DNA of 64,000 nucleotides, taken from contig OZ237749.1 in NCBI GenBank assembly GCA_965178125.1, forward strand, positions 992,001 to 1,056,000, given 5' to 3'. Every line of letters starts with the position of its first letter. The first letter of the stretch is position 1. The notes beneath the pieces were generated by a model. The model had not been told where the DNA came from. It made no database searches and was given only the letters and a program-made list of their open reading frames with translations. This document shows, one piece after another, positions 1 to 64,000 of the stretch. Position numbers and translations under genes: made by a program. The DNA is from Bilabrum cf. latius. Its lineage: Eukaryota.

Positions 1-1262
1 CTCGCCCCGCCCGCCGCGGCCGCCTTGGCAGCAGCAGACGAGGACGAGGGCTTGAGGAACTGCTAGATCCACGGGTGCCTGGGTACACTGGATAGAGACA
101 GCCGCTGGCTCGGGTCCTTCTTCAGGAGCCGCTGCACGAAGTCCCTGGCGGCGTCTGAGACGTGCGCGGGGAACCGCAGGTCCACCTTGACGATCCTGCG
201 GTAGGTCTGCGTGTTCCCCGGGGCGTCGAAGGGGGGCTGCCCCACGAGCAGCTCGTACGCCAGCACCCCCAGTGCCCACACATCCACCTGGTAGTTGTGG
301 TCTTTGCCCTCGACCATCTCGGGGGGAAGGTAGTCCAGTGTCCCGCACAGCGTCCTGCGCCTGGAGGAGGGCGCGTGCACGGACCACCCGAAATCCGCGA
401 TCTTGAGCTCGCCCTTGTACCCCACCAGCAGGTTCTCCGGCTTGATGTCCCGGTGAATCACGTGCTTGGAGTGGCAGTACCGCAGTGCCCTGCTCAGCTG
501 CAGCACGTACGAGGCCGCCTTCCTCTCTGAGAACTTGCCCCTCCTCTGCAGGTCCTTGTACAGCTCTCCCCTGGGCGCGTACTCGAGGATGAGGTACACC
601 CTCTTCTCGTCCCAAAAGTACCCGTACAGCCGAAGGATGTTCCTATGCCTCAGGTTGGACTGGATCTCAATCTCCCGACGCAGCTGGTGCTCCACACCGG
701 ACTTGGTCAGCTGCCGCTTGTGGAGCACCTTGATGGCCACAATGTAGCGGTAGCGCTTCTCGCGGCACAAGTACACGTTTCCAAACTTGCCGCGTCCCAG
801 CGGCCGGCCAATATCGAAATCATCCAGGGTCCAACGTCTCTTGGGCTCCATGCCTGTGCCCCCACCGGTGTCGTCGCCTGCTGCTGCCTTGCCCTCGGCC
901 GCCCCAGCGGCATCGCTTGCAGCTGCACCAGATGGCATGGGTCGCAGCATGGCCGAACCGGATGAGGATGCCATAGCATCTTTTGCAATCTTAGATGCCA
1001 TGTCGGACGTATCTTCTGCTCGTTTTGTGGCACCACCGCTTGGAGCAGCAGCTGCAGCAGCAGTAGATCGGGGCAGCGACGGGGCTGCAACCTTACTCCC
1101 ATCTCGCGAAATATCTCCGGCATTTGCCTTCGAAGAAGAGTCTCCAAGAGCACATCTAGCAGGTTTATCGCTAGACGGTGCTGTAGTTGTGCCTGCAATA
1201 TGCAATACTGTCGCTCGAGCAAGAGTGCGCGGATGAGCAACTGGATGGATTTGGGTCGACAT
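1..1262 (-). CDS. Aurora-family Ser/Thr protein kinase (3' end runs off the window)
   Basis: ATG at 1262. Motifs: [69 protein letters not shown]. The TAG at 63-65 after HPWI is followed by an open frame (QFLKPSSS...) to the window edge. Confidence 0.95.
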
Positions 1263-1470
1263 TGCGATACTTCGCCGTTAGCCACTCACTTAATGCACTC
1301 ATAGTACTATGAATAAACGGTTTCCTGATTGTGGATTCTTGAGTACCAGTAGCAGAGGTACTTTGCAGAGTGGCGCGTATTGCCCAGAAAAACGGACCGA
1401 AGCGTATTTGAAACAGAACGCTACAAAGCAAGCGAGCGCGAAATACTTTACGCCCTAATTGAGAGCCAAA

Positions 1471-2773
1471 ATGGCCGCTGTTTCAGGGTCCAGTGGTGCC
1501 CTGTAGGAGAAAAGTAGCAATATCAGTCCATCTTCAGAGGACAAGTCAGAAGGAGCCGCACCTCCCGTTTCCAAGCCGGTGTCGCCGAACGACTTCGAGG
1601 TTGGCAAAATATTGGGAAAAGGCAAGTACGGAACGGTATATAGGGTCCGCTATAAGCCCACCAAGTAGACACTTGTACTTAAAACTGTTCTAAAGCGAGA
1701 GATTCTGGTAAGTGCAGCTTCAATCGCAATGCAGCTCAGCACTCTGGGCAACGGCTACCAACGTCAACTCTGTTGGATTTCCCTGTTCTTACCTTTGTCA
1801 AACGCAGGAGGATGGTGTCAAGCACCAGTTGCAACGTGAAGTTGAAATACACTCGCGCTGCCGACATCCGAATATTGTTCGCTTCAAGTGCTTCCTATAG
1901 GACAAGGACAGGCTGTACATGGTGCTGGAGTACTGCAACAAGGGAAACTTGTACGAGATGATGCAGAAGCAGGCCGACAAACGATTGAGCGAGGATACGG
2001 CACGAAACGTACTTGCTCAGTTAGTGTCTGCATTGCAGTATCTTCGGGAGAGCAAGCGAGTTCCAATTATCCACCGTGACATAAAGCCCGAGAATGTGAT
2101 GGTTTGCTACGACAAGGCCACGAAAAAAAGGACGTACAAATTAGGTGATTTCGGTTGGGCCGTGTAGCACGTCCCCAGCTCGGTTCGAGAAACGCTATGC
2201 GGCACGCCAGAGTACTTGCCCCCGGAGGTGGCCCAGTCGGAGCGGTACTCGGGTGGGTTTGACATCTGGACGCTGGGCATCTTGCTCTACGAGATGCTCG
2301 TAGGCAGAACCCCATTTTCCAGCGATAGTGACAGGGAGAGCCAGCACACGTTTGAGGCCGTCGCCGACCGCATCGTGCTCGGCAAATTCGAGGTCCCCAA
2401 GTGCGTTCCCAGCGGCGCCGCTGACCTGATCCGATCCATGCTGCGGCTGGACCCGGCCAAGCGCATCTCGCTCCGGGGCATCAGGGAACACCCGTGGCTC
2501 AGGGGCGCAGAGGGCCTCGAGGGTGCGGGCCCGGCGACAGCCGCCGCCGCCGGGAAGCTGGGTGGGGCTGGAAGTGGCTCGGCAGTAGTTGGGGCCTGTG
2601 CACCTGCTGCAGGGCCCGCCCCTGCATCTGCTCGTGCTCGTGGTGGCACTGAGGGCGCGAGCAAGGGTGGGTAGGAAGACGGTGCAGAATCCTCGACAGC
2701 GGGGCCCGAGGCCGGCGCTGCTGCGGGTAGTCCGGGGAGGAGTGCCGCGGGGGGCAGTGGCTAGAGCACGTGA
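1471..2773 (+). CDS. Second, divergent Aurora-like kinase (~400 aa; intron 1708-1807; several TAG=Gln)
   Basis: ATG at 1471. NDFEVGKILGKGKYGTVY; intron GTAAGT...[60 protein letters not shown] (*=TAG). Ends at TGA 2771-2773. Confidence 0.9.
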
Positions 2774-3004
2774 GGAGGTGGGTGCGGCAAGTTGTGCGCT
2801 TATGGTGGCGATGGCGATGGCAATGCGACGTGAGTGAAACGCAACGAGTACTTAAAACATTTCTTGAATTACGGTCCAGCACGGCATACCCACACCAAGG
2901 GCAATCACAAGCAAACAGCCTCGAAACTGAGCTTGTGTCGCTCCCAAACTACACAACACGATCCATACATCGATCCATCCAATGATCGAGACAGGCACTC
3001 CGTC

Positions 3005-6000
3005 TCATTTGCCCTTCCAAGCGCCACCCCCAGTGCCTCGCTTGAGGAACTTGGGCCTTGCCTTGGTGGTCTTGCACCGGGGGATATGCCTCTCGGCCGC
3101 CTGCTCGTTGAAGGTGCGGCCGCAGTGAGGGCAAGGCACCATGCCCACTTGCTCGGCGGCGGGTGCAGCCGGCATGGGAATGTCCCGCGGGTCCTTGCCC
3201 TCCTTGACTGCCTTGTTGTACTGCCTGTTGGCCATCATCGCCTGCCGCAGTGCTTCGGACCTTGCCTTCCAGTTGTTCTTCTTGCCCCCAGCGCCCGCAC
3301 CTGCCCCCGCACCCCGACCACCTCGAGCCCCTCTTCTGCCTCCTCCTCCGCCGCCTGATTGCCTAGCCAGATCCTTTGCCTCTTTGGGCACCTTTTCAGT
3401 CTTGAAGACCTTCCTCTTCTGCTGGAAGACCTTCTTGCACACCTTGGCGTGCTTCACTAGGGCAGCCTCTCTCATCCTCCGGCCGCACGAAGGACACTCC
3501 TTGAGGACGAGGTCGGGCGGGGGCTGCTCCTCATCCATGCCGCCTGTACCCGAGCCTCCCAGAGGTGCGCCGCCACCCATACCACTGGGTCCGCTGCCCC
3601 CAAACGAACTCCCGCTTGCGCCCGTCCTGCCGGGATCACCAGTCTCACTCGTCATACCGCCCGAGTCAGTTCCAAAGCCAGTCTCTCCCGTCCCCTCGGT
3701 GCCCCGGCTCGACTCCATCCTGCCGTGTAGCCTACCCCCCGAGTCCCGGTCGCGGTCTCCTGCTCTGCCCCGGCCCCCGCCCCGCCCTCGCCCTGCCCTG
3801 CCACCACCGCTGCGTCCGCCCCCCCCGAACATGCCCTCCCCTGCCTCCTACGCGCTGGTGCCCATCTCCTCCCGCTGCTGCTCGGCCACGGAGCGCACCC
3901 CCCTCGCACCGGGCAAGGGGGCCTCCATCGGGTCCCCATGGGGCTCTGCCTCCTCAGCAGGTGGGCCCGCGGGTCGACTACCTCCCCCTGGGGACCTGCC
4001 GAACCCTCCTCCACGAGAGGTCCCGCCCCTTCCACTTCCCCTGCCAGCACCGCGCGCACCCGACCTTCCTCCTCGCCCACCGTCCCCGTCCCCGTCCCCG
4101 TCCTCATCGTACCCCCGGACATCGTCCCCCCGCCTGCCGAACCGCGACTCCCGCCTCGCCCCGTCCCTCCCGTGCCCTCCTCCATACCCCTCCTCGGGCC
4201 CCTGCCCGCTACCGTCTTCGTCGGCCTCGTCCTCGTCAGCCACCCCCCGCCACGCCGGCCTGCCAGCGGGTGAGGAGCCTCCCGACCTCCTCCCGTGGGT
4301 GGGCGCTCCTTCCTCCTCGCCGGCGCGTCTCGATGGTGACCCTCTTCCTCTGCCTCTGCCTCTGCCTCTCCCATCCCCTGGGCCCCGCCTCGACCCGGAA
4401 TCGTATTTCTGCCGCAGGTCCCCAAAGCCGCCGTCGTCCTCCGCTGGATCGTACGAGTCCCCATACCCGCCATCGGGCCCACCCGCTCCCGCGTACTCCC
4501 CTGGCCCGTCATCAAAGGCAGCGTCACCCAGACCCCCTCTCCCTGCAGCCCCCGCTCCGGCATCGTCCGCATCGAACAGGATCATCGACCTGTACTCCGG
4601 CACCGGCATCCTATCTGACAGCCCCAGGTGCATCACCCCTTCCACATCGCCCGATCCCGATCCTCGAGGAGCCGCACCACCACCACCACCACGGCCACCG
4701 AACGGAGGACCCCTACCCCTGCCACCCCCCAGCCGAGGGTGCGCGCTGCCAACCGGCCTCTCCCTCTCTCTCCCGCCATCATCAACCCGCCGATGAGAGC
4801 CCCCCGAAGGCCCGAACCCGGTCCCGCCTCCACGCCCACGCCCACCGCCCCGCACTCCTGCCGAAGCGCCGCGCCTACCGTACGCAGGCGCATCAGCCGC
4901 GGACCGCTCTCGTCTACCGCCGCTCATGCCCACGTCGGAGGCAGCTGGTGGCACAGACGGGTCAGAGCTCGCAAACTCGCTGTTCCACGCCGGCCTGCGA
5001 GCTGTCCTCCGCTTCGTCCCACCAGCACCCGCGCCCCTGCCCCTGCCGCTCCCTTCATCCTCGTCGGACCGCAGCAAAGACATGAACGCCTAGTCGGCCT
5101 CAGCTTGTGCCCGCTGGCCCGCGTCCATGGCCTCCTCATCGCCTCTAACCCTACCCCCGCCCCGATCCAGATCGCCCATGCCCATCGCGCCCCGACCCCT
5201 ACCTCTCCCTCTCGCCGCCCCTCGCCCCTCACCGTGCTCCCCGCTCGGGGGTCGGCTGTCCCGCCGCCTGCCCCGGGTGCTGTACCCCCCATCGTCCTAG
5301 TCGCCTGCCCTGCTACCTCCACGACCGCCGGAGAACCGCCCCTCCCCTCCTCGCCCTGCCTCGCCCCCCCGGCTGTAGCCCCCCATACCGGGGCTGTCCC
5401 CGGAGGGCTCCTCCACGTGAGTCGCGATGCGGGGGCCTCCGTACCCACCGTCATCGCCATCATCCACGGTAGTTCGAGCGCCCATCCTACCCCCGCCGTA
5501 CCGGCCCCCGGCACCCGGGCCCCCTCCCCGTCCGCCACCGCCACGCGAATCCAGGCCAGAGCCTCGAGATCGAGCATCGCCATATGTTTGGCGAGGTCGA
5601 CCAGCTGAGTCCGGTCCTCGGCGGCCTCTAGAAGCCGAAGACCCTCGTGAGTCCAAGCCACTGCCAGGTCGATGGTCGCGTGGATCTCTGCCAAAGCCGG
5701 GGCCTCTGGTCGGGCCTGGCCCGCCAGCGCCTCGAGGACCCCCTGACCGAAACGAGGAGCCGCGCCCGGGTCCACGGGAAGCGATGCCTCCACGGGACCT
5801 AGTTCTATCCGACCAACTAGATGGGTCGTCTTCAGGGCCTGGGGCCGCTGATCCACGCTCAATAGCCCGGTACACGTCTCCATCGTCCTCTGGACGCTCA
5901 GTTCTTGGGTTCACACTGCGGAGATTCGGCTCGGGAGCGCACCACGGTAGTGTAGCATTGAGCGCAAGGCAGTATGAAGCGACATTTGCGGTCATCATTA

Positions 6001-6143
6001 TGGGAAGCTTACGCTGGCTTAAATGTGTGGTCTTCAGAAACGCGTCCGGCTCGGCGCTCTTCACGCAAGCGCTTTGCCCGCTCCATGGCTTCTCTTTTGC
6101 GGGCCGCCCATTCAGACGCCTAGCTAGAATTAGTACGAGCCAT
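3005..6143 (-). CDS. C2HC zinc-finger protein, ZC2HC1-like C-terminus, long Gly/Arg-rich low-complexity body (~1,013 aa; intron 5916-6012)
   Basis: ORFs 5297-6190, 3848-5083 and 3005-3832 share one frame and are separated only by TAG. Fingers: CPSCGRRMREAALVKHAKVC and CPHCGRTFNEQAAERHIPRC. Exon 1 (MARTNSS*ASEWAARKREAMERAKRLREER...TFKP) splices in phase via GTAAGC...CAG. TGA stop. Confidence 0.8.
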
Positions 6144-6508
6144 ATGGCTCTTGTTCCTGCTGCTAGGAACCCGTCGCATCGCCAATCCACGGCGTTCTGC
6201 CTTCAGTCGCAACGGCCGTCTGCTCGATTTGGCACGCTACTTCTCGACACAGAAATTAAAAATGGCCAACACAAATCAATCCCGGCAACGGGGGCCTTTT
6301 AAATATTGCCTCAATGTTTGGGTTCTTTTCTACTCCTGACACATCGAATGTGAGAGGGCGCACGTCATCTGTTACCGAGACGAGCCGCCGATCTTCGGTT
6401 GTTTCGCAGCAGTTGCACCTTGACGAGAGCGCACCAGTACAGCAAAAAAAGCAGGTGTCAGCAGTAAGCTCTGGTGCTCCGGCATAGGTTGGAAGTTCAT
6501 CGCTCCCT

Positions 6509-9500
6509 ATGAGATTCTAGAAATCGAATCCAGCCAATGTTGGGGGCGTGCGCATCGGCGACACACTTCACTTGCTTGACGATGCAACTGGGCTCGTTCT
6601 TGGAGCAGACGGGCTGCTGGCATTGAGCGTAGGGCTTGCTCGACCGCAGGCGCCCCCATCGTTGACAGCCTTTGAACTTGTATCGGCAACTGACGGCCCG
6701 CCGCCGGACCGCATGTTCGTCCCAAGGGCCACTGGCAGCTCTGGCTACGGTGCAGGGCAGGAATCCATCGAATCAAGCGACCCGAGCGGCGCAGCGGCCA
6801 TCTCGAGCGGATCTGGAGCCCGTGTTGACCTTGAGCTGCAGCGAATGGCGCAGTGGCCTCGATTATTAGCCTCGTACATCGAGCGGGTCGGCGCGTCCCG
6901 GCTGCGGGAGTCATCCCTTGACCGTGCCATGGCCAGGACATTGCGGTCGCACCCCAACATTTTGTCCATGGCAGTGGCATTCGAGCCAGGCGTGTTTTAC
7001 AAGGAAGAAGGCGCTACACAACCAGAAAAAGCGTACTGCAGGTTTGTCCTTAGGGAGGCCGGGTCAGGCGAGGGCGACGGCACGGGGGAGGGGGAGGGGG
7101 AGGTGTCATTTGCGTACCTTCTCCCTCCGTTCTACACCCCACTGTACTCCACCTGGCCCTGGTACCGCAACCCCAAGATCTCGGGAAGGGCAGAGTGGTC
7201 TCCTCCCTACGTGGACGAGGGCACCCCCAGGCCCATGGTCACATACAGCGTGCCCATGTGGAGGCATGGCGTGTTTGTGGGCGTCGCCACCATGGACGTG
7301 CTGCTAGATGCCAGCAGCACAGCGGGACAGGCCACGCTCACGGATGTTGAGAGCCCGGCTGATGCCAGAATGGCTGCAGGTGGACTTTCAGCCGGAAGCC
7401 GGGCAGCATCCACATCTAGCGATGCTGAAGGCATTGCGCAAGTGGGCCCAACTGAGGCGCAGGATGTGAAGGGGAGCGACGATGCGGATGGCGAGACACG
7501 AACGGCTGCACTGGAGCACTTGGAACAATTGGCCAGAGGACCTCGCAGGGAGGCGGCTCGCCTGGCAGGGGAGCTGGCCCATGTGCACGCGCCGGAATCG
7601 CACGGTGACGGCGACCCATCGGAGAGGGGAGCCTCTGCCGTCGGGAGTGACGCTCTGTTTCCTGCCGCAGAGCTGGAGAACACGGTGCGCTCGGTGGTGT
7701 AGAAAGAACCCCTGGCGTTTGGCAGCTGCATCGCGTTCGCTCCTGGGGTGTACCAGGGCCAGCGGTTGGCTAGTTTCTACACCTGTGTGGATGACGCGGC
7801 ATCGAGTGGGGCGGCGGCAGGGTCAGGGTCCGGTGGTGGTGGCGGTTCAACAGCCGTGCCGTCCGGGCAGAAGCGGCTGATCGACGTGATTCCTCTAGAC
7901 TACGACTTCACGAAAGACGACTGGTTCAAGCGCCCGATGCGAGACAGGCGAGACTATTGGAGCGAGCCTTACTTCGATGCAGGGGGAGGTGACATCTGGA
8001 TGGTGACATACAGCGCGCCCGTTCTGAATGCGGCGGGCATGCTCCTGGCAGTGGTGACCATCGATATCAGGTACAACCAGCAGGTCAAGGGATGGTTCAG
8101 AGAGGCTGAGGAGCACGGCGATGAAATCCAGGCTTGCGCTTCCTGCGGGCTGCCGTGCCCCGAGTCCTACTGGAGGTGGCCTTCCGACGGTACCCACGTC
8201 GGCGCGGGCGAAGGGGCGGAGGACTCGGTGTACTGCGACTGCTGCCTCCAAGGCGGGCTAGTGCACGATCCCTCCGCCTCCGCCTCGTCCTCGTCCGCTC
8301 TCTCCGAGCACGGGGAGGCGCCTTTGCTGGGGGGCACGGATATCCGCACTTCTCGAGCCGGGCTGCAGCATGTGAGCTCAGCCAGGTGGCAGGAATGGAA
8401 CACCCGCACTCGCAAGGTCCGCCGGCCGGTTCGGTACGGCCAGATCGTGCAGCTTCGAGCTATCGGCAGCCAGTTGCTGTTGTCTACGAAGATTTAGAAA
8501 CAAGCCTTTTCCACGGCAAGCGGGGGCTCCTCTGTTGCTGCTTGCACCCCAGAAGAGCTGCTGTGCGTGTCTAACGCCGCTGTGGAGCGAGTTGTCGATG
8601 GACGGCGGCAGCAGCGTTCCGCTGCGAGCCTCGCTTCAGCCGGCGCGGCTGCTGCTTCTGAGCGAGACGCGAACGGTAGCGACAGCCAGGTTCGTACGAA
8701 GATGGCTGCGCCCGGCCTGCCCGATTCTGCCCCGGCGCCCTCCACAGGCACATCAGATGCGCGAGACACGCGCGAGAGGGCCGGTGCTGCCACAGCCAGC
8801 GCCACCTCCGCATCCAGCCGAGATGTGCAGCCCCAAGGCACTGACGAGTCCAGCACCGGCCCGAGGAAACGGCGGGTCACTGCTGCCCCGAGCAAGTCAA
8901 GTTTAGTAGCATTGCAGCCGCTGCAATCGCAGGCTGAGGCTGGTGGCCGATCGAAGCAACCGCGGTCGATGAGTGCCCTGGAGGTTGCTCTGAGGACCCC
9001 TGGGCTGCAGGGGTTCGGTGCTGCGGCTGGCGGTGAGAGGTTGCACGGCGTGTAGCCTGGCAGATGGCGGGTGCAGACGGAGACCGGCCCCGACCCATAC
9101 ATGGAGGGCACTTCGGACACGTGGTTCGTGGTTTAGTGCGAGGGCAGGGCCGATGGGGAAGAGGTGAAGTGGGGGGATGCCATCTAGCTGGTCAGCCACA
9201 GGTGGCGGGCCCCGGTCGGCGTGGCGCTGCAGGGCGCCTCTGCTGGCGAGCTGCTGGGCGAGAGGGAGGCTCCGACGGAGGAAGCGGTCGTTGGTGCCCT
9301 CATCCGGGAGGCATCGATGGCGTCGGCGACGTCGGGGCAAGGGGAGGGGGTGCCGTTCAAGCCGTCTGTGTGGTACAAAGTGCTGGCATGGGCAGACAGA
9401 GCCAAGGGGAGGGTCAGAAGGGTCCCGAGGCCGCTGCCCAGGGCAGTCGGCATCGGTGTGCTGGCAGCACTGCGGGCGGGTACATACGCTCGGTCGGCGG

Positions 9501-12500
9501 CCGCAGGGGTGGCTGCAGCGACTGGTCCAGGCCAGTCTAGCAGGCGATCGAGCCTCGGCCAGGCCTCTGGGAGGGCCGCTGGTTCTATGACGACGGGTCG
9601 CAGTCCAGGGTTCGTCAGAGAGGAGGAGCATGGAGCAGTTGCCTCCACGCTCGGTCCTGCCTCGAGCCGCTGGCGCGTGGTCCGAGCAGCGAATCCGAAT
9701 GAGAGCGACACTTCGTTGGCAGCGGGAAACGGGGTGTGGGGGGCGGTTCTGGCGCCGTCGTTTGCGCGACTCGCGGCAGAGGGAGGCCGGCTGGTCGCTG
9801 AGCACGACGAGCTAAGGGGCGCGAGTCGACGGGGGAGGAGGGCAGTTCGCTTGCAGACAGGAGGCGCAGTGGCACAGCCGCTTCAAGAGGGGCCGGCGGT
9901 GTACTTGGATAACGTCTGGCAGCTCGTTCCGGTCGGAGCGCCAAGTGGCGATGGACCTGGATCTAGTGCAGACGTTCATTTACTGCATGCTGTGTCGGGT
10001 AGGTTTGTCTCCGTCTCTGGAGAGTAGATTGCCCTGGACCCCCGAGACAGTGACGATGCAGGTGGCGCGACGGGCAGTAGCAAAGACCCGGTGCAGGTGT
10101 TGCAAACGACCGCAGATGTGGATAATGCTGCCGTATTCACTGCGTGGCTGGCAGGGATTGAAACCCACGGCGCTGGCTCTGGAGCTGCCGGCGTGTACCT
10201 GTCCCACGTGCCTACTAGTATCGTGATGGATGCATCGGCACTGGGATCCCGCCCAGTGAGGCCGCAGTGGGTCACTGTAGGATCCCGTGGGAGCTTGTTG
10301 CTTGAATCAGACAGAGAGGCAGCGCTGCTGATTGAGTCTAAAATTGTCTCGCACCGATTCGGAAGGCCACTGCGGTTCTGGGTCAGTGTGCGAGACTCGC
10401 TGCTAGGGTGCTCTAATGTCATCCGGGGCATCCAGCGCCAGCGCTAGGCAGGCGGAGACTCGTCCATCCACCGAGCCGAACAGGTTCGGCTCCTACAGGC
10501 AGCGCTCGCCGGTGCGCTTCTCATCCATGACGAGATCTCGTCGGCTGAGCCGGCGGACGCGCACAGGGCCTCTGTGCTGGCCATCCGGATCGCCGACTTG
10601 ACTCGCTCCTAGCTGCAGCAAGACCCCGAGGGCGGTGGAGTGGCCTCTACCGGTGGGGGGTCGACCGTCTGGGACGCTGGCACGATGAGCGGCGGGGCGT
10701 CCTCATACAGTGATGAGTCTGACGCAGCGGTGCGAGCCGGAGAGCTCCGGAAGAGCCGTGACTTCACCTCGGATGATGCTTGGTGGAGAGTGGCCGTCCT
10801 GGCACGCGAGGAGCACGGGGGACTCAACCAGGCATCCATTGCGTTCTTCGCCGCAGCAGATGTGTTGTCTGTTCTGCTGGACCTCGCCGTGTTCGCCCTG
10901 AAATCCAGGAGCGCCACTGGTGGTTTTGGGGGCAAAGGTGCCGGTAGCTCCAACAGCGCCTCGCAGTCGACTACTGGCCATGCTCCCACTGTCAACAGCA
11001 GGGATGACACGGATAGAGTGGAAGCGGCCGTGGAGGACGAGGTAGCGAGGCGTTGCATCGCGGTTAGTCTGCACGTATGCAGCGCAGCCAGCTCTCTGGC
11101 GCCCTCGCTGGCTGCTGAGGTGGCACCCCGGGTGGGTCATCTGATGCAAGCGCTTTCTAGTGGCCAAGAAGCTGCCCTCTCCCGCTTGGCAGCTCGACTC
11201 GTGTCCTCAGTCATCTCTGTTCGACCCTCCACGTGCAGCTCGCTGGCATCTGGAGATGTCAGGCAGGTCGTGCAGCTGGTACTGTCCCAGCGCAGACTGT
11301 CGCATCGTCTCCTTGGGCTGCTCACGTCCATCAGCAGCCAGGCGTTCTTGCCAGGCGGGGGTCCAGAACGGTAGGTCAAGGAGGACTGCGGCGGCTGCAG
11401 CAGCGTGCACTGGGCAGCCAAGCTGGTCATCGACGGCTTGCTGCTCCGTGGGAGCCCGCCGTTCGTGCTTCGTCTGCTCTCGCAGGACCACCCCTTCTGG
11501 CTCGAAATGGCGGAGGCACGCGGAGACGGGGACCAGGGCGCGGATGCTGGTGTGGCGGGTGGATCCAGCGACAGGGCTGCGAGCCAGGGGGCCGTGCATC
11601 TGGATGAGGCAGGTGAGTTGGGGACGGATGCATCCCAGGGCGCTGCCCCGTCGTGCTCAGCGCAAGCGATGCAGACACTCCTCCGTCTGTGCCACCGCCT
11701 CTGCGTCGGCGTGTCTGGGAGGAGACTGCGGGGCGTGCTGTGCGGTGCTTCCATGCTGCAGCCCCGGGCCCTCCTCGACCTGGTCAGGGATGAGAGCCTG
11801 CCTCCCTCGGCATTCGGAGTGCGGTGCCAGCTTGCGCACCTCTTTCGGGTGCTCTATCTCGAGCCGCAAGCGGACTGGAGGTGCGGCATGCCGCGGGTTG
11901 TGGCTCAGGGAATACCGCAGTCGCCCAGCAGCGGGTCTGGGTCTGGGTCTGGGTCTGGGTCTGGGTTCAGTGCGCGCCGTGAGCCTCGTGAATCGCAAGG
12001 TACATTTGCGGTGGGCATGGTGCGCCCCTCTGAGCCCAGGGATGCCTGGACGGGTGGCCATCTCGGGGTCACGGAAGGGCTTGGAGTGTGGCGGAATGTA
12101 CCAGGACTTGCCGAGTCCACCGAGGTCAGCATTCTGGTGTACCGAGGGGAGACGATTGGAGAGGCTCGTGTACCGGCAGGGTCGGTGGGTTTCGATTCCA
12201 TACAAGACTTTCTCGTAACGTACCTGGCCCGGTGCTTGCCCATGGCGAACAAGAACGAGCTATCGATTGCGGTTCTGTCGTTGCTGTCAAGCTCACTGCG
12301 CCGAGGGCTGTGCAGCCAGCGGTAGGCAGTGGATCTAGTGCCATTCCTCGGTCAAATTCTTGCCGCGGAGCAGGACAGAGACGGTGTAAATACGAGCCGG
12401 AGCCAATACTTGAGATCTCAGATTTATCTCCATGAGATGAAGTTGATTGCGTGCCAGTTCCTGCACACGATGCTTGACGTGTGCATTGCAGTGCAAGCCG

Positions 12501-15500
12501 CCGGGCTGCGGCGAGGAGAGGCTCAGCATGCCAGTGGCGGCGTCGCTTGGACGCAGGACGAGGCTATTCAGCGCTTGGGCGACGCGGTCCGACTGGCGTA
12601 CAGCTGTCCTGCGAACGCTGGCAAGCATGATCTGCAAAGGACGGTGCTTGATGTGCAGCTGAGGCTGGCTTCATTCCTTCAAGACGTTGCTTCAGCGAGG
12701 AGGAAGGCGTTCTCGCTGCACGCCAGACATATGGATCGCTACAGCGAGCTGTGGGGTGTATTGAGCCATCTGCAGCAGCACGTCGTTGCCCTCCAGCTCA
12801 ATGCCAAACTAGGGGAGTCCGCTGCAGAGGGGAAGCTGATACAGGTGCGCAACGCATCGGCCGCCCTTCGCACAATGCATGACCTGGTCTTGTCGCTTGG
12901 CAGGCTTGTGGACTCCAGCCACATTACGGGCGTGTTCACCGCAGCAGGAGGCGTCGAAACGTTGTTGGAGCTGGTGCTGCTGCTGCCAAAGTACAGACCA
13001 AATGCAAGCGGGGAGGATGTGAACGAGCTCGCGGCGGAGGCCTATGCACCCGCCGGTATGCTCGGGTTGCAAGGGGGGGCCGCCCCCGACTCCATACCGC
13101 CCCTGGTGAGGCAAGTGGCAGACGAGTCCGCAGCGGTGCTGCAGTCGTGCCTGCAACACTCACGAGCGCCCCTGAAGTAGTGCCTTGCACAACTGGATCT
13201 ATTACTGCAGCGGGCCGCCCCTGCGTCCAAGGTGACTCCCATCCTTGTGCTAGTCCTTAGCAGGGTGCATGTCCAGGAGGAAGGGGTCTCAGCCGACTTC
13301 ATTCGGGGAGCTTGCAGTGCACTGCTGGATGCAGCACCGGATGTGCAGCTCTCGCAGCTCGACTTGGTGCGTGCCTTGCTGCGCCCAGGCGGTCAGATCA
13401 ACCCCAGGCACCAAATGATCATTGTGAGAGAACTCACAGCCACCAGCAAGTCCGGAACCAGGCCAACTGGTGCATTGAATGATGCTCCAGGTCAGCGCAA
13501 TCCCATGCTGCAGGTTGTCGGGCTGCACGAGCCCGATCAGCTGAAGAGGATGGTGGAGCTGGCAGACGCTGGGGGGCAGCAATCTGTGGATAGAAGGCAG
13601 CTCGTGCTGGAGCTATTGCGGCTGCTACACGACTCGGCGCCGAACCAGTTGGTGTACGATTCTGGCAAGGCGGTCAGAAGGCACGAAGAGGCAGCCAGGC
13701 TCATTCAGGCGTGCGTGGACTGGCGCGGAATCGTCGCACTACTCGTTTCAGTAGGCTCGTTTGACTTCAAGGCCGCTTTGCTGCGGTTTGTGGAGCAGAT
13801 TTTCGGCTCCAGCGTGGCGAATGGATGGATGGATGGAGCTTCCTTGGTGGTTTCAGCGATGGATGGCCTGACTGCCTCCGAGATTCGCCGCGATGTCGCC
13901 AAAGCAGGGCTCACCAGCGACGAGCGAGCACCGGGGTCAGCGGGGGCTGCCAGCGCCGGTGCATCGTCCCCCGATGCAGGTGCACGCGGGTCTGGATCGC
14001 GACTACGGTCCCCCAGGTCGTTTTCGATGAAGCTGTCGGGTGGTAACGGTGTGAAGCGGGCTACGGGCGGTGACCTTGGCGCAACTAGCAACAGCAAGAC
14101 AGGGTAGCGTGACAATAGCGGAATCTATATTGTGCATGATGTGACGCTGCTGCCGCCTCGCTCCCAAGCTATTGGTCTCATGCTGCGAGACATGTCTGCT
14201 TCCGTCGAACTGTGGTGCCTCGAGGTGCTGCAAGGCCTTGCATGCGGCAGCAACACGGCGCGATCACCACTTGAATCATTCGTCTTTTAGGCTGCCCTGC
14301 CGTTCACTGTGGGGTACTTCCACAGCTCATTCGTGCAGGCTGCCAGTCTTGACCTGCGAATCAAGGTGCGTGAGTACTTTGCCGTGCTTTTGTCAGCTGC
14401 CCAGCTAATCTTGGCAGCAAGTCGGGATGGGTCGGGCGAAGGCGACAACGGGTTGGACGGAGCTGGGCGGCCGGCTTCACCAATGCCTGATGGCCGTAGC
14501 TTTGGCGAGCTGTTTCGTGCACGCGTATCACGCAGACCCGAAGGTCTTGCATGGCTGCGACAGCGATTAAATACTCTTTCCCGTGACGATGTCATGATGC
14601 TATCGAATGCTCTGCTGCACGTTGTGGACCCACAAGGCAAGCAGCGCGCGTCGGGCGCATTCGCAGGACTGGCCAAGCAGGAGTCCGAGATGATACAGAC
14701 GATCAATTCGCTGAGAGACTGCGCCGCTGAATTTGGGTCGCCAGGTCACGGCGATGACACTAGTGGCGGCAATCGCTCATAGGCGGGTCCGGGGCCGCCA
14801 AGTCCGGTCGATCGAACCATGTCTGTGGCCATGCACCGCGAACTAGCCGGCGCGAAGGAGTCGTTAGGCAGCGCCATCTCCGAATTTGTCCGGGCTCTAG
14901 ACACGAGCTAGTTGGTGCAAACGGTCCAGTTGCTCCTGCTCGACTCTCGATCAACGTCATCGGACTCGTCATGGATCGCAACAAGGCCTCGCGTGGTGGT
15001 TACGCTGCTCGAGGCTCTCGCTAGTGTTGCCGGCGAGGAAGGCGGGAGGGACCGCCTCGTGAGGGCCCGGGCTCCCCGACTCGTGGTGGAGTGCATGGCA
15101 GCCGCAGGGCACGCAGCTGGCGGCCGTGCCAACCACGGCGGCGGCAGCGGCGGGCACTCTGCTGTGGTAGAGTCGGCACAGCGACTGGGCAGAGCGATGT
15201 TGGAGGGCGGGTTTGCGCCCGCCCAAGAGGCGTTGCTGGGAGCGGCTGAGTCCAACGGGCAGCTCATGGCAGTCGTTGCTCGTGAATTGGCCGCCCTGCC
15301 AACGGCCCTCAGTACCAAGCAGGACTCCGTGGGGGCCAGCAGCTCAGATAGAGGAGGGGCTCAGAGCTGGGAGGGCGGGCTGACGCTGCTGTAGTTCGTG
15401 CAGCAGTGCTGTGAGGGCCACAACGCCCGCTTCTAGGACGCGTTTCGGGAGCAAGCCGGCAGCGCCACCCAGCACGATATCGTCACAGCCATCGTGCAAC

Positions 15501-17929
15501 TGCTGGGACGGATGTGCATATAGGCAGGGCCGTGGTGGACTGTGCTGGTGTACTGGGACGCATGGTACGAACATGCTGACCTCGCTGTTCACGTGGCAGC
15601 TCTCCTGCAGACTATCGAGACCTTGACGGAGATGCTGCAAGGGCCCAACCGAACCAACCAGCGGATTGCATGTGACTCCAGGCTCCTTGAGACAGTGACC
15701 TGGATTCTGGATGCGTGTAGGAAAGCCTATTTTCACTGCGGCGTGTACACGCAGCCAATTCCTGACGACAACGATTATGGTAGCTGGCAGCAGCTGCAGG
15801 TGTGCACCGATGCGGATCTGGCCAACCGTAGCGATGGACCGGCTACTGTGGCCGACGAGACGTATGACTTGGTAGGTGGAAAGTCTCGGCAAGACATCCT
15901 GCTAGAACTCCAGTACAAGCTTCTCGGTCTCGTACAGGCCCTTGTTGAGGCTGCTCCATCCGCCAGGGCCTCCAAGGTGGCGGCCGGTACGATGCTGCAG
16001 CTGCACGGTCCGTTCCTGCTGGGCCGACTGACTATGGCTGCCACGAAGTCGGCACTCGGGTCAGACGCAAGTGAAAGCGAAGGGCATTTGTAGAGCTCTG
16101 GTGCTGCATCCCGCAGCCTGCACGTCGACACGGTCCGTGTGAGCGGCGAGTCCTTCGGCCAGCTGGCTCACTCTACTTGCGCCGAGGACGTGATCCTTCA
16201 GTGGCTGTGCACGGTAAAGCTTCTGTGCGTGCAGGTTGGTATGCATGGAGAGCTCATAGAACTGGCAGATGGCGCTTCACGGGTGTTGCACCGAGGTTCA
16301 AAGCCTGCCGTAGGGTCTCGAGCGGCCTCGGGCAGGCAGTTGTTGCAATCGCTGGAAGTGGATGAGCGGCAGGCGGGTAGGTCGGTGTTTCTCCACGGTC
16401 ATTTCGATGCCATGAGCCGTGAGGATGGGGCAGTCGTGCAAGAGGCTGCCGGCAAGCTTTTGCAGTTACTGGGGGACGAGCGAGCGAGGACAGTCCTTCA
16501 GCAGTGGGGTCGCCACGTGCGGCAGGTGGACGTTTTAATAAGCGGCGGGCTTGAGTATCTGGTGTTTCCGCTCCCACCAGTCATTCGAAGGCGTAAGCAG
16601 GATCAGGGTTGGCGCGCCTCGCGTGATGCCCTTTTGTTTGACGTTGACCGCAGTAACCAGCAGGCAAAAATCACAGATTTCGCGAGGCGGTACGATGATC
16701 TGCTGGAAGAGCTGTGCTTGTTCCCGTCCATCCGTGGGTCTTGGCTGGCGACGACCTAGTCCACCTGGCAGTCTATTGCATTTGTGCTTGTTCTTTTCAT
16801 ACACGTGGCGTTGCTCTTTTCTGATTCGCCTCTCAGCGATGACGTTGATGATGGGTTCGAGCTGGCTCTGCTGCCGCTTGGCGTCCTGCACGCCGTCGTG
16901 TCGGCAGTACGTCTAGCCAGCGCTGCCAGTTCCCGGGGCCCGCTATGGCTCGGTGAACAGGCAACAGCACTTGCAGGACGTGGTGACGTGCTGCCGGACT
17001 GGGACACGGCTCCCAGCGTTGAGGACAGCGACGATGCTGGCGATCCGGACCCGGCGGGTGGGAGCGTGGTTCTTACCTCCCTCTTCACCTGGGGCGCCTC
17101 GCAGGACATCCTGTACCTGCTCGTTTCTATTGCTGCGACTGCGAGCGGTGTGTGGCAGCTATTCGTGTACCATCTTCTGTTTGATCTTGTTCGACTGAAT
17201 GCCCTGCTGCAGCAGACCCTGTCAGCCGTGCAAGCCTACAGCGGCTCTCTGGCTGCAGTGGGACTCTTTTTCTTTGCGCTCATCTACATGTTTGCTCTGA
17301 TCGGACAGGCGGTCTACAGCCAGGACTACCCGGAAGGCACCTGTGAGACGCTGCTGGAGTGCGTGCTGTTCACCGTGGCGCAGGGCGGGGCGGGGAGCGG
17401 CATGGGCGACATTCTCGAGCGGGTGCTCGACTCACCGAGTGGGGGCAACTCGAGCAGCAGGTCGGCTCGGCAGATTTACGAGGGTCTCGGCGGTGGCAGG
17501 GCTGTGTTTGACGTGGCATTCTTCCTGATCATTCCGCTGACGATGCTCTCGATCATCTCGGGTATCATCATTGATGCCTTTGGCGCGCAGCGAGACTAGT
17601 TCCAGTAGGTACAGTCGGACCAGGAGTCCAAGTGCTTCGTGAGCGGTTTCGAGTCTAGCCACTTTGACAGGGCGGGTCGCGGTTTTGCGTATCACATCTA
17701 GCACGAGCAGAACATGTGGGACTACGTGTACCTGGCGGGGTACCTTCGGCTCAAGGACCCCACCGCATGCTCGGGCCTCGAGTCGCGGGTGAGTGACCTG
17801 ATGCAAAGGCAGCTAACGAGCTACGTTCCAATGGGCATGGCTCGGGTGGGGCGGGTGCAAGGGGAAGCGGAAGCTGATAGCACGAGGGGAGATGAGGCAG
17901 TGGGCAAGGATGTGGGTACTACTGGGTGA
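6509..17929 (+). CDS. IP3-receptor/ryanodine-receptor-type Ca2+-release channel (~3,806 aa) with two inserted Cache-like domains and a ZZ-like zinc finger
   Basis: 15 listed ORFs lie in one frame, broken by 24 TAG and no TAA/TGA. IP3R/RyR motifs: RIGDTLHL, VRYGQIVQL, WFVV*, CCEGHNARF*DAFREQ, TLTEMLQGPNRTNQ, a transmembrane region, pore loop GSGMGD, IISGIIIDAFG, KCFVSG, HI*HEQNMWDY, KDPTACSGLESRV. Confidence 0.92.
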
Positions 17930-18193
17930 GGAATGTAATGGGCTGCCTCGCAGGAAAGCACTGGTACAACAGGCGATAATCGACTTGTTGCAGCGCAGCA
18001 TGCGTCTGTATGACGCAGGCATCGCGCAATCCAAGTCACTGCTAAAATAAACACTGTGTAACGATGGGATACAAGCGCCTCGAGCCGGCTGCCGACCGTG
18101 GCACAGGGGCAAAGGCCACAACATAGCTGCAATTGCAAGGCCTGTGCCCCCCTGTGTGCCGCCCTCAGGAGACCAAGGAGAAACACGACACTT

Positions 18194-19453
18194 TTAGGAA
18201 CTGGCACACGCAGGCCCCGAGTAGCCTGGGTCACATACGCACTCGGGGGCCGCCCGTGGATGTGCTCTACCAGAAAGCCCCTGGATGGGAGGCGGCTGCA
18301 GGGAGGCGCACGCCCCGTGGCCGCTGCAGCTCTTTCGACTGCACTCCTCTATCTCCAGCATGAGTTGCTTGGCTAGCGGGGCCTCAGTGGTGTTGAGGTA
18401 AGCCAGGTAGTCCTGCGCGTACTTGCCCCCGCTCCTCCCCGGGGAGCCCCAGAGCAAGGGGCCGTCGCCTAGCGGGGGCAAGTAGCTGCCCCAGAGCAGC
18501 GATGCCATGTCGTCCCCCGTGATCGTCTGCTCTCCGCTGTGGTAGTAGGCCCATCCGAAGGGGCGCGCCCTGGACACGGGCTTGCCTTTTTCTTTCGGGC
18601 CATAGGTGCTGACAAGCCGTACCGTCTCATTGGTGAGCCCCTTGATGTGCTCGCGATTGACGAAGGCGGCCTGGGCGTCGGACCAGTAGAACGGCTTCTC
18701 GAAGAGGTATGCCGTGGGGAAAATGCCAGTGCTCGCTTCCCAGAGAGGGGCAAGTGCGTCGTTCTGCTGTCGAAGCGAAGGCGCGACGCTTGGGTTGTTG
18801 TAGCCGCACTTGGGCTGTGCCGCGAAGATGTCATCGCAATCCATCTCGCCCGAATAGCCTGGGAAGCCGTAAAAACCCCACTTGGCCTTCGGCCGAAGGC
18901 TGCGTGCAGTCTGGAGCGTTCGAACGAAAAAGTTGATTGCGGCAGACTCAAAGTCTTTCTTTGCCTTCGCCTCTGCCTCGATAATCGTTGCGTTCGGGTC
19001 TTGCTGGTATACCAGCTCGAGCGACAGCAGCTGATACCCAATGAAATGGTATCCTGCGTCCGTGTCTGTGTTATCGTCCCATCTTGGCGACCAAGCTTCG
19101 AAATCAAGCACTGCGTTCCCGTCAAAATCGGGGTCAGGGATCCAATCAACAAGTTGCTTCTTGAGCAGGTCCAAATGCAGGCTGATGTTTGCGGCTTGTG
19201 GAACACCCCCATTCACACGGGCTGATGCATTCGGAAAGACTGTTGGGAAGAGGCCCTAACTCCAAGATTTGCATCCAGGCAGCCGGCATCCGCCGCCCGT
19301 CTGAGAGAAGGAGCAGTTTGCAATACCAGCGTCTGCGTAGAGGGCATTAGCTTGCGTCGCTATTGATGCGGGAAGGGACAAATCGCAATACGGTTGGAAG
19401 TATTGCGCTGCAAATATAACACTGATATGTAGCAGAGCCACAGCCACCAGCAT
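18194..19453 (-). CDS. Secreted glycoside hydrolase family 56 (hyaluronidase-like) protein with C-terminal EGF-like Cys module (~419 aa)
   Basis: Signal-peptide-like MLVAVALLHISVIFA. Motifs: *GLFP...NGGVPQ, catalytic LDFEAW, LRPKAKWGFYGFP, NDALAPLWEASTGIFP, CSRKSCSGHGAC. One TAG (19256-19258); TAA stop. Confidence 0.88.
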
Positions 19454-19580
19454 GATATGCAACTGTTGGCGATCAGTCCGCCAATGGATTGTGTGCCCGA
19501 GTCAACTCGTCACACAGCTACGAATCGAGCACAACGGCCAGTAGACTCTCTAGATCAACTAAACAACAAAACAGGCACAA

Positions 19581-21953
19581 TCACTCGCCTCCCACCCTTT
19601 TCCCCACCCTGATGCGCACCTTGTAGCCATGCCCGTCCGCCCGGTGCCTGCCCCCGTCGACAGAGCCAAGGTCTGAACCACTCTCCGTGCCAGAGGCAGT
19701 CCCAACAGTGGAAGCCAGGCCGTCGTTGCCATCGCCATGACGCCTCGTCAAGCGCGCCCCCTCGATGGCGTGCAGCTTGCGCAGCAGCTGCAGCTCCTCC
19801 AGCATGGATCCCAGCACCCTGCAGCTCTCCTCCAGCCCGGGCCCTAGATCTGCCGCCCTCCTCTCAGGCCCACGCCCACCACTACCCGCGCCTGTGCCTC
19901 CGCCGCGCATCTGCCCGCCCTTGCCCATGCCTATGCCCTTGGTGCCGCCACTGCCCCCACTTGACTTGCCGCCATCGTCGGCACCCCCACTTCCGGTCTG
20001 CCTGACACCATCCCCATCCCCATCCCCACCACCTCGACCCTAGCTGTCTCCCAGGTACGCGGACCCAAGCAGGGAACACGCATGCGCCGCAAAGCCATCC
20101 AGGGCAGGCAGCAGCAGAGCGGCGCCTACGAGCCGCCGCAGTCGGGGCATCAGCTCCCGCCGGTCTGTGCACCCCACCATCCGGCAAGCCTCAACCAGCA
20201 TCTCGCTGTCCCCTACCCATGCCTCGCCCGCCTCCTTGCCCTCGCCCTCGCCATACCCCACCCCCGCACCATCGCCGCCCCGGATGTTCCCCAGCTCGAA
20301 TGCCTCCGTGTCCCCGCCCAGCCCGGCCTCAGGGCCCCTCCCAAACGCACCTGCGTGCACTGCACCCCCTTCCTGCCTCCAGGCGTTGTGAACAGCCGAC
20401 ATGTCTTCCTCCCCTGCAGTGCGCTGCACTCCAGCCAGCGGGTCTGCCAGCGATCCCGGCAGCAGCGAATGCCGGAACATGTCCGTCAGCGGAGGCACGA
20501 TGGCGCCGCGCGCTGCGGAACCTAGCACCCGCCCCACGACCGGATCGCCAGCGCACCGCAGGGCGAGGTCGAGGGGGGTGGGACGGGAGGCAGGCGGGCC
20601 CAGGGAGGAGGAGAGACCTGATAACGGAGGCGGCTGCCCGACTCGCTCGTAGGCGCTGGCCCCAGTGTCGCGGGAACGGGCGACGGCCCTGGACCCGGCG
20701 GCTCGGTGCGTCCAATCGGCATCCAGGGCTGCCGCACTACCGTCGACTTGGCGACCTGCTCGCGCCCTCATGCGGTGCATCGCACGGTCCTGCCGCGCCT
20801 GCCGCCGAGTGGCCGAGGACCGCTCTCGGAAGGCTGTCGGGGCTACAGCGGGGGCGGCTGGCATGGCTGTCCGAGCGGATGGGGGCTGTGTGCCCTTTCT
20901 CGGCTGCAGTGCCCCTTTAGCTGCGGCGGCCGCCCGTTGCCCGTAGGCTCCGGCATGCGCCTGGGAGCTGACGAGTGCGAGGTACAGGGCCTCGGTGCGT
21001 CGCTGGGCGGCTCGCAGCTGGGACAGGGGCACTGTTCCGGGAGCGGGGGCTGGGTGCACTGCAGTGGGTTGCAGGTGGTCCGGGACGGGGCCTCTTGTCG
21101 CGTCATAGCTGCTGTACTACTAGGCTGAGGTCGGCCGCACGTGCCGCCGCGGGTCGTCACCACGACGCTTGGGCTTGGCAGGCGGCTTCTCTCCCCTTGT
21201 CCCAGCCTGCCTTCGCTGCCGATCGCTGCTGCTGGGATCGCTCCTGGCACTATGGATCCTGACAGGTGGTGTTGCATGCTGTGCGTCCAAACGGCCTGCT
21301 TCTGACGCTGCCTCAGGCTGGGGCGACTGCCGGTCCTCTGCGGTCTTCGGCGAGGATCGCGAGGAGCTTCGCGCTAACGAGATCGCCCCGCCATGGGGCT
21401 CCCGGCGTGAGCTTGGTATGCTAGATGCAATACTGCTTCGATCGGAACTTGAGCCAGTTTTTGGCCACTGGGATTGCACAGGCCTGCCGGGGTGTTGTGG
21501 CGGAGTGGCCGGTCGCGAAGAATGTCTAGATCCCTACGCAGACAGTCTTCCGGCAAGCGCTGCCGTCAATCGATCAATAGCATCTAATTGCTTTGGTCCC
21601 CGGGAGGGTATCGTATCTGAGCCGGAGCTCAGCGTTACTTTGCCCCGAAGCTTGCTCCGAAACTCGCCAGCGGAGCTGCTGCCCTCCCTGTCAGAGCTTC
21701 CGTCACTTTCCGAACGGCTAGCAGCGTCCCCAGTTTGCATCAAGTAGCTAAATCGAGGATGGCTTGCAGTCACGCTTGACATGGTGCTTTCAGGTGCTCG
21801 GTGTACGCTGTATTCAGTCGCAGGACGCACGGTCAAAGCTCTGGCTGACGGCGCTATTGAAGTTGGAGATAGGGTGCTCATCACTACCCTCCTCGCATTT
21901 TCGAGCAAATGGACATCTGATTGACCTAAATTGGTGGCATCACTCTCGTCCAT
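19581..21953 (-). CDS. Hypothetical protein (~790 aa), low complexity with a predicted helical C-terminal block
   Basis: ORFs 21534-22043, 21120-21479, 20040-21059 and 19581-19928 share one frame joined by TAGs; TGA stop. The ATG at 21953 was chosen because an upstream gene ends at 22047. No family recognised with confidence. Confidence 0.6.
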
Positions 21954-22046
21954 GGCAGGCAACTTTGCGATCTGGTCATCAATCCTGGATCGGCGACCAA
22001 CGGCTCGCGACAGCCGGTTGCAACCATATCCCGGCAGCATCATCTG

Positions 22047-23741
22047 TCAAGCCTTGCCGAAGCTTTTCCACAGCTTTTTGGCGGCATCTGACATTTCTGC
22101 AGATTTTGGTGCGCTGGTTTCCTCCACTGAGTGCATGTCTGCCCGCCGCCGCTTGGGTGCAGGCTCTCGCCTCCCCAACTCACGGAGCTCTGCAGCCCTG
22201 TCAACGCCAATGCCAGAGCCAGAGCCAGAGCCAGCGCTGGGACCCTACGGCGGGCTGCTGCCACTATCATGCCTTCTGTCGCTCCTAGTATTTATCCTGC
22301 CATGGTGCCTCCGTGCATCTTGACGGCCCCGCTTCCGGCTCGATCGATCCCCAGAGCCCCCACCGGCCCCCTCGCCCCGTGTGCTTGCATCAGCTCCTGC
22401 TTCTCTGCTTGCTGCCCTCGATCCCGAGGCACGCCTCCTCTCTACATCCATGCCCCTAGCCCTTCTGCGAGACCTGCCCCTCTCTCCCGCGAACAAATCT
22501 TCCTCCTTTCCTTGACCTTCACGGCGAGTATCATTGCCAGGGCCACGCTCTATTGCTCGGTCTTTATCACGACCTCCATCACGGTCTTGATCACTGCAAT
22601 AGCCGCGGTCTACACCACGAGGGTCGCACCGGCCCGATTCGGATCCGACCGAGGGGCTGCGGCTGGTACTGCGGTGCTTGTGCCTGCGATGTCGACTTGA
22701 GTGGCGGTGGCGGTGCCTGTCTCTGCTCCTCCGAGTCGCAGCCTCTGCTCGTTTCCTTGAGGACCTCGAGCTCGCCGTTCCATGGGAAGCAAGCGCCTCC
22801 GAAACGGCCCTCGCTGCCTCTCCGGCCAGGACCGATGCACCCTCCCTCCGTCTCCGCGCCTCTCTCTCTGATGCCCGTCCCTTCAAACGATCGAGCGGGT
22901 GCCTTCTCCCTGCGGGGCTGGACCCTGCTGCCTTCGATGCTGCCCTGCCATTGCCAGAACTGCCATTGCCAGCGGTGGATCTGCGCGTGGCTCCCAAGGC
23001 ATCTCTCGGGGAATCGCTGGCGGAGGAAGCAGGGGGTGCAGTCGGTAGATTAAGAGCACATGATCCGCCGATAGAGAAAGCGGCAGGATCCTCTTGGACC
23101 TTGTCCGTGGCCCGGCCCATCACTGCCTCGGCAGCTAGCAAGGCGCGCTGCCTCGCCGCATCAAGGCTACCGGGTGGGTTACTCGCAGTTCCGCGGTTCG
23201 ACTTCAACAATGCTGGTGATTTTGAGTACCACGGTGCCTCAATGCCTCCTGTAGCCCCCGCTTTTGCAGCGAACGCCCCCAGCGACAGTGCGCCAGCCAA
23301 GCCTTGTTCGTGGGCTACAGCTTCTGCACGAGCCTGATGAGTCCTTTCCAATTCCCGCCCAGTCCTGTGAGAAGCGATCATATCAAGTCGACGGCGGACG
23401 CTCTCATGGCTGGAACTGCTCCTCTCAACAAGCTAGCCGAGCGAACCTTCAAGCAATCTGAGACCTCCGGCAACTGTCCCGTCGTCCTGAGCGAGTGCAT
23501 CTGACTATCTGGACTCCCGCGAGCCGCTACTACTTAGTTTACTTTCCAGCTGGTCGGATGACTCTACGCTCGCCGGCTTGCTGCCCAACCCAGACCATCG
23601 TGCCGCAGAATCTTGCTGCTGTTTCTGAGCAAACTCTTCTGCAAGCCTCTAGTCCTCAAGCTGCTTATCGTGCCGAACTTTCGCCTCATTGTTTTTATTC
23701 CACACATTCCATGACTTGTGGCGCAATATGTTCAGGGACAT
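22047..23741 (-). CDS. LENG1-like protein (CIR N-terminal-type domain plus Arg/Ser-rich tail; ~564 aa)
   Basis: The N-terminus MSLNILRHKSWNVWNKNNEAKVRHD resembles LENG1/CIR_N (MNILPKKSWHV...N..RVRRDE). The frame continues through TAGs into ORF 22245-23381 and ends at TGA 22047-22049. Confidence 0.75.
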
Positions 23742-23866
23742 AGCTGCAATGCTGAAGTAAACTATTTGGTCCAGGTGGGCACCGCTCCGAGTTGCCACTG
23801 CCAGTGGTGTATGTGTATCGTGTGTGATGAAGTGTGGAAGTGCAAGCAAGATTAGTGCTGCAGAAA

Positions 23867-26800
23867 TCACTTGTCCACGTCAATCCCGTCTTCGTACCCA
23901 GCAGCAGCAGCCACCGGAGTCGGCATCTCCCCGCCAGGACTGCTCTCATCGGCTGCATCGGCAGCTTCGGTGGAAAAGAGCACCTGGTCCTCGTATCCGG
24001 CTGCAGTATGCACAACACCCCCTTCACGGCGCCCGCCTTCAGGCCCTCCCCGCAGCTTTCCACCCGTGTATACGCCGCTGCCACCTGTCTTTGCCCCGGC
24101 CTCCGCCCCCGTGTACACCCCGCTGCTAGCATCGCGCACCCCGGCCCCTTTCTCCGCCCCAGTGTACACCCCAGCGCCGTCAGTGCTCACTACCCCGGCC
24201 GTGCCGGAGCCACTCGGCACACCGGCAGAAGAATCCGCCGACTACCCTGTGCTGCCGACGGTGGATGCACTCGTCACACCGTGTCCCACGCCGCCAGACA
24301 GGCCGGGCCGCATGGTGATCACGATAGGATCAACAGGCGGAGAATCGCCCCCATCTCTCCCCGTCCCCGCCCCTTCGCCCAGTTCCCTCACGGGCGCGAA
24401 CTCCCCGCCTAGCCGAGAGTCGCCCCAGCCCTTTTGACTGCCAATGCCGCCGCTGGCGACTTGCTCCATACCGCCGCCTGCAGAGGACACTCCCGACTCC
24501 TCACGCATCATACCTCGCTGAAGCTGGCTTGCCCCACCCAGGTCGATTTGCTACGTCTGCCGCGGGGGCTTTCTGAGCAGGCTAACGGGGGCGCGCTGCT
24601 GCTGCCGCGATGTCTGCTGAACCTGCTGGAATGGCATCTGCTGCTGCTGCTGCTGCACCATCATGTTACCCCCCCACTCCTGCATCTGCAGCATGGCCAT
24701 CTCCTCCTCCGCCTGCTGCTCCTGCTTGGTCCCATCCTCGGGCCGCTCCACCCCCGCAAACTCGCCCCCCACCTCCTCCAGCGCCGCCTCTATCTCATTA
24801 AGCGCCTCCGCGGCAGTGGGTCGGTCCTCGGGCCTCCAGGAAACGCACCGGTACATAAGAGAGATCACCCGCTGGGGCACCCCTGCCGCTTTGGACACCT
24901 CCCCGAGGGCCTGCTGCGGGTCCTCTCTCAGCTCGCGGAAGAGGCGCTGGGCCAGCTTCTGCACGAAGGCCTTCCCGAAGCGGCCCTGCCCCCCTCCCCA
25001 TGGCCGGCTGCCGGTCAGCACCGGGAACATGGTCACACCAAACGAAAATATGTCCACGGCCGGGCTATTGCGGAAAGCCTTGAGGCGGCGTGCAGCGCCC
25101 CACAGCTCGGGGGGGCGGTACATGATTGTGCAGCAGAAGCCCCCCTCCAGCGACGTCTCCATACCGTGCTTGTGCCACAGCGCACCTCTCTTCTTCGCGA
25201 GGGCATTCAGCTCTTCCACGGCGAGGTTCCGCATGCAGAGCTTCGCGCGGCGCTCGTCCCTGCGGCTGCCCGGTCCCTCCCCTCTGTGGTATGGCTTCGG
25301 GCCCGCCCATCTCGGGAGCGTTGTTGACTTGGCGCCTTCACGCCTCAACGCGCGACCCACCGAGGACGCGTCGCTGTCTGTTCCGCTGTCTTCTCCATCC
25401 TCCTCGAAGCTACCCGCGTCATCGTCAGAGGTGACCATGCCGTCCTCGAGATCGTTGCTCGAGTATCCGTCCTCAGAGCTGCTCGAGCTGCCACCCCCGT
25501 CCTCGTCATCACCGTCATCGTGACCCCTGCTGCTCGAGGAATCGTACGTGTCCCCGCTGCCCCGCCGTGGCCTGACCGCGCCCACGAGCCCGGCCCCGCC
25601 CGCCCTCCTCTGCCTCCGCCGTTCCTCTCTGCCCAGCCGTCTCTCCAGGCGCACCAAGCTCTGCCACAGGTCTGCCTTCGAGTCGACCAGCTTGGCCAGC
25701 CCGTAGTCAGACACGACCGCCCTGGCTGTGGCGATGCTGTCCGTGCTCAGCAGCACGTTGTCCGGCTTGAGGTCACGATGCACCAGAGCAAAGGGGCGGC
25801 CTGGTTGGGGCGAGTGCAGGTGCTTGAGCGCGCTGCATATGTCTCGCAGTGCAGCAAGCCGGCGCGAGATGGGCACCGTGGCCAGATACCTGGAGACCCT
25901 GACGCTGCGCTTGAGCCTGCGCCTGCGCTCCACCAGCTCTGCCCTCTGCTCCGGAGTCAGCTCTGCCAGGGCCTCCTCGCCCAGCGGATTGCCGTCGTCG
26001 TCCACGAGGAGGTTCTCCTCTCCGTCCGAGTCATCCGAGGATTCATCGCTGTCGAGCAGCGCCGGCCCGCTGCTCAAGCCGCCCTCACCACCCCCCTCGT
26101 CATCCGAGTCGTCCTCTTCGCTCTCGACGTCGTCCGCGTCACCCAGTCGAATGGGAGCAGCACTCTCTTCCCGCGTGTCTGGCTCTGCCTTGCCCCCCGT
26201 CTCGCCTGCTCGTGAGGCGGCCCCCGAGCCGCTCGAAGCACCAGCTGCCTCGGCAAGCTGTGGCAGCGGTGCCAGCCGCTTCCCTGGCGGCGCCTGCTCG
26301 TCGATGACGAACACCTCACCGTCTGCATCGGTGGTCTTGAAGAAGCCCTTGGGGTGAAGCACTCGGTCGAGGCCACCGCCCGGGCAGTACTCGAGCAGCA
26401 TGGCGTAGGCCAGAGGGAACCCGTTGGCGGATTTGCCACCGGGCTGAGCCACGATGCCCAGCAGTTTGGCTACGCAGGGGTGCCCCACAGAGGACGCAAG
26501 TGTCATGATGCGGGCCTCCCGCATGAGCGTCTCCTCCTCCTTCCCACGCACCTTGCGCTCATGCAGCACCTTGATGGCCAAGCCGCCAGGCACGTCCAGC
26601 CCCCGGCAGTGCCCTAGGAACACGCCGCCGAAGCCCCCCTCGCCGATGCAGTGCGACTTATAGATGGTCACGGCCGACGGACTGACCTTGCGAGGCTGCG
26701 CAGCCAGCGCCAGCTATCGCCGCATCTCTGATCTCGTCTGCCGCCGCTCCGGGCCGCGCATGTCGTGCAGGGTTCCTTCTCGGGTCACTCCCGGCGGGAA

Positions 26801-29800
26801 TGAGATGCCGCTACCGTTCTTGGCCTGGTTTCCGTCTGCACTGTCCTCATCGCTTGACCTGAGCTCCTCTTCGTTAGTTCCATCCATAGAGACCGCATCA
26901 TCATCATCTTCGCCCATCCCATCGTCATCATCGTCCTCATCTCCCTCCAGTTCCTCCGCTTCAACGTCCCGCTCCTTCGGCTTGACACTGCCTGCAGAGC
27001 CGGCACCCGCCGGGAGATCGCCGGACAGTGCTGGCTGATCAGTTGATCGTCGCACGGCGGCTGCTCGAAACTCGAACTCAGATTCGTCCTCTTTCTGGCT
27101 ATCACTCGATGAGTTGTCTTCGTCGTCGTCCAGCTCATCGCCAGCCTTATCAGTCGACGGAGCCGCCGAAGCTCGGGGGGCAGGCTAAGACGCGTTACTG
27201 GGTCCAAGTCCCAAGAGAGCAGTGGCACCCCGCATGAGCGATCTCAGGAAGCCACCACCGCCTGCAGTAGTGCCCGCTTTCTTGCTGAAGCTCATGCTCG
27301 ATGACTGCAGCGACTCTGTTTCGTCCGACAATGGCACCATGCGGTCCGACCTGTTCATCGCGACCTGCATGGACTCCTCGGCCTGCCTGCGCCTGGCCTC
27401 GGCAGCCTCAGCTGCTTCCCTGGCCTTGGTCGCCCTACTACGTGCAGCTGCCTCGCGGCCCAGTTCCCTATCCTTACTGAGCTACAGCGCCTGCCTCTCC
27501 TCTTGCGCCCTCTCCCTCTCTTCTTGCGCTCTCTCCCTCTCCTCTTTGACAGTCTGCTTCCTCTGCGAGGCCGCCCTTCTTGCCCCTTCCTTTCGGACCA
27601 TAGTCTTGTCATCATCTACATCTGCCCGGCTCGTACGAAATGACATTGACACCGCATGCATTCGTTGCCGGGACACCCCAGCAGCACCTCCCACAGGTTC
27701 CCTCCCGCGCCCTGCCCTCATCCCACCCCTGCCTGATTTCTTCGAAGCCGGCTTGTTCACCGGAGCCGATTGCTGCTTCTTCATCGAAGCGGCACTAAGC
27801 GGTCCCGGTGGTGCCTCGTCCTTCGGCCTAAGCGACGTCGACCTCTTTGCCCTGAACCGCATTTGGCCTGCTTGCTTGAGGAACTCCTCTTGCACCGACA
27901 ACTTAGGCGCTGCCCTCGACGATGGAAGCGGCGGCGATGAACCGCTCGTGGTTGCAGTGCCACGATGCCGTGCATCGGCAGGTGCAGGGGCCCCCGGTGC
28001 CGCCCATGCCTTGGCACGAGCACGGCCCCTCCTGCCGCTCAGCGGAGGGGACTCTGTGTCCACCCGCATAAAAGGAGCCGTGTCCACATCCTCGTCGGAT
28101 GCCAAAGCGCCCCATAGGTCGTCCTTGGGATGTCGCTTGAATCTTGCAAGTCCATCAATTCTATCGTCAAGATCGTCACCGTCGCCGTCGTCGTTTTCAT
28201 CTACCCCTTCTTGCTCGACCCCCTACATCGGTGGCTTGTCTGGGTCACCTCGCAAATGAAGGATTAGTTGCAGCGTGGTGTCTTGCTGTATGTTGTAGTC
28301 TGCCAACGTGCGGCCGTCTTCTAACTGCTTTCCGACGAAAATCAGGCGTTGCTGATCCGGCGGAATGCCCTCTTTGTCCTAGATCTGCTGCTTCAACTCC
28401 AGCACCGTGGCACCTGACTCCGTACCCAGCGTCAGTGTCTTACCAGTCAAAGTCTTCACGAAGAGTTGCATGCCACCCCCGATCGGGGCGAGTCCTCGTG
28501 TCATATCCCCCTTCGCCTCTTCTGACGCACTTGAAGTCCGCCTCGCGCTGATCTTCCCAGTCATCTTGCTCGACTTAGCTTTGCGCTTGGAAATGCGCTT
28601 GGATTCCCGCCTGTTCTTTCGGTCGACTGAGGAAGCAAGGGAGCCATACGAGCCAGCACGGCCGGTGGCCGCAGCGTCTAATGATGATGGTCCTGCACGG
28701 GACCCGTAGCCAGCACTACCGGCCAGTGAGTCTTCCATAGCGCCAGCTGGCATTGCGTAGCCGTCATACCCAGGGACATCCCCAGCGCTGGCACTTGAAG
28801 GCACGCCCCCGCTCGTTCCTGATAGCCCAAAGGCACTGGAAGAGTACGTCGCCGTGGGCATCTCCTCCTCAACACCCGTCCCCACGCCCGCCCCGCTTAC
28901 TAGGCTGCGCAGGTGCTGCGCCTCGCTCTCTCCTCGCTCGTTCATGGCTCGCCTGCGCTCCTCCTCCACGACCTCGTCCAGCCGAGCATCCACGTACAGA
29001 TCCATCTTGTCCGCCTCTGTGGCTGCCTCATGGAATTGATCCGCGAACTGCAGCGCAAATTTGGCGTACAGCGAGTCCTCGGGGGCAGGGCACACCGTGA
29101 CGTGCACGACGGCCACGCCGTTCTCTGCGAAAGCGCTTGATGCCAAGCTGGTGATGCCGCTAGTGGCCTTCTTGCTCCGATCCGAGGGAGTCTCGCCGTC
29201 GTGCACCTTCTGCCGGATGCGTGCCAGGCCCTGCACCGCCTGCGCATGCACCTTGGCCATGTTGCGCACCTCGAGAGGGGCCACTCCGTGTGGTGCTGGC
29301 GCCGACCCCATCTAGAAGAGCCTCAGGTGCTTCACGACTGGCTTGGCACTCGGTGCGGAGGCACCTGCTGAATCTAGGAGAAAGCCTTGCGTGACCACCT
29401 TGATGTCCACGACAACATCCGAGGGGGCGAGTCGCACCAGCGGCATCTTCTGGTCTTCGTGGCTGTACCGAGACATGAGTCGCTGTGACATGGCGCCTTG
29501 CACCCGAGATACGGCTTCCTGCAGAGTCTCCCGCGTCACATCAACTCCGACACTGTACTTCTATGCGATGCCGAGCTTCTTGGCTGGCTTCCCCGGAGCT
29601 CGCACGACGCTGTCCTCGGTCCAGTCCCGAGGGAAGAACTCATGCACGACCGGCGCCGACCCACCCCCGCCCCCTTGCTTTGCGTGACCGCCTCCGCCCT
29701 TCTTGCTCTTCACCGCCTTCCTCATTGGCGCCTTCTTGGTCGGAATCTTCGTCGCGCTCTTGCCAGCAGGGCCAGGCGAGCTGTCCCCACCATGCGCTGC

Positions 29801-32800
29801 ATCCCGCCCGCAATCCCCAGAAGCACCGTCCTACACCCCGGCACCAGGCGTTGCAGCTCCCCCCGCCAGGTCGCTCGAGAACGCCACCGCCGGCCCTCGG
29901 CGCTTCTCGTGCGCCTTCACCAGGTCACGTACGACGGTGCCCGCCATCTCCATCACCTTGACCTGCAGGGCAAACGCAGGCTCCACACTCGCACCGGTGG
30001 AATCGCGCGCGGCCGATGCGGTGGCCCGTCCGGCCTCCAGTTGTCCCAGCAGCGACTCGAGCAAATGCTCCAGGAGCGGCTTGTCAAGGCCCTCCAGGGA
30101 CTCTCCGGAGGGCTGCCCACCCGCAGCAGTGGCAGCAGCAGCTGCAGCTTGCATGGCCTCCCTGGCATCCCTCCTGGTAGAATCCAGCCGCTGCAAGCAT
30201 CCCCCGTGAGGCGCCGCTCCCCGCCCGAACACCACTGGGACAGCATCGCCCCTGGAGGGCCCCCCCACCAGGATGCCCGCATCTCTCCCCTCCTACACCA
30301 CAGCGCTCGCCAGCGCACTGCTGACGTCAGCATCACGAGAAGGAAGTCCAGGCACCGACAGCACAGCGTGGGAGCTGTACTCGCGCACATCGGTGTCTTT
30401 GGGCAGCACCACGCTGCTGGAGCCCAGGGGGGTCCACAGGATCCCCGTGCCCGCGCCCTCGGGACCGCTCTTGCTCTCCCGCTCCGCCTGTGCCTTGGCC
30501 TCGTCCTCGGCTATCGCCCGAGAGTGCTCAGTGATGGCTTCGGGCAGCACGAGGTCGTCAGCAATCAGGCGATGGGAGCGAGTGCCGTCAGCCTGCGAAA
30601 TCAACGAGCCTGCCACGCTGATTGCCCCCGATCGCTTTGAGATCCGGACCAGCTCGTGCACCAGGCGCTGGTGGCCGATGCATGCGTCCACGCGGCCTAG
30701 CACCACGTACTCCGCGCTAACCTCCTGCTCTCTCTCCCCTGCGCTGCCGCTGCCGCTGGCGCCCGTGCTGGCAGCCCGGAGGCTCCCACTGACGAGAGAC
30801 ACGCCGCGACTGCTAGCGGTTGCAGGCTGAGACGGAGCACTAGGCCCTGCCCCAACCGCTGGCGGCTTGAACAGCACGACCTGCCCCACATGGACAGGCT
30901 TGCGGGCCGATGCGGTCCCAGTGCCTGCTCCCGAGGCCGCCGCAGACCCTGATCCAGATTCCGATGCTCCCTAAAGACTCCCGCCCGAGCCCGCGCGCAT
31001 CGCCCCCATCTCCATCTCTGCCGCTCGCGCCAGCATCTTGCCCACCGTTGCGCCTGCCTTCGACATTCTCTGCAGCACATCCAGCGCCTTGTATGTGTGC
31101 GCCCCAAGCGTGGCGATCTGAGCACGGGCACCCACCCGTGCCTCCTCCCCGCCAGCCCGCTGTTCCTCCACGAGTCTGCCAGCAGCCTCGGCTGCCTTGG
31201 TCGCGTGCCTGGCCACCTACAGCAGCATGCCCAGCGCGGGCACCATGGAGCGAGCCGACTCGATCTCCTTGCGTGACACGCGCAGCCCTGCTAGCTTGCT
31301 ATCAGAATCGGCCGGAGACTTGAGTGCGTGGGTCAGGCACTGCACCGCTAGAGTATCCGACGTGGCTCGCAGGGACTCGCCGAGGCACAGCGTCGCACAG
31401 TGCCAAATGTGCCTCTCGGCTTCGGATGGTACTAGTAGGCCGCTTGCGTCCTAGCCGTCGGGCGACTCTCCCGGCGCAGCAGCCGTAGCAGCAGAAGGAA
31501 TTGCGCCTTGTGCTTTGGAATGGGCTTCAGGTTCATGATCAATGGCCTTCCTGGCGGCCTGCGCAGCCACCTGCAGCTCCCGCAGCGCCCCGCCCGAGTC
31601 CGAGTCCACCTCCTCGCCTTCAAGTTCATCCTAGCTCTCCAGCTCGACTCTGGCCCTACCGCGTCCCTTCTTCTTCTTCGTCTTGTCAATCGTTCTGGGT
31701 CTCCCCTTTGTTTTCTTTGCCACGGAGAAGGCAGCACCCTTCTTTCTCAGCTTTCCCTTAGACGGCCGAGTGCCCCCCCTGGTCACCAGCTCGGGGGGTT
31801 TGGGGCACGCCACCACGGCCTCGACCAGCTTTAGTAGCAGCAGCAGCCCCTCCCCCCCCTTGCTCCCACGCAGCCTGTCTCCCTCGATGGACTGGGAGCC
31901 CCTCCTCTTCTCCAGCTGCCAGAGCGCCTCCATCCCTGACTGCATGCTGGAGGCCAGGGAGCGGCAGGCTGCCACTGCTGCCTTGCTGCCGGGAGCATCG
32001 CCAGGGCGTTCCAGCTCTGCGATGGAGCGGGCCCTGGCCTGGGTTGCGCCCTGCGCGCTCTGCAGACACTGAGTCAGCTTTCTCTGCGCCCCGAAGGGAG
32101 TCGACGGGTCGCTAGTAGCTGCGGCTCCCGCTCCTGGCCCTGCCGCTGCCCCTGCCGCTGCGAGTGAGCCAGACGAGGCCTTGGACGGGGCGCCGACCCT
32201 CCCGGTGACCTTTCCTGCCTTCATGCTTCGCAGTCCGTCATCCAGCGCGTCCTAAATACCGCCTCTGAATGCCTCGGGCAAAGCATAGTGCCTCACGCGA
32301 ATCCCTCCACTTGACGAGCTCACTGCTGCCCCGACAACCTCGAAATTCTGAATGCGGACCGCTGCCGGGGGGGCGCGAGCATCGATGCTACCATCCTCTT
32401 TATATCGTGGTACAACTTGCGGTTTTTCGCCGAGCATAGCAACTACACATGAGAGCTTACCCTTTCGGCTGCGATCCACCAGCATTGATTGGCTCTCCGC
32501 CCTGTCGGGCATTACAGTGCTGTCAGCCTTGATGCTGACTTCTATGCCATCTGGTATGCTGGATGCTTCCCTGCGCCGTGCCATTTGAGTGGCTAAATCG
32601 CGAATGCGAGCCATGTGCTTACGACAAAACCGTTCGAGTGTATCACAGTCCTAGTCGTAGTTCACCCGCAGGCGGTCAAGCAGACTGTTTATAGCGGGTT
32701 CTGGTAGATATCTTCGCTCGCCAGCATCTTGTACCTCGGCAGCCAAAACTATTTCGAGTTTGCGGTGGGGATGGCCACGAAAAGCGATCGGAAGCTCGGC

Positions 32801-32905
32801 AAGGGCGTTGATCACAGATGCTCTTGGGAGCGCCTCCCCTGGCTAATTGCCGCAGTACTGCGCCAAGTACCCTTTGAATCGGAGCGTGGCAGACGCAGCC
32901 TCCAT
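23867..32905 (-). CDS. Giant (~3,012 aa) protein with an internal ubiquitin domain and a C-terminal TKL-like protein kinase domain
   Basis: One continuous frame from ATG 32905 to TGA 23867, with ~18 TAG and no TAA/TGA. Kinase motifs (about 26670-24780): [46 protein letters not shown]. Confidence 0.82.
28244..28471 (-). other. Ubiquitin domain embedded in the giant kinase gene
   Basis: [75 protein letters not shown]. 76 codons; the TAG sits at ubiquitin Gln31. Confidence 0.95.
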
Positions 32906-33121
32906 TGAAAAATTCTTGCGGGCTGTTCTTGGAATCCTTTGTTTCTTCGTTTCATTCTTCTTCCTCAAAATTGGCGGACGGTTGCGACCGCTGGAGATCC
33001 GGGCTGGTCGGCAAACTGCAGGGATCCCCGCGCATAATCTTGGCAATCTGAGACACACGGCAGACGGCTGAATACCAGCCTGGCCAAAAATTCAAGACAA
33101 TAGTCGCATCGTGACGAGGCA

Positions 33122-36100
33122 TCACTGGGATGCCTCGGACTTGGACTCAGCTACTCCTTCCTCGGGCTGCTAGTCCTTGCGACTACCCAGGCGAACACCT
33201 GTCTGCCCAAAGTCTTCCAGCGCCTTGACGGAGGACCGAATGGCATCTAGCGCCGCTCCCATGGACTAGCTGTACAAGTCGGGACTGAAGGGAGCATCAG
33301 GCACTTGCTTCAGTCCGCCCCGCCCGTCCACTCCTCTCCCTGATCCACTGGCAGGAGACCCCGCCGGCTGGCTTCCTGCTCTCAGGCTGTTTCCCTGCGG
33401 AGTGCTCCATGCCTGTCCTTTCTATTGAGCAGCGCTCACCGAAGGTGGCGATGCATCGACAAGCCCGCCCCAGCCGCTGCCTCCCCTGCCACCAGTAGCG
33501 CTGGTACTGCTTCTACTAGCAGCACGTGGTGTGGTCGGCCTCACGATGCCCGATGACAGCACCTCCCTTCGGGCAGCCGTAGTGGGACTTCCATTCGATG
33601 CAGCACCCGAATACGAGGAGTCCCCCTTCCCCTCGTCAATGGCTGCCTTGTCTCCAACCTTGAACACTACCCTCCCACGCGGCGATGATACAATCATTGA
33701 GCCACCTTCATGGAAACGGGCGCAAAAGGCATCCCAATATTCGGATGTAGTATCACAGATATGCGGGTTCGGCTGCCACTTGGCCGGCTCCACTGCCTGC
33801 CTCGGCTCGATGGCGTGCTTCTTGAACGCCCGCTGCGACTCGCTCGTGCCGTCCAGCTTGTGCGGGTTCGGCTGCCACTTGGCCGGCTCCACTGCCTGCC
33901 TCGGCTCGATGGCGTGCTTCTTGAACGCCCGCTGCGACTCGCTCGTGCCGTCCAGCTTGTGCGGGTTCGGCTGCCACTTGGCCGGCTCCACTGCCTGCCT
34001 CGGCTCGATGGCGTGCTTCTTGAACGCCCGCTGCGACTCGCTCGTGCCGTCCAGCTTGTGCGGGTTCGGCTGCCACTTGGCCGGCTCCACTGCCTGCCTC
34101 GGCTCGATGGCGTGCTTCTTGAACGCCCGCTGCGACTCGCTCGTGCCGTCCAGCTTGTGCGGGTTCGGCTGCCACTTGGCCGGCTCCACTGCCTGCCTCG
34201 GCTCGATGGCGTGCTTCTTGAATGCCCGCTGCGACTCGCTCGTGCCGTCCAGCTTGTGCGGGTTCGGCTGCCACTTGGCCGGCTCCACTGCCTGCCTCGG
34301 CTCGATGGCGTGCTTCTTGAACGCCCGCTGCGACTCGCTCGTGCCGTCCAGCTTGTGCGGGTTCGGCTGCCACTTGGCCGGCTCCACTGCCTGCCTCGGC
34401 TCGATGGCGTGCTTCTTGAACGCCCGCTGCGACTCGCTCGTGCCGTCCAGCTTGTGCGGGTTCGGCTGCCACTTGGCCGGCTCCACTGCCTGCCTCGGCT
34501 CGATGGCGTGCTTCTTGAACGCCCGCTGCGACTCGCTCGTGCCGTCCAGCTTGTGCGGGTTCGGCTGCCACTTGGCCGGCTCCACTGCCTGCCTCGGCTC
34601 GATGGCGTGCTTCTTGAATGCCCGCTGCGACTCGCTCGTGCCGTCCAGCTTGTGCGGGTTCGGCTGCCACTTGGCCGGCTCCACTGCCTGCCTCGGCTCG
34701 ATGGCGTGCTTCTTGAACGCCCGCTGCGACTCGCTCGTGCCGTCCAGCTTGTGCGGGTTCGGCTGCCACTTGGCCGGCTCCACTGCCTGCCTCGGCTCGA
34801 TGGTGTGCTTCTTGAACGCCCGCTGCGACTCGCTCGTGCCGTCCAGCTTGTGCGGGTTCGGCTGCCACTTGGCCGGCTCCACTGCCTGCCTCGGCTCGAT
34901 GGCGTGCTTCTTGAACGCCCGCTGCGACTCGCTCGTGCCGTCCAGCTTGTGCGGGTTCGGCTGCCACTTGGCCGGCTCCACTGCCTGCCTCGGCTCGATG
35001 GCGTGCTTCTTGAACGCCCGCTGCGACTCGCTCGTGCCGTCCAGCTTGTGCGGGTTCGGCTGCCACTTGGCCGGCTCCACTGCCTGCCTCGGCTCGATGG
35101 CGTGCTTCTTGAACGCCCGCTGCGACTCGCTCGTGCCGTCCAGCTTGTGAGGGCTCGGCTGCCACTTGGCCGGCTCCACTGCCTGCCTCGGCTCGATGGC
35201 GTGCTTCTTGAATGCCCGCTGCGACTCGCTCGTGCCGTCCAGCTTGTGCGGGTTCGGCTGCCACTTGGCCGGCTCCACTGCCTGCCTCGGCTCGATGGCG
35301 TGCTTCTTGAATGCCCGCTGCGACTCGCTCGTGCCGTCCAGCTTGTGCGGGTTCGGCTGCCACTTGGCCGGCTCCACTGCCTGCCTCGGCTCGATGGCGT
35401 GCTTCTTGAATGCCCGCTGCGACTCGCTCGTGCCGTCCAGCTTGTGCGGGTTCGGCTGCCACTTGGCCGGCTCCACTGCCTGCCTCGGCTCGATGGCGTG
35501 CTTCTTGAACGCCCGCTGCGACTCGCTCGTGCCGTCCAGCTTGTGCGGGTTCGGCTGCCACTTGGCCGGCTCCACTGCCTGCCTCGGCTCGATGGCGTGC
35601 TTCTTGAACGCCCGCTGCGACTCGCTCGTGCCGTCCAGCTTGTGCGGGTTCGGCTGCCACTTGGCCGGCTCCACTGCCTGCCTCGGCTCGATGGCGTGCT
35701 TCTTGAACGCCCGCTGCGACTCGCTCGTGCCGTCCAGCTTGTGCGGGCTCGGCTGCCACTTGGCCGGCTCCACTGCCTGCCTCGGCTCGATGGCGTGCTT
35801 CTTGAATGCCCGCTGCGACTCGCTCGTGCCGTCCAGCTTGTGCGGGTTCGGCTGCCACTTGGCCGGCTCCACTGCCTGCCTCGGCTCGATGGCGTGCTTC
35901 TTGAACGCCCGCTGCGACTCGCTCGTGCCGTCCAGCTTGTGCGGGTTCGGCTGCCACTTGGCCGGCTCCACTGCCTGCCTCGGCTCGATGGCGTGCTTCT
36001 TGAACGCCCGCTGCGACTCGCTCGTGCCGTCCAGCTTGTGCGGGTTCGGCTGCCACTTGGCCGGCTCCACTGCCTGCCTCGGCTCGATGGCGTGCTTCTT

Positions 36101-36490
36101 GAACGCCCGCTGCGACTCGCTCGTGCCGTCCAGCTTGTGCGGGTTCGGCTGCCACTTGGCCGGCTCCACTGCCTGCCTCGGCTCGATGGTGTGCTTCTTG
36201 AACGCCCGCTGCGACTCGCTCGTGCCGTCCAGCTTGTGCGGGTTCGGCTGCCACTTGGCCGGCTCCACTGCCTGCCTCGGCTCGATGGCGTGCTTCTTGA
36301 ACGCCCGCTGCGACTCGCTCGTGCCGTCCAGCTTGTGCGGATTGGGAGACCATTGTGTTTGCACCGATGTTTCTCGTTTTGGGAGAGGTTTTGATGTATA
36401 CTCCACCCTATACTCAGTATCTGACTATAGCTTGGATCGTCGAGACAGCGCAATAGCTTTGGCGATCATCTCGGCTCGCTATGACTCCAT
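33122..36490 (-). CDS. SAXO/FAM154 (STOP-like) microtubule-stabilising repeat protein (~1,122 aa)
   Basis: ATG at 36490, a TEYRVEYT motif, then 33-aa repeats HKLDGTSESQRAFKKHAIEPRQAVEPAKWQPNP resembling SAXO Mn modules. A last degenerate unit reads DTTSEYWDAF. Reads through TAGs to TGA 33122-33124. Confidence 0.75.
33763..36340. repeat. Coding tandem repeat, 26 near-identical 99-bp units
   Basis: The unit starting gcgggttcggctgccacttggcc recurs at 33763, 33862, 33961 ... 36238. Only a few substitutions (aac/aat, ggc/ggt, ttc/ctc). Confidence 0.97.
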
Positions 36491-36916
36491 TGGCAAAACT
36501 GTGTATTTGAGTTTTCAAGACAAGCGAAAAGAAGTGATAATGTTATTGAATGCACCTATTAGGTTCAATTTTTAAGCGACGGTCGGTTCAGTTTCCTGCT
36601 ACTCGGAGCTTATAAAATCCGGTCGCACGAGGTCGCAGTGCTTCACGCAATTGAAGTGATACAAGAGATTACTTGAGCTAAAACTGTGGATTTAATCCTA
36701 AATACCCTTGATTTGCAGTGCTGAAGATTCGAAAAATGTGACTTTGTGCAGTAGAAGGTGCATGGTTAAGCCGAACAGCGTCGAGATACTGCGGAAGTGC
36801 TGCGCTGCCGCGGCTGGCCAACATAAATCTGGCCCAATGAATTCAGATCAACGGTAGCCAGTTCAAAATTCGCCCCGACTGCAGACAGTGAAATCAAGCG
36901 TGGGGTTCATATCCTC

Positions 36917-39900
36917 TTACCTCAGCCGCTGGAGTGCCTCAAATCGAGCCCGAGTGGCCGCCGCCCGGAAGAGGATGAGCGCCCTGCTGTGCGCCCACAT
37001 GTCGCCAGGCACGTGCGCAGCAACGAACGCGTCCGAGTTAAGAAATGGCGCCGCAACCATCCCTTCGGCGCTCGAGGACAGGAGGCAGGGGTACCTCAGC
37101 TTGAGCGGCTTGTCACTGGGCATCGCGCGACCGCTAGAGACTAGCTGACGGCGCCGGGACTGGCTCGGCCCAGCGACGTCCCGCCCTTCCCCTCGCACAC
37201 CCATGTCTTTGACCCCCACCTCTGCGTCAAATTCGCCCAAGCTAGCCGCTTCAAGCACCGATGCATGCGCCTCAACGTCGGAGATCCAGACGCGCCTGCT
37301 ACCGCCATGGGACCCGAGCCCTGTGTCACTGGCATGTGCATGCACGTCGTCCAACTCGCCGTCCCCGTCGTGCATGGACGCAGGCGCGCTCGCTGCCCTC
37401 AGCACCGCCTCCCTGCCTCGTTTGCCCAGGATCCCACGCACTGCCCCCAGTCTGGACAGCATGCGCCTCGCCCTCGCGCGCCGCCTGCCCTGTCTCACCG
37501 CGTGCGCCACGCAGCGGCGGCCTGTGGAGCTGGGCCCGTGGCTCGCGCCTGCCCTCACCTCTGCTTCCACCCTCCCTACCGTGCGGGTCCATCGGCCGGC
37601 CGAACCCCAGGCGGTCTTGACCTCGAACGATTTCTTCTTCTTCTGCTTCTTCGTTGTTGCCGTGCAGGCGGCGGTGGTGGCGGTGGAGCTCGCGTCGGCG
37701 GAACCCTCTCCCGTGAGGTGGCCTCGCAGCGGGACTGCAACCTTGCCCAGCTCCAGCCTAAGCAGCCGGTTGTTGGCTGCATCGCTCAAATAGACCGCGA
37801 GACTGCCGAGCCTGCCCCCGCTGCGCACGAACGCCCTCACCTCCTCCACCATCGCAGCGGGGAAACACACGCCGCACGGGCGCACCGGCTTGGACTCGCT
37901 GTGGCCCAGCACAACGGCACAAGGAGAGGGGGGTGCTTGCAGGGTCAGAGGCTCGCCCCCGATGGACCCTGCCCCCACCACACTCACGAGTGCTTGCTCG
38001 GTTGGAGCGGACCCCTCTTGGCCCCAGCCCGGGGCGTGTCGCACTGCTTGCATGTCGATCGTCGGCCGTGTGCTCGCTGGCAATGCACCGACCGGGTTCG
38101 TCCCAACCGTCTCTCGCGGAGTTGTTCCCTGGGGCGTCACCCGTCCTGACAATTCGCTTGCACCCTGTCTGTGACTACGAGACGCAGGTGCCACTCCCCA
38201 CTGTACCCGTCCTGGCGCGCCCTCGTGCCCTGCATCCAGCTCCCCACCACCAGACCGAGGCCCACCTCCGGTGCCCCGCCCCTCCATGGACACCGGACCC
38301 GTCCATCCTGAGGACCCCGCCGTCACTGCGGCCAGCCCTGTTGTGCCTGCCAGCCGATCCGGACTGAAGGCGCTGCCCCCTGCGTCCTCCATGCTGGGGG
38401 CAGGCGCAGCGGGCATGGAGCCGGCGCTGCGCGTCCGTGGCCTGGTTCCAGCAACGGTGCCCCTCAGGCTGCGGGGCATCACATCATCCGCCGCGCCCCT
38501 GCATGCCTCCTCTCCAGAAGGCCACGTCGCCTCGTGATGGTCCCTCTGCGGCGCCCCCAGGTGCACCGTCCTCGCCACCACCTCGAACTCGGGATCCACC
38601 GGTGGTCCAGCACTGCCGGGCGGAGGCCGTCTCCGTCGACTGGAGGCAGCGGGTGACATCAGAGCCGATGCCACTGGGTTCAGCTGCCTCACCCTGACCC
38701 GGCCCCGCTGGAACATGGCCTACCCCAGAGGCACGGCAGTCACGATGGTGGCCGAGGCCCTCTGCAGGGACCCCTTGATGGAGGCAGCCACGTCCAGGTC
38801 CAGCCCTGCCTTGGCTGCTCTGCCTGCTGCTGCTCTCGCTGTTCCAGGATAGCAACGGCCAGTTGTGGTGGATCTGGACTCCCTTCCGTTCGCACAAGCG
38901 TTGCTGCTGCTGCTGCTGCTGCTGCTGCTTGTGGTGGACCCCACCCGCCCATGCCCCTGCCCCTGTCGTCTGCCAGTCGAGCTGGCACCGTCCAGAGGCA
39001 CATTTGTCCGTGGCGCGGGCAGCAGCCGCCCAGGGGCCGCGAACACGCCGCAACCCCTCCGTCCGTCTAGCCCATCCTCGATGGCAGCCTGCAATCGGCG
39101 CGAAGGGGGCAGCTGCACCCTCACCATCACCATGCATCCGCCCTGCAGCCAGGAGTCGCCGAGCATCTGCGTGGCAGCGGCGTCTGCAGGTCCCCCCAGC
39201 TGTGCACCAGGGGCCCTCCCCGGGCCCCTCAGACCTCCGGTCGTGCACGGCTGCACCTTCATACGGTGAGTGCCCTCCCCCCGCTGGCACGCCATCGCGA
39301 GCACGAAGGAGGCCCCGCAGGCCTGGGCCTGTCTGCACCTGAGTGCCCAAGGCAGCTTGATGTCCCCGTGCTCGTCCAGTCCGTCCAGCCCATAGGCGCG
39401 CAAGGGGTCATCCTCAGGGGCAGCCCCGTCCTACCTCGCTTCCCTCAGGCGACAGGCCGCCATGTTGTCCACCTCGCCCACCACCAGCTGCACCTGCCTC
39501 GGGTTGCCTGAGGGCTTGCTGCCCCCACCGCGATGCGTCCCATTTTGACCACTCGCACCCCTTTGGCCAATGTTCCCTGGGAGCTCCGCCCGCAGGTGCA
39601 GCCTGTCCTGCAGCACCCTGAGACCCTCCCGCTTCGTGGGTGCTCCGCGGCGCGCCAGCTCCTGCACCGGCACCACCATCGGTCCGTCCGGTCGCCCCAG
39701 GCCCGCAGCCCCCGCTCTCCACCCGCTCCCTGTGCCACCGTTTCCCCCAGGCCCATGGGCCTGCCTCCTCCGCTTGCGACCACCCCTGCGACCGTCCTCC
39801 TCATCGCCGTCGCTCCAGCCAGACCAGGCCGAGGACCCGTCGCTGCCGTTCCCCCCGGGCCCACGCTCCCCCTCCATTTCCTCCTCCTCCCCGGCCGCCT

Positions 39901-40927
39901 CCCGTCGGCCCCACAGCCGAGGCGGGGCATCTTCGGTGAACACTGACGTCAGGAGGAAAGCCGCGAACACGTCAGGGTGTGGCCGAGGGACCCTCGGAAA
40001 GCACCGCATGGACAGGCTGAAGCTGGCCAGGCGCGCCCCCCTGCGGCTGAGGATCTGCACCGTCCTGCTCCAGGTGGACACTGCGATGGCCCGGCCACCG
40101 AGCACAAAGGCGACGTCGCAGGGGTGCGTGCCCTCGCCCTCCTCCACGCGGGGGGCCGGCGGGGACAAAGATAGCGCGTCGTCGCACTCTCGCTGGGTGC
40201 TGAGGGATACTAGAGGTGGTGGTGGCGGGTGGTCCGCGCCGCCGCTGGTCCCTGTGTCGCAAGCTGCCATGCTCGCCTGCTGGCAGAGCGGCCCAGTCTC
40301 GCCTTCAGGCCGGACGTCCACTTGGCCCATCCAGGAACCATCTGGCCGGACAAAGGCGACGCGATTGTTCATCATATCACACACTGCTATCTCCAACGTT
40401 TCGGGGTCGTAGGCAATCCCGGACGGAAAGCTGCGGGGTGCACTGGTGGGCGAGTTGCAGTTGTGGCGGTCGGTAGCTGCAGATCAAGCGTGGCGCGAAC
40501 AACCCGGTTTCCAGTGCATGACAGCCTCCATGCAGAGAGTTAGAAGTATATATCAAACAATTGGTGGCATTCAGTGGGCTTCAGAATAGCAGTACATGGT
40601 TGTTTCGCAGCGAACGGACTCCGTTCGAACGGACCCCCTCATCAAACGGATTAGCTGGTCTCACTTGAATTCTCCCTCCCCTGCACCAGCAGCATTGTTA
40701 GAACCAATCTCAGAGATTAGAACACAGCCCGTTCCGTTGTAGTCTATGTTGGCGTCGGAGTTCTTGGCGAGGAAAGGCAGCTCAGCGAGCACGAGCACCT
40801 GCTGGCGCTTAGCTGAAGACACCGCAATAAGCCTGGCCTCGTGGCGATCCAAATGGAAGAGATCATACAGTTCTTTCTGTCTTGGCAAGTACAAGGTCGA
40901 TCGGGGTCCCGCAATCGCGAAGCTCAT
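36917..40927 (-). CDS. NHL-repeat (beta-propeller) protein with long low-complexity inserts (~1,258 aa; intron 40431-40664)
   Basis: Splicing restores an NHL blade, GAGEGEFN|FPSGIAYDPETLEIAVCDMMNNRV. Further blade-like segments: HPCDVAFV...AVSTWSRTVQIL and RPCGVCF...VYLSDAANNRLLRL. Three ORFs are joined by TAG; apparent TAA stop. Confidence 0.7.
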
Positions 40928-41101
40928 GATCGAATTGTGCCAGTCCAGGCGTGGGCAAGCGGCCGCGTAAGGACTCGGATGAATTGTGAAACGCAGATGC
41001 CTGTGGTTCCGCACATCGAAACGACAAAGCCGTTTGAGTCCATTCCAACAAACACGTACTACATCATGCAAAGCTCCCCGCCAACTCACGGAAGGCATTC
41101 T

Positions 41102-43525
41102 TCACTTGCCGTCCGACTCGGCAGCTGTCCTGCGCTTCTTGCCAGACCTGTCTCCCTCCGCGCCTTCCTCCTCCCTGCCCGCCTCGCCGCTCCTGGACCG
41201 GCCACGCCTGCTGCCCAGTGCAGGCCCCTGGTCCTCGCCGCCCGCTGCGCTCGCCCCCTCCCCATCCATGGCTACGCTCCCGGCCGACCCTGCCACCAAC
41301 CCCGCTGCAGCCGCGCCGCCGCTGCTGCTGGACCCTGCAGCGGACGAGGAAGACGAGGAGGAGGAAGAAGAAGACGAAGACCCCGCCCCGGCGCCGCCAG
41401 TCGCCGCTCCTAGCCCAGGCCGCCGGGCCCCTGGAGTAGCGTGCAGTTTCAGGTCCTCCGGCAGGAACTCGGACACGGGCTTGCCCTCGGTGAGCAGCCC
41501 CGCAGCGGCTAGGACGAACCCCAGGAATGGAGGGGAGGGCCTGTTCGGCCGCGAGGTGAATTCAGGGTGGTACTGCACCCCGAAGAAGAAGGGGTGCTCG
41601 CTTGCGTCCCTCTCCACGATCTCCATGCGCTCTCCGCTGTCGTCCACGCCCACGAAGAAGAGCCCCTTGCCCTGCAGCTGCTCCACCATCTTGGGGTTCA
41701 CCTCGTACCTGTGCCTATGGCGCTCGTGCACCTCCCGCGCGCCCGCCCCGTAGATCTGGTGGGCCAGGCACGGCTTCCCGTCGGGCCTGCCCCTCAGCAG
41801 CGTGCTGCGCCCCCCTAGCCTCATAGTCCCCCCCATCTTGGTGGGGTCTACCTCGGGCATGAACACCACGGCCTGGTGCTTGGCGTCCGGCTTGAACTCG
41901 GCGCTGTTGGCGCCCGCCAGCCCCACCACGTTCCTCGCGTGCTCGATCACCGCACACTGCATGCCGAGGCACACACCCAGGAAGGGCCTCTTGTTCTCGC
42001 GCGCGAACTGCACCGCCAGGATCTTGCCCTCCACCCCTCTGTCCCCGAAGCCCCCCGGCACCAGCACCCCGTGGCACTCCCTAAGCACCTTCCACGAGTC
42101 CTCGTACACCTTCTCGTCTCTTGCCTTGGTGGCCGGCTCCAGTGCCTCAGCGTCGATCCAGTCAACCACTAGCTTGCGCCCCGCCACGATGCAGCTGTGC
42201 TTGAGAGCCTTGAGCACAGAGAGGTACGAGTCGCTCAGCCCGTTGTACTTGCCCACAAGCGCGATCTGCACGGTGGTGGTGGCTCCGTCCACCCGCTCGG
42301 CCATCGCCCTCCACGGTTCGATGCGGGGCTCCCCGTGGGGCAGGTCTAGCCCCAGCTGCTTCTGGATGATGCTGTGCGCCCCCTGCTGCAGGAGGAGGAG
42401 GGGCACGTGGTAGATGTTGGACACATCGTGCACGGCCAGCACGTTCTGCTTGGGCACCTGGCAAAAGAGAGCCAGCTTCTCCTTGGTTGACTCCTCGAGG
42501 GCCTCGCCCGACCTGCAGATGAGCGCGTCTGGCGCGATGCCCACCGACCTCAGCTCTTTGACCGTGTGCTGCGTGGGCTTGGTCTTCTGCTCGCCCACAG
42601 CGCCCAGCACGGGCACGAGAGACACGTGGAAGAAGATCACGTTCTCGGCGCCCTTGTTGGCGCGGAACTGCGAGTGGCGAGTGGGGGTCGGCATGGGAGA
42701 GTTCGGATGGAGGAAGCCGGGCAAAGGGTAGAAGAGGAGGAGGCGGAGGCGGAGGCGGGGTGCATACTTGTGAGAGCAGCACGATGCCCAGGCCAGCCAA
42801 AAACGCCCTCAATTCGGGAGCTCAAGCATTTATTTTTAAAATAGAAAGTCGCGTGACCCCCCTCTCACCTGTCGGAGTGCCTCTAGAAAGACGAGGCTCT
42901 CAATGTCGCCCACAGTGCCTCCGACCTCAATCAAGCACACGTCAGGAGGACCCTCCATGCCATCCACGCTCTCGTGAGCAACGCGTTCAATCCAAGACTG
43001 CACGGCGCCTGTCACGTGTGGGATCACCTGCACAGTCTTGCCGAGGTAGTCGCCGCGGCGCTCCGCCTCGACGACACGCCGGTACACCTTGCCTGTTGTG
43101 ATGTTATGGTCTTTCGTCAGCTTCACGTCCAAGAATCGCTCGTAGTTCCCAAGATCCAAATCAGCTTCGCCGCCATCCTCGAGAACAAACACCTCCCCGT
43201 GCTCAAACGGAGACATGGTGCCGGCATCAACGTTCTGCATCGGGAGACGGGAGGCAAGATTGAGCGATTGTAGTGCAATAAATGCGCTAATCATGAACTT
43301 TTCCATTGACTGCGTATCGTATGGTGACTCTATAGAGTCCAACTAGCCCCAGTATGCAGTATAACGCCCCTAGTTGCAGTTGCGATTCAAACTCACGAGG
43401 TATGGATCAATTTTGATGCTCGTAACTCTTAGTCCACAGCTCTTGAGTAGGACACCCAGAGAGCTGATACTGATTCCTTTCCCCAGACCGCTCACTACAC
43501 CGCCGGTGACCACTACATACTTCAT
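41102..43525 (-). CDS. CTPS: CTP synthase (~686 aa; introns 43235-43396 and 42668-42868)
   Basis: [89 protein letters not shown]. Canonical GT-AG introns in phase; TGA stop. Confidence 0.98.
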
Positions 43526-44027
43526 ACTTGGCCGAGGTGTGGAATGGAGAACCATATCGAATGGGTACGGTAATGTTTGTGCGAATCTGTATTATTCATC
43601 GAGATTTATCGCAGGCGTGCGGAATGAAGTCGGACTGGCACGCGCTGGAGAGGGGTGGCATGGCCCTACTGTTTGTCGCGCATTCGCGATGAGGTGGCTC
43701 TTGAGTTTCCACATACCCTACATACCAAACGACGCGACGCTGGCGCGATTCCAGCAACTCAGTAGTCATGGCTGCGATGCCATAGGGGTTCCTTCTAGAA
43801 GTGTACGACCATCTGTTTGGGACAACCTCACCGGTCGAGACCTCATGGGGTCAACGTGCGCAATTTGTTGCGAACGGGGTTGGGCCTCTGGGCTTCAAGT
43901 TGCGACCAAGACGGTCAAGCCGGTCTTGCGGTTGCAACCTTTTGTCGGTTCGCTTGGAAACAGCTAGCACACGGTCGCCCTTCGGACATTGCGTTTCGTG
44001 TCCCGTTTGGGTAGTGCAGGATAAAGT

Positions 44028-47000
44028 ATGAGCAACGCTGGGGCCGACTGGCGAGGAGGTGATGGCCAGGGATAGACTCCTTCTTTTGGAAACCAACCTG
44101 TAAGTCAGCGAGAATTACCTACCTGGCCTGTTGCACTGATTCCGACTGTGCCTACGCACGATCCATCCAAATCTAGCTATTTTTAATGATTGCGATTGCA
44201 GCCAGTGGGACGCGGCGTGGATGCTCTCCTTGAAATAGCAGCTCAGTCCGATACGGATAGCGACCTCGAGCAGGAAGCTACTCAACCAAGCATTGCACAG
44301 CAGTAGCCCAGCGTGGGAAATGCCCAAGCTAGTGGAACGATGTAGCGAGGACGCAGTGCAAGTGACTCGATTGAGCCTCGCGAAGCCGCACGCGCGGCAC
44401 GGCCAAGCCCGGCTCCAGCAACCGAAGCGGCTAGCGACTCCGCTGCCGCTCTACATCGGCCAGTAGCTGGCCTTCCGAGCACTACGTAGGGCCCTTCTCA
44501 AACGGAAGATCGCAATAAGCCGTATCCCGCAGGCCATCATGATCGTGGCGCGAGCAATCCACCACTGGCAGGCGGCGACGACTTGCAGCCGCACGGCGCT
44601 AGTCCCTACGCGCGCGCCCCGCAGGAGGGCAGTCGCGTGCTGGGCCTACCCCTTGCCCCATCGGCCGAGGACGGTCACTCGAGCCCCTTCCCCCGGCGAG
44701 ACTCCCTGCACAGCGACGCTGGTAGCCACCTGACCGACGGCGAGGAGCGGAGGAGGGCAAGGCGCCGGGCCAGCGAGATGGGCGACCACGATGGCGGCGG
44801 AGATGAAGCGGAAAGGGGTGCAGAGGGGAGGGCGGGGGCAGGGGTTGTGGCCGTGCCCGGTGGGCAGGTTGGCAGGAAGACTGGTGGCTAGGTGGGCAGC
44901 GCGTATCCTGGTATTGACACCGTGCAATAGCCAGGCACGGGGATGGACGCGGGCGGTGATGCCGGCGATGTTGGCCCGGGCCGTAGGACCGGCACCCCCG
45001 GGGGGAGGACGGGCGGGGGTGGGTCATCCACGAGGGGTGGCAGCAGGGGTGTTCCCTCGGCAATGGCGCGGGCCTCTGTGGAAGCAGGCCATGTGGGGAG
45101 CGGGAGTGCACGCAGCAGCATGCACGGGAGCTTCGCGTCGCACGACCCCGCGGATTTCCGTCGGAAGGGCAGGGACGAGGGGCCGATCGGGAGGTCCCTC
45201 TTTGGCCTGGGGGCGCAGGACCTCAACCACCCCCGCACTGGGGATGGGGACTAGGAGGGGGGGAAGACTGCCTCCGTGCGGTGGACGGGGCGCACCCGGC
45301 CGGTGTACTCCGGGCCCCACGGGTCCGACACCCGGTTCGTGCCCGGGTCTGGCCGGTCTCGGAGGGAGCTTGCTGAGCGGATCGAGAAGGAGCGGGGCAA
45401 GGAGCTGACCTTCAGGCCGAAGATCAACAGCAGCTACAAGTTCAAGCGCAGGAGGGACGGGGTGGTGGAGAGCATCGAGAGGCGCGTGGCGGAGCGGGAG
45501 GCAGAGCGGGAGATTTTGGCCATGGCGGTGCAGCAGCAGAGGGATAGGGAGCTCACTTTCAAGCCGAGGACCCAGAGGTCTCCTGACCAGAAGCAGAAGG
45601 AGCTGATGCAGAAGGCGGTGGAGAGGAGGAGGCAGGGGAGTGACGTGTTCGGCTACCTCTACAAGCGGGGTCAGGAGGACAAGCGACGGGCGGCAGAGGA
45701 CGCCCGCGCCAAGATGGAGAAGGAAGCAGCCATGAGGCGGGCCGAGGAGGAGGCCAAGCAGAGGAGAAACCTCCCGCGCGCGAGGCAGAACGAGGGGGCC
45801 TCTCCCAGCGTGAAGAGGGCGCTGGCACAGAGAGAAAAGGCGAAGCTCGCCGCGGGGGGCAGGGCCTCGGACCTCCTCTACATGTCCGCTGTGGCCCATC
45901 AGAACCCCACGGCGGCTCTGCAGCGAGCCAAGAGGCGCGACACTGGGGAGCATTCGTCGGCCCCTGGTGACGAGGCAGAGCGGGAGCGAGAGCAGAGCGC
46001 GGGTGCTGCTGCAGACGGGGAACTGGAGGAGGCAGGTGCAGGTGCAGGCGCAGGCGCAGGCCCGACAACAGCCACCAAGGGCGGTAGCGAGCGCGCCGCC
46101 GCCGCCGCTACTGCTGCTGCCCATCATCCGATTTTCTCAGAGGAAGACGTGAAGGCGGCCCAGGACGCACTCGGTGCGTATGCCCCGCGCAAGGCGGTGC
46201 TGGCAGCGCTGCAGGCGCAGAGACAGGAGACGAAGCCCGAGCAGCTGCGCACCTCTGGATCGCCTCAGGCAAGGCGGCCCCGCCTGCGTAAGGGCCAGGG
46301 TATCGGGGGCGGGCGGGCCGCAGGCAAGGTGGAGCAGATCCATGCCGCCAGGGAACATAGGATCCAGGAGGACCTGCGGTCTAGGGTGGATAGGGACAAG
46401 GCGGCGCGGTGGAGGGAGCGTGTGGAAGCCACCAAAGCGGCGCTGAGCAGGACTTACAAGGCCAAAGAGGAGAAAGAAGGCGAAGGAGGGGGAGCAGACG
46501 CTGCGTAGGGCGGGGATGGCGCGGGCGGTGGAGTGGCAGGGCCAGCCGAGGGATAGGGCAACGGGAAGCGGCATGCCCGAGGCCGGATCCAGACTCCACC
46601 GGACCTCGAGTCGGACTACACCCGAATGCAGGCCCTCGGCGTGATGCACTCGCTGAGGAGCCCCGGGCTGGGACGCGACGGGAAGGGGTAGGCCAAGGAT
46701 GGTGAGGGGGCTGGTGAAAACTAGGAGAGAGGGAGCGTAGGTGACGTGTCGGAGCCAGAGGAGGGCGCGGTGCCTGGAGACGGGCAAGCGGAGGGTCGGG
46801 AGGCAGGCAAGACCGTGAGCCCGCAGAGACCCGTGCTCAAGAACGGAGGCGCCCCCACGTCGTACGCAGCCAAGCTGGTGGCAGAGAGCGCCAAGCGAGA
46901 GGCCCAGCGGAAGAGGGAGGAAGCCGCGGCCGTGCTGTCTCCGGAGCAGAGAAAGAGGCTAAAGGGGCAGCTCAACGAGTCGCTCGGCAAGTACTCAGAG

Positions 47001-50000
47001 ACTGGCCGCAGGCGGAGGGCGGCCGCAGAGCGGGAGGCGGGGCAGGCCGAGCTGGGAGTGGAGAGCAAGAGCGAAGAGCCCGCGGGGGGTCTGGCCGCGC
47101 CCAAGGTGGAGGTGCCGCAGGGTGCACTGCACGACCGCATGAGCGGGATCGGGACTCGTCCCACGATGCATATGGAGAACACGTCGGGGCGCAACGCGCG
47201 CGCGTGGGACGGCTTCTCCCCCAGCTCTCTGCAGAGAGCAGAGGTTGCGGCGCAGCGGGCGTGTCATGTGGCCATGCAGAGGGCCATCAAGGAGGGCAAG
47301 AGCAAGGAGGAGGCGGAGCAGGAGGGCGAGAATGCCGCGGCGGAGGTGCTCCGTGCTGCTGGGGTGGGCAGGCAGTTTCAGGCCAAGGCTGGTCCACAGG
47401 AGCGCAGGAGGAAGAGGACAGCTTCCAAGGGTAGCGCCAGCGCCAGCGAGAGCGCTGCTGGGGAGGGCGAGAAGGGACAAGAGGGGGAGGGTGAGGGGGA
47501 GGACGAGCCCAAGGAGAAGCTGTCTCTGTCTTCCTTCCGACAGCGCGTGGACATGTGGATCCAGAGCCACTGGTCAAAGCGGCGCGCCCTCGAGCAGCAG
47601 AGGCTGGGCAAGGAAGAGAAGGACATGCAAGAGTGCACGCACACCCCCATCGTAAGAGAGGTGCCAGCGTACCTCCTTGCCAACGGACGCAGGCCGCAGT
47701 CGAAGCTGCCGCAAGGAGCGCGTATCCCGGGCGTGGCTGCCCGTCGGCGGCGGGAGCTGCGGGCACAGGTGCTGCAGGCCAAGCGGCAGCAGCAGGCAGC
47801 TGCGCTCGCGCAGCAGCGGGCCCGTGAGCAAGGTGTCCCCGTGGAGCAGGTGCTCGCGGAGGCGCCTCCTCTGCAGAACGAGATGGAGGAGACCGTGGAG
47901 GAGGTGCTCTCGATGGCGTGGGGGCCCGTTGCCAGAGACCCTGAGCCGCGAGGGTACAAGGAGAGTGTGCAGCGGCTGCGGGGTGCCGCGGCCTATCGCG
48001 CGGCGGTGAGTCGTGTGGAGCGGGGCAAGGAGCTGCGTCCCTTCGGCTTGGACGAGGAGGAAGAAATCGAGGACGAGTGGGAGCAGGAGCAGGCGCAGGG
48101 TCCGGGAGACGATGCGGGTGGGCAGGCCTCGGGCCAGAGAGGCCCACGACGGACCGTAGGAGTCGAGGTGGCCCGCGCTGCCCGACAGGCTGTCGGCATG
48201 GGCAGCCCGGGAGACAGGCGCATCGCCAAGGTGCCTGCTCCCGGCCAACTGGTGCATGGGACGCAGAGCCCCGGGCAGGCTCGGAAGCAGCAAAGCAGGA
48301 CCCCAAGCAAGGGGCCATCCTCCTCGTCTTCGTCATCGTCCCCGAAGAAGGCGCGCTGGGTCTCGTGGGGCCCCGCCGAGACTGCCCTGGGCAGCGGGCA
48401 TGCTGAGCGCCCACTGAGCGACTTCAGACCCGCCTCGGAGCAGCGCCGATCAGAGAAGTGGAGGATGCAGGCGACTCTGCGGGCGGCCGAGGAGGGCCAG
48501 CGCATCCATGCCAAGATCGAGGCGAGGAGGCAGCTGCTGCAGCAGGGGATCCAGCCGCACGACTCTGCATTCCCGACCTCGCTGCAGAACGAGCACGACA
48601 GGACCGTGCTGCGCGCAGGGCATCCAGAGCTGGTCGGTGAGATGGCCTCGCCAAGCGGCCTGGGTCTGCCCGCGCCTCCTGAGGAGCTCGGCATCGAGCC
48701 GCAGTAGGCCGGGAGACCTGCAGGGGACGCGGCTGCCGCCGGTGCATCCCCGGGGGCGTCGGCTCTGACCCGATCGAGGGTCAGAAAGGGGCGGGGCCTC
48801 AGGGCCGGCACGGGCACGGACGGGTCTCCTGTGCCAGAGAAAAAGTAGCAGCAAACGGATTCGAAGGGATAGTTGTCGCCTTCTATCCAGCCGTCCACGC
48901 CAGAGCGGCCATCGGTTCAAGATCCCAGTCCTTTCGACGAGGGTTAGGACACGCGAGGCAACGAAGATGTGCCAGGAGCCAACACAAGGGGGCTGGTGGT
49001 GCCCGTGCGGCGGTTGGGCATGCGTGCAGCTGGTGGCGATACCAATGCGTCTACCGCGCCATCTTCGGACCTTGCCAATGGAGAGGCCGCGGAGGACCCG
49101 CAGTCGAGCGGCGGGGGAGGATTCGACGATTGGCTGAAGACTGGCAAGATGCGGGCCAGTACTGCGGCTGCCAGGCTCGCTGCTGGTGCGCTAGATCGCG
49201 CTGCCCAAGCCCCAGACGCCCCTGCCAGCGCCAGGTCCCCAGCGGGCGCCGGCAGCGACATCTTGTCCACACCTCCCTTCAAGCAGCGCGGTGCCCCTGG
49301 CAGCACCCCGCCGTCTGGACGCTCCCCTGCGCAACGAGCCGCGGCGCTTGCTGAATCAGGAGGCGACAGTAATAAGAAGGGCAACAGCCCTGCGTGGGAC
49401 TGGGCAGACCAGACAAGGGCGGCATAGTCTCCTGCTGGCGGTGACGAAGCCCTTCCTGAACGAGCCGAGCAGCAGCAGCATATCGACAGTGCCTCCCTCC
49501 CTGGGGGGCGCAAGGCACTGCGAGCCACCACTGACCGCAAGCGGGCTAGGTTTGGAGGCCTGAGCTCGCCTCCCGCGGGGTCTTTGCCCGGGTCCCGCGG
49601 CAGGCGCGCGGGTCGCGAGCAGATATACGCGCATGGAGGCGTGACTGACAAGGACGCCCTCGTGCCGGACGAGAGCGCGCCGCCGCTCCCTACAGAGGAG
49701 CAGGAGAGGCGCAACGCCAAGGCCCAGGGGTAGCGTGGTCGCAGGACCTCTGCCAGGAAGCGCCGCCGGTCGATCGGGTCCGTGCAGTCGTCTGTGGCGG
49801 TGGCCACGCGCGGGACAGGCAGCTACCAGGCTGCTCTGCTGCAGCGCGAGTCCACTCGGTTACGGGAGCAGGCCCGGCTGGCGATGCTGGACGAAATGGC
49901 GCGGCGGGAGGCCGAGGAGGACGAGGTGGAGCGCGAGCGGGTGGTGCAGGCTGCGCAGATGGTGGCTCGAGGGCTGGTGGGTCCAAATGGGGAGGCAGTC

Positions 50001-50615
50001 GGCGGGTGGGGCCCCGGAGAGGCGCCTCTGCAGCCCGAGTTCCACCACGGTCAGGAGGCTACACAAGTACATGAAGTCAGCGATGCTGAAGGTCGCGGCC
50101 GCGAGTATGACGTCGATGTAGAAGAAGTTGGTGCGCATGGCAGGGGCATGCAGGGAGGTCATCAGCTGGACTCTGTGTCGGAGCCCGGGAGCGATCCCGC
50201 GGAGGGCACTGCTGCCCTTGCTCCTCGGGGTCCTGCACGTGAGGACTCCGATTCCGCGGCAAGGGAGGCAAAGCCGCGGCCGGGGCCCCCCGCCCGTCGC
50301 AGGAGTGTTCCACGGGTGCCCTCAGGGCCCAGAATCCCCTTCTAGTCCGACGAAGACGAGCAAGAGCAAGAGTTGGACAACTCCAGAGGTGCCGCACAGC
50401 CGCAAGAGGTCGAGGGGGCAGTGGCGGGGTCTACTGGGGGATCGTCCCGCACGAGCTCTAGCCCGGGAGATCAATCCAGTGCCAGAGAGTTCGGGTCTTC
50501 GTCGCAGTACGCGGGGCAGGATGGGCTGTACTACCCGCCCAGCTTGCCCACAGCTCTACTTGGGGGTGGTGGATCAGAGGATCAGGATACTGGCGAGGAC
50601 GAAGGAGACGCGTGA
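44028..50615 (+). CDS. Large low-complexity/coiled-coil hypothetical protein (~2,161 aa; intron 44100-44201) with ELTF(R/K)P motifs
   Basis: Seven listed ORFs share one frame, separated only by TAG. ATG 44028, GTAAGT...CAG intron, TGA 50613-50615. Motifs ELTFRPKIN, ELTFKPRT and ECTHTPIV suggest a cytoskeleton-associated protein (inference). Confidence 0.72.
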
Positions 50616-50697
50616 TTCGGAGTCCGGACTCCGGATCGTATTAGTATCTGATTTGGGTTTTGTGTGTACGCCAGTATAACTAGATCTCTGTCCGCGG

Positions 50698-52242
50698 TCA
50701 GCTTGTTACGTTCGATCCGGATGCTACGGGATCCTCACCACCCGGGTCGTGCGATGCGCTGGACTCCTTGGGAAGCCCCGCAGCAACTGCGACGCCATCA
50801 AAGCCCACACGGCACACCTTGGCACCTGCAAGCCGGACCCCACACTGCAGTCCGTGCAGCACATCCTCGGGCCGCCACTCAGGGCTCGGCCCGCCACCCC
50901 AGCCCCTCTCCCGCAGCCCACCTTCAGGCGCCCCACCCTCACCTGGGGCGGCGGCACTGGCAGCCCCCCCGCCGGCATCGCCTGCCGGTGCCTCCGCTTC
51001 TCTGTGCCTCGCCTACCACAGGCCCCAGATGCACCCCGCAATGAACGTGTCACCTGCACCCACCGTGTCTACGGGCTCGCCGCCTGCTGGGAGCCAGGCC
51101 GGCACATGCATAGCCCCTGCCAATGCCTCGCTCCTTCCGCGGCCACTGGCGGCGCCTGGCGCACTCGCATTCTCGGTCGAATCACCCACCGAACAACCGG
51201 CTGCAGCATCATCCGTTTCTTTGGATGGACTGTCAGGGACTCGCAGGCCCACTGCGCCCCTGTCGCCCCACGTGGTCACCAGCAGCGCGCCTGCTCTGCA
51301 TCGAGGCACCAAGTACTCCGCCAGCGCCTCAACCTTGGTGTCGCGCAGCAGCGCCGACTCAGAGGAAACGGTGCTTTCACTTGATGCAGTGGGTGCGCCT
51401 GCTGCGCCCTGTTCGCCCCCCGCTGCCGCTCTCCACGGCCCCAGCTGCAGCAAGTTCCCAAGCTCCTGGGGCGCGATCACCACATCGGCGAGGGCCACCA
51501 TCTGGTCTGCCAGCGGGCCCCTGTCCTTCTCCACCTCCAAGGATATGATGGGGTGGGTCTTTGCTTGGTCATGCTTATACGGCTCACCAGAAGCTTCGTC
51601 AACAGCCTTCAAGTTGCTTGTCTGCAACGCTCGCAGGAGCCGCATCATTGGCAGGGTCTCCTTGGCGTTGCGGCACTCGAAGTGGATCCAGTCCATGGAC
51701 TGCACGCCCCGACAAAGTGCCGAGAGCTCCATCTATGGCAATGCCTTCACGCCCACAGGACCCAGTTTCCTACCCAGGTCTGGTCTGCCCAGTATCTCCC
51801 TGCTAGCGATGCCGTTCGAATCTACGTCGTCTTCACCACGCAGCAAGTTCCTCGTGAACTGTTCCAGCGTGAGCTCAGGTAGATCTCGATAGTGAAGTAT
51901 GGTTCTGGACTTCGTTCTGGAATTCGATATGATCCACGACGTCGGCACGTGCCCACAACCTAGTATTGTGCAACCTGCAAAATCAACACGGTGCTTTACC
52001 AAGTCTTCCTGTATCAGTCGCGCACCGGGATCCCCTGAATCTTTTGCAAGCATAACGCCGATCCATCTTGCCTTCACTGCAGGCAGTTGAGCCGCAGTAA
52101 CTAGCGTGTTGGTAGCATTCCCCCCCCTCGCTCGCCGGATGGCTTTTACTCTGGTCTCTGTATCTTCTACTGGGTACCCATCAACCTCTTGAATAACATC
52201 AATACATGCAATACCAACACACGCTAATCTGAATTCTTCCAT
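50698..52242 (-). CDS. Ketohexokinase-like PfkB carbohydrate kinase (~514 aa)
   Basis: ACVGIACIDVIQEVDGYPVEDTE, RGGNATNT, SRTILHY, DWIHFECRN, ISLEVEK, VDTVGAGDTFIAG. Past a TAG comes the KHK-like end CGVRLAGAKVCRVGFDGV; TGA stop. Confidence 0.88.
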
Positions 52243-52347
52243 TCGCGGTGTAAGCGCACGATACTGTACCAGAGCGGTCGTTGAGATTGCAGTTGCTGTT
52301 TGCGTAGCGAGATGCAGCGACACAGAGATTATGTATTACGGATTCAA

Positions 52348-54567
52348 TCACTCCGTTGGGGCGTCCCACTACGTCCGTCCATCCTTATGAGCGTAGAAGG
52401 TATCCCCGTCGTCATCGGTCACTTTGGACCATCCCTCGGGCAGATCTTCCTTGTCCCCGTCCTCGTCCCCGTCCGCCGCATTGGCTAACGGTGCTTCCCA
52501 CTATGTATCTCCATCTTCGTGCACGTAGAACGTATCACCGTCCTCGTCTGTCACCTTGGACCACCCCGGCAGCAGCTTCTCTTCCTCGTCGCCCGGCTCC
52601 TCCTTATCTCCTGCCTCCTCTCCCTCTTCCTCCCCGTCAGCCATCGGGGGGTCCCACTGCGTCCGTCCGTCCTCATGCGCGTAGAAAGTGTCCCCGTCGT
52701 CATCGGTGATCTTGGACCACCCCGGGGCAAGCTTGACTTCAGCCCCTTCCCCTTCCCCTTCCCCTTCCCCTTCCCCTCCGTCCCCCGCGCTCTCCTTTTC
52801 TTCCTTGTCCTCGTCTTCCTTGTCCTCCTTGCCGGGGTGGTGGCTCATGCTGTGAATGCGACCCCTGGCCCCCTCCACCTCCCCCGCCCCTCCCCCCACG
52901 GCCCCTCCTGCAGCAGCCTCCCCGGGAGCCGTCGCATCCTCCGGGATCCCCGTCACCTCGTCCTTGCCCCCGGACCAGCTGGGCTCGCCCGCGGGTCGCC
53001 CCGGGAGCGCCTCGAGCTTTGCCTCGCTCACCACCGTAGCAGGGGGCTTGCTCGGGTCCGCGAAGCCCGGCCTGCCCTTGCGTTCCGACGCCCCCGACCC
53101 CTCTGCCTGCGCCATGATCTCCGCCACGTTGAGCTCCAGCGCCGCCTCCATGTGCTGCGCCTGGTCGCTGACCACGTACACGAGGAACGTGTCCGCCTCG
53201 TCCTTGACCTTGAGCGCAAACACCTTCTTGTCCTTGGACAGCGTCCACGAGTCTATGTCCACGAGGAGGTGCTGCTCCAGCGCCAGAGGGTCCTCCATCC
53301 CGGTGAGATGCACCCCGTCGTGGCTCACACCCACCGTCACGTCCTCGGTTCGCTGCCGCACCACGGCCTCCGACGGCTTGGAGTTCATCGTCTTCCAGGT
53401 TCGCTTGCCCACGAAGAACTGGGCCCCGAACGCGACAAAGTCCTTGGACACCTCGACGAACTCGCGCTCCGCCGACAGCCGACTCACCCCCTTCAGCTTG
53501 CGCCACCGCCCCAGCACCAGGTCGGCCGCATCCGACTTGCTCACTGCCTCCGCCCTCGACCTCCCGACGTGGCGGAACACCTACGTGCACCCGTGCGGCA
53601 GGCCGGCCACGGCGCCGGCCGCCTGTTTCTGCGCCGCAAGTGCCCCCTCTTTCCCCGCCCCCGCCCCTGCCCCCGCCTTCTTCGGGCCCTTCAGAGCCGC
53701 TCGCGTGGCTCTGTCCGCCGCATCGGGCGCGTCCCGCAGCAGGTAGGCAGGCACGAGGTCCTCCATCAGCGGGGTCACCACCTCGGGGCTGTCGCGGCCC
53801 TCCTGGAAGTCGCCCCTGCGAGCCTGCAGCAGCAGCGCCGACAGCAGCGTGGCGACATCCCTGGGGAACCTGTGCGAGCACTCCAAGAAGTGGAACTGGC
53901 ACTCGGCGAACACCACCCGGTGGTAAGGGTCCGACGTCGACGTGGCAGCGTCCTCGCGCTCGTCCACCGGGCCATCTGGCTGATAGCTTCTTCGCTTGAA
54001 GTAGAGCCGCCGCTCTCCTGCGCAGCTTGTACGATGAATGCAGATACGTCAATGGTATGATCGGTACCGTGGAGCAAGCTGCGATGACCTGTGCTTGGCA
54101 CGCGAGCATGTCAAAGCGCGCGAATGTTGAGTGCCTCTGAAGCTCACCATTAGCAACATCAGAGGCTGTCCACTTGCGAAGAACAGACTACATTTTGCTA
54201 TCATCTCGCAGAAGGGATAATACTCCACGGTAATAATCCATAAGGCCGTATTCGTGATCTAGTGAAATGTCTAGCTGCGAGAAAACGCCAAACGAAGTGA
54301 CGAGGCACTGGCACGACTTGAGCGCAACTGAAGCTACCTGGCTTTAAACATAGACTCGCATAATAGTGCCGCAAATGCTGCTGCCAATGGCGACGGCTAG
54401 TGCAATCGGTAAGGCAGTCTCACCTTGTCTCGAATTGCAACGCATAAGTCTCCTACGTTGGCTTCTGGCTTCACCGAGACCGTAAAAACCGTACCGTCCA
54501 GTAAGTACACAGGAATTTCTGTGCCAGAGGCTACCAGCTGGATCGAACCGCTTCCAAACAGTGCCAT
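52348..54567 (-). CDS. FERM-domain protein with three C-terminal WW repeats (~646 aa; introns 54275-54423 and 54018-54147)
   Basis: F1: VYLLDGTVFTV...IRDK|LDISLDHEYGL, RLYFKRR. F2: DVATLLSALLLQARRGDF, DLVPAYL. F3: FGAQFF, VGVSHDGVHL. WW repeats of the form LxxGWSK(I/V)TD(D/E)DGDTFYxHxDGxT(Q/*)W(D/E)xP; TGA stop. Confidence 0.88.
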
Positions 54568-54834
54568 GCCGACGGTCTAACTGGGTCAGGTATTGGCGTC
54601 CCAAGCAGGATCTACGTGCCAAACGTAAGACCAAGCAAGTGCAGCGATGATTCTTGAATTCAATGCACAATATCTATGTACACCTCTAGTGATACGCCCG
54701 TACAGACCCTTCAAGGTACAACCCAGCAACGGATTGCGCCGCGTGGATTCGCCGGATCGAACTTTTGAGGTTTTAATCTTCTTCTTGAAAGTTCAACACG
54801 CTACAAAGGACCTCTTGCAAACCCCCCGCCCTAA

Positions 54835-55426
54835 TCAGTCATTTCGCGCACGTTTCGCAGGCCTGGTGTCAGCACTCTACTGAGAAACCTTAACCACTGC
54901 ATGCTCCGCGTTCACGACATTCCTGAAGTTCGCGGGACTAAGTGAAATTGACGGCATCACACCATCCTCATCTCGATCATCATCCTTTAGCTCAGACAGA
55001 CTGGACAGTTCTTCCGAGAACCGTCTTCGCTTACTTGCCTTCGGTCGCTTCCACTCACCAGCTTCGGCACCATCCTCGCTCTGCTGGCTCGTACTTTTGA
55101 GGTTGCGACCGGACCGGCGTTCGAACCTCCGAGTCGCTCGACGACGGCCGGGGCGGGGCTTGGTGAGAGGCCGCCACCAAGTCAAAAGCATGTATCTTGG
55201 AAAGACCTAAAACCATGCCAGCGTAGACATGGGCTGGGGCCTTAGCCAGCGTCAGCATCCCCACGGTTCCACCCCGGACCCGCCCGCCCGTGGAGAAGGC
55301 CTCGAGCCTCCGAGCCAAATTAAACGCCTGCAGCAGGTGATAGAGCGATTTAACAGCGCTCACCTTATCAATACTCCATCTCAGCACATGTTTTCGATCG
55401 AACCCCGCCACCACATTGCGCCCCAA
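54835..55426 (-). CDS. Possible small intron-containing hypothetical gene (5' end unresolved)
   Basis: Charged, protein-like frame (KRPKASKRRRFSEELSSL...) reading through one TAG to TGA 54835-54837; candidate intron 55207-55363. No homology recognised. Confidence 0.3.
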
Positions 55427-55773
55427 CCTCTGCCTTCAGGCCTGGCTCGAGCCATGCCGGGTGAAGCCTGCCCGTGGAGGTGCAGGTCGGGTCACGGTGC
55501 TCGACCTCAGTGCGCAGTGGGTCCAGCTCGTTAGCCACCTGTATCCGATGAGCGGCGGAGTACCTGTGGCAGTGTAGCCGCCTCCATGGGCCACGGTCAC
55601 CCGCGTCTGCACTCGCCCTGCCGCCGCGCGTCGCCGGCTTTAATCGCGTCGCCGGTTGCAACTGCGTTTTCGCCCATTTTTGCGCAGTTGACACGTTGCC
55701 TGCGAGCTCGTGTTCGCCAGAATCTTGGCTTCGATTCTTTTTTGGAGGACACATACAAGAGACTGGAGTCGTC

Positions 55774-57624
55774 ATGGCAACCGTAGCGGAGCACCCGCGG
55801 CAGCGCGGGGGCCAGCCCAGCCACGCAGCTTCTGCAATCCAAATCTCAGGGTCCTACTGCTGCTGCTGTTTATGCGGTCTTGCCGGCGCCCACCACGCGT
55901 ATCTCGGTCGTTCATGGTCGGCCATTCTATCGGCGATGTCTTGCAATCTGTTCGGGTGCGGTTGGATTGCTGACGGCTTCTTGATCCCTCAGTACGCAAC
56001 TGTGCAGCAGCAGCAGCGGTGGGAAGCGTACCATGAGCGTGATGCAGTACCAGAGACTGACACAGCTACAGAAATAGTGCAGCGGAAAAAATCAGGCGTT
56101 CCATTCGACCTTCACGAATCCTTCCTCTACCGATGCATGCTGCTGCTGACTGCGCTGAGCTGGGCCCCTCACATTCCCTACCAATTTGTGTATGGAGAGG
56201 CACTCGCAGTGATGGGAAGCAGCACATACCGACCAGATGCCTAGGCCCGAGAGATAGCTCAGGCCGGGGCCGCTGCAGTGGCAGGGATGGTTGCGGCGCT
56301 GATCGCAGTGGCCGCTTGCTCCGCGGGGGCGCCCAAGCGCAGAAGTACGACCGCGCTGCTCGCTCTGTGCGCAATCGGTGCTGCGATTGGGGGGTTTGGC
56401 CGCATGTACGGCAGCTATTGGGGCCTGCCAGGGCTATCTGCCTCGGAGGGCAGAGGGGCGGGATCGGTCCAGGGACTTGGAGGCAACGAGACAAATGGGG
56501 GTGAGGACGATGGCGAGGGAGAGGGAGAGGGAGAGTGGGAGGGGGATGAGGAAGAGGACGACTGGGGCCCCGGAGCGGATCCTGCCCCTTTCGTCTTGCT
56601 GGCGCTTCCAGCCGTGCTCGTGCTGCTGGCAGGCTGCTGCCTGCCCCTAACGTGCAACCCCTTCCCGCCCGCCTTCCAGTGGGACAAGACGTCCGCACCG
56701 GTGGCACAGGGCACTTCTGGTGTGCCAGTGGAAGGGAGGCGCAAGCAAGAGGTAGATGATGACCCGCCGACCCAGGGCAGCAGCGCCGAGGGAAGATCAG
56801 TGGAGGAGGAGAAGGAGAAGGAAGAGGAGGAGCAGGTGGAAGAGATCCGGTGGGCGGGCACGAAATTAGGCGAGCTGCCGAGTGACGGCCCCGTGGCGGG
56901 CTGTGCGCGCGTGATTCTGCTGCTATCGCTTGCCGGCATGTGGTGGGGCATGTCCCTGTGGGTGCTGGTGCGAGATGCACCCATCCGTGTGCCCCTAGAA
57001 GCATGTGACGAGCGCGTGCATCCCCAGTGGCGCGTGTCCGGCGATTGGGACGAATCAACAGGTGCGTTCGAGGAGGACCAGTGCAGGACGTACGTGGGTG
57101 TGCTGGCGAGGAGGTGGGCCATGGAGGTGCCCCGCGGCGTGGCCTGGGTGTATGCCCACTGGAGCATCCTGTACGAGTCCATCTCCGAGGGTCTGCAGGA
57201 CGAGGCTGGGATGGAGGCCAGGCACCTGCAGGAGCTGGGTCTGGAGGAGGGCGCCAGCTGGGGCGCGGTCAAGAAGGCCTACAGGGGACTGGCTAGAGAG
57301 CTGCACCCGGACACTGCGGGCAGGAAGAGGGGCGGGCAGGGCGAGGAGGGGGATAGCAAAGAGGATAGGCTGGCTCGGTTCCATCGGGTGAGGCACGCCT
57401 TTGAGGAGCTGCAGGTGCTGCGGGGGCAGGGGGGCAGGCATGGACGAGGGGCGGAGGAGGAGGAGGAGATGGGGGCGGGAAAAGGTGCCAGTGGAACGAG
57501 ACAAAGGCAGTGGCGGGCGAGTCAGCGCGGAGGAGGAGGCAGAGGCAGAGGGAGTAGGAGAAGCAGGGCGTCAGGAGGCGGTCGGATGGGGCGGGGTGGT
57601 GGGGGACACGGGAACGAGCTGTGA
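55774..57624 (+). CDS. Multi-pass membrane J-domain protein with N-terminal TM2-like domain (DNAJC22/Wurst-like architecture), copy 1 (~616 aa)
   Basis: TM2-like GLAGAHHAYLGR...LFGCGWIADGFLIPQY. J-domain LGLEEGASWGAVKKAYRGLARELHPD...RFHRVRHAFEEL. One TAG; ends GNEL-TGA. Confidence 0.82.
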
Positions 57625-59239
57625 TGGAGGGTTGGCTTGGAGCCTTAACATAGCGCGAGAATCACTGCTAGAACTTTTGCACCTAGATCTAGCGACTTGC
57701 CGCTGTAATGTGTGACCATGCCCAGCCAGCACACTCGTCATCGCACCCCCGTGGCTGCTGCTTTCACCAGGCACACAAAGACCCCTACCGAAAGCACTCT
57801 GCAGGAGCTGCTATTGCCTTGAGTTTATTGTTGACAAGATTGGCAAGCTGATATTCGTATGCCAGTGGTTGCTCCCGTTCGCTGCTGCTCGCGAGAGTTA
57901 TGCAGCAGGTGCGCCCAGTCACCGGCCCTCTGTCTTGATAGTTGCGCCCCATGCTGCTGCTGCATAGCGTGTGGGGCGTGCGGTGCCCACCATGCGTACA
58001 TAGGCAAGTCGTGCTCGGCTGTTGTTGCGGCCACCACATGCAATTTCTGCTTGATCGGCTGGTTGAGCGACGGGATCGCACTTGAGAAGCACGCCATCGA
58101 GATGGCGATGCTCAGGCATCTATCGATGCCAAATTGCTTTTACGACGAGCTTAATTATAATGATGAAACGATCGCCTTCGATAAGTTGCGAACATTGCAC
58201 ACGCTATACGGTCGTAAAGATTCCTCTCTATTGTGGAGCGTGCTGGCGCTTGCTGTTGCGACTTTCATATCTGTGTATGCAGGTATGATTGTGCGTGGTG
58301 AGATCATATCGCTGATTGACGCAAATCCCTACGATCCTGGCGTTTATTCGATGTGGGTGTCCGATGTGGTGGCTGCTGCAACGACGGGTGGTGTATCGTC
58401 AGCACTCTCTTGCGCATTTGTGATGGCCGGTCTACCGAGGGGGTATGAGCAGTACCGTGTAGCGAGCCATATGAGTACTATTGCGCTTATGTTTGGAGCA
58501 GGGCTTGGAATCTGCATTGGATGGCCAGGACTGCTTAACACAGGTGTCGATAGACTGCTAACAGCGAGCACTAGCGCTTCATCCCACAGCCAATTTGCAG
58601 CACAAGTGATTGCCTTTGTCATTCCACTTATTATTTTGGGCATAAGCTGCTGCTTGCCAAATCGGGGCGAGCTCGAATCTGAGCCGCAGAGCTGCATCCA
58701 AAAGTGGTGCGTGAATCCGTTCACACCCGCTATTCAGTGGGATATGCATCGGATGGGTCCTCCGGACGAAGAGAGGTACATTAACAGGAACAGTAGCATG
58801 GCAGTCGACCGCGAAGCCGTGCTCGGGGCAAGAATTGGCGAGGAGGATGAGTACGAAGATGTTGCACCCGGCCTCCGTCTGCGCAACGCGAATCCTAGAC
58901 GTCGAGGCAGAGATAAGGGCACAGAAGAAGACCCGAGCGCATTGCACAGAGATACTGAGTTCGAGATCCGGTGGGCCGGTACACCGCACGAAGAGCTGCC
59001 TGCGAGAGGTGTGGTCGCGGGGTGCCGGCGCGTGCTGCGGGTGCTTGCATTCGGGGTGCTTTGGTGGGGCATGATTCTGTGGCAGGTTGTGCGGGATGTA
59101 CCCATCCGCGTGCCCCTGGAAACGTGTGACGAGCGCGTGCATCCCCAGTGGCGCGTGTCCGGCGATTGGGACGAATCGACAGGTGCGTTCGAGGAGGACC
59201 AGTGCAGGACGTACGTGGGTGTGCTGGCGAGGAGGTGGG
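57004..59239 (+). repeat. 115-bp near-identical block shared by the two J-domain paralogues (57004-57118 and 59125-59239)
   Basis: tgtgacgagcgcgtgcatcc...gcgaggaggtggg is identical except for one substitution (57057 a / 59178 g). Confidence 0.92.
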
Positions 59240-59658
59240 TGCTGGACTGGGACACAGCGCGGCTGGCCTGCTTGCTTCCTCTGTCTGGCTGCAACTCGCG
59301 CGTGGACATGCCTGGGCAGGGAGCAGATGTGCACCTGCATGTGCTGAACCTAACCAGGAATGCCAGCTGGGAGCAGGCCCGTGAGAAGTATCTGGACCTG
59401 TCCTAGACACAACATCCCGAGGTAAGGCGGGATGCCAGTGGACAAGACGCTGGGAATGGCACTCATGTGACGGACGAGCCAAGGTTGAAGCAAGTGGAGG
59501 AATACCTCCGGGTGAGGCACGCCTTCGAGGAGCTGTGGGTCCTGCACGACCTGGGCATCTTCGGTGCAAGCCGAGACGACAGCAAGAAGCGATCGGGTGG
59601 CATGAGAACCGAGTAGGACGGGGTTCCCGAGTCGCCTATCGATCGGGGGGAGCTATGA
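57859..59658 (+). CDS. Tandem paralogue of the TM2+J-domain protein, copy 2, HPD changed to HPE (~599 aa)
   Basis: GACGAHHAYIGK...IGWLSDG, EIRWAGT, PIRVPLETCDERVHPQW, LNLTRNASWEQAREKYLDLS*TQHPE...RVRHAFEEL. Ends RGEL-TGA. Confidence 0.82.
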
Positions 59659-59903
59659 GGCTTTAGTTTTTCATTGATTCACTGGCCGCAATACGTTCTT
59701 GTCTTTAGTCATTGGTGGTGGCACGCATAGCAAAGTGCATCCCATGATGGCACAAGAAGGTGCCGCCCAGCAGCTGCCAGTGAGACCCCACACTCTCTGA
59801 CGGAATCAGCTGCACGGTGAACTTGTCTTAACCAACCATACTACCAGAGCTCAACTCACAGGGCACTCAATTGGCCCGGGACAGACTGCGAGCTGCGGCG
59901 AGA

Positions 59904-60398
59904 ATGGCAAGTTCAGAAGCACCGTCTGGTACATCCGCGGTTGCTTCGGCCGTAGAAGTGGAGCCTGATGTGAAAGATTAGGCTGATCCAGTGGCAATAG
60001 AATTAAGGTAGGTTGTGCACAAGGCAATCATGATGCAAGGTGACGCGTTCCAATGCTGGCACCTCGTTGACAACGCCTTGTTGACCTAGCAAAATCCACC
60101 CTAGCAATCCCGCAGCGGGGGTCTGGAGCTCTTGTTCGACAGCAACAAGCATATTATGATTCCATATTCAAAGTTGGTATAGGCAGCAGAAGGTGATGCG
60201 ACGATGGAAACGGTAATCAGCACCCTGAAATCCGAATACCTCTGCGAAAGACCGGAGTTGTTCGTAGACGGCGACACTATACGACCAGGCATTTTGTGCT
60301 TAATCAACGACGCGGATTGGGACCTGGAAGGGTAGCTTGACTACGTTGTGCAGCCCGGTGATACGATTGCTTTCGTCTCCACGCTCCACGGTGGCTAA
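59904..60398 (+). CDS. URM1: Ubiquitin-related modifier 1 (128 aa; intron 60008-60115); absent from the supplied ORF track
   Basis: [11 protein letters not shown]...[49 protein letters not shown] followed by TAA. Three internal TAG (59979, 60180, 60333). Confidence 0.96.
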
Positions 60399-60482
60399 GT
60401 GGGCGCATCATGAGTTGAGCGTGCTCTCAGAAGCAAGAATCATGTCTGTTCAATTCGACCTGTATCATTCAATGCGCATCAT

Positions 60483-60737
60483 TCACGCTTTCGAGGCTGT
60501 CAGTCGCTTAGCCAACATGATTCCAGTACCAATGGCGAACACGCTGGCAACCGACGCGAACGACAAAAATCTCGCCATGTTTCCCGTGATCCTAAATGCA
60601 ATTACCTTTGAACGACTCGCGGTTGACGTGCTTCTCGTCACAGGATTGTAGGCGTCGGCAAACATACTGTCCAGGTCCGTCATCAATCGTTGGTGCATCT
60701 GCTGCTGCTGGCTCATTTGCGTCGCACCTGCGTTCAT
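60483..60737 (-). CDS. Small hypothetical protein (84 aa) with a C-terminal hydrophobic segment
   Basis: ATG-to-TGA ORF filling the gap between URM1 and the next gene. Hydrophobic FLSFASVASVFAIGTGIML is followed by basic residues, as in a tail anchor. Confidence 0.45.
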   Translation of the reverse strand: MNAGATQMSQQQQMHQRLMTDLDSMFADAYNPVTRSTSTASRSKVIAFRITGNMARFLSFASVASVFAIGTGIMLAKRLTASKA

Positions 60738-60884
60738 GTCTCGAATACTGAGTAGGCAGTTTTTGCGCAGTTTCTTGTGACGGGGGAAGGTTACATCTCA
60801 CCGCGGCGTAGGCGACAGCACAACAAAATACCGGAAGAGGTCTTTTGGCCGCAACGGCTTGTCGCACTGTACGCTCTATCCGCC

Positions 60885-62184
60885 ATGGGGTGTGGGAGCA
60901 GCGCCCAGGTTGAAATTGATGATCACGAAGAGGAGCTTGTAGAGCTGAAAATCCTCGCGACAGGTACGATCGTTGCGGTTGAGATCGTGATGACTTCACG
61001 TCGGTTTCACTGCACCTACAGAGCCCGCGCTTGGTTTGCTTCTTGCCGCAGGTCCGTCCGTATGGAGGAGCGAGGTGTGCTCGTTTATGGTTTTGGATAA
61101 GGCGGAGGGGGCCCAGCCTCTGGATAGGGTCCGCACGGAGGTGGGTGGCCGTCTTTTCAGTTTTTCTGGACATCCCCGATTGTCGACCATTTTCTGGGAT
61201 GCCCCTGCGCGAGACCCGAAAATGCTGCCACCAGTTACAACCTCGCAAGTTGGTGCACTTGTCGTTGCTGTTGATGCAGAGCTTGAGCCGGCAGCTGATG
61301 CCCGCACCCTGAACTGCGACCTTGCTCTTGCCGAGCAGCTCAAGAGCGCGGGGGACGCCGTGGACCACGTCCGTGCAGTGCGCGAGAGGGAGGAGCTAGG
61401 GAATGACGAAAAGTTGAGCGTGGACGCAGACGCATTCGGCACCGAGGCAGCGTCCTGCCCGCTGCAGGTGCTGCTTCTCGTAAACCACTCGGACATGGTC
61501 GCAGCCCAGGCAGCCAGCAAGCGAGCGATCGAGGCAGCATCGCAGCAGCAGGACGCAGAGCTAGCCGGAAATGATGGTATCTCAGGGTCTGGTGGGGCCA
61601 GGAACGGAAACGAGCTGGTGGAGGAGGCGGCGAAGGCAGTTCGGTCCGCCGGTGTGGTGGCCCAGGCCGCCTAGGTGTGGAGGCAGGAGCTGGACGTGGG
61701 GGGGACCGTGACTGTGCGGCACGTGTGTGTGAGGGACCGCTGGGGCCTGCAGGACGCCATGCGGGACGTATTCAAGCGCGTGCTGTTCCGGGTTGAGGCT
61801 GCTCGTAGAGAGAAGGAGAAGGAGAGGGCGAAGGGCACAGGGGGAGGCAGGGCCGCAGGTGGTGGCACTGGCACTGGCACTGGCACTGGCACTGGCGGTC
61901 GGCAGCAGGAGTCCAAAGAGCTTTCCCACGCCGATGCAGTGGGCATACGGAACAGGAGCGGGGACGCCCATGCCGCCACTGGCATGGGCATGGGAGTGGG
62001 TGCAGAGCGCAGTGCAAGTCCCCCCGGAGGCGGCCCGTCGCCCTCGAGCTCCTCCCACAGGGCCTCCCCCTCGCTCAGGACGCCGTCTGCGGTAGCACTG
62101 GGGGACGGGCGCATTCGGCTGGACGATGCGATGGCCACTGGGGGAGCAGGGCCAGATCCGGATGTCGGTAAGGGCAGGTCTTGA
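60885..62184 (+). CDS. Degenerate Ras/Rab-like small GTPase-fold protein with N-terminal MGC acylation motif (~403 aa; intron 60964-61051)
   Basis: MGCGSS start. LKILATG|PSVWRSE at the G1 position, IFWDAP at G3, LLLVNHSD at G4, then a C-terminal helix GLQDAMRDVFKRV. One TAG; TGA stop. Confidence 0.6.
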
Positions 62185-62743
62185 ACGCAAATACCATTCA
62201 TCGGATCCTCAAATTCCACGGATGCTCGCAACGGAACATATCATCTGTTCTAAAATCAATTGCACTCAACCAAAAGAAGAGACCGCATACAAGAACATTT
62301 CGGGCCAGCCCCTCATCTGGTTGCCCAGCTGCATGAACAGGCGCCGGCTCTGCGACGCAGACACGTGGCTGCTGGGAAATCACCCAGTCTCCGCCCCACT
62401 CCTGTTTACAGAGGAGGCATGGGCGTCATCGACAAGCAGTCCGTTGGCTCGATCGCACCGACCGGTGGAGAACACCGACTGAACCAAGCAAGACATTCCA
62501 GCGCTCCCACAGCGACATCCACATGGACGCCCAGCTGGCGCTAGGATTCACAAGGCTCCTTGCGGCCGTCCATGCTGCGTCTCCTGCTGCGCCTCTCTCT
62601 GGTCACTCCCCGGCTCCTCAGAGGAGTCCTCCATGCCGCCCCACGAACTCAAATACGAACACCTGCCGACACAGACAGAGACGGTCGCTGAAATCAGCAT
62701 CACGAACTCCATTTCCCGACATTTCCCCACACGTTGCTACCTA

Positions 62744-64000
62744 TCAGTGCCACCATCGAGATATCTCGCTCCCACTGTCCTTGCCATCATATCCCATTAG
62801 CTTTGGCTCTCCGTCATGGATCTCCAGAGCCACCGCCCACACGTCGTCATGGTCCCACAACGACTCACCATGCTTGTCAACGACGTGCAGCACCCCTCTC
62901 ACGTCAAAGATCAGCGTGTACGGCCCCTCTCCCTCCCCGTACGTCCCGGTGTGCCAAACAGACTCCCCGTGCTTGTACAGCACCAGGTTGCCATCTCTCT
63001 GCATCTCCAGCCGCACACCGCTATCCACATGCGACCGAAGCGACTGGCCCTGGAGCAGCCGCTCACCGGGGAACATGGTTATGTGAACACCACCATGCTT
63101 CTTCGGCAGAACCTCCTCACAGTCCTAGTGGGCCTTCGGGTCGCACAACACGTCTCCTGGCTGGTAGTTGAGGCCGTCGAGGTCCGAGTTCCAGGTGCCG
63201 TAAAAATCCCAAGCCCCTATGCTGTTGAAGTTGTTCGTCCTGGTTGCCCAGATCCACTCCCCTGTGTGCCGGTACAGCACCACATTTCCATCAGACTACA
63301 CATCAAGCCTGTCAACAGGCCGTTTGGTGGAGCCCTCGATCCTCCACTTGACGTCCAGCTTGTTCTCGCCAAGGACCATGAGATCACCGTCCCCATCAAG
63401 AAGCAACGTGTGCGGCTGGTTCACCCCGTCGACGTGGTACTTGTCGCTGTCGTCGCTGCTGTCCCACAACGCCACGGTCTTGCGGTCACTAAATCCCCAC
63501 GGGTCGTAAGTCTCGTACAGAACGAGGTTGCCGTCGCTCTACATGCGCAGGTCCATGTCGTGCCAGTCACCGTCGTCGTCCGTGATGCCGTGCCTCCTGA
63601 GCGCGAACGGTGAGGCGATGCCCTGCCCCCTGCGTAGGTTGTCGTTCACGTCCTGCGATCGTATATCGCACTGCTCCATGTTGGTATTACTGCAGTCGTC
63701 TCGAGAGCGTGTACTGCTGGCACCGACACCAACTTGCAGCAGCGCGTCTGCCACCTAGTCCTGCTATGGACCAAACACCTTTCGCAAGGACTTCAGGGTC
63801 AGCTTCTTGGTGATCGTGTTCCTAGACTTGCGCAGCAACTTCATGCCCAGCTTTGACGCAAGGGTCTTGACCACGTCAATACCAGCCACCCGCTGCTTCT
63901 TAGCACGCTTGATGATTGACTTGAGAACATCTTCCTGGACGCCTCCAGCGTTTTTGAGCTGAGACACCAACTCTTGCTGCTGCTACTTCCCAAGACCCTC
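62744..64000 (-). CDS. Bulb-type (B-type/GNA-like) lectin-domain protein, 5' end outside the window
   Basis: Three QxDxNxVxY motifs: LRM*SDGNLVLY, LDV*SDGNVVLY, LEMQRDGNLVLY, each followed by W-x-S/T. The frame is open from the window edge to TGA 62744-62746. Confidence 0.88.

Follow-up and report, generated by a model that had tools for sequence, protein, structure and literature searches.

Evidence that UAG encodes glutamine, with UAA and UGA retained as stops, in a GC-rich, intron-bearing stretch of eukaryotic DNA

We find that UAG is very probably read as glutamine in the nuclear code of the organism from which this 64-kb stretch of DNA (the window) derives, and that UAA and UGA still act as terminators, which is the assignment of NCBI translation table 15. 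The GC content of the window is 63%, and it represents nuclear DNA of a GC-rich, gene-dense, intron-bearing single-celled eukaryote, in whose cytoplasmic translation UAG would be decoded as glutamine and UAA and UGA would lead to termination. An earlier reading made from the sequence alone had proposed this code; all three of its parts, TAG as sense, TAG as glutamine, and TAA and TGA kept as stops, survive the tests performed on the window, and two environmental relatives add independent support. The window is a further case of a known code in which UAG alone has moved to glutamine, unusual in having TGA as its main stop.

Throughout 17 coding frames, comprising 18,541 codons of the window, TAG occurs in frame 98 times, while TAA and TGA are never found internally; most genes had already been described as same-frame ORFs parted by TAG alone. 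Read as glutamine, TAG makes up about 11% of all glutamine codons (98/861). A stop-to-stop scan with TAG as sense yields frames of 3889, 3074 and 2141 codons, all free of internal TAA and TGA, against a longest frame of 1000 codons under the standard code. If TAA alone or TGA alone is treated as sense, the longest frames have 1000 and 1132 codons respectively, which is no comparable gain. The longest frame is that of a giant channel gene (6260-17929, plus strand) with Cache/PDC sensor domains, an RIH_assoc domain and an ion-transport domain, which ends in TGA. The sequence-only reading had rightly noted that this gene lacks internal TAA and TGA, but its count of 24 TAG falls one short of the 25 that we find in the 3889 codons. 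In the two off-frames of the gene the counts are 23 and 27 for TAG, 11 and 8 for TAA, and 58 and 92 for TGA. Next in length are a ubiquitin-plus-kinase gene (23867-33091, minus strand; 3074 codons, TGA end), where the 18 in-frame TAG agree with an earlier estimate of about 18 in some 3,000 codons, and a frame without known family (44190-50615, plus strand; 2141 codons, 17 in-frame TAG, TGA end).

The same pattern recurs outside the window. Two metagenome contigs, L001 and L002, whose products are 49-60% identical to the channel protein over the aligned part, carry 22 in-frame TAG in 1953 codons, with neither TAA nor TGA in frame. The UAG code is thus common to at least two divergent environmental relatives. 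Together the 64-kb window and 6.2 kb from these relatives form the evidence base, and a sample of this size is compatible with rare TAG stops or rare sense TAA.

Wherever TAG falls in a strongly conserved column, that column is glutamine. In the ubiquitin-plus-kinase gene, the TAG at 28379-28381 (minus strand) occupies Gln31 of ubiquitin, as had been claimed, and aligns to the Q in 'kakiQdkegipp' of polyubiquitin (PDB 8q7r_U). The GHNxxF-Q site in the RIH-associated region of the channel (15434-15436, plus strand), likewise named beforehand as a conserved glutamine, shows Gln in 59 of the 61 homologs that align there and Lys in the other two, and is CAG in L002. For a second channel motif, RD-Q-xx-Q-V, the TAGs at 17597 and 17606 are present, but the columns turn out not to be conserved for glutamine, which stands there in 24 of 142 homologs and in 15 of 141, respectively. 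A TAG is also present in the channel frame at 9134, in a WFxx-Q motif; the region around it gave no Pfam match and no match in PDB (0 hits).

Repeated motifs within single genes point to the same residue. The WW repeats of a FERM/WW gene read CAG/TAG/TAG ahead of their second Trp (repeats 2 and 3 at 52369-52503, minus strand, with TAG at 52501-52503 and 52369-52371), and copies of a B-lectin motif, TAG-S-D-G-N-x-V-L-Y in two cases (63296-63541, minus strand, with TAG at 63539-63541 and 63296-63298), read TAG/TAG/CAG. Both the 'TQW' of the WW repeats and the QxDxNxVxY of the lectin had been singled out from the sequence, and both hold. Directly past an Aurora kinase domain, a TAG in the context HPWI-TAG-QFLKP (63-65, minus strand) corresponds to Q in a relative (P0302) with 94% identity. 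A series of 33-residue tandem repeats (33122-36514) has units without TAG, and is therefore uninformative on TAG/CAG swaps.

Could TAG instead stand for one of the amino acids seen in other recoded lineages (Glu, Lys, Arg, Tyr, Leu or Ser)? Most TAGs lie in variable columns, and Glu, Lys or Arg form the majority at several of them. For the channel C-terminus, queried with 8 TAGs of which one has no alignment to homologs, 6 of the 7 aligned TAG columns have Arg, Glu, Lys, Ala or Ser as their majority residue. At the column of one TAG in the second kinase, all 120 Aurora homologs have an aromatic residue or His. In PDB alignments of the two kinases, TAGs are found at variable positions or in an insertion, and are therefore not diagnostic. 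Against another amino acid stand the conserved columns, the exchange of TAG with CAG among paralogous repeats, and the likelihoods. Ortholog pairs between the window and its two relatives include 32 that involve TAG, two of them TAG-TAG; among the other 30, the partner is Gln in 10, followed by Lys, Ala and Gly with 3 each. A BLOSUM62 likelihood on these pairs places Gln ahead of Arg by 10^4.7, and a Codetta-like sum over 9 columns of distant homologs gives log10 values of +1.62 for Gln, -0.87 for Lys and -1.0 for Arg, a lead of about 10^2.5. A meaning other than glutamine is therefore extremely improbable.

That the TAGs are an artefact of pseudogenes or assembly errors, or are lost through splicing or RNA editing, has next to no probability. 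Two TAGs do indeed lie within an intron: those at 43370 and 43343 in the frame of the CTP synthase gene (41102-43600, minus strand), from which removal of two GT..AG introns (42668-42868 and 43235-43396) leaves a clean 686-residue protein. Introns in the window are however few (102-234 nt) and map elsewhere than the other TAGs, the frames are interrupted 98 times by TAG and never by TAA or TGA, and the relatives that repeat this come from other samples. Furthermore, 16 in-frame TAGs fall inside pieces of spliced transcript contigs from runs X5, X6 and X7 that are identical to the DNA, without a single differing letter, and so these TAGs are neither spliced out nor edited. The sequence-only reading had named transcripts with TAG spliced or edited away as one observation that would count against it, and the TAGs in these contigs are retained and unedited. 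We take X5-X7 to be RNA runs by inference from their GT..AG splice joints, across which DNA contigs of run X1 continue. Such joints are seen for an intron at 40431-40664 (minus strand; X5 and X6, spanned by an X1 contig), for a pair of introns in the FERM/WW gene (54017-54146 and 54275-54423, minus strand) and, in the 2141-codon gene, for a GT..AG intron at its 5' end (44100-44201, plus strand). Of the 17 TAGs of the latter gene, 12 are inside transcript contig pieces that do not differ from the DNA. Across one DNA run and three runs of spliced transcripts (three studies), the pieces listed carry the same letters throughout; none of the five variant places listed in the contigs is a TAG codon.

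The retention of TAA as a stop calls for separate consideration. With the end of a frame taken as the first in-frame TAA or TGA, the 16 frames examined have 14 TGA and 2 TAA ends. By this construction none can end in TAG, and the absence of TAG ends is partly circular. The sequence-only reading had counted 16 TGA and 3 TAA; TGA dominates in both counts. Under the ciliate-type code 6, TAA and TAG would both be glutamine, and in-frame TAA would be missing merely due to a GC-rich genome. TAA is in fact scarce, with 147 occurrences on the plus strand of the window against 395 of TAG, and of the only two TAA ends among the 16, the one at 36917-36919 (minus strand; end of a 1188-codon frame, 36917-40483) is non-discriminating, because a TGA comes 18 codons later, still within the transcript, whose contigs stop about 130 nt beyond the TAA. 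Yet A-ending codons are not so rare: CAA accounts for 20.6% of CAA+CAG, and GAA and AAA for 19.7% and 14.2% of their own pairs. If TAA were glutamine, about 25 in-frame TAA would thus be expected beside the 98 TAG; none is observed, the chance of which is 0.794^98, or about 1e-10. The relatives, which are less GC-rich and in which CAA makes up 33-38% of CAR, have no TAA beside their 22 TAG. Moreover, both off-frames of the channel gene contain TAA, and after stops it is denser, at 5.7 per kb in the following 120 nt versus 2.3 per kb overall. The remaining TAA end (18194-18196, minus strand) closes a GH56 hyaluronidase-like gene (18194-19501); if it were read as sense, the frame would gain 254 codons that lie antisense to the channel gene, at its conserved 3' end. 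Finally, TAA closes the channel ortholog on L001, and does so at the homologous C-terminus, 7 residues past the last aligned residue. No in-frame TAA used as glutamine was found in the 17 frames of the window or in its relatives, and code 6 is highly unlikely.

Very unlikely, too, is a context-dependent code, in which TAG would be sense inside genes and a stop near the 3' ends of mRNAs, or its variant in which TAA is unassigned or avoided. Ends defined by TAA or TGA would miss a terminating TAG slightly upstream, and three frames do have a TAG at most 14 codons from their end: the second kinase (3 codons ahead of the stop), TM2b (residue 594 of 607) and the FERM/WW gene (residue 560 of 566). 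Conservation continues past a TAG near the 3' end in two cases, the third WW repeat and the Aurora tail. The last TAG of the WW array sits 7 codons ahead of the TGA stop and precedes a conserved Trp and Pro, with CAG in the sister repeat, and must therefore be read; the Aurora tail, QFLKP, is conserved in the 94% identical relative. Avoidance of TAA is countered by the TAA codons at which the GH56 gene and the channel ortholog on L001 end. Nor does the window resemble the Condylostoma type, where all three stops are sense in frame and position sets termination, as no in-frame TAA or TGA was found. The transcript contigs end 60-130 nt past three of the frame ends, which is a weak hint only.

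The preferred reading, UAG as glutamine with both other stops retained, would require a tRNA-Gln with a CUA anticodon, pairing with UAG but not with UAA, together with an eRF1 whose N-domain would refuse UAG yet still take UAA and UGA, going by established knowledge (PMC5304391). No tRNA with a UUA anticodon would be expected, and the eRF1 change would be expected in the GTS, NIKS or YxCxxxF motifs. A tRNA scan found no tRNA genes in the 64-kb window and none in L001 and L002, an Rfam scan of the window returned no matches, and the window does not contain an eRF1 gene.

Which organisms share this code? The fornicate Iotanema spirale has the same table, with UAG as glutamine and UAA and UGA as stops (PMC5304391). 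UAG is a minor glutamine codon in both (about 8% there, about 11% in the window). No gene of Iotanema spirale ends in UAG; the ends in the window are by definition TAA or TGA. The two differ in their main stop, which is UAA in Iotanema spirale (104 UAA and 15 UGA among 119 complete ends; PMC5304391) and TGA in the window (14/16), and in the material, a transcriptome in the former case and intron-containing genomic DNA of 63% GC in the latter. The sequence-only reading had called UAG-only reassignment rare, with Iotanema spirale as its example; the example is correct, but the list of cases is longer, since PMC11687900 adds the ciliate Protocruzia tuzeti and two occurrences in phyllopharyngean ciliates. 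In these lineages, like in the window, UAG is sense and UAA is still a stop, a pattern attributed to a CUA-anticodon tRNA that is unable to read UAA. The five recoded phyllopharyngean genomes, where UAG is Gln or Leu, use UAA to end 86.9-98.3% of their genes, a prevalence argued to lock UAA as a stop (PMC11687900); in the window UAA is the minor stop. Other split codes described there differ in the meaning of UAG, which is Leu in the rhizarian exLh, Ser in Scotinosphaera, and Glu in Oligohymenophorea sp., where UAA is Lys, so that as in the window UAG and UAA differ (PMC11687900). Code 6 lineages, among them hexamitin diplomonads, many ciliates and some green algae (PMC5304391), share UAG as glutamine but also use UAA as sense, while the window has no internal UAA in 18,541 codons.

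Within openly accessible main texts, we found no report of UAG as glutamine for a GC-rich eukaryote outside the ciliates and fornicates. The 63% GC of the window, its chromosome of at least 64 kb with multiple genes, and its introns of 102-234 nt would be unusual for a ciliate macronucleus. The Aurora kinase domain matches Aurora kinase B-A chains in PDB with an E-value of 6e-127, and the window proteins are slowly evolving, which would be atypical of fornicates. Phages with TAG recoded to glutamine (code 15) have the same assignment on paper and need either a suppressor tRNA of their own or a host; these are viral, in contrast to the cellular housekeeping genes with spliceosomal introns seen here.

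As for the affinity of the organism, CTP synthase has its best named matches, at about 60% identity, in the stramenopiles Bicosoecida sp. ms1, Cantina and Cafeteria. In a FastTree tree of 49 of the 120 matches (the best 39, together with those that have names), the window groups with environmental sequences inside a stramenopile-dominated cluster; with sampling biased to the top matches and support values unread, this is only a weak stramenopile lead. Named matches of the Aurora kinase come from diatoms, Triparma, Pythium, red algae and animals, a scatter that gives no placement. A scan of genome contigs with the channel alignment found no relative, and a TM2/DnaJ paralog (57835-59655) had no match in the protein collection, not even itself. 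Tentatively, and with slightly less than even confidence, we suggest that a hitherto undescribed clade, neither ciliate nor fornicate and possibly stramenopile, reassigned UAG to glutamine on its own; it would comprise the window organism and environmental relatives of about 50-94% protein identity, and would terminate mainly with UGA.

Nuclear code changes outside ciliates have been recorded in just a handful of lineages, and differing meanings of UAG and UAA are rarer still (PMC5304391, PMC11687900). Being GC-rich and having TGA as its main stop, the window therefore tests the argument that near-universal UAA ends keep UAA a stop. If an independent, UGA-terminating clade exists, the split between UAG and UAA would not depend on a dominant, 'locked-in' UAA, and a cultured organism with DNA and RNA data would be at hand for finding the tRNA-Gln(CUA) and the change in eRF1. 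The public DNA and transcript data for this organism make tests on tRNA, eRF1 and peptides feasible. Meanwhile, the standard code, if applied in annotating this genome or metagenome contigs related to it, fragments genes. The protein library contains short fragments with 56-93% identity to the channel, and these look like pieces of genes cut by such annotation.

Reading TAG as a sense codon yields stop-to-stop frames of 3889, 3074 and 2141 codons (6260-17929 (+), 23867-33091 (-) and 44190-50615 (+)) that carry 25, 18 and 17 TAGs, while the longest frame under the standard code has 1000 codons, and no comparable lengthening is obtained when TAA alone or TGA alone is made sense. Across 17 coding frames, or 18,541 codons, we count 98 in-frame TAGs with no internal TAA and no internal TGA, which bears out the earlier proposal of TAG as a sense codon. 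Within the 3889-codon channel gene, TAA occurs 11 and 8 times and TGA 58 and 92 times in the off-frames and neither occurs in frame, whereas TAG is equally common in frame (25) and off frame (23 and 27). There is therefore no selection against TAG in frame, while TAA and TGA are wholly excluded. The sequence-only reading was right about the lack of TAA and TGA in this gene; its TAG count of 24 was not.

The window has a G+C content of 63%, and its eukaryotic genes are tightly packed on both strands. Families assigned by Pfam comprise an Aurora kinase (3-1277 (-)), a second kinase (1712-2773 (+)), a C2HC zinc-finger protein, the channel with Cache/PDC sensor domains, a RIH-associated domain and an ion-transport domain, a GH56 hyaluronidase-like protein (18194-19501 (-)), the 3074-codon protein with ubiquitin and a kinase domain, CTP synthase, a pfkB kinase, a FERM/WW protein, two TM2 paralogs in tandem (55552-57624 and 57835-59658 (+), with a DnaJ domain detected in the first only) and a B-lectin protein. 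A tRNA scan found no tRNA genes in the 64 kb, and no Rfam family was matched there. The GH56 match (PF01630 at 2e-41) lies in a protein whose C-terminus holds an EGF-like module, and its family is mostly known from animals.

As judged by sequence comparison, the residue at strongly conserved positions with TAG is glutamine in every case. Ubiquitin Gln31 is TAG at 28379-28381, and of the 61 homologs aligned at the channel column GHNxxF-Q (TAG at 15434-15436) 59 have Gln, the other 2 having Lys. The codon before the second Trp of the three WW repeats is CAG, TAG and TAG, and that before xDGNxVLY in the three lectin motifs TAG, TAG and CAG, where solved lectins share a Q-DGN-V-Y motif. These four sites had all been read as glutamine beforehand and stand as such; the RD-Q-xx-Q-V TAGs, also taken for conserved glutamines, fall in variable columns, and neither Pfam nor the PDB gave a match over the WFxx-Q TAG at 9134-9136. 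Furthermore, the closest Aurora relative, at 94% identity, has Q opposite the TAG of the window, with QFLKP conserved thereafter. A Codetta-like sum over nine columns of distant homologs gives +1.62 log10 for Gln, -0.87 for Lys and -1.0 for Arg. Against glutamine, the majority residue in 6 of the 7 aligned TAG columns of the channel C-terminus is another one (Arg, Glu, Lys, Ala or Ser), and opposite one TAG of the second kinase all 120 homologs have an aromatic residue or His.

Scanning metagenome contigs with the channel C-terminus produced two loci. In L001 (2462 nt, 54% G+C overall) a frame of 703 codons includes 8 TAGs, and its product is 60% identical to the channel over 684 residues; in L002 (3752 nt, 56% G+C) the frame runs to 1250 codons and includes 14 TAGs, with 49% identity over 1165 residues. 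Neither frame contains TAA or TGA. Between the window and these loci, 32 aligned pairs include a TAG from one sequence or from both, two of them being TAG-TAG; opposite the other 30, Gln occurs in 10 and any other residue in at most 3. A BLOSUM62 likelihood over the TAG pairs places Gln 10^4.7 above the next residue. Since the genes of both loci are written alike, the code belongs to a clade and not to a single strain. Graded environmental relatives exist for the Aurora kinase (94, 85 and 78% identity) and for channel fragments (56-93%).

Removal of the TAGs from the mRNA by splicing or editing was looked for by comparing the contigs of four runs with 36601-56600. Contigs of one run (X1) are unbroken across the whole interval and are therefore DNA. 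Those of X5, X6 and X7 skip stretches bounded by GT..AG (CT..AC where the gene is on the minus strand), which marks them as spliced transcripts; these three runs belong to two other studies. The introns lie at 40431-40664, 42668-42868, 43235-43396, 54017-54146, 54275-54423 and 44100-44201. The listed transcript pieces differ from the DNA by no letter and no gap and retain 16 in-frame TAGs from four genes, and none of five listed variant places is a TAG codon. As the TAGs are unchanged in spliced transcripts, neither splicing nor editing removes them. Two TAGs of the first CTP synthase frame are intronic, and after splicing this gene encodes one clean protein of 686 residues without any TAG. 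Runs X1-X7 have this sequence in common under three coded organism labels in three studies, with no differences in the listed pieces; this is either one strain under differing labels or an organism carried along with other cultures.

Could TAA also encode glutamine? Going by the A-ending share of comparable codons in the window (CAA 20.6%, GAA 19.7%, AAA 14.2%), some 25 in-frame TAAs would be expected beside the 98 TAGs, where none is observed (0.794^98, about 1e-10). In L001 and L002, which are less GC-biased, CAA makes up 33-38% of CAR and no TAA stands beside 22 TAGs (0.65^22, about 8e-5). TAA does occur where it can do no damage: it is found in off-frames, and its density in the 120 nt past stops is 5.7 per kb, compared with 2.3 per kb for the window as a whole. 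Frames end in TGA in 14 of 16 cases and in TAA in 2, which agrees with the earlier statement that genes end in TGA or TAA, mostly TGA, though not with its counts of 16 and 3. For the GH56 gene the TAA makes a convincing stop, because reading through it would extend the frame by 254 codons that run antisense to the conserved end of the channel gene; the TAA at 36917 does not settle the matter, since the next TGA is only 18 codons away. On L001 the channel ortholog has its TAA 7 residues past the last aligned residue, and the gene of the window its TGA 15 past it. TAA and TGA remain stops, as had been proposed, being absent internally and closing frames. With 64 kb to judge from, TAG may still serve as an occasional stop, but two cases argue against termination that depends on position: in the FERM/WW gene a TAG 7 codons upstream of the stop must be read to obtain the second Trp and the Pro of the third WW repeat, and the Aurora tail downstream of its TAG is conserved. 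Transcript contigs end 60-130 nt beyond three stops, which is at most a faint sign that 3' UTRs are short.

According to PMC5304391, UAG is read without UAA by a CUA anticodon only. Because only this anticodon spares UAA, a tRNA-Gln(CUA) derived from tRNA-Gln(CUG) would be expected, together with a glutaminyl-tRNA synthetase that accepts it and an eRF1 that would lack affinity for UAG and keep its recognition of UAA and UGA, all by extension from the same source. For the eRF1 N-domain that source lists the motifs GTS, NIKS and YxCxxxF and positions 55, 69 and 70 (human numbering). Such a tRNA, synthetase and altered eRF1 would most likely be the working basis of the code.

The best named matches of the CTP synthase are stramenopiles at about 60% identity, a quick tree of this protein gave no resolved placement, and Aurora kinase matches are scattered across taxa. 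Set against the general background on ciliates, and against Iotanema, for which PMC5304391 reports UAA as the principal stop (104 of 119 complete ends), this organism stands apart in its high G+C, in its long DNA that carries many genes and introns of 102-234 nt, and in having TGA as main stop (14/16). These contrasts make it unlikely that it is one of the described cases, though they are no phylogeny. UAG-only reassignment to glutamine is already reported, according to PMC11687900 from Iotanema spirale, Protocruzia tuzeti and twice in phyllopharyngean ciliates, and the one real difference here is the dominance of UGA over UAA among terminators. Searches of openly readable main texts turned up no report matching this organism.

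Near its N-terminus the channel has a pair of ligand-sensor domains of the Cache/PDC type (PF22673 at 2e-34; PF02743 at 6e-13), and their fusion to a RyR/IP3R-type channel (RIH_assoc and ion-transport domain) is an unusual arrangement; its full-length relatives, of 2816-4329 residues, are environmental proteins only. In the 3074-residue protein, a near-canonical ubiquitin unit lies mid-protein at residues ~1540-1615, preceded by Gly-Gly-Gly, and the protein ends in a split kinase domain. The frames 22047-23879 and 19581-22046 (-) share a reading frame with a single TGA (22047-22049) between them, and are probably two genes ~90 nt apart. In the gene at 33122-36514 (-), where third-position G+C is very high (0.86), a 33-residue (99-nt) unit recurs in tandem as 26 nearly identical copies; the gene's Pfam RhoGAP-FF1 match, with no single significant stretch, looks like a repeat artefact. 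The word depth of DNA-run contigs reaches ~1500 and ~300 at 45939-46605 and 54610-55276, compared with ~8 elsewhere, and numerous contigs are interrupted at these places. Both stretches are high-copy repeats, and one falls within the coding frame of the 2141-codon gene. A homolog search with the second TM2 paralog gave no match among 5.8 billion proteins. A block of ~38 residues (CDERVHPQW...VLARRW) is identical between the two TM2 paralogs, the remainder having diverged, which suggests gene conversion.

Follow-up and report, generated by a model that had tools for sequence, protein, structure and literature searches.

The window, the whole stretch of 64,000 nucleotides of DNA that was analysed, carries on its minus strand a gene (52348-54567) for a protein of 646 amino acids, whose spliced frame contains four in-frame TAG codons and is open if TAG is read as sense. 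Its three exons (54567-54424, 54274-54148 and 54017-52348) are separated by GT-AG introns which coincide with the joints in RNA contigs. Pfam analysis revealed the FERM_M and WW families (PF00373 and PF00397, with three WW stretches at E 2.9e-22), and the gene shares the FERM central domain and three WW domains with known FERM and tandem WW proteins. An atlas look-up of the protein yielded nothing. A PfkB family gene begins approximately 105 bases beyond the stop of this FERM-3xWW gene.

Codon alignment of WW repeat 1 (52645-52731), repeat 2 (52489-52575) and repeat 3 (52357-52443) revealed CAG at 52657-52659, TAG at 52501-52503 (codon 596) and TAG at 52369-52371 (codon 640) to fall in one column, namely that of the Q in TQW, a position also occupied by Gln in the aligned WW domains of Itch and NEDD4L. 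These minus-strand codons read exactly as quoted in the preliminary description, which named no strand, and lie in one frame with TGA at 52348-52350, which was confirmed as the true stop of the gene. Pairwise pN/pS values for WW1, WW2 and WW3, with purifying selection measured between the gene's own three repeats, were 0.21, 0.21 and 0.19 over 28 codons (binomial p of 2.5e-4, 6.6e-3 and 3.8e-5). Since WW3 lies wholly downstream of the first WW TAG and has a pN/pS of about 0.2, this implies that WW3 is still translated. The TAG of WW3 is situated seven codons ahead of the stop and is followed by the conserved W..P, which argues against context-dependent termination. An independent DNA run (X4 record 19), which may be the source sample itself, matched the window without mismatch across both WW TAGs.

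The contigs X1-X3 were taken as RNA because they skip GT-AG introns, the run records carrying no RNA label. In the FERM-3xWW gene, the minus-strand TAG at 54188-54190 (codon 77, exon 2) reads unedited in X1 record 6, a spliced RNA contig, as does that at 53581-53583 (codon 236, FERM central domain) in X1 record 5. Between 41 and 56 kb, 18 of the 23 in-frame TAG codons lie inside listed RNA contig pieces with zero differing letters, so that editing is not the general explanation; the DNA run agrees with the window at all 23 sites. The RNA coverage of repeats 2 and 3, which the preliminary description had offered as a check, was found as depth in bins, but both WW TAGs are among the five sites outside every listed RNA piece, and this is no evidence either way.

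Further long frames with TAG, and with neither TAA nor TGA, were found in the window. An IP3R/RyR-like channel frame (6260-17929, plus strand; 3889-3890 codons) contains 25 TAG codons; with stops drawn by window frequency, the chance of 25 TAG without TAA or TGA in 3889 codons is about 5e-13. Application of NCBI table 15 lengthened the longest frame of the window from 1001 to 3890 codons, and reading TAA as sense brought no change. In the kinase frame (23867-33091, minus strand; 3074 codons, 18 TAG), the TAG at 28379-28381 (minus strand) falls on Gln31 of a ubiquitin domain, as evident from alignment to PDB ubiquitin. For the third frame (44190-50615, plus strand; 2141 codons, 17 TAG), most of the TAG codons lie under unedited RNA contigs.

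The channel frame has RIH_assoc and Ion_trans domains with PDB matches to ITPR2 and RyR, and in its N-terminal part two Cache/PDC sensor domains (PF22673, E 2e-34, and PF02743), i.e., a bacterial-type ligand sensor joined to a calcium-release channel; no IP3-binding-core family was reported for it by the domain search. In the kinase frame, an internal ubiquitin domain is accompanied by a protein kinase domain interrupted by long acidic inserts. At 33122-36514 (minus strand), approximately 30 near-perfect tandem repeats of 28 amino acids were found, which we take to resemble microtubule-binding STOP/SAXO repeats. Tandem paralogs on the plus strand (55552-57624 and 57835-59658) have a TM2-like N-terminus, a DnaJ-like C-terminus and an identical block of about 45 amino acids. 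A dispersed AT-rich repeat lies at 54770-54800; its 28-mer or close variants, spread over more than 20 contigs, made up 29 of 37 matches of an unrelated pattern. Additional DNA contigs accumulate at 54769-55093, and Rfam gave no match for this repeat at 54.8 kb. Elsewhere in the genome analysed (G000), one frame of 6830 codons under table 15 spans approximately 803,960-824,450 of contig G000:C15 (L209-L211).

The meaning of TAG was assessed at 19 dynein heavy-chain loci of this genome against 149 of 150 homologs, with P0352 (99% identical) excluded and codons counted if aligned to at least 10 homologs. Among 32,811 aligned codons, 95 TAG, no TAA and no TGA were found, with TAG present in 19/19 loci. 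The 21 conserved TAG columns comprised 16 Gln, four Glu and one Val, and the pooled profile at TAG columns gave a Q frequency of 0.29, compared with 0.30 for CAG and 0.29 for CAA. At the dynein columns, the log-odds for the meaning of TAG were +97 for Gln and -10 for Glu as the next best residue. A TAG of the eRF1 gene stands at a column with Gln in 82 of 85 homologs. TAG occurs in 55 of the 65 long ORFs sampled from 264 kb of contig C15 and makes up 229 of the 2507 Gln codons of all 65 (~9%). Like CAA, it is used more often in low-GC3 genes. In-frame UAG thus occurs at conserved Gln positions across many genes, with UAA and UGA each absent inside genes and used as stop. Table 6, in which UAA and UAG both mean Gln, was rejected, as there is no in-frame TAA in the 32,811 codons and TAA ends genes; UGA reassignment was likewise rejected, with no in-frame TGA in these codons and TGA at 25 of 31 gene ends. 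Judged from the sequence data, the nuclear code is very probably NCBI table 15, with UAG read as Gln throughout and UAA and UGA as stops.

One intact tRNA(CUA) gene, single by exact pattern, was found at G000:C23:907607-907679 (Rfam, 69.8 bits; also ARAGORN). It has a full cloverleaf with a T-run downstream, and TAG-using ORFs surround it on the same contig. A CUA-anticodon tRNA is thus present, and no tRNA(UUA) was found among the Rfam and pattern matches in non-exhaustive searches. The 16 inspected candidates among the CUA/UUA pattern matches held no suppressor tRNA, and others of these matches were repeats. Neither a His nor a Leu tRNA of the nucleus was seen in the tRNA list, for which 63 of 780 candidates were scored and whose search patterns do not capture tRNAs with introns or long arms. 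Several members of one group of Met(CAU)/Pro-like tRNA copies (L026, L036, L040, L047-L049) have an altered anticodon loop, and the T-loop of many nuclear tRNAs (Lys, Ile, Val, Arg, Asn) carries A54. The tRNA(CUA) would pair with UAG but not with UAA owing to a C34:A mismatch, which would explain why UAA remains a stop.

tRNA(CUA) was compared with 29 other nuclear tRNAs, parsing having failed for Cys, Ser and one Met-like type. Over 53 variable columns, tRNA-Tyr(GUA) came closest with 34 matches, compared with 28 matches for Gln(CUG) and 26 for Gln(UUG). Over the acceptor and anticodon stems, chosen post hoc and with paired positions that are not independent, the match to tRNA-Tyr was 20/24, while 388 unrelated pairs had a maximum of 16 and a mean of 8.3. 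The acceptor stem matched Tyr at 12 of 14 positions (Gln(CUG), 6; Gln(UUG), 2) and the anticodon stem at 8 of 10 (Gln(CUG), 6; Gln(UUG), 4). C1-G72 and a variable loop of 5 nt are common to tRNA(CUA) and tRNA-Tyr; in the two Gln tRNAs, the first pair is G1-C72 and the loop has 4 nt. In this post hoc comparison tRNA(CUA) has the C1-G72 pair and Tyr-like acceptor and anticodon stems, as a member of the tRNA-Tyr lineage would; at the Tyr identity positions it has G73 and C34 in place of A73 and G34, so that it is not expected to be a TyrRS substrate.

Eukaryotic Tyr identity is described, in the accessible part of a review, as A73, C1-G72, G34 and U35, and the bacterial Gln elements as including G73, U1-A72, G2-C71, G3-C70, G10, U35 and A37; the eukaryotic Gln set is blank in the review's table (PMC9976931). 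The tRNA(CUA) departs from tRNA-Tyr at 2-71, 37 and 73, and each of these differences takes it closer to the bacterial Gln set and further from Tyr identity. From the stem likeness to Tyr together with these changes we infer a Tyr-derived suppressor captured by GlnRS: a duplicate of tRNA-Tyr(GUA) would have become an amber suppressor by G34C and would have been handed from TyrRS to GlnRS by A73G, G2-C71, A37 and a Gln-type D-stem, the present tRNA then presumably being charged with Gln by GlnRS. We lean towards this descent on the grounds of tRNA sequence comparison.

A serious competitor, to which we give a substantial but less than even chance, keeps the same code and derives tRNA(CUA) in the usual way from tRNA-Gln(CUG) by G36A or from recombination with Gln tRNAs, the Tyr likeness being due to chance or only partial. 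Such a route was put forward in the accessible text of a report on another organism (PMC5304391), and it would fit the D-stem (8/8) and the T-loop, both identical to those of tRNA-Gln(UUG), the G73 common to both, and the second-best overall score of Gln(CUG). Moreover, 15 of the 388 unrelated pairs reach 34 over all 53 columns. What speaks against a Gln origin is the distribution of the likeness, with both Gln tRNAs well below Tyr on the acceptor and anticodon stems, no unrelated pair above 16/24 on these stems, and the first base pair and variable loop length being those of Tyr.

The release factor eRF1 has presumably lost or weakened its recognition of UAG. The single eRF1 gene (G000:C35) has changes beside the stop-reading motifs (human numbering), namely G29A and N30D next to GTS, S60V in TASNIKS, and N129S and K130H in YxCxxxF; A29 occurs in 0 of 84 homologs. 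T32, GTS, E55 and S70 are intact, and L69Q is present, as it is in standard-code plants. The protein is fast-evolving over its whole length, with 46 changes at columns whose conservation is 85% or higher, and as it is divergent throughout, no single change can be blamed. The search for literature on the altered residues gave no result. The eRF1 mRNA itself has two UAG codons that need to be read for synthesis of eRF1. Q69 also occurs in a bicosoecid-like eRF1 clade (P0136, P0138, P0139 and P0140), one member of which is filed under Symbiodinium sp. KB8, and P0139 additionally has ARGSGTS and RVTRQ.

A dual meaning of UAG, as sense codon and terminator, would be in line with the retained T32, a residue linked to UAG reading, and was weighed on gene ends defined by motifs. 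Judged by eye, the coding part of 18 of 30 Ras/Rab loci closes with a prenylation-type Cys motif, directly after which stands TGA (15) or TAA (3), the remaining 12 being without motif or intron-cut; 12 of the 19 dynein loci reach the conserved C-terminus, with TGA in 10 and TAA in two, and the eRF1 gene terminates with TAA. TAG was found at none of these 31 ends, as opposed to TGA at 25 and TAA at 6. Coding scores extend as far as the stop in 45 of the 65 ORFs from the 264-kb sample; this stop is TGA in 41 and TAA in four, the ORFs being defined under table 15 and these counts therefore blind to TAG ends. No depletion of TAG near stops was seen in this sample, as evident from its share of Gln codons at 1-30 codons (4/40), 31-100 codons (11/121) and more than 100 codons (154/1583) from the stop. 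Independently defined ends number only 31, and 20 of the 65 ORFs have low-scoring tails that could not be classed. Context-dependent stops of the Condylostoma or Blastocrithidia type are not indicated by this small sample, with TAG at 0/31 ends and undiminished in the last 30 codons, and the TAG of WW3 with its conserved downstream residues speaks against them as well. A dual meaning is therefore considered highly improbable.

Still less probable is that UAG is ambiguous or stands for another residue such as Glu, Tyr or pyrrolysine. A slight surplus of Glu-conserved columns was observed (4 of 95 TAG sites versus 12 of 1422 CAA/CAG sites, p ~0.007), but three of these four sites are one column in three paralogs, where a fourth paralog has CAG, and both Glu-conserved TAG columns carry CAG in a paralog. 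Since the excess is explained by shared paralog columns that also take CAG, Glu was rejected as the reading of UAG. The Tyr-like tRNA body with C1-G72 would suit Tyr, which has a frequency of only 1.1% at the dynein TAG columns. ARAGORN labels the tRNA as tRNA-Pyl; this label stems from the anticodon alone, the fold is a standard cloverleaf, and the TAG columns say Gln. The chance that the standard code holds, the TAG codons being premature stops or the result of leaky readthrough, RNA editing or errors in the assembly, is practically nil, being a formal possibility for one gene, and pseudogenes were likewise rejected, given TAG in all dynein loci and the single eRF1 gene, as many as 25 TAG per gene, the agreement of the DNA run at all 23 sites and of RNA contigs at 18 of them, unchanged, and purifying selection downstream of a WW TAG.

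The preliminary description had held that TAG behaves as a synonym of CAG in the WW repeats and that no outside reference is needed to see this. The synonymy is borne out by genome-wide alignments, gene ends, RNA contigs and the tRNA(CUA) gene. The claim of self-sufficiency was slightly too strong; three repeats by themselves leave room for local readthrough or RNA editing and are silent on TAA, and it was the four lines of evidence just named that settled matters. We conclude with high confidence that the WW repeats simply use a third Gln codon as a synonym of the others, under a code that applies to the whole genome.

The organism, a single-celled protist of marine type that is probably related to Cafeteria, is in all likelihood a stramenopile and, with less certainty, probably a bicosoecid, as far as sequence comparisons can place it. 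The best named eRF1 match is Cafeteria roenbergensis (69%), and a quick IQ-TREE analysis of eRF1 (64 rows) grouped the sequence with Cafeteria (SH-aLRT 87) and, in a wider group, with Bicosoecida sp. CB-2014 (84). Cafeteria uses the standard code. For CTP synthase, the best named matches include Bicosoecida sp. ms1 and Cantina marsupialis, and FastTree placed the sequence among stramenopiles without resolving its position inside them; these placement trees are single-gene trees of moderate support. Cox1 is best matched among named sequences by Saprolegnia (78%), with no close named relative. The genome comprises 48.6 Mb on 111 contigs and is GC-rich with few short introns. A metagenome scan of 80 loci yielded one close relative (L098, 82% nucleotide identity), whose eRF1 has TAG at a Gln for which G000 has CAG and ends in TGA; this one site suggests that a small clade may share the code.

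The mitochondrial genome of 38 kb (G000:C111, 38.4 kb) has a tRNA(UCA), with UGA read as Trp. Code 4 applies to this genome (L052-L054, L096), which contains much enlarged ribosomal-protein ORFs of 808, 1063 and 419 amino acids, presumably rps3, rps4 and rps10. Two types of 18S were found, a short divergent tandem array of 1700 nt on a large contig (L056, G000:C12) and a copy of 1802 nt on a 17.9-kb contig (L055, G000:C95). The latter, which we take to be diatom-like, is probably food or a contaminant. Mitochondrial UGA = Trp is described for bicosoecids in the accessible text of PMC6723347.

Taken together, we tentatively propose the first change of a stramenopile nuclear code, a Tyr amber suppressor captured by GlnRS, and UAA kept as a small-minority stop in a GC-rich genome. 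No stramenopile nuclear code change or Tyr-derived decoder was found in the literature searched, as far as its accessible text extends (including PMC13768787, PMC12152300 and PMC11412368; coverage of subscription journals was thin), and no stramenopile is listed in the accessible parts of the reports on the Iotanema, Hartmannula, Trochilia and Protocruzia codes (PMC5304391, PMC9161772, PMC11687900). The chance that a stramenopile code change was reported earlier is rather low. If the proposal is true, UAG would have come to mean Gln via the tRNA of another amino acid, a route for a nuclear code not described in the accessible literature searched, and a Tyr-bodied, Gln-charged tRNA would define eukaryotic Gln identity elements. 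Nuclear codes splitting UAA and UAG have been described in a handful of lineages, to which an independent case is added, apparently the first nuclear code change among stramenopiles; a well-assembled genome and RNA data are available for it, together with eRF1 and the decoding tRNA. This opens to test how eRF1 drops UAG and keeps UAA, here without a T32 change, and from where UAG-reading tRNAs arise. The minor use of UAA contradicts the idea that UAA is retained since almost all genes use it, and low GC is unnecessary. Annotation under the standard code cuts short most genes of the lineage.

According to the accessible text of the respective reports, UAG = Gln with UAA and UGA as stops is known from Iotanema spirale, in which UAA and UAG are likewise decoupled and a tRNA(CUA) is predicted, though not identified in that text (PMC5304391, PMC9161772). 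Iotanema is an unrelated fornicate, and its dominant stop is UAA (PMC5304391), in contrast to UGA here. T32G is present in the Iotanema eRF1, whereas the eRF1 described here retains T32 and differs at positions G29, N30, S60 and K130. The same table 15, without dual meaning, is reported for the ciliates Hartmannula sinica, Trochilia petrani and Protocruzia tuzeti, in which 78-84% of genes contain UAG, compared with 55 of 65 long ORFs here, and UAG makes up 18-32% of Gln codons, compared with ~9% here (PMC11687900). In these ciliates, UAA ends 87-98% of genes, given as the reason for its retention (PMC11687900), whereas here UAA is retained despite being a minor stop, at 6 of 31 gene ends and 4 of 45 ORF ends. 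H. sinica and T. petrani yielded no suppressor tRNA according to the accessible text (PMC11687900), whereas a tRNA(CUA) gene was identified here. In the UAR = Gln systems of table 6 (Tetrahymena, diplomonads, ulvophytes), a tRNA(CUA) brings Gln, as here, but UAA also means Gln, which is at odds with the lack of TAA in the 32,811 codons and its use at gene ends.

The su3 tRNA-Tyr G73 mutant is an E. coli amber suppressor mischarged by GlnRS. Mischarging by this enzyme is also described, in the accessible part of the review, for E. coli amber suppressors derived from tRNA-Trp, -fMet, -Ser and -Asn and for tRNA-Lys A73G (PMC9976931). In these suppressors, a non-Gln body with CUA (U35) and G73 becomes a Gln carrier, as proposed here; they are bacterial laboratory mutants, whereas the tRNA(CUA) would serve a eukaryote as a natural decoder that has become fixed. 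The code itself is a known one, and what differs here is the lineage, UGA as the main and UAA as the minor stop, the intact T32 and the Tyr-like body of the decoder.
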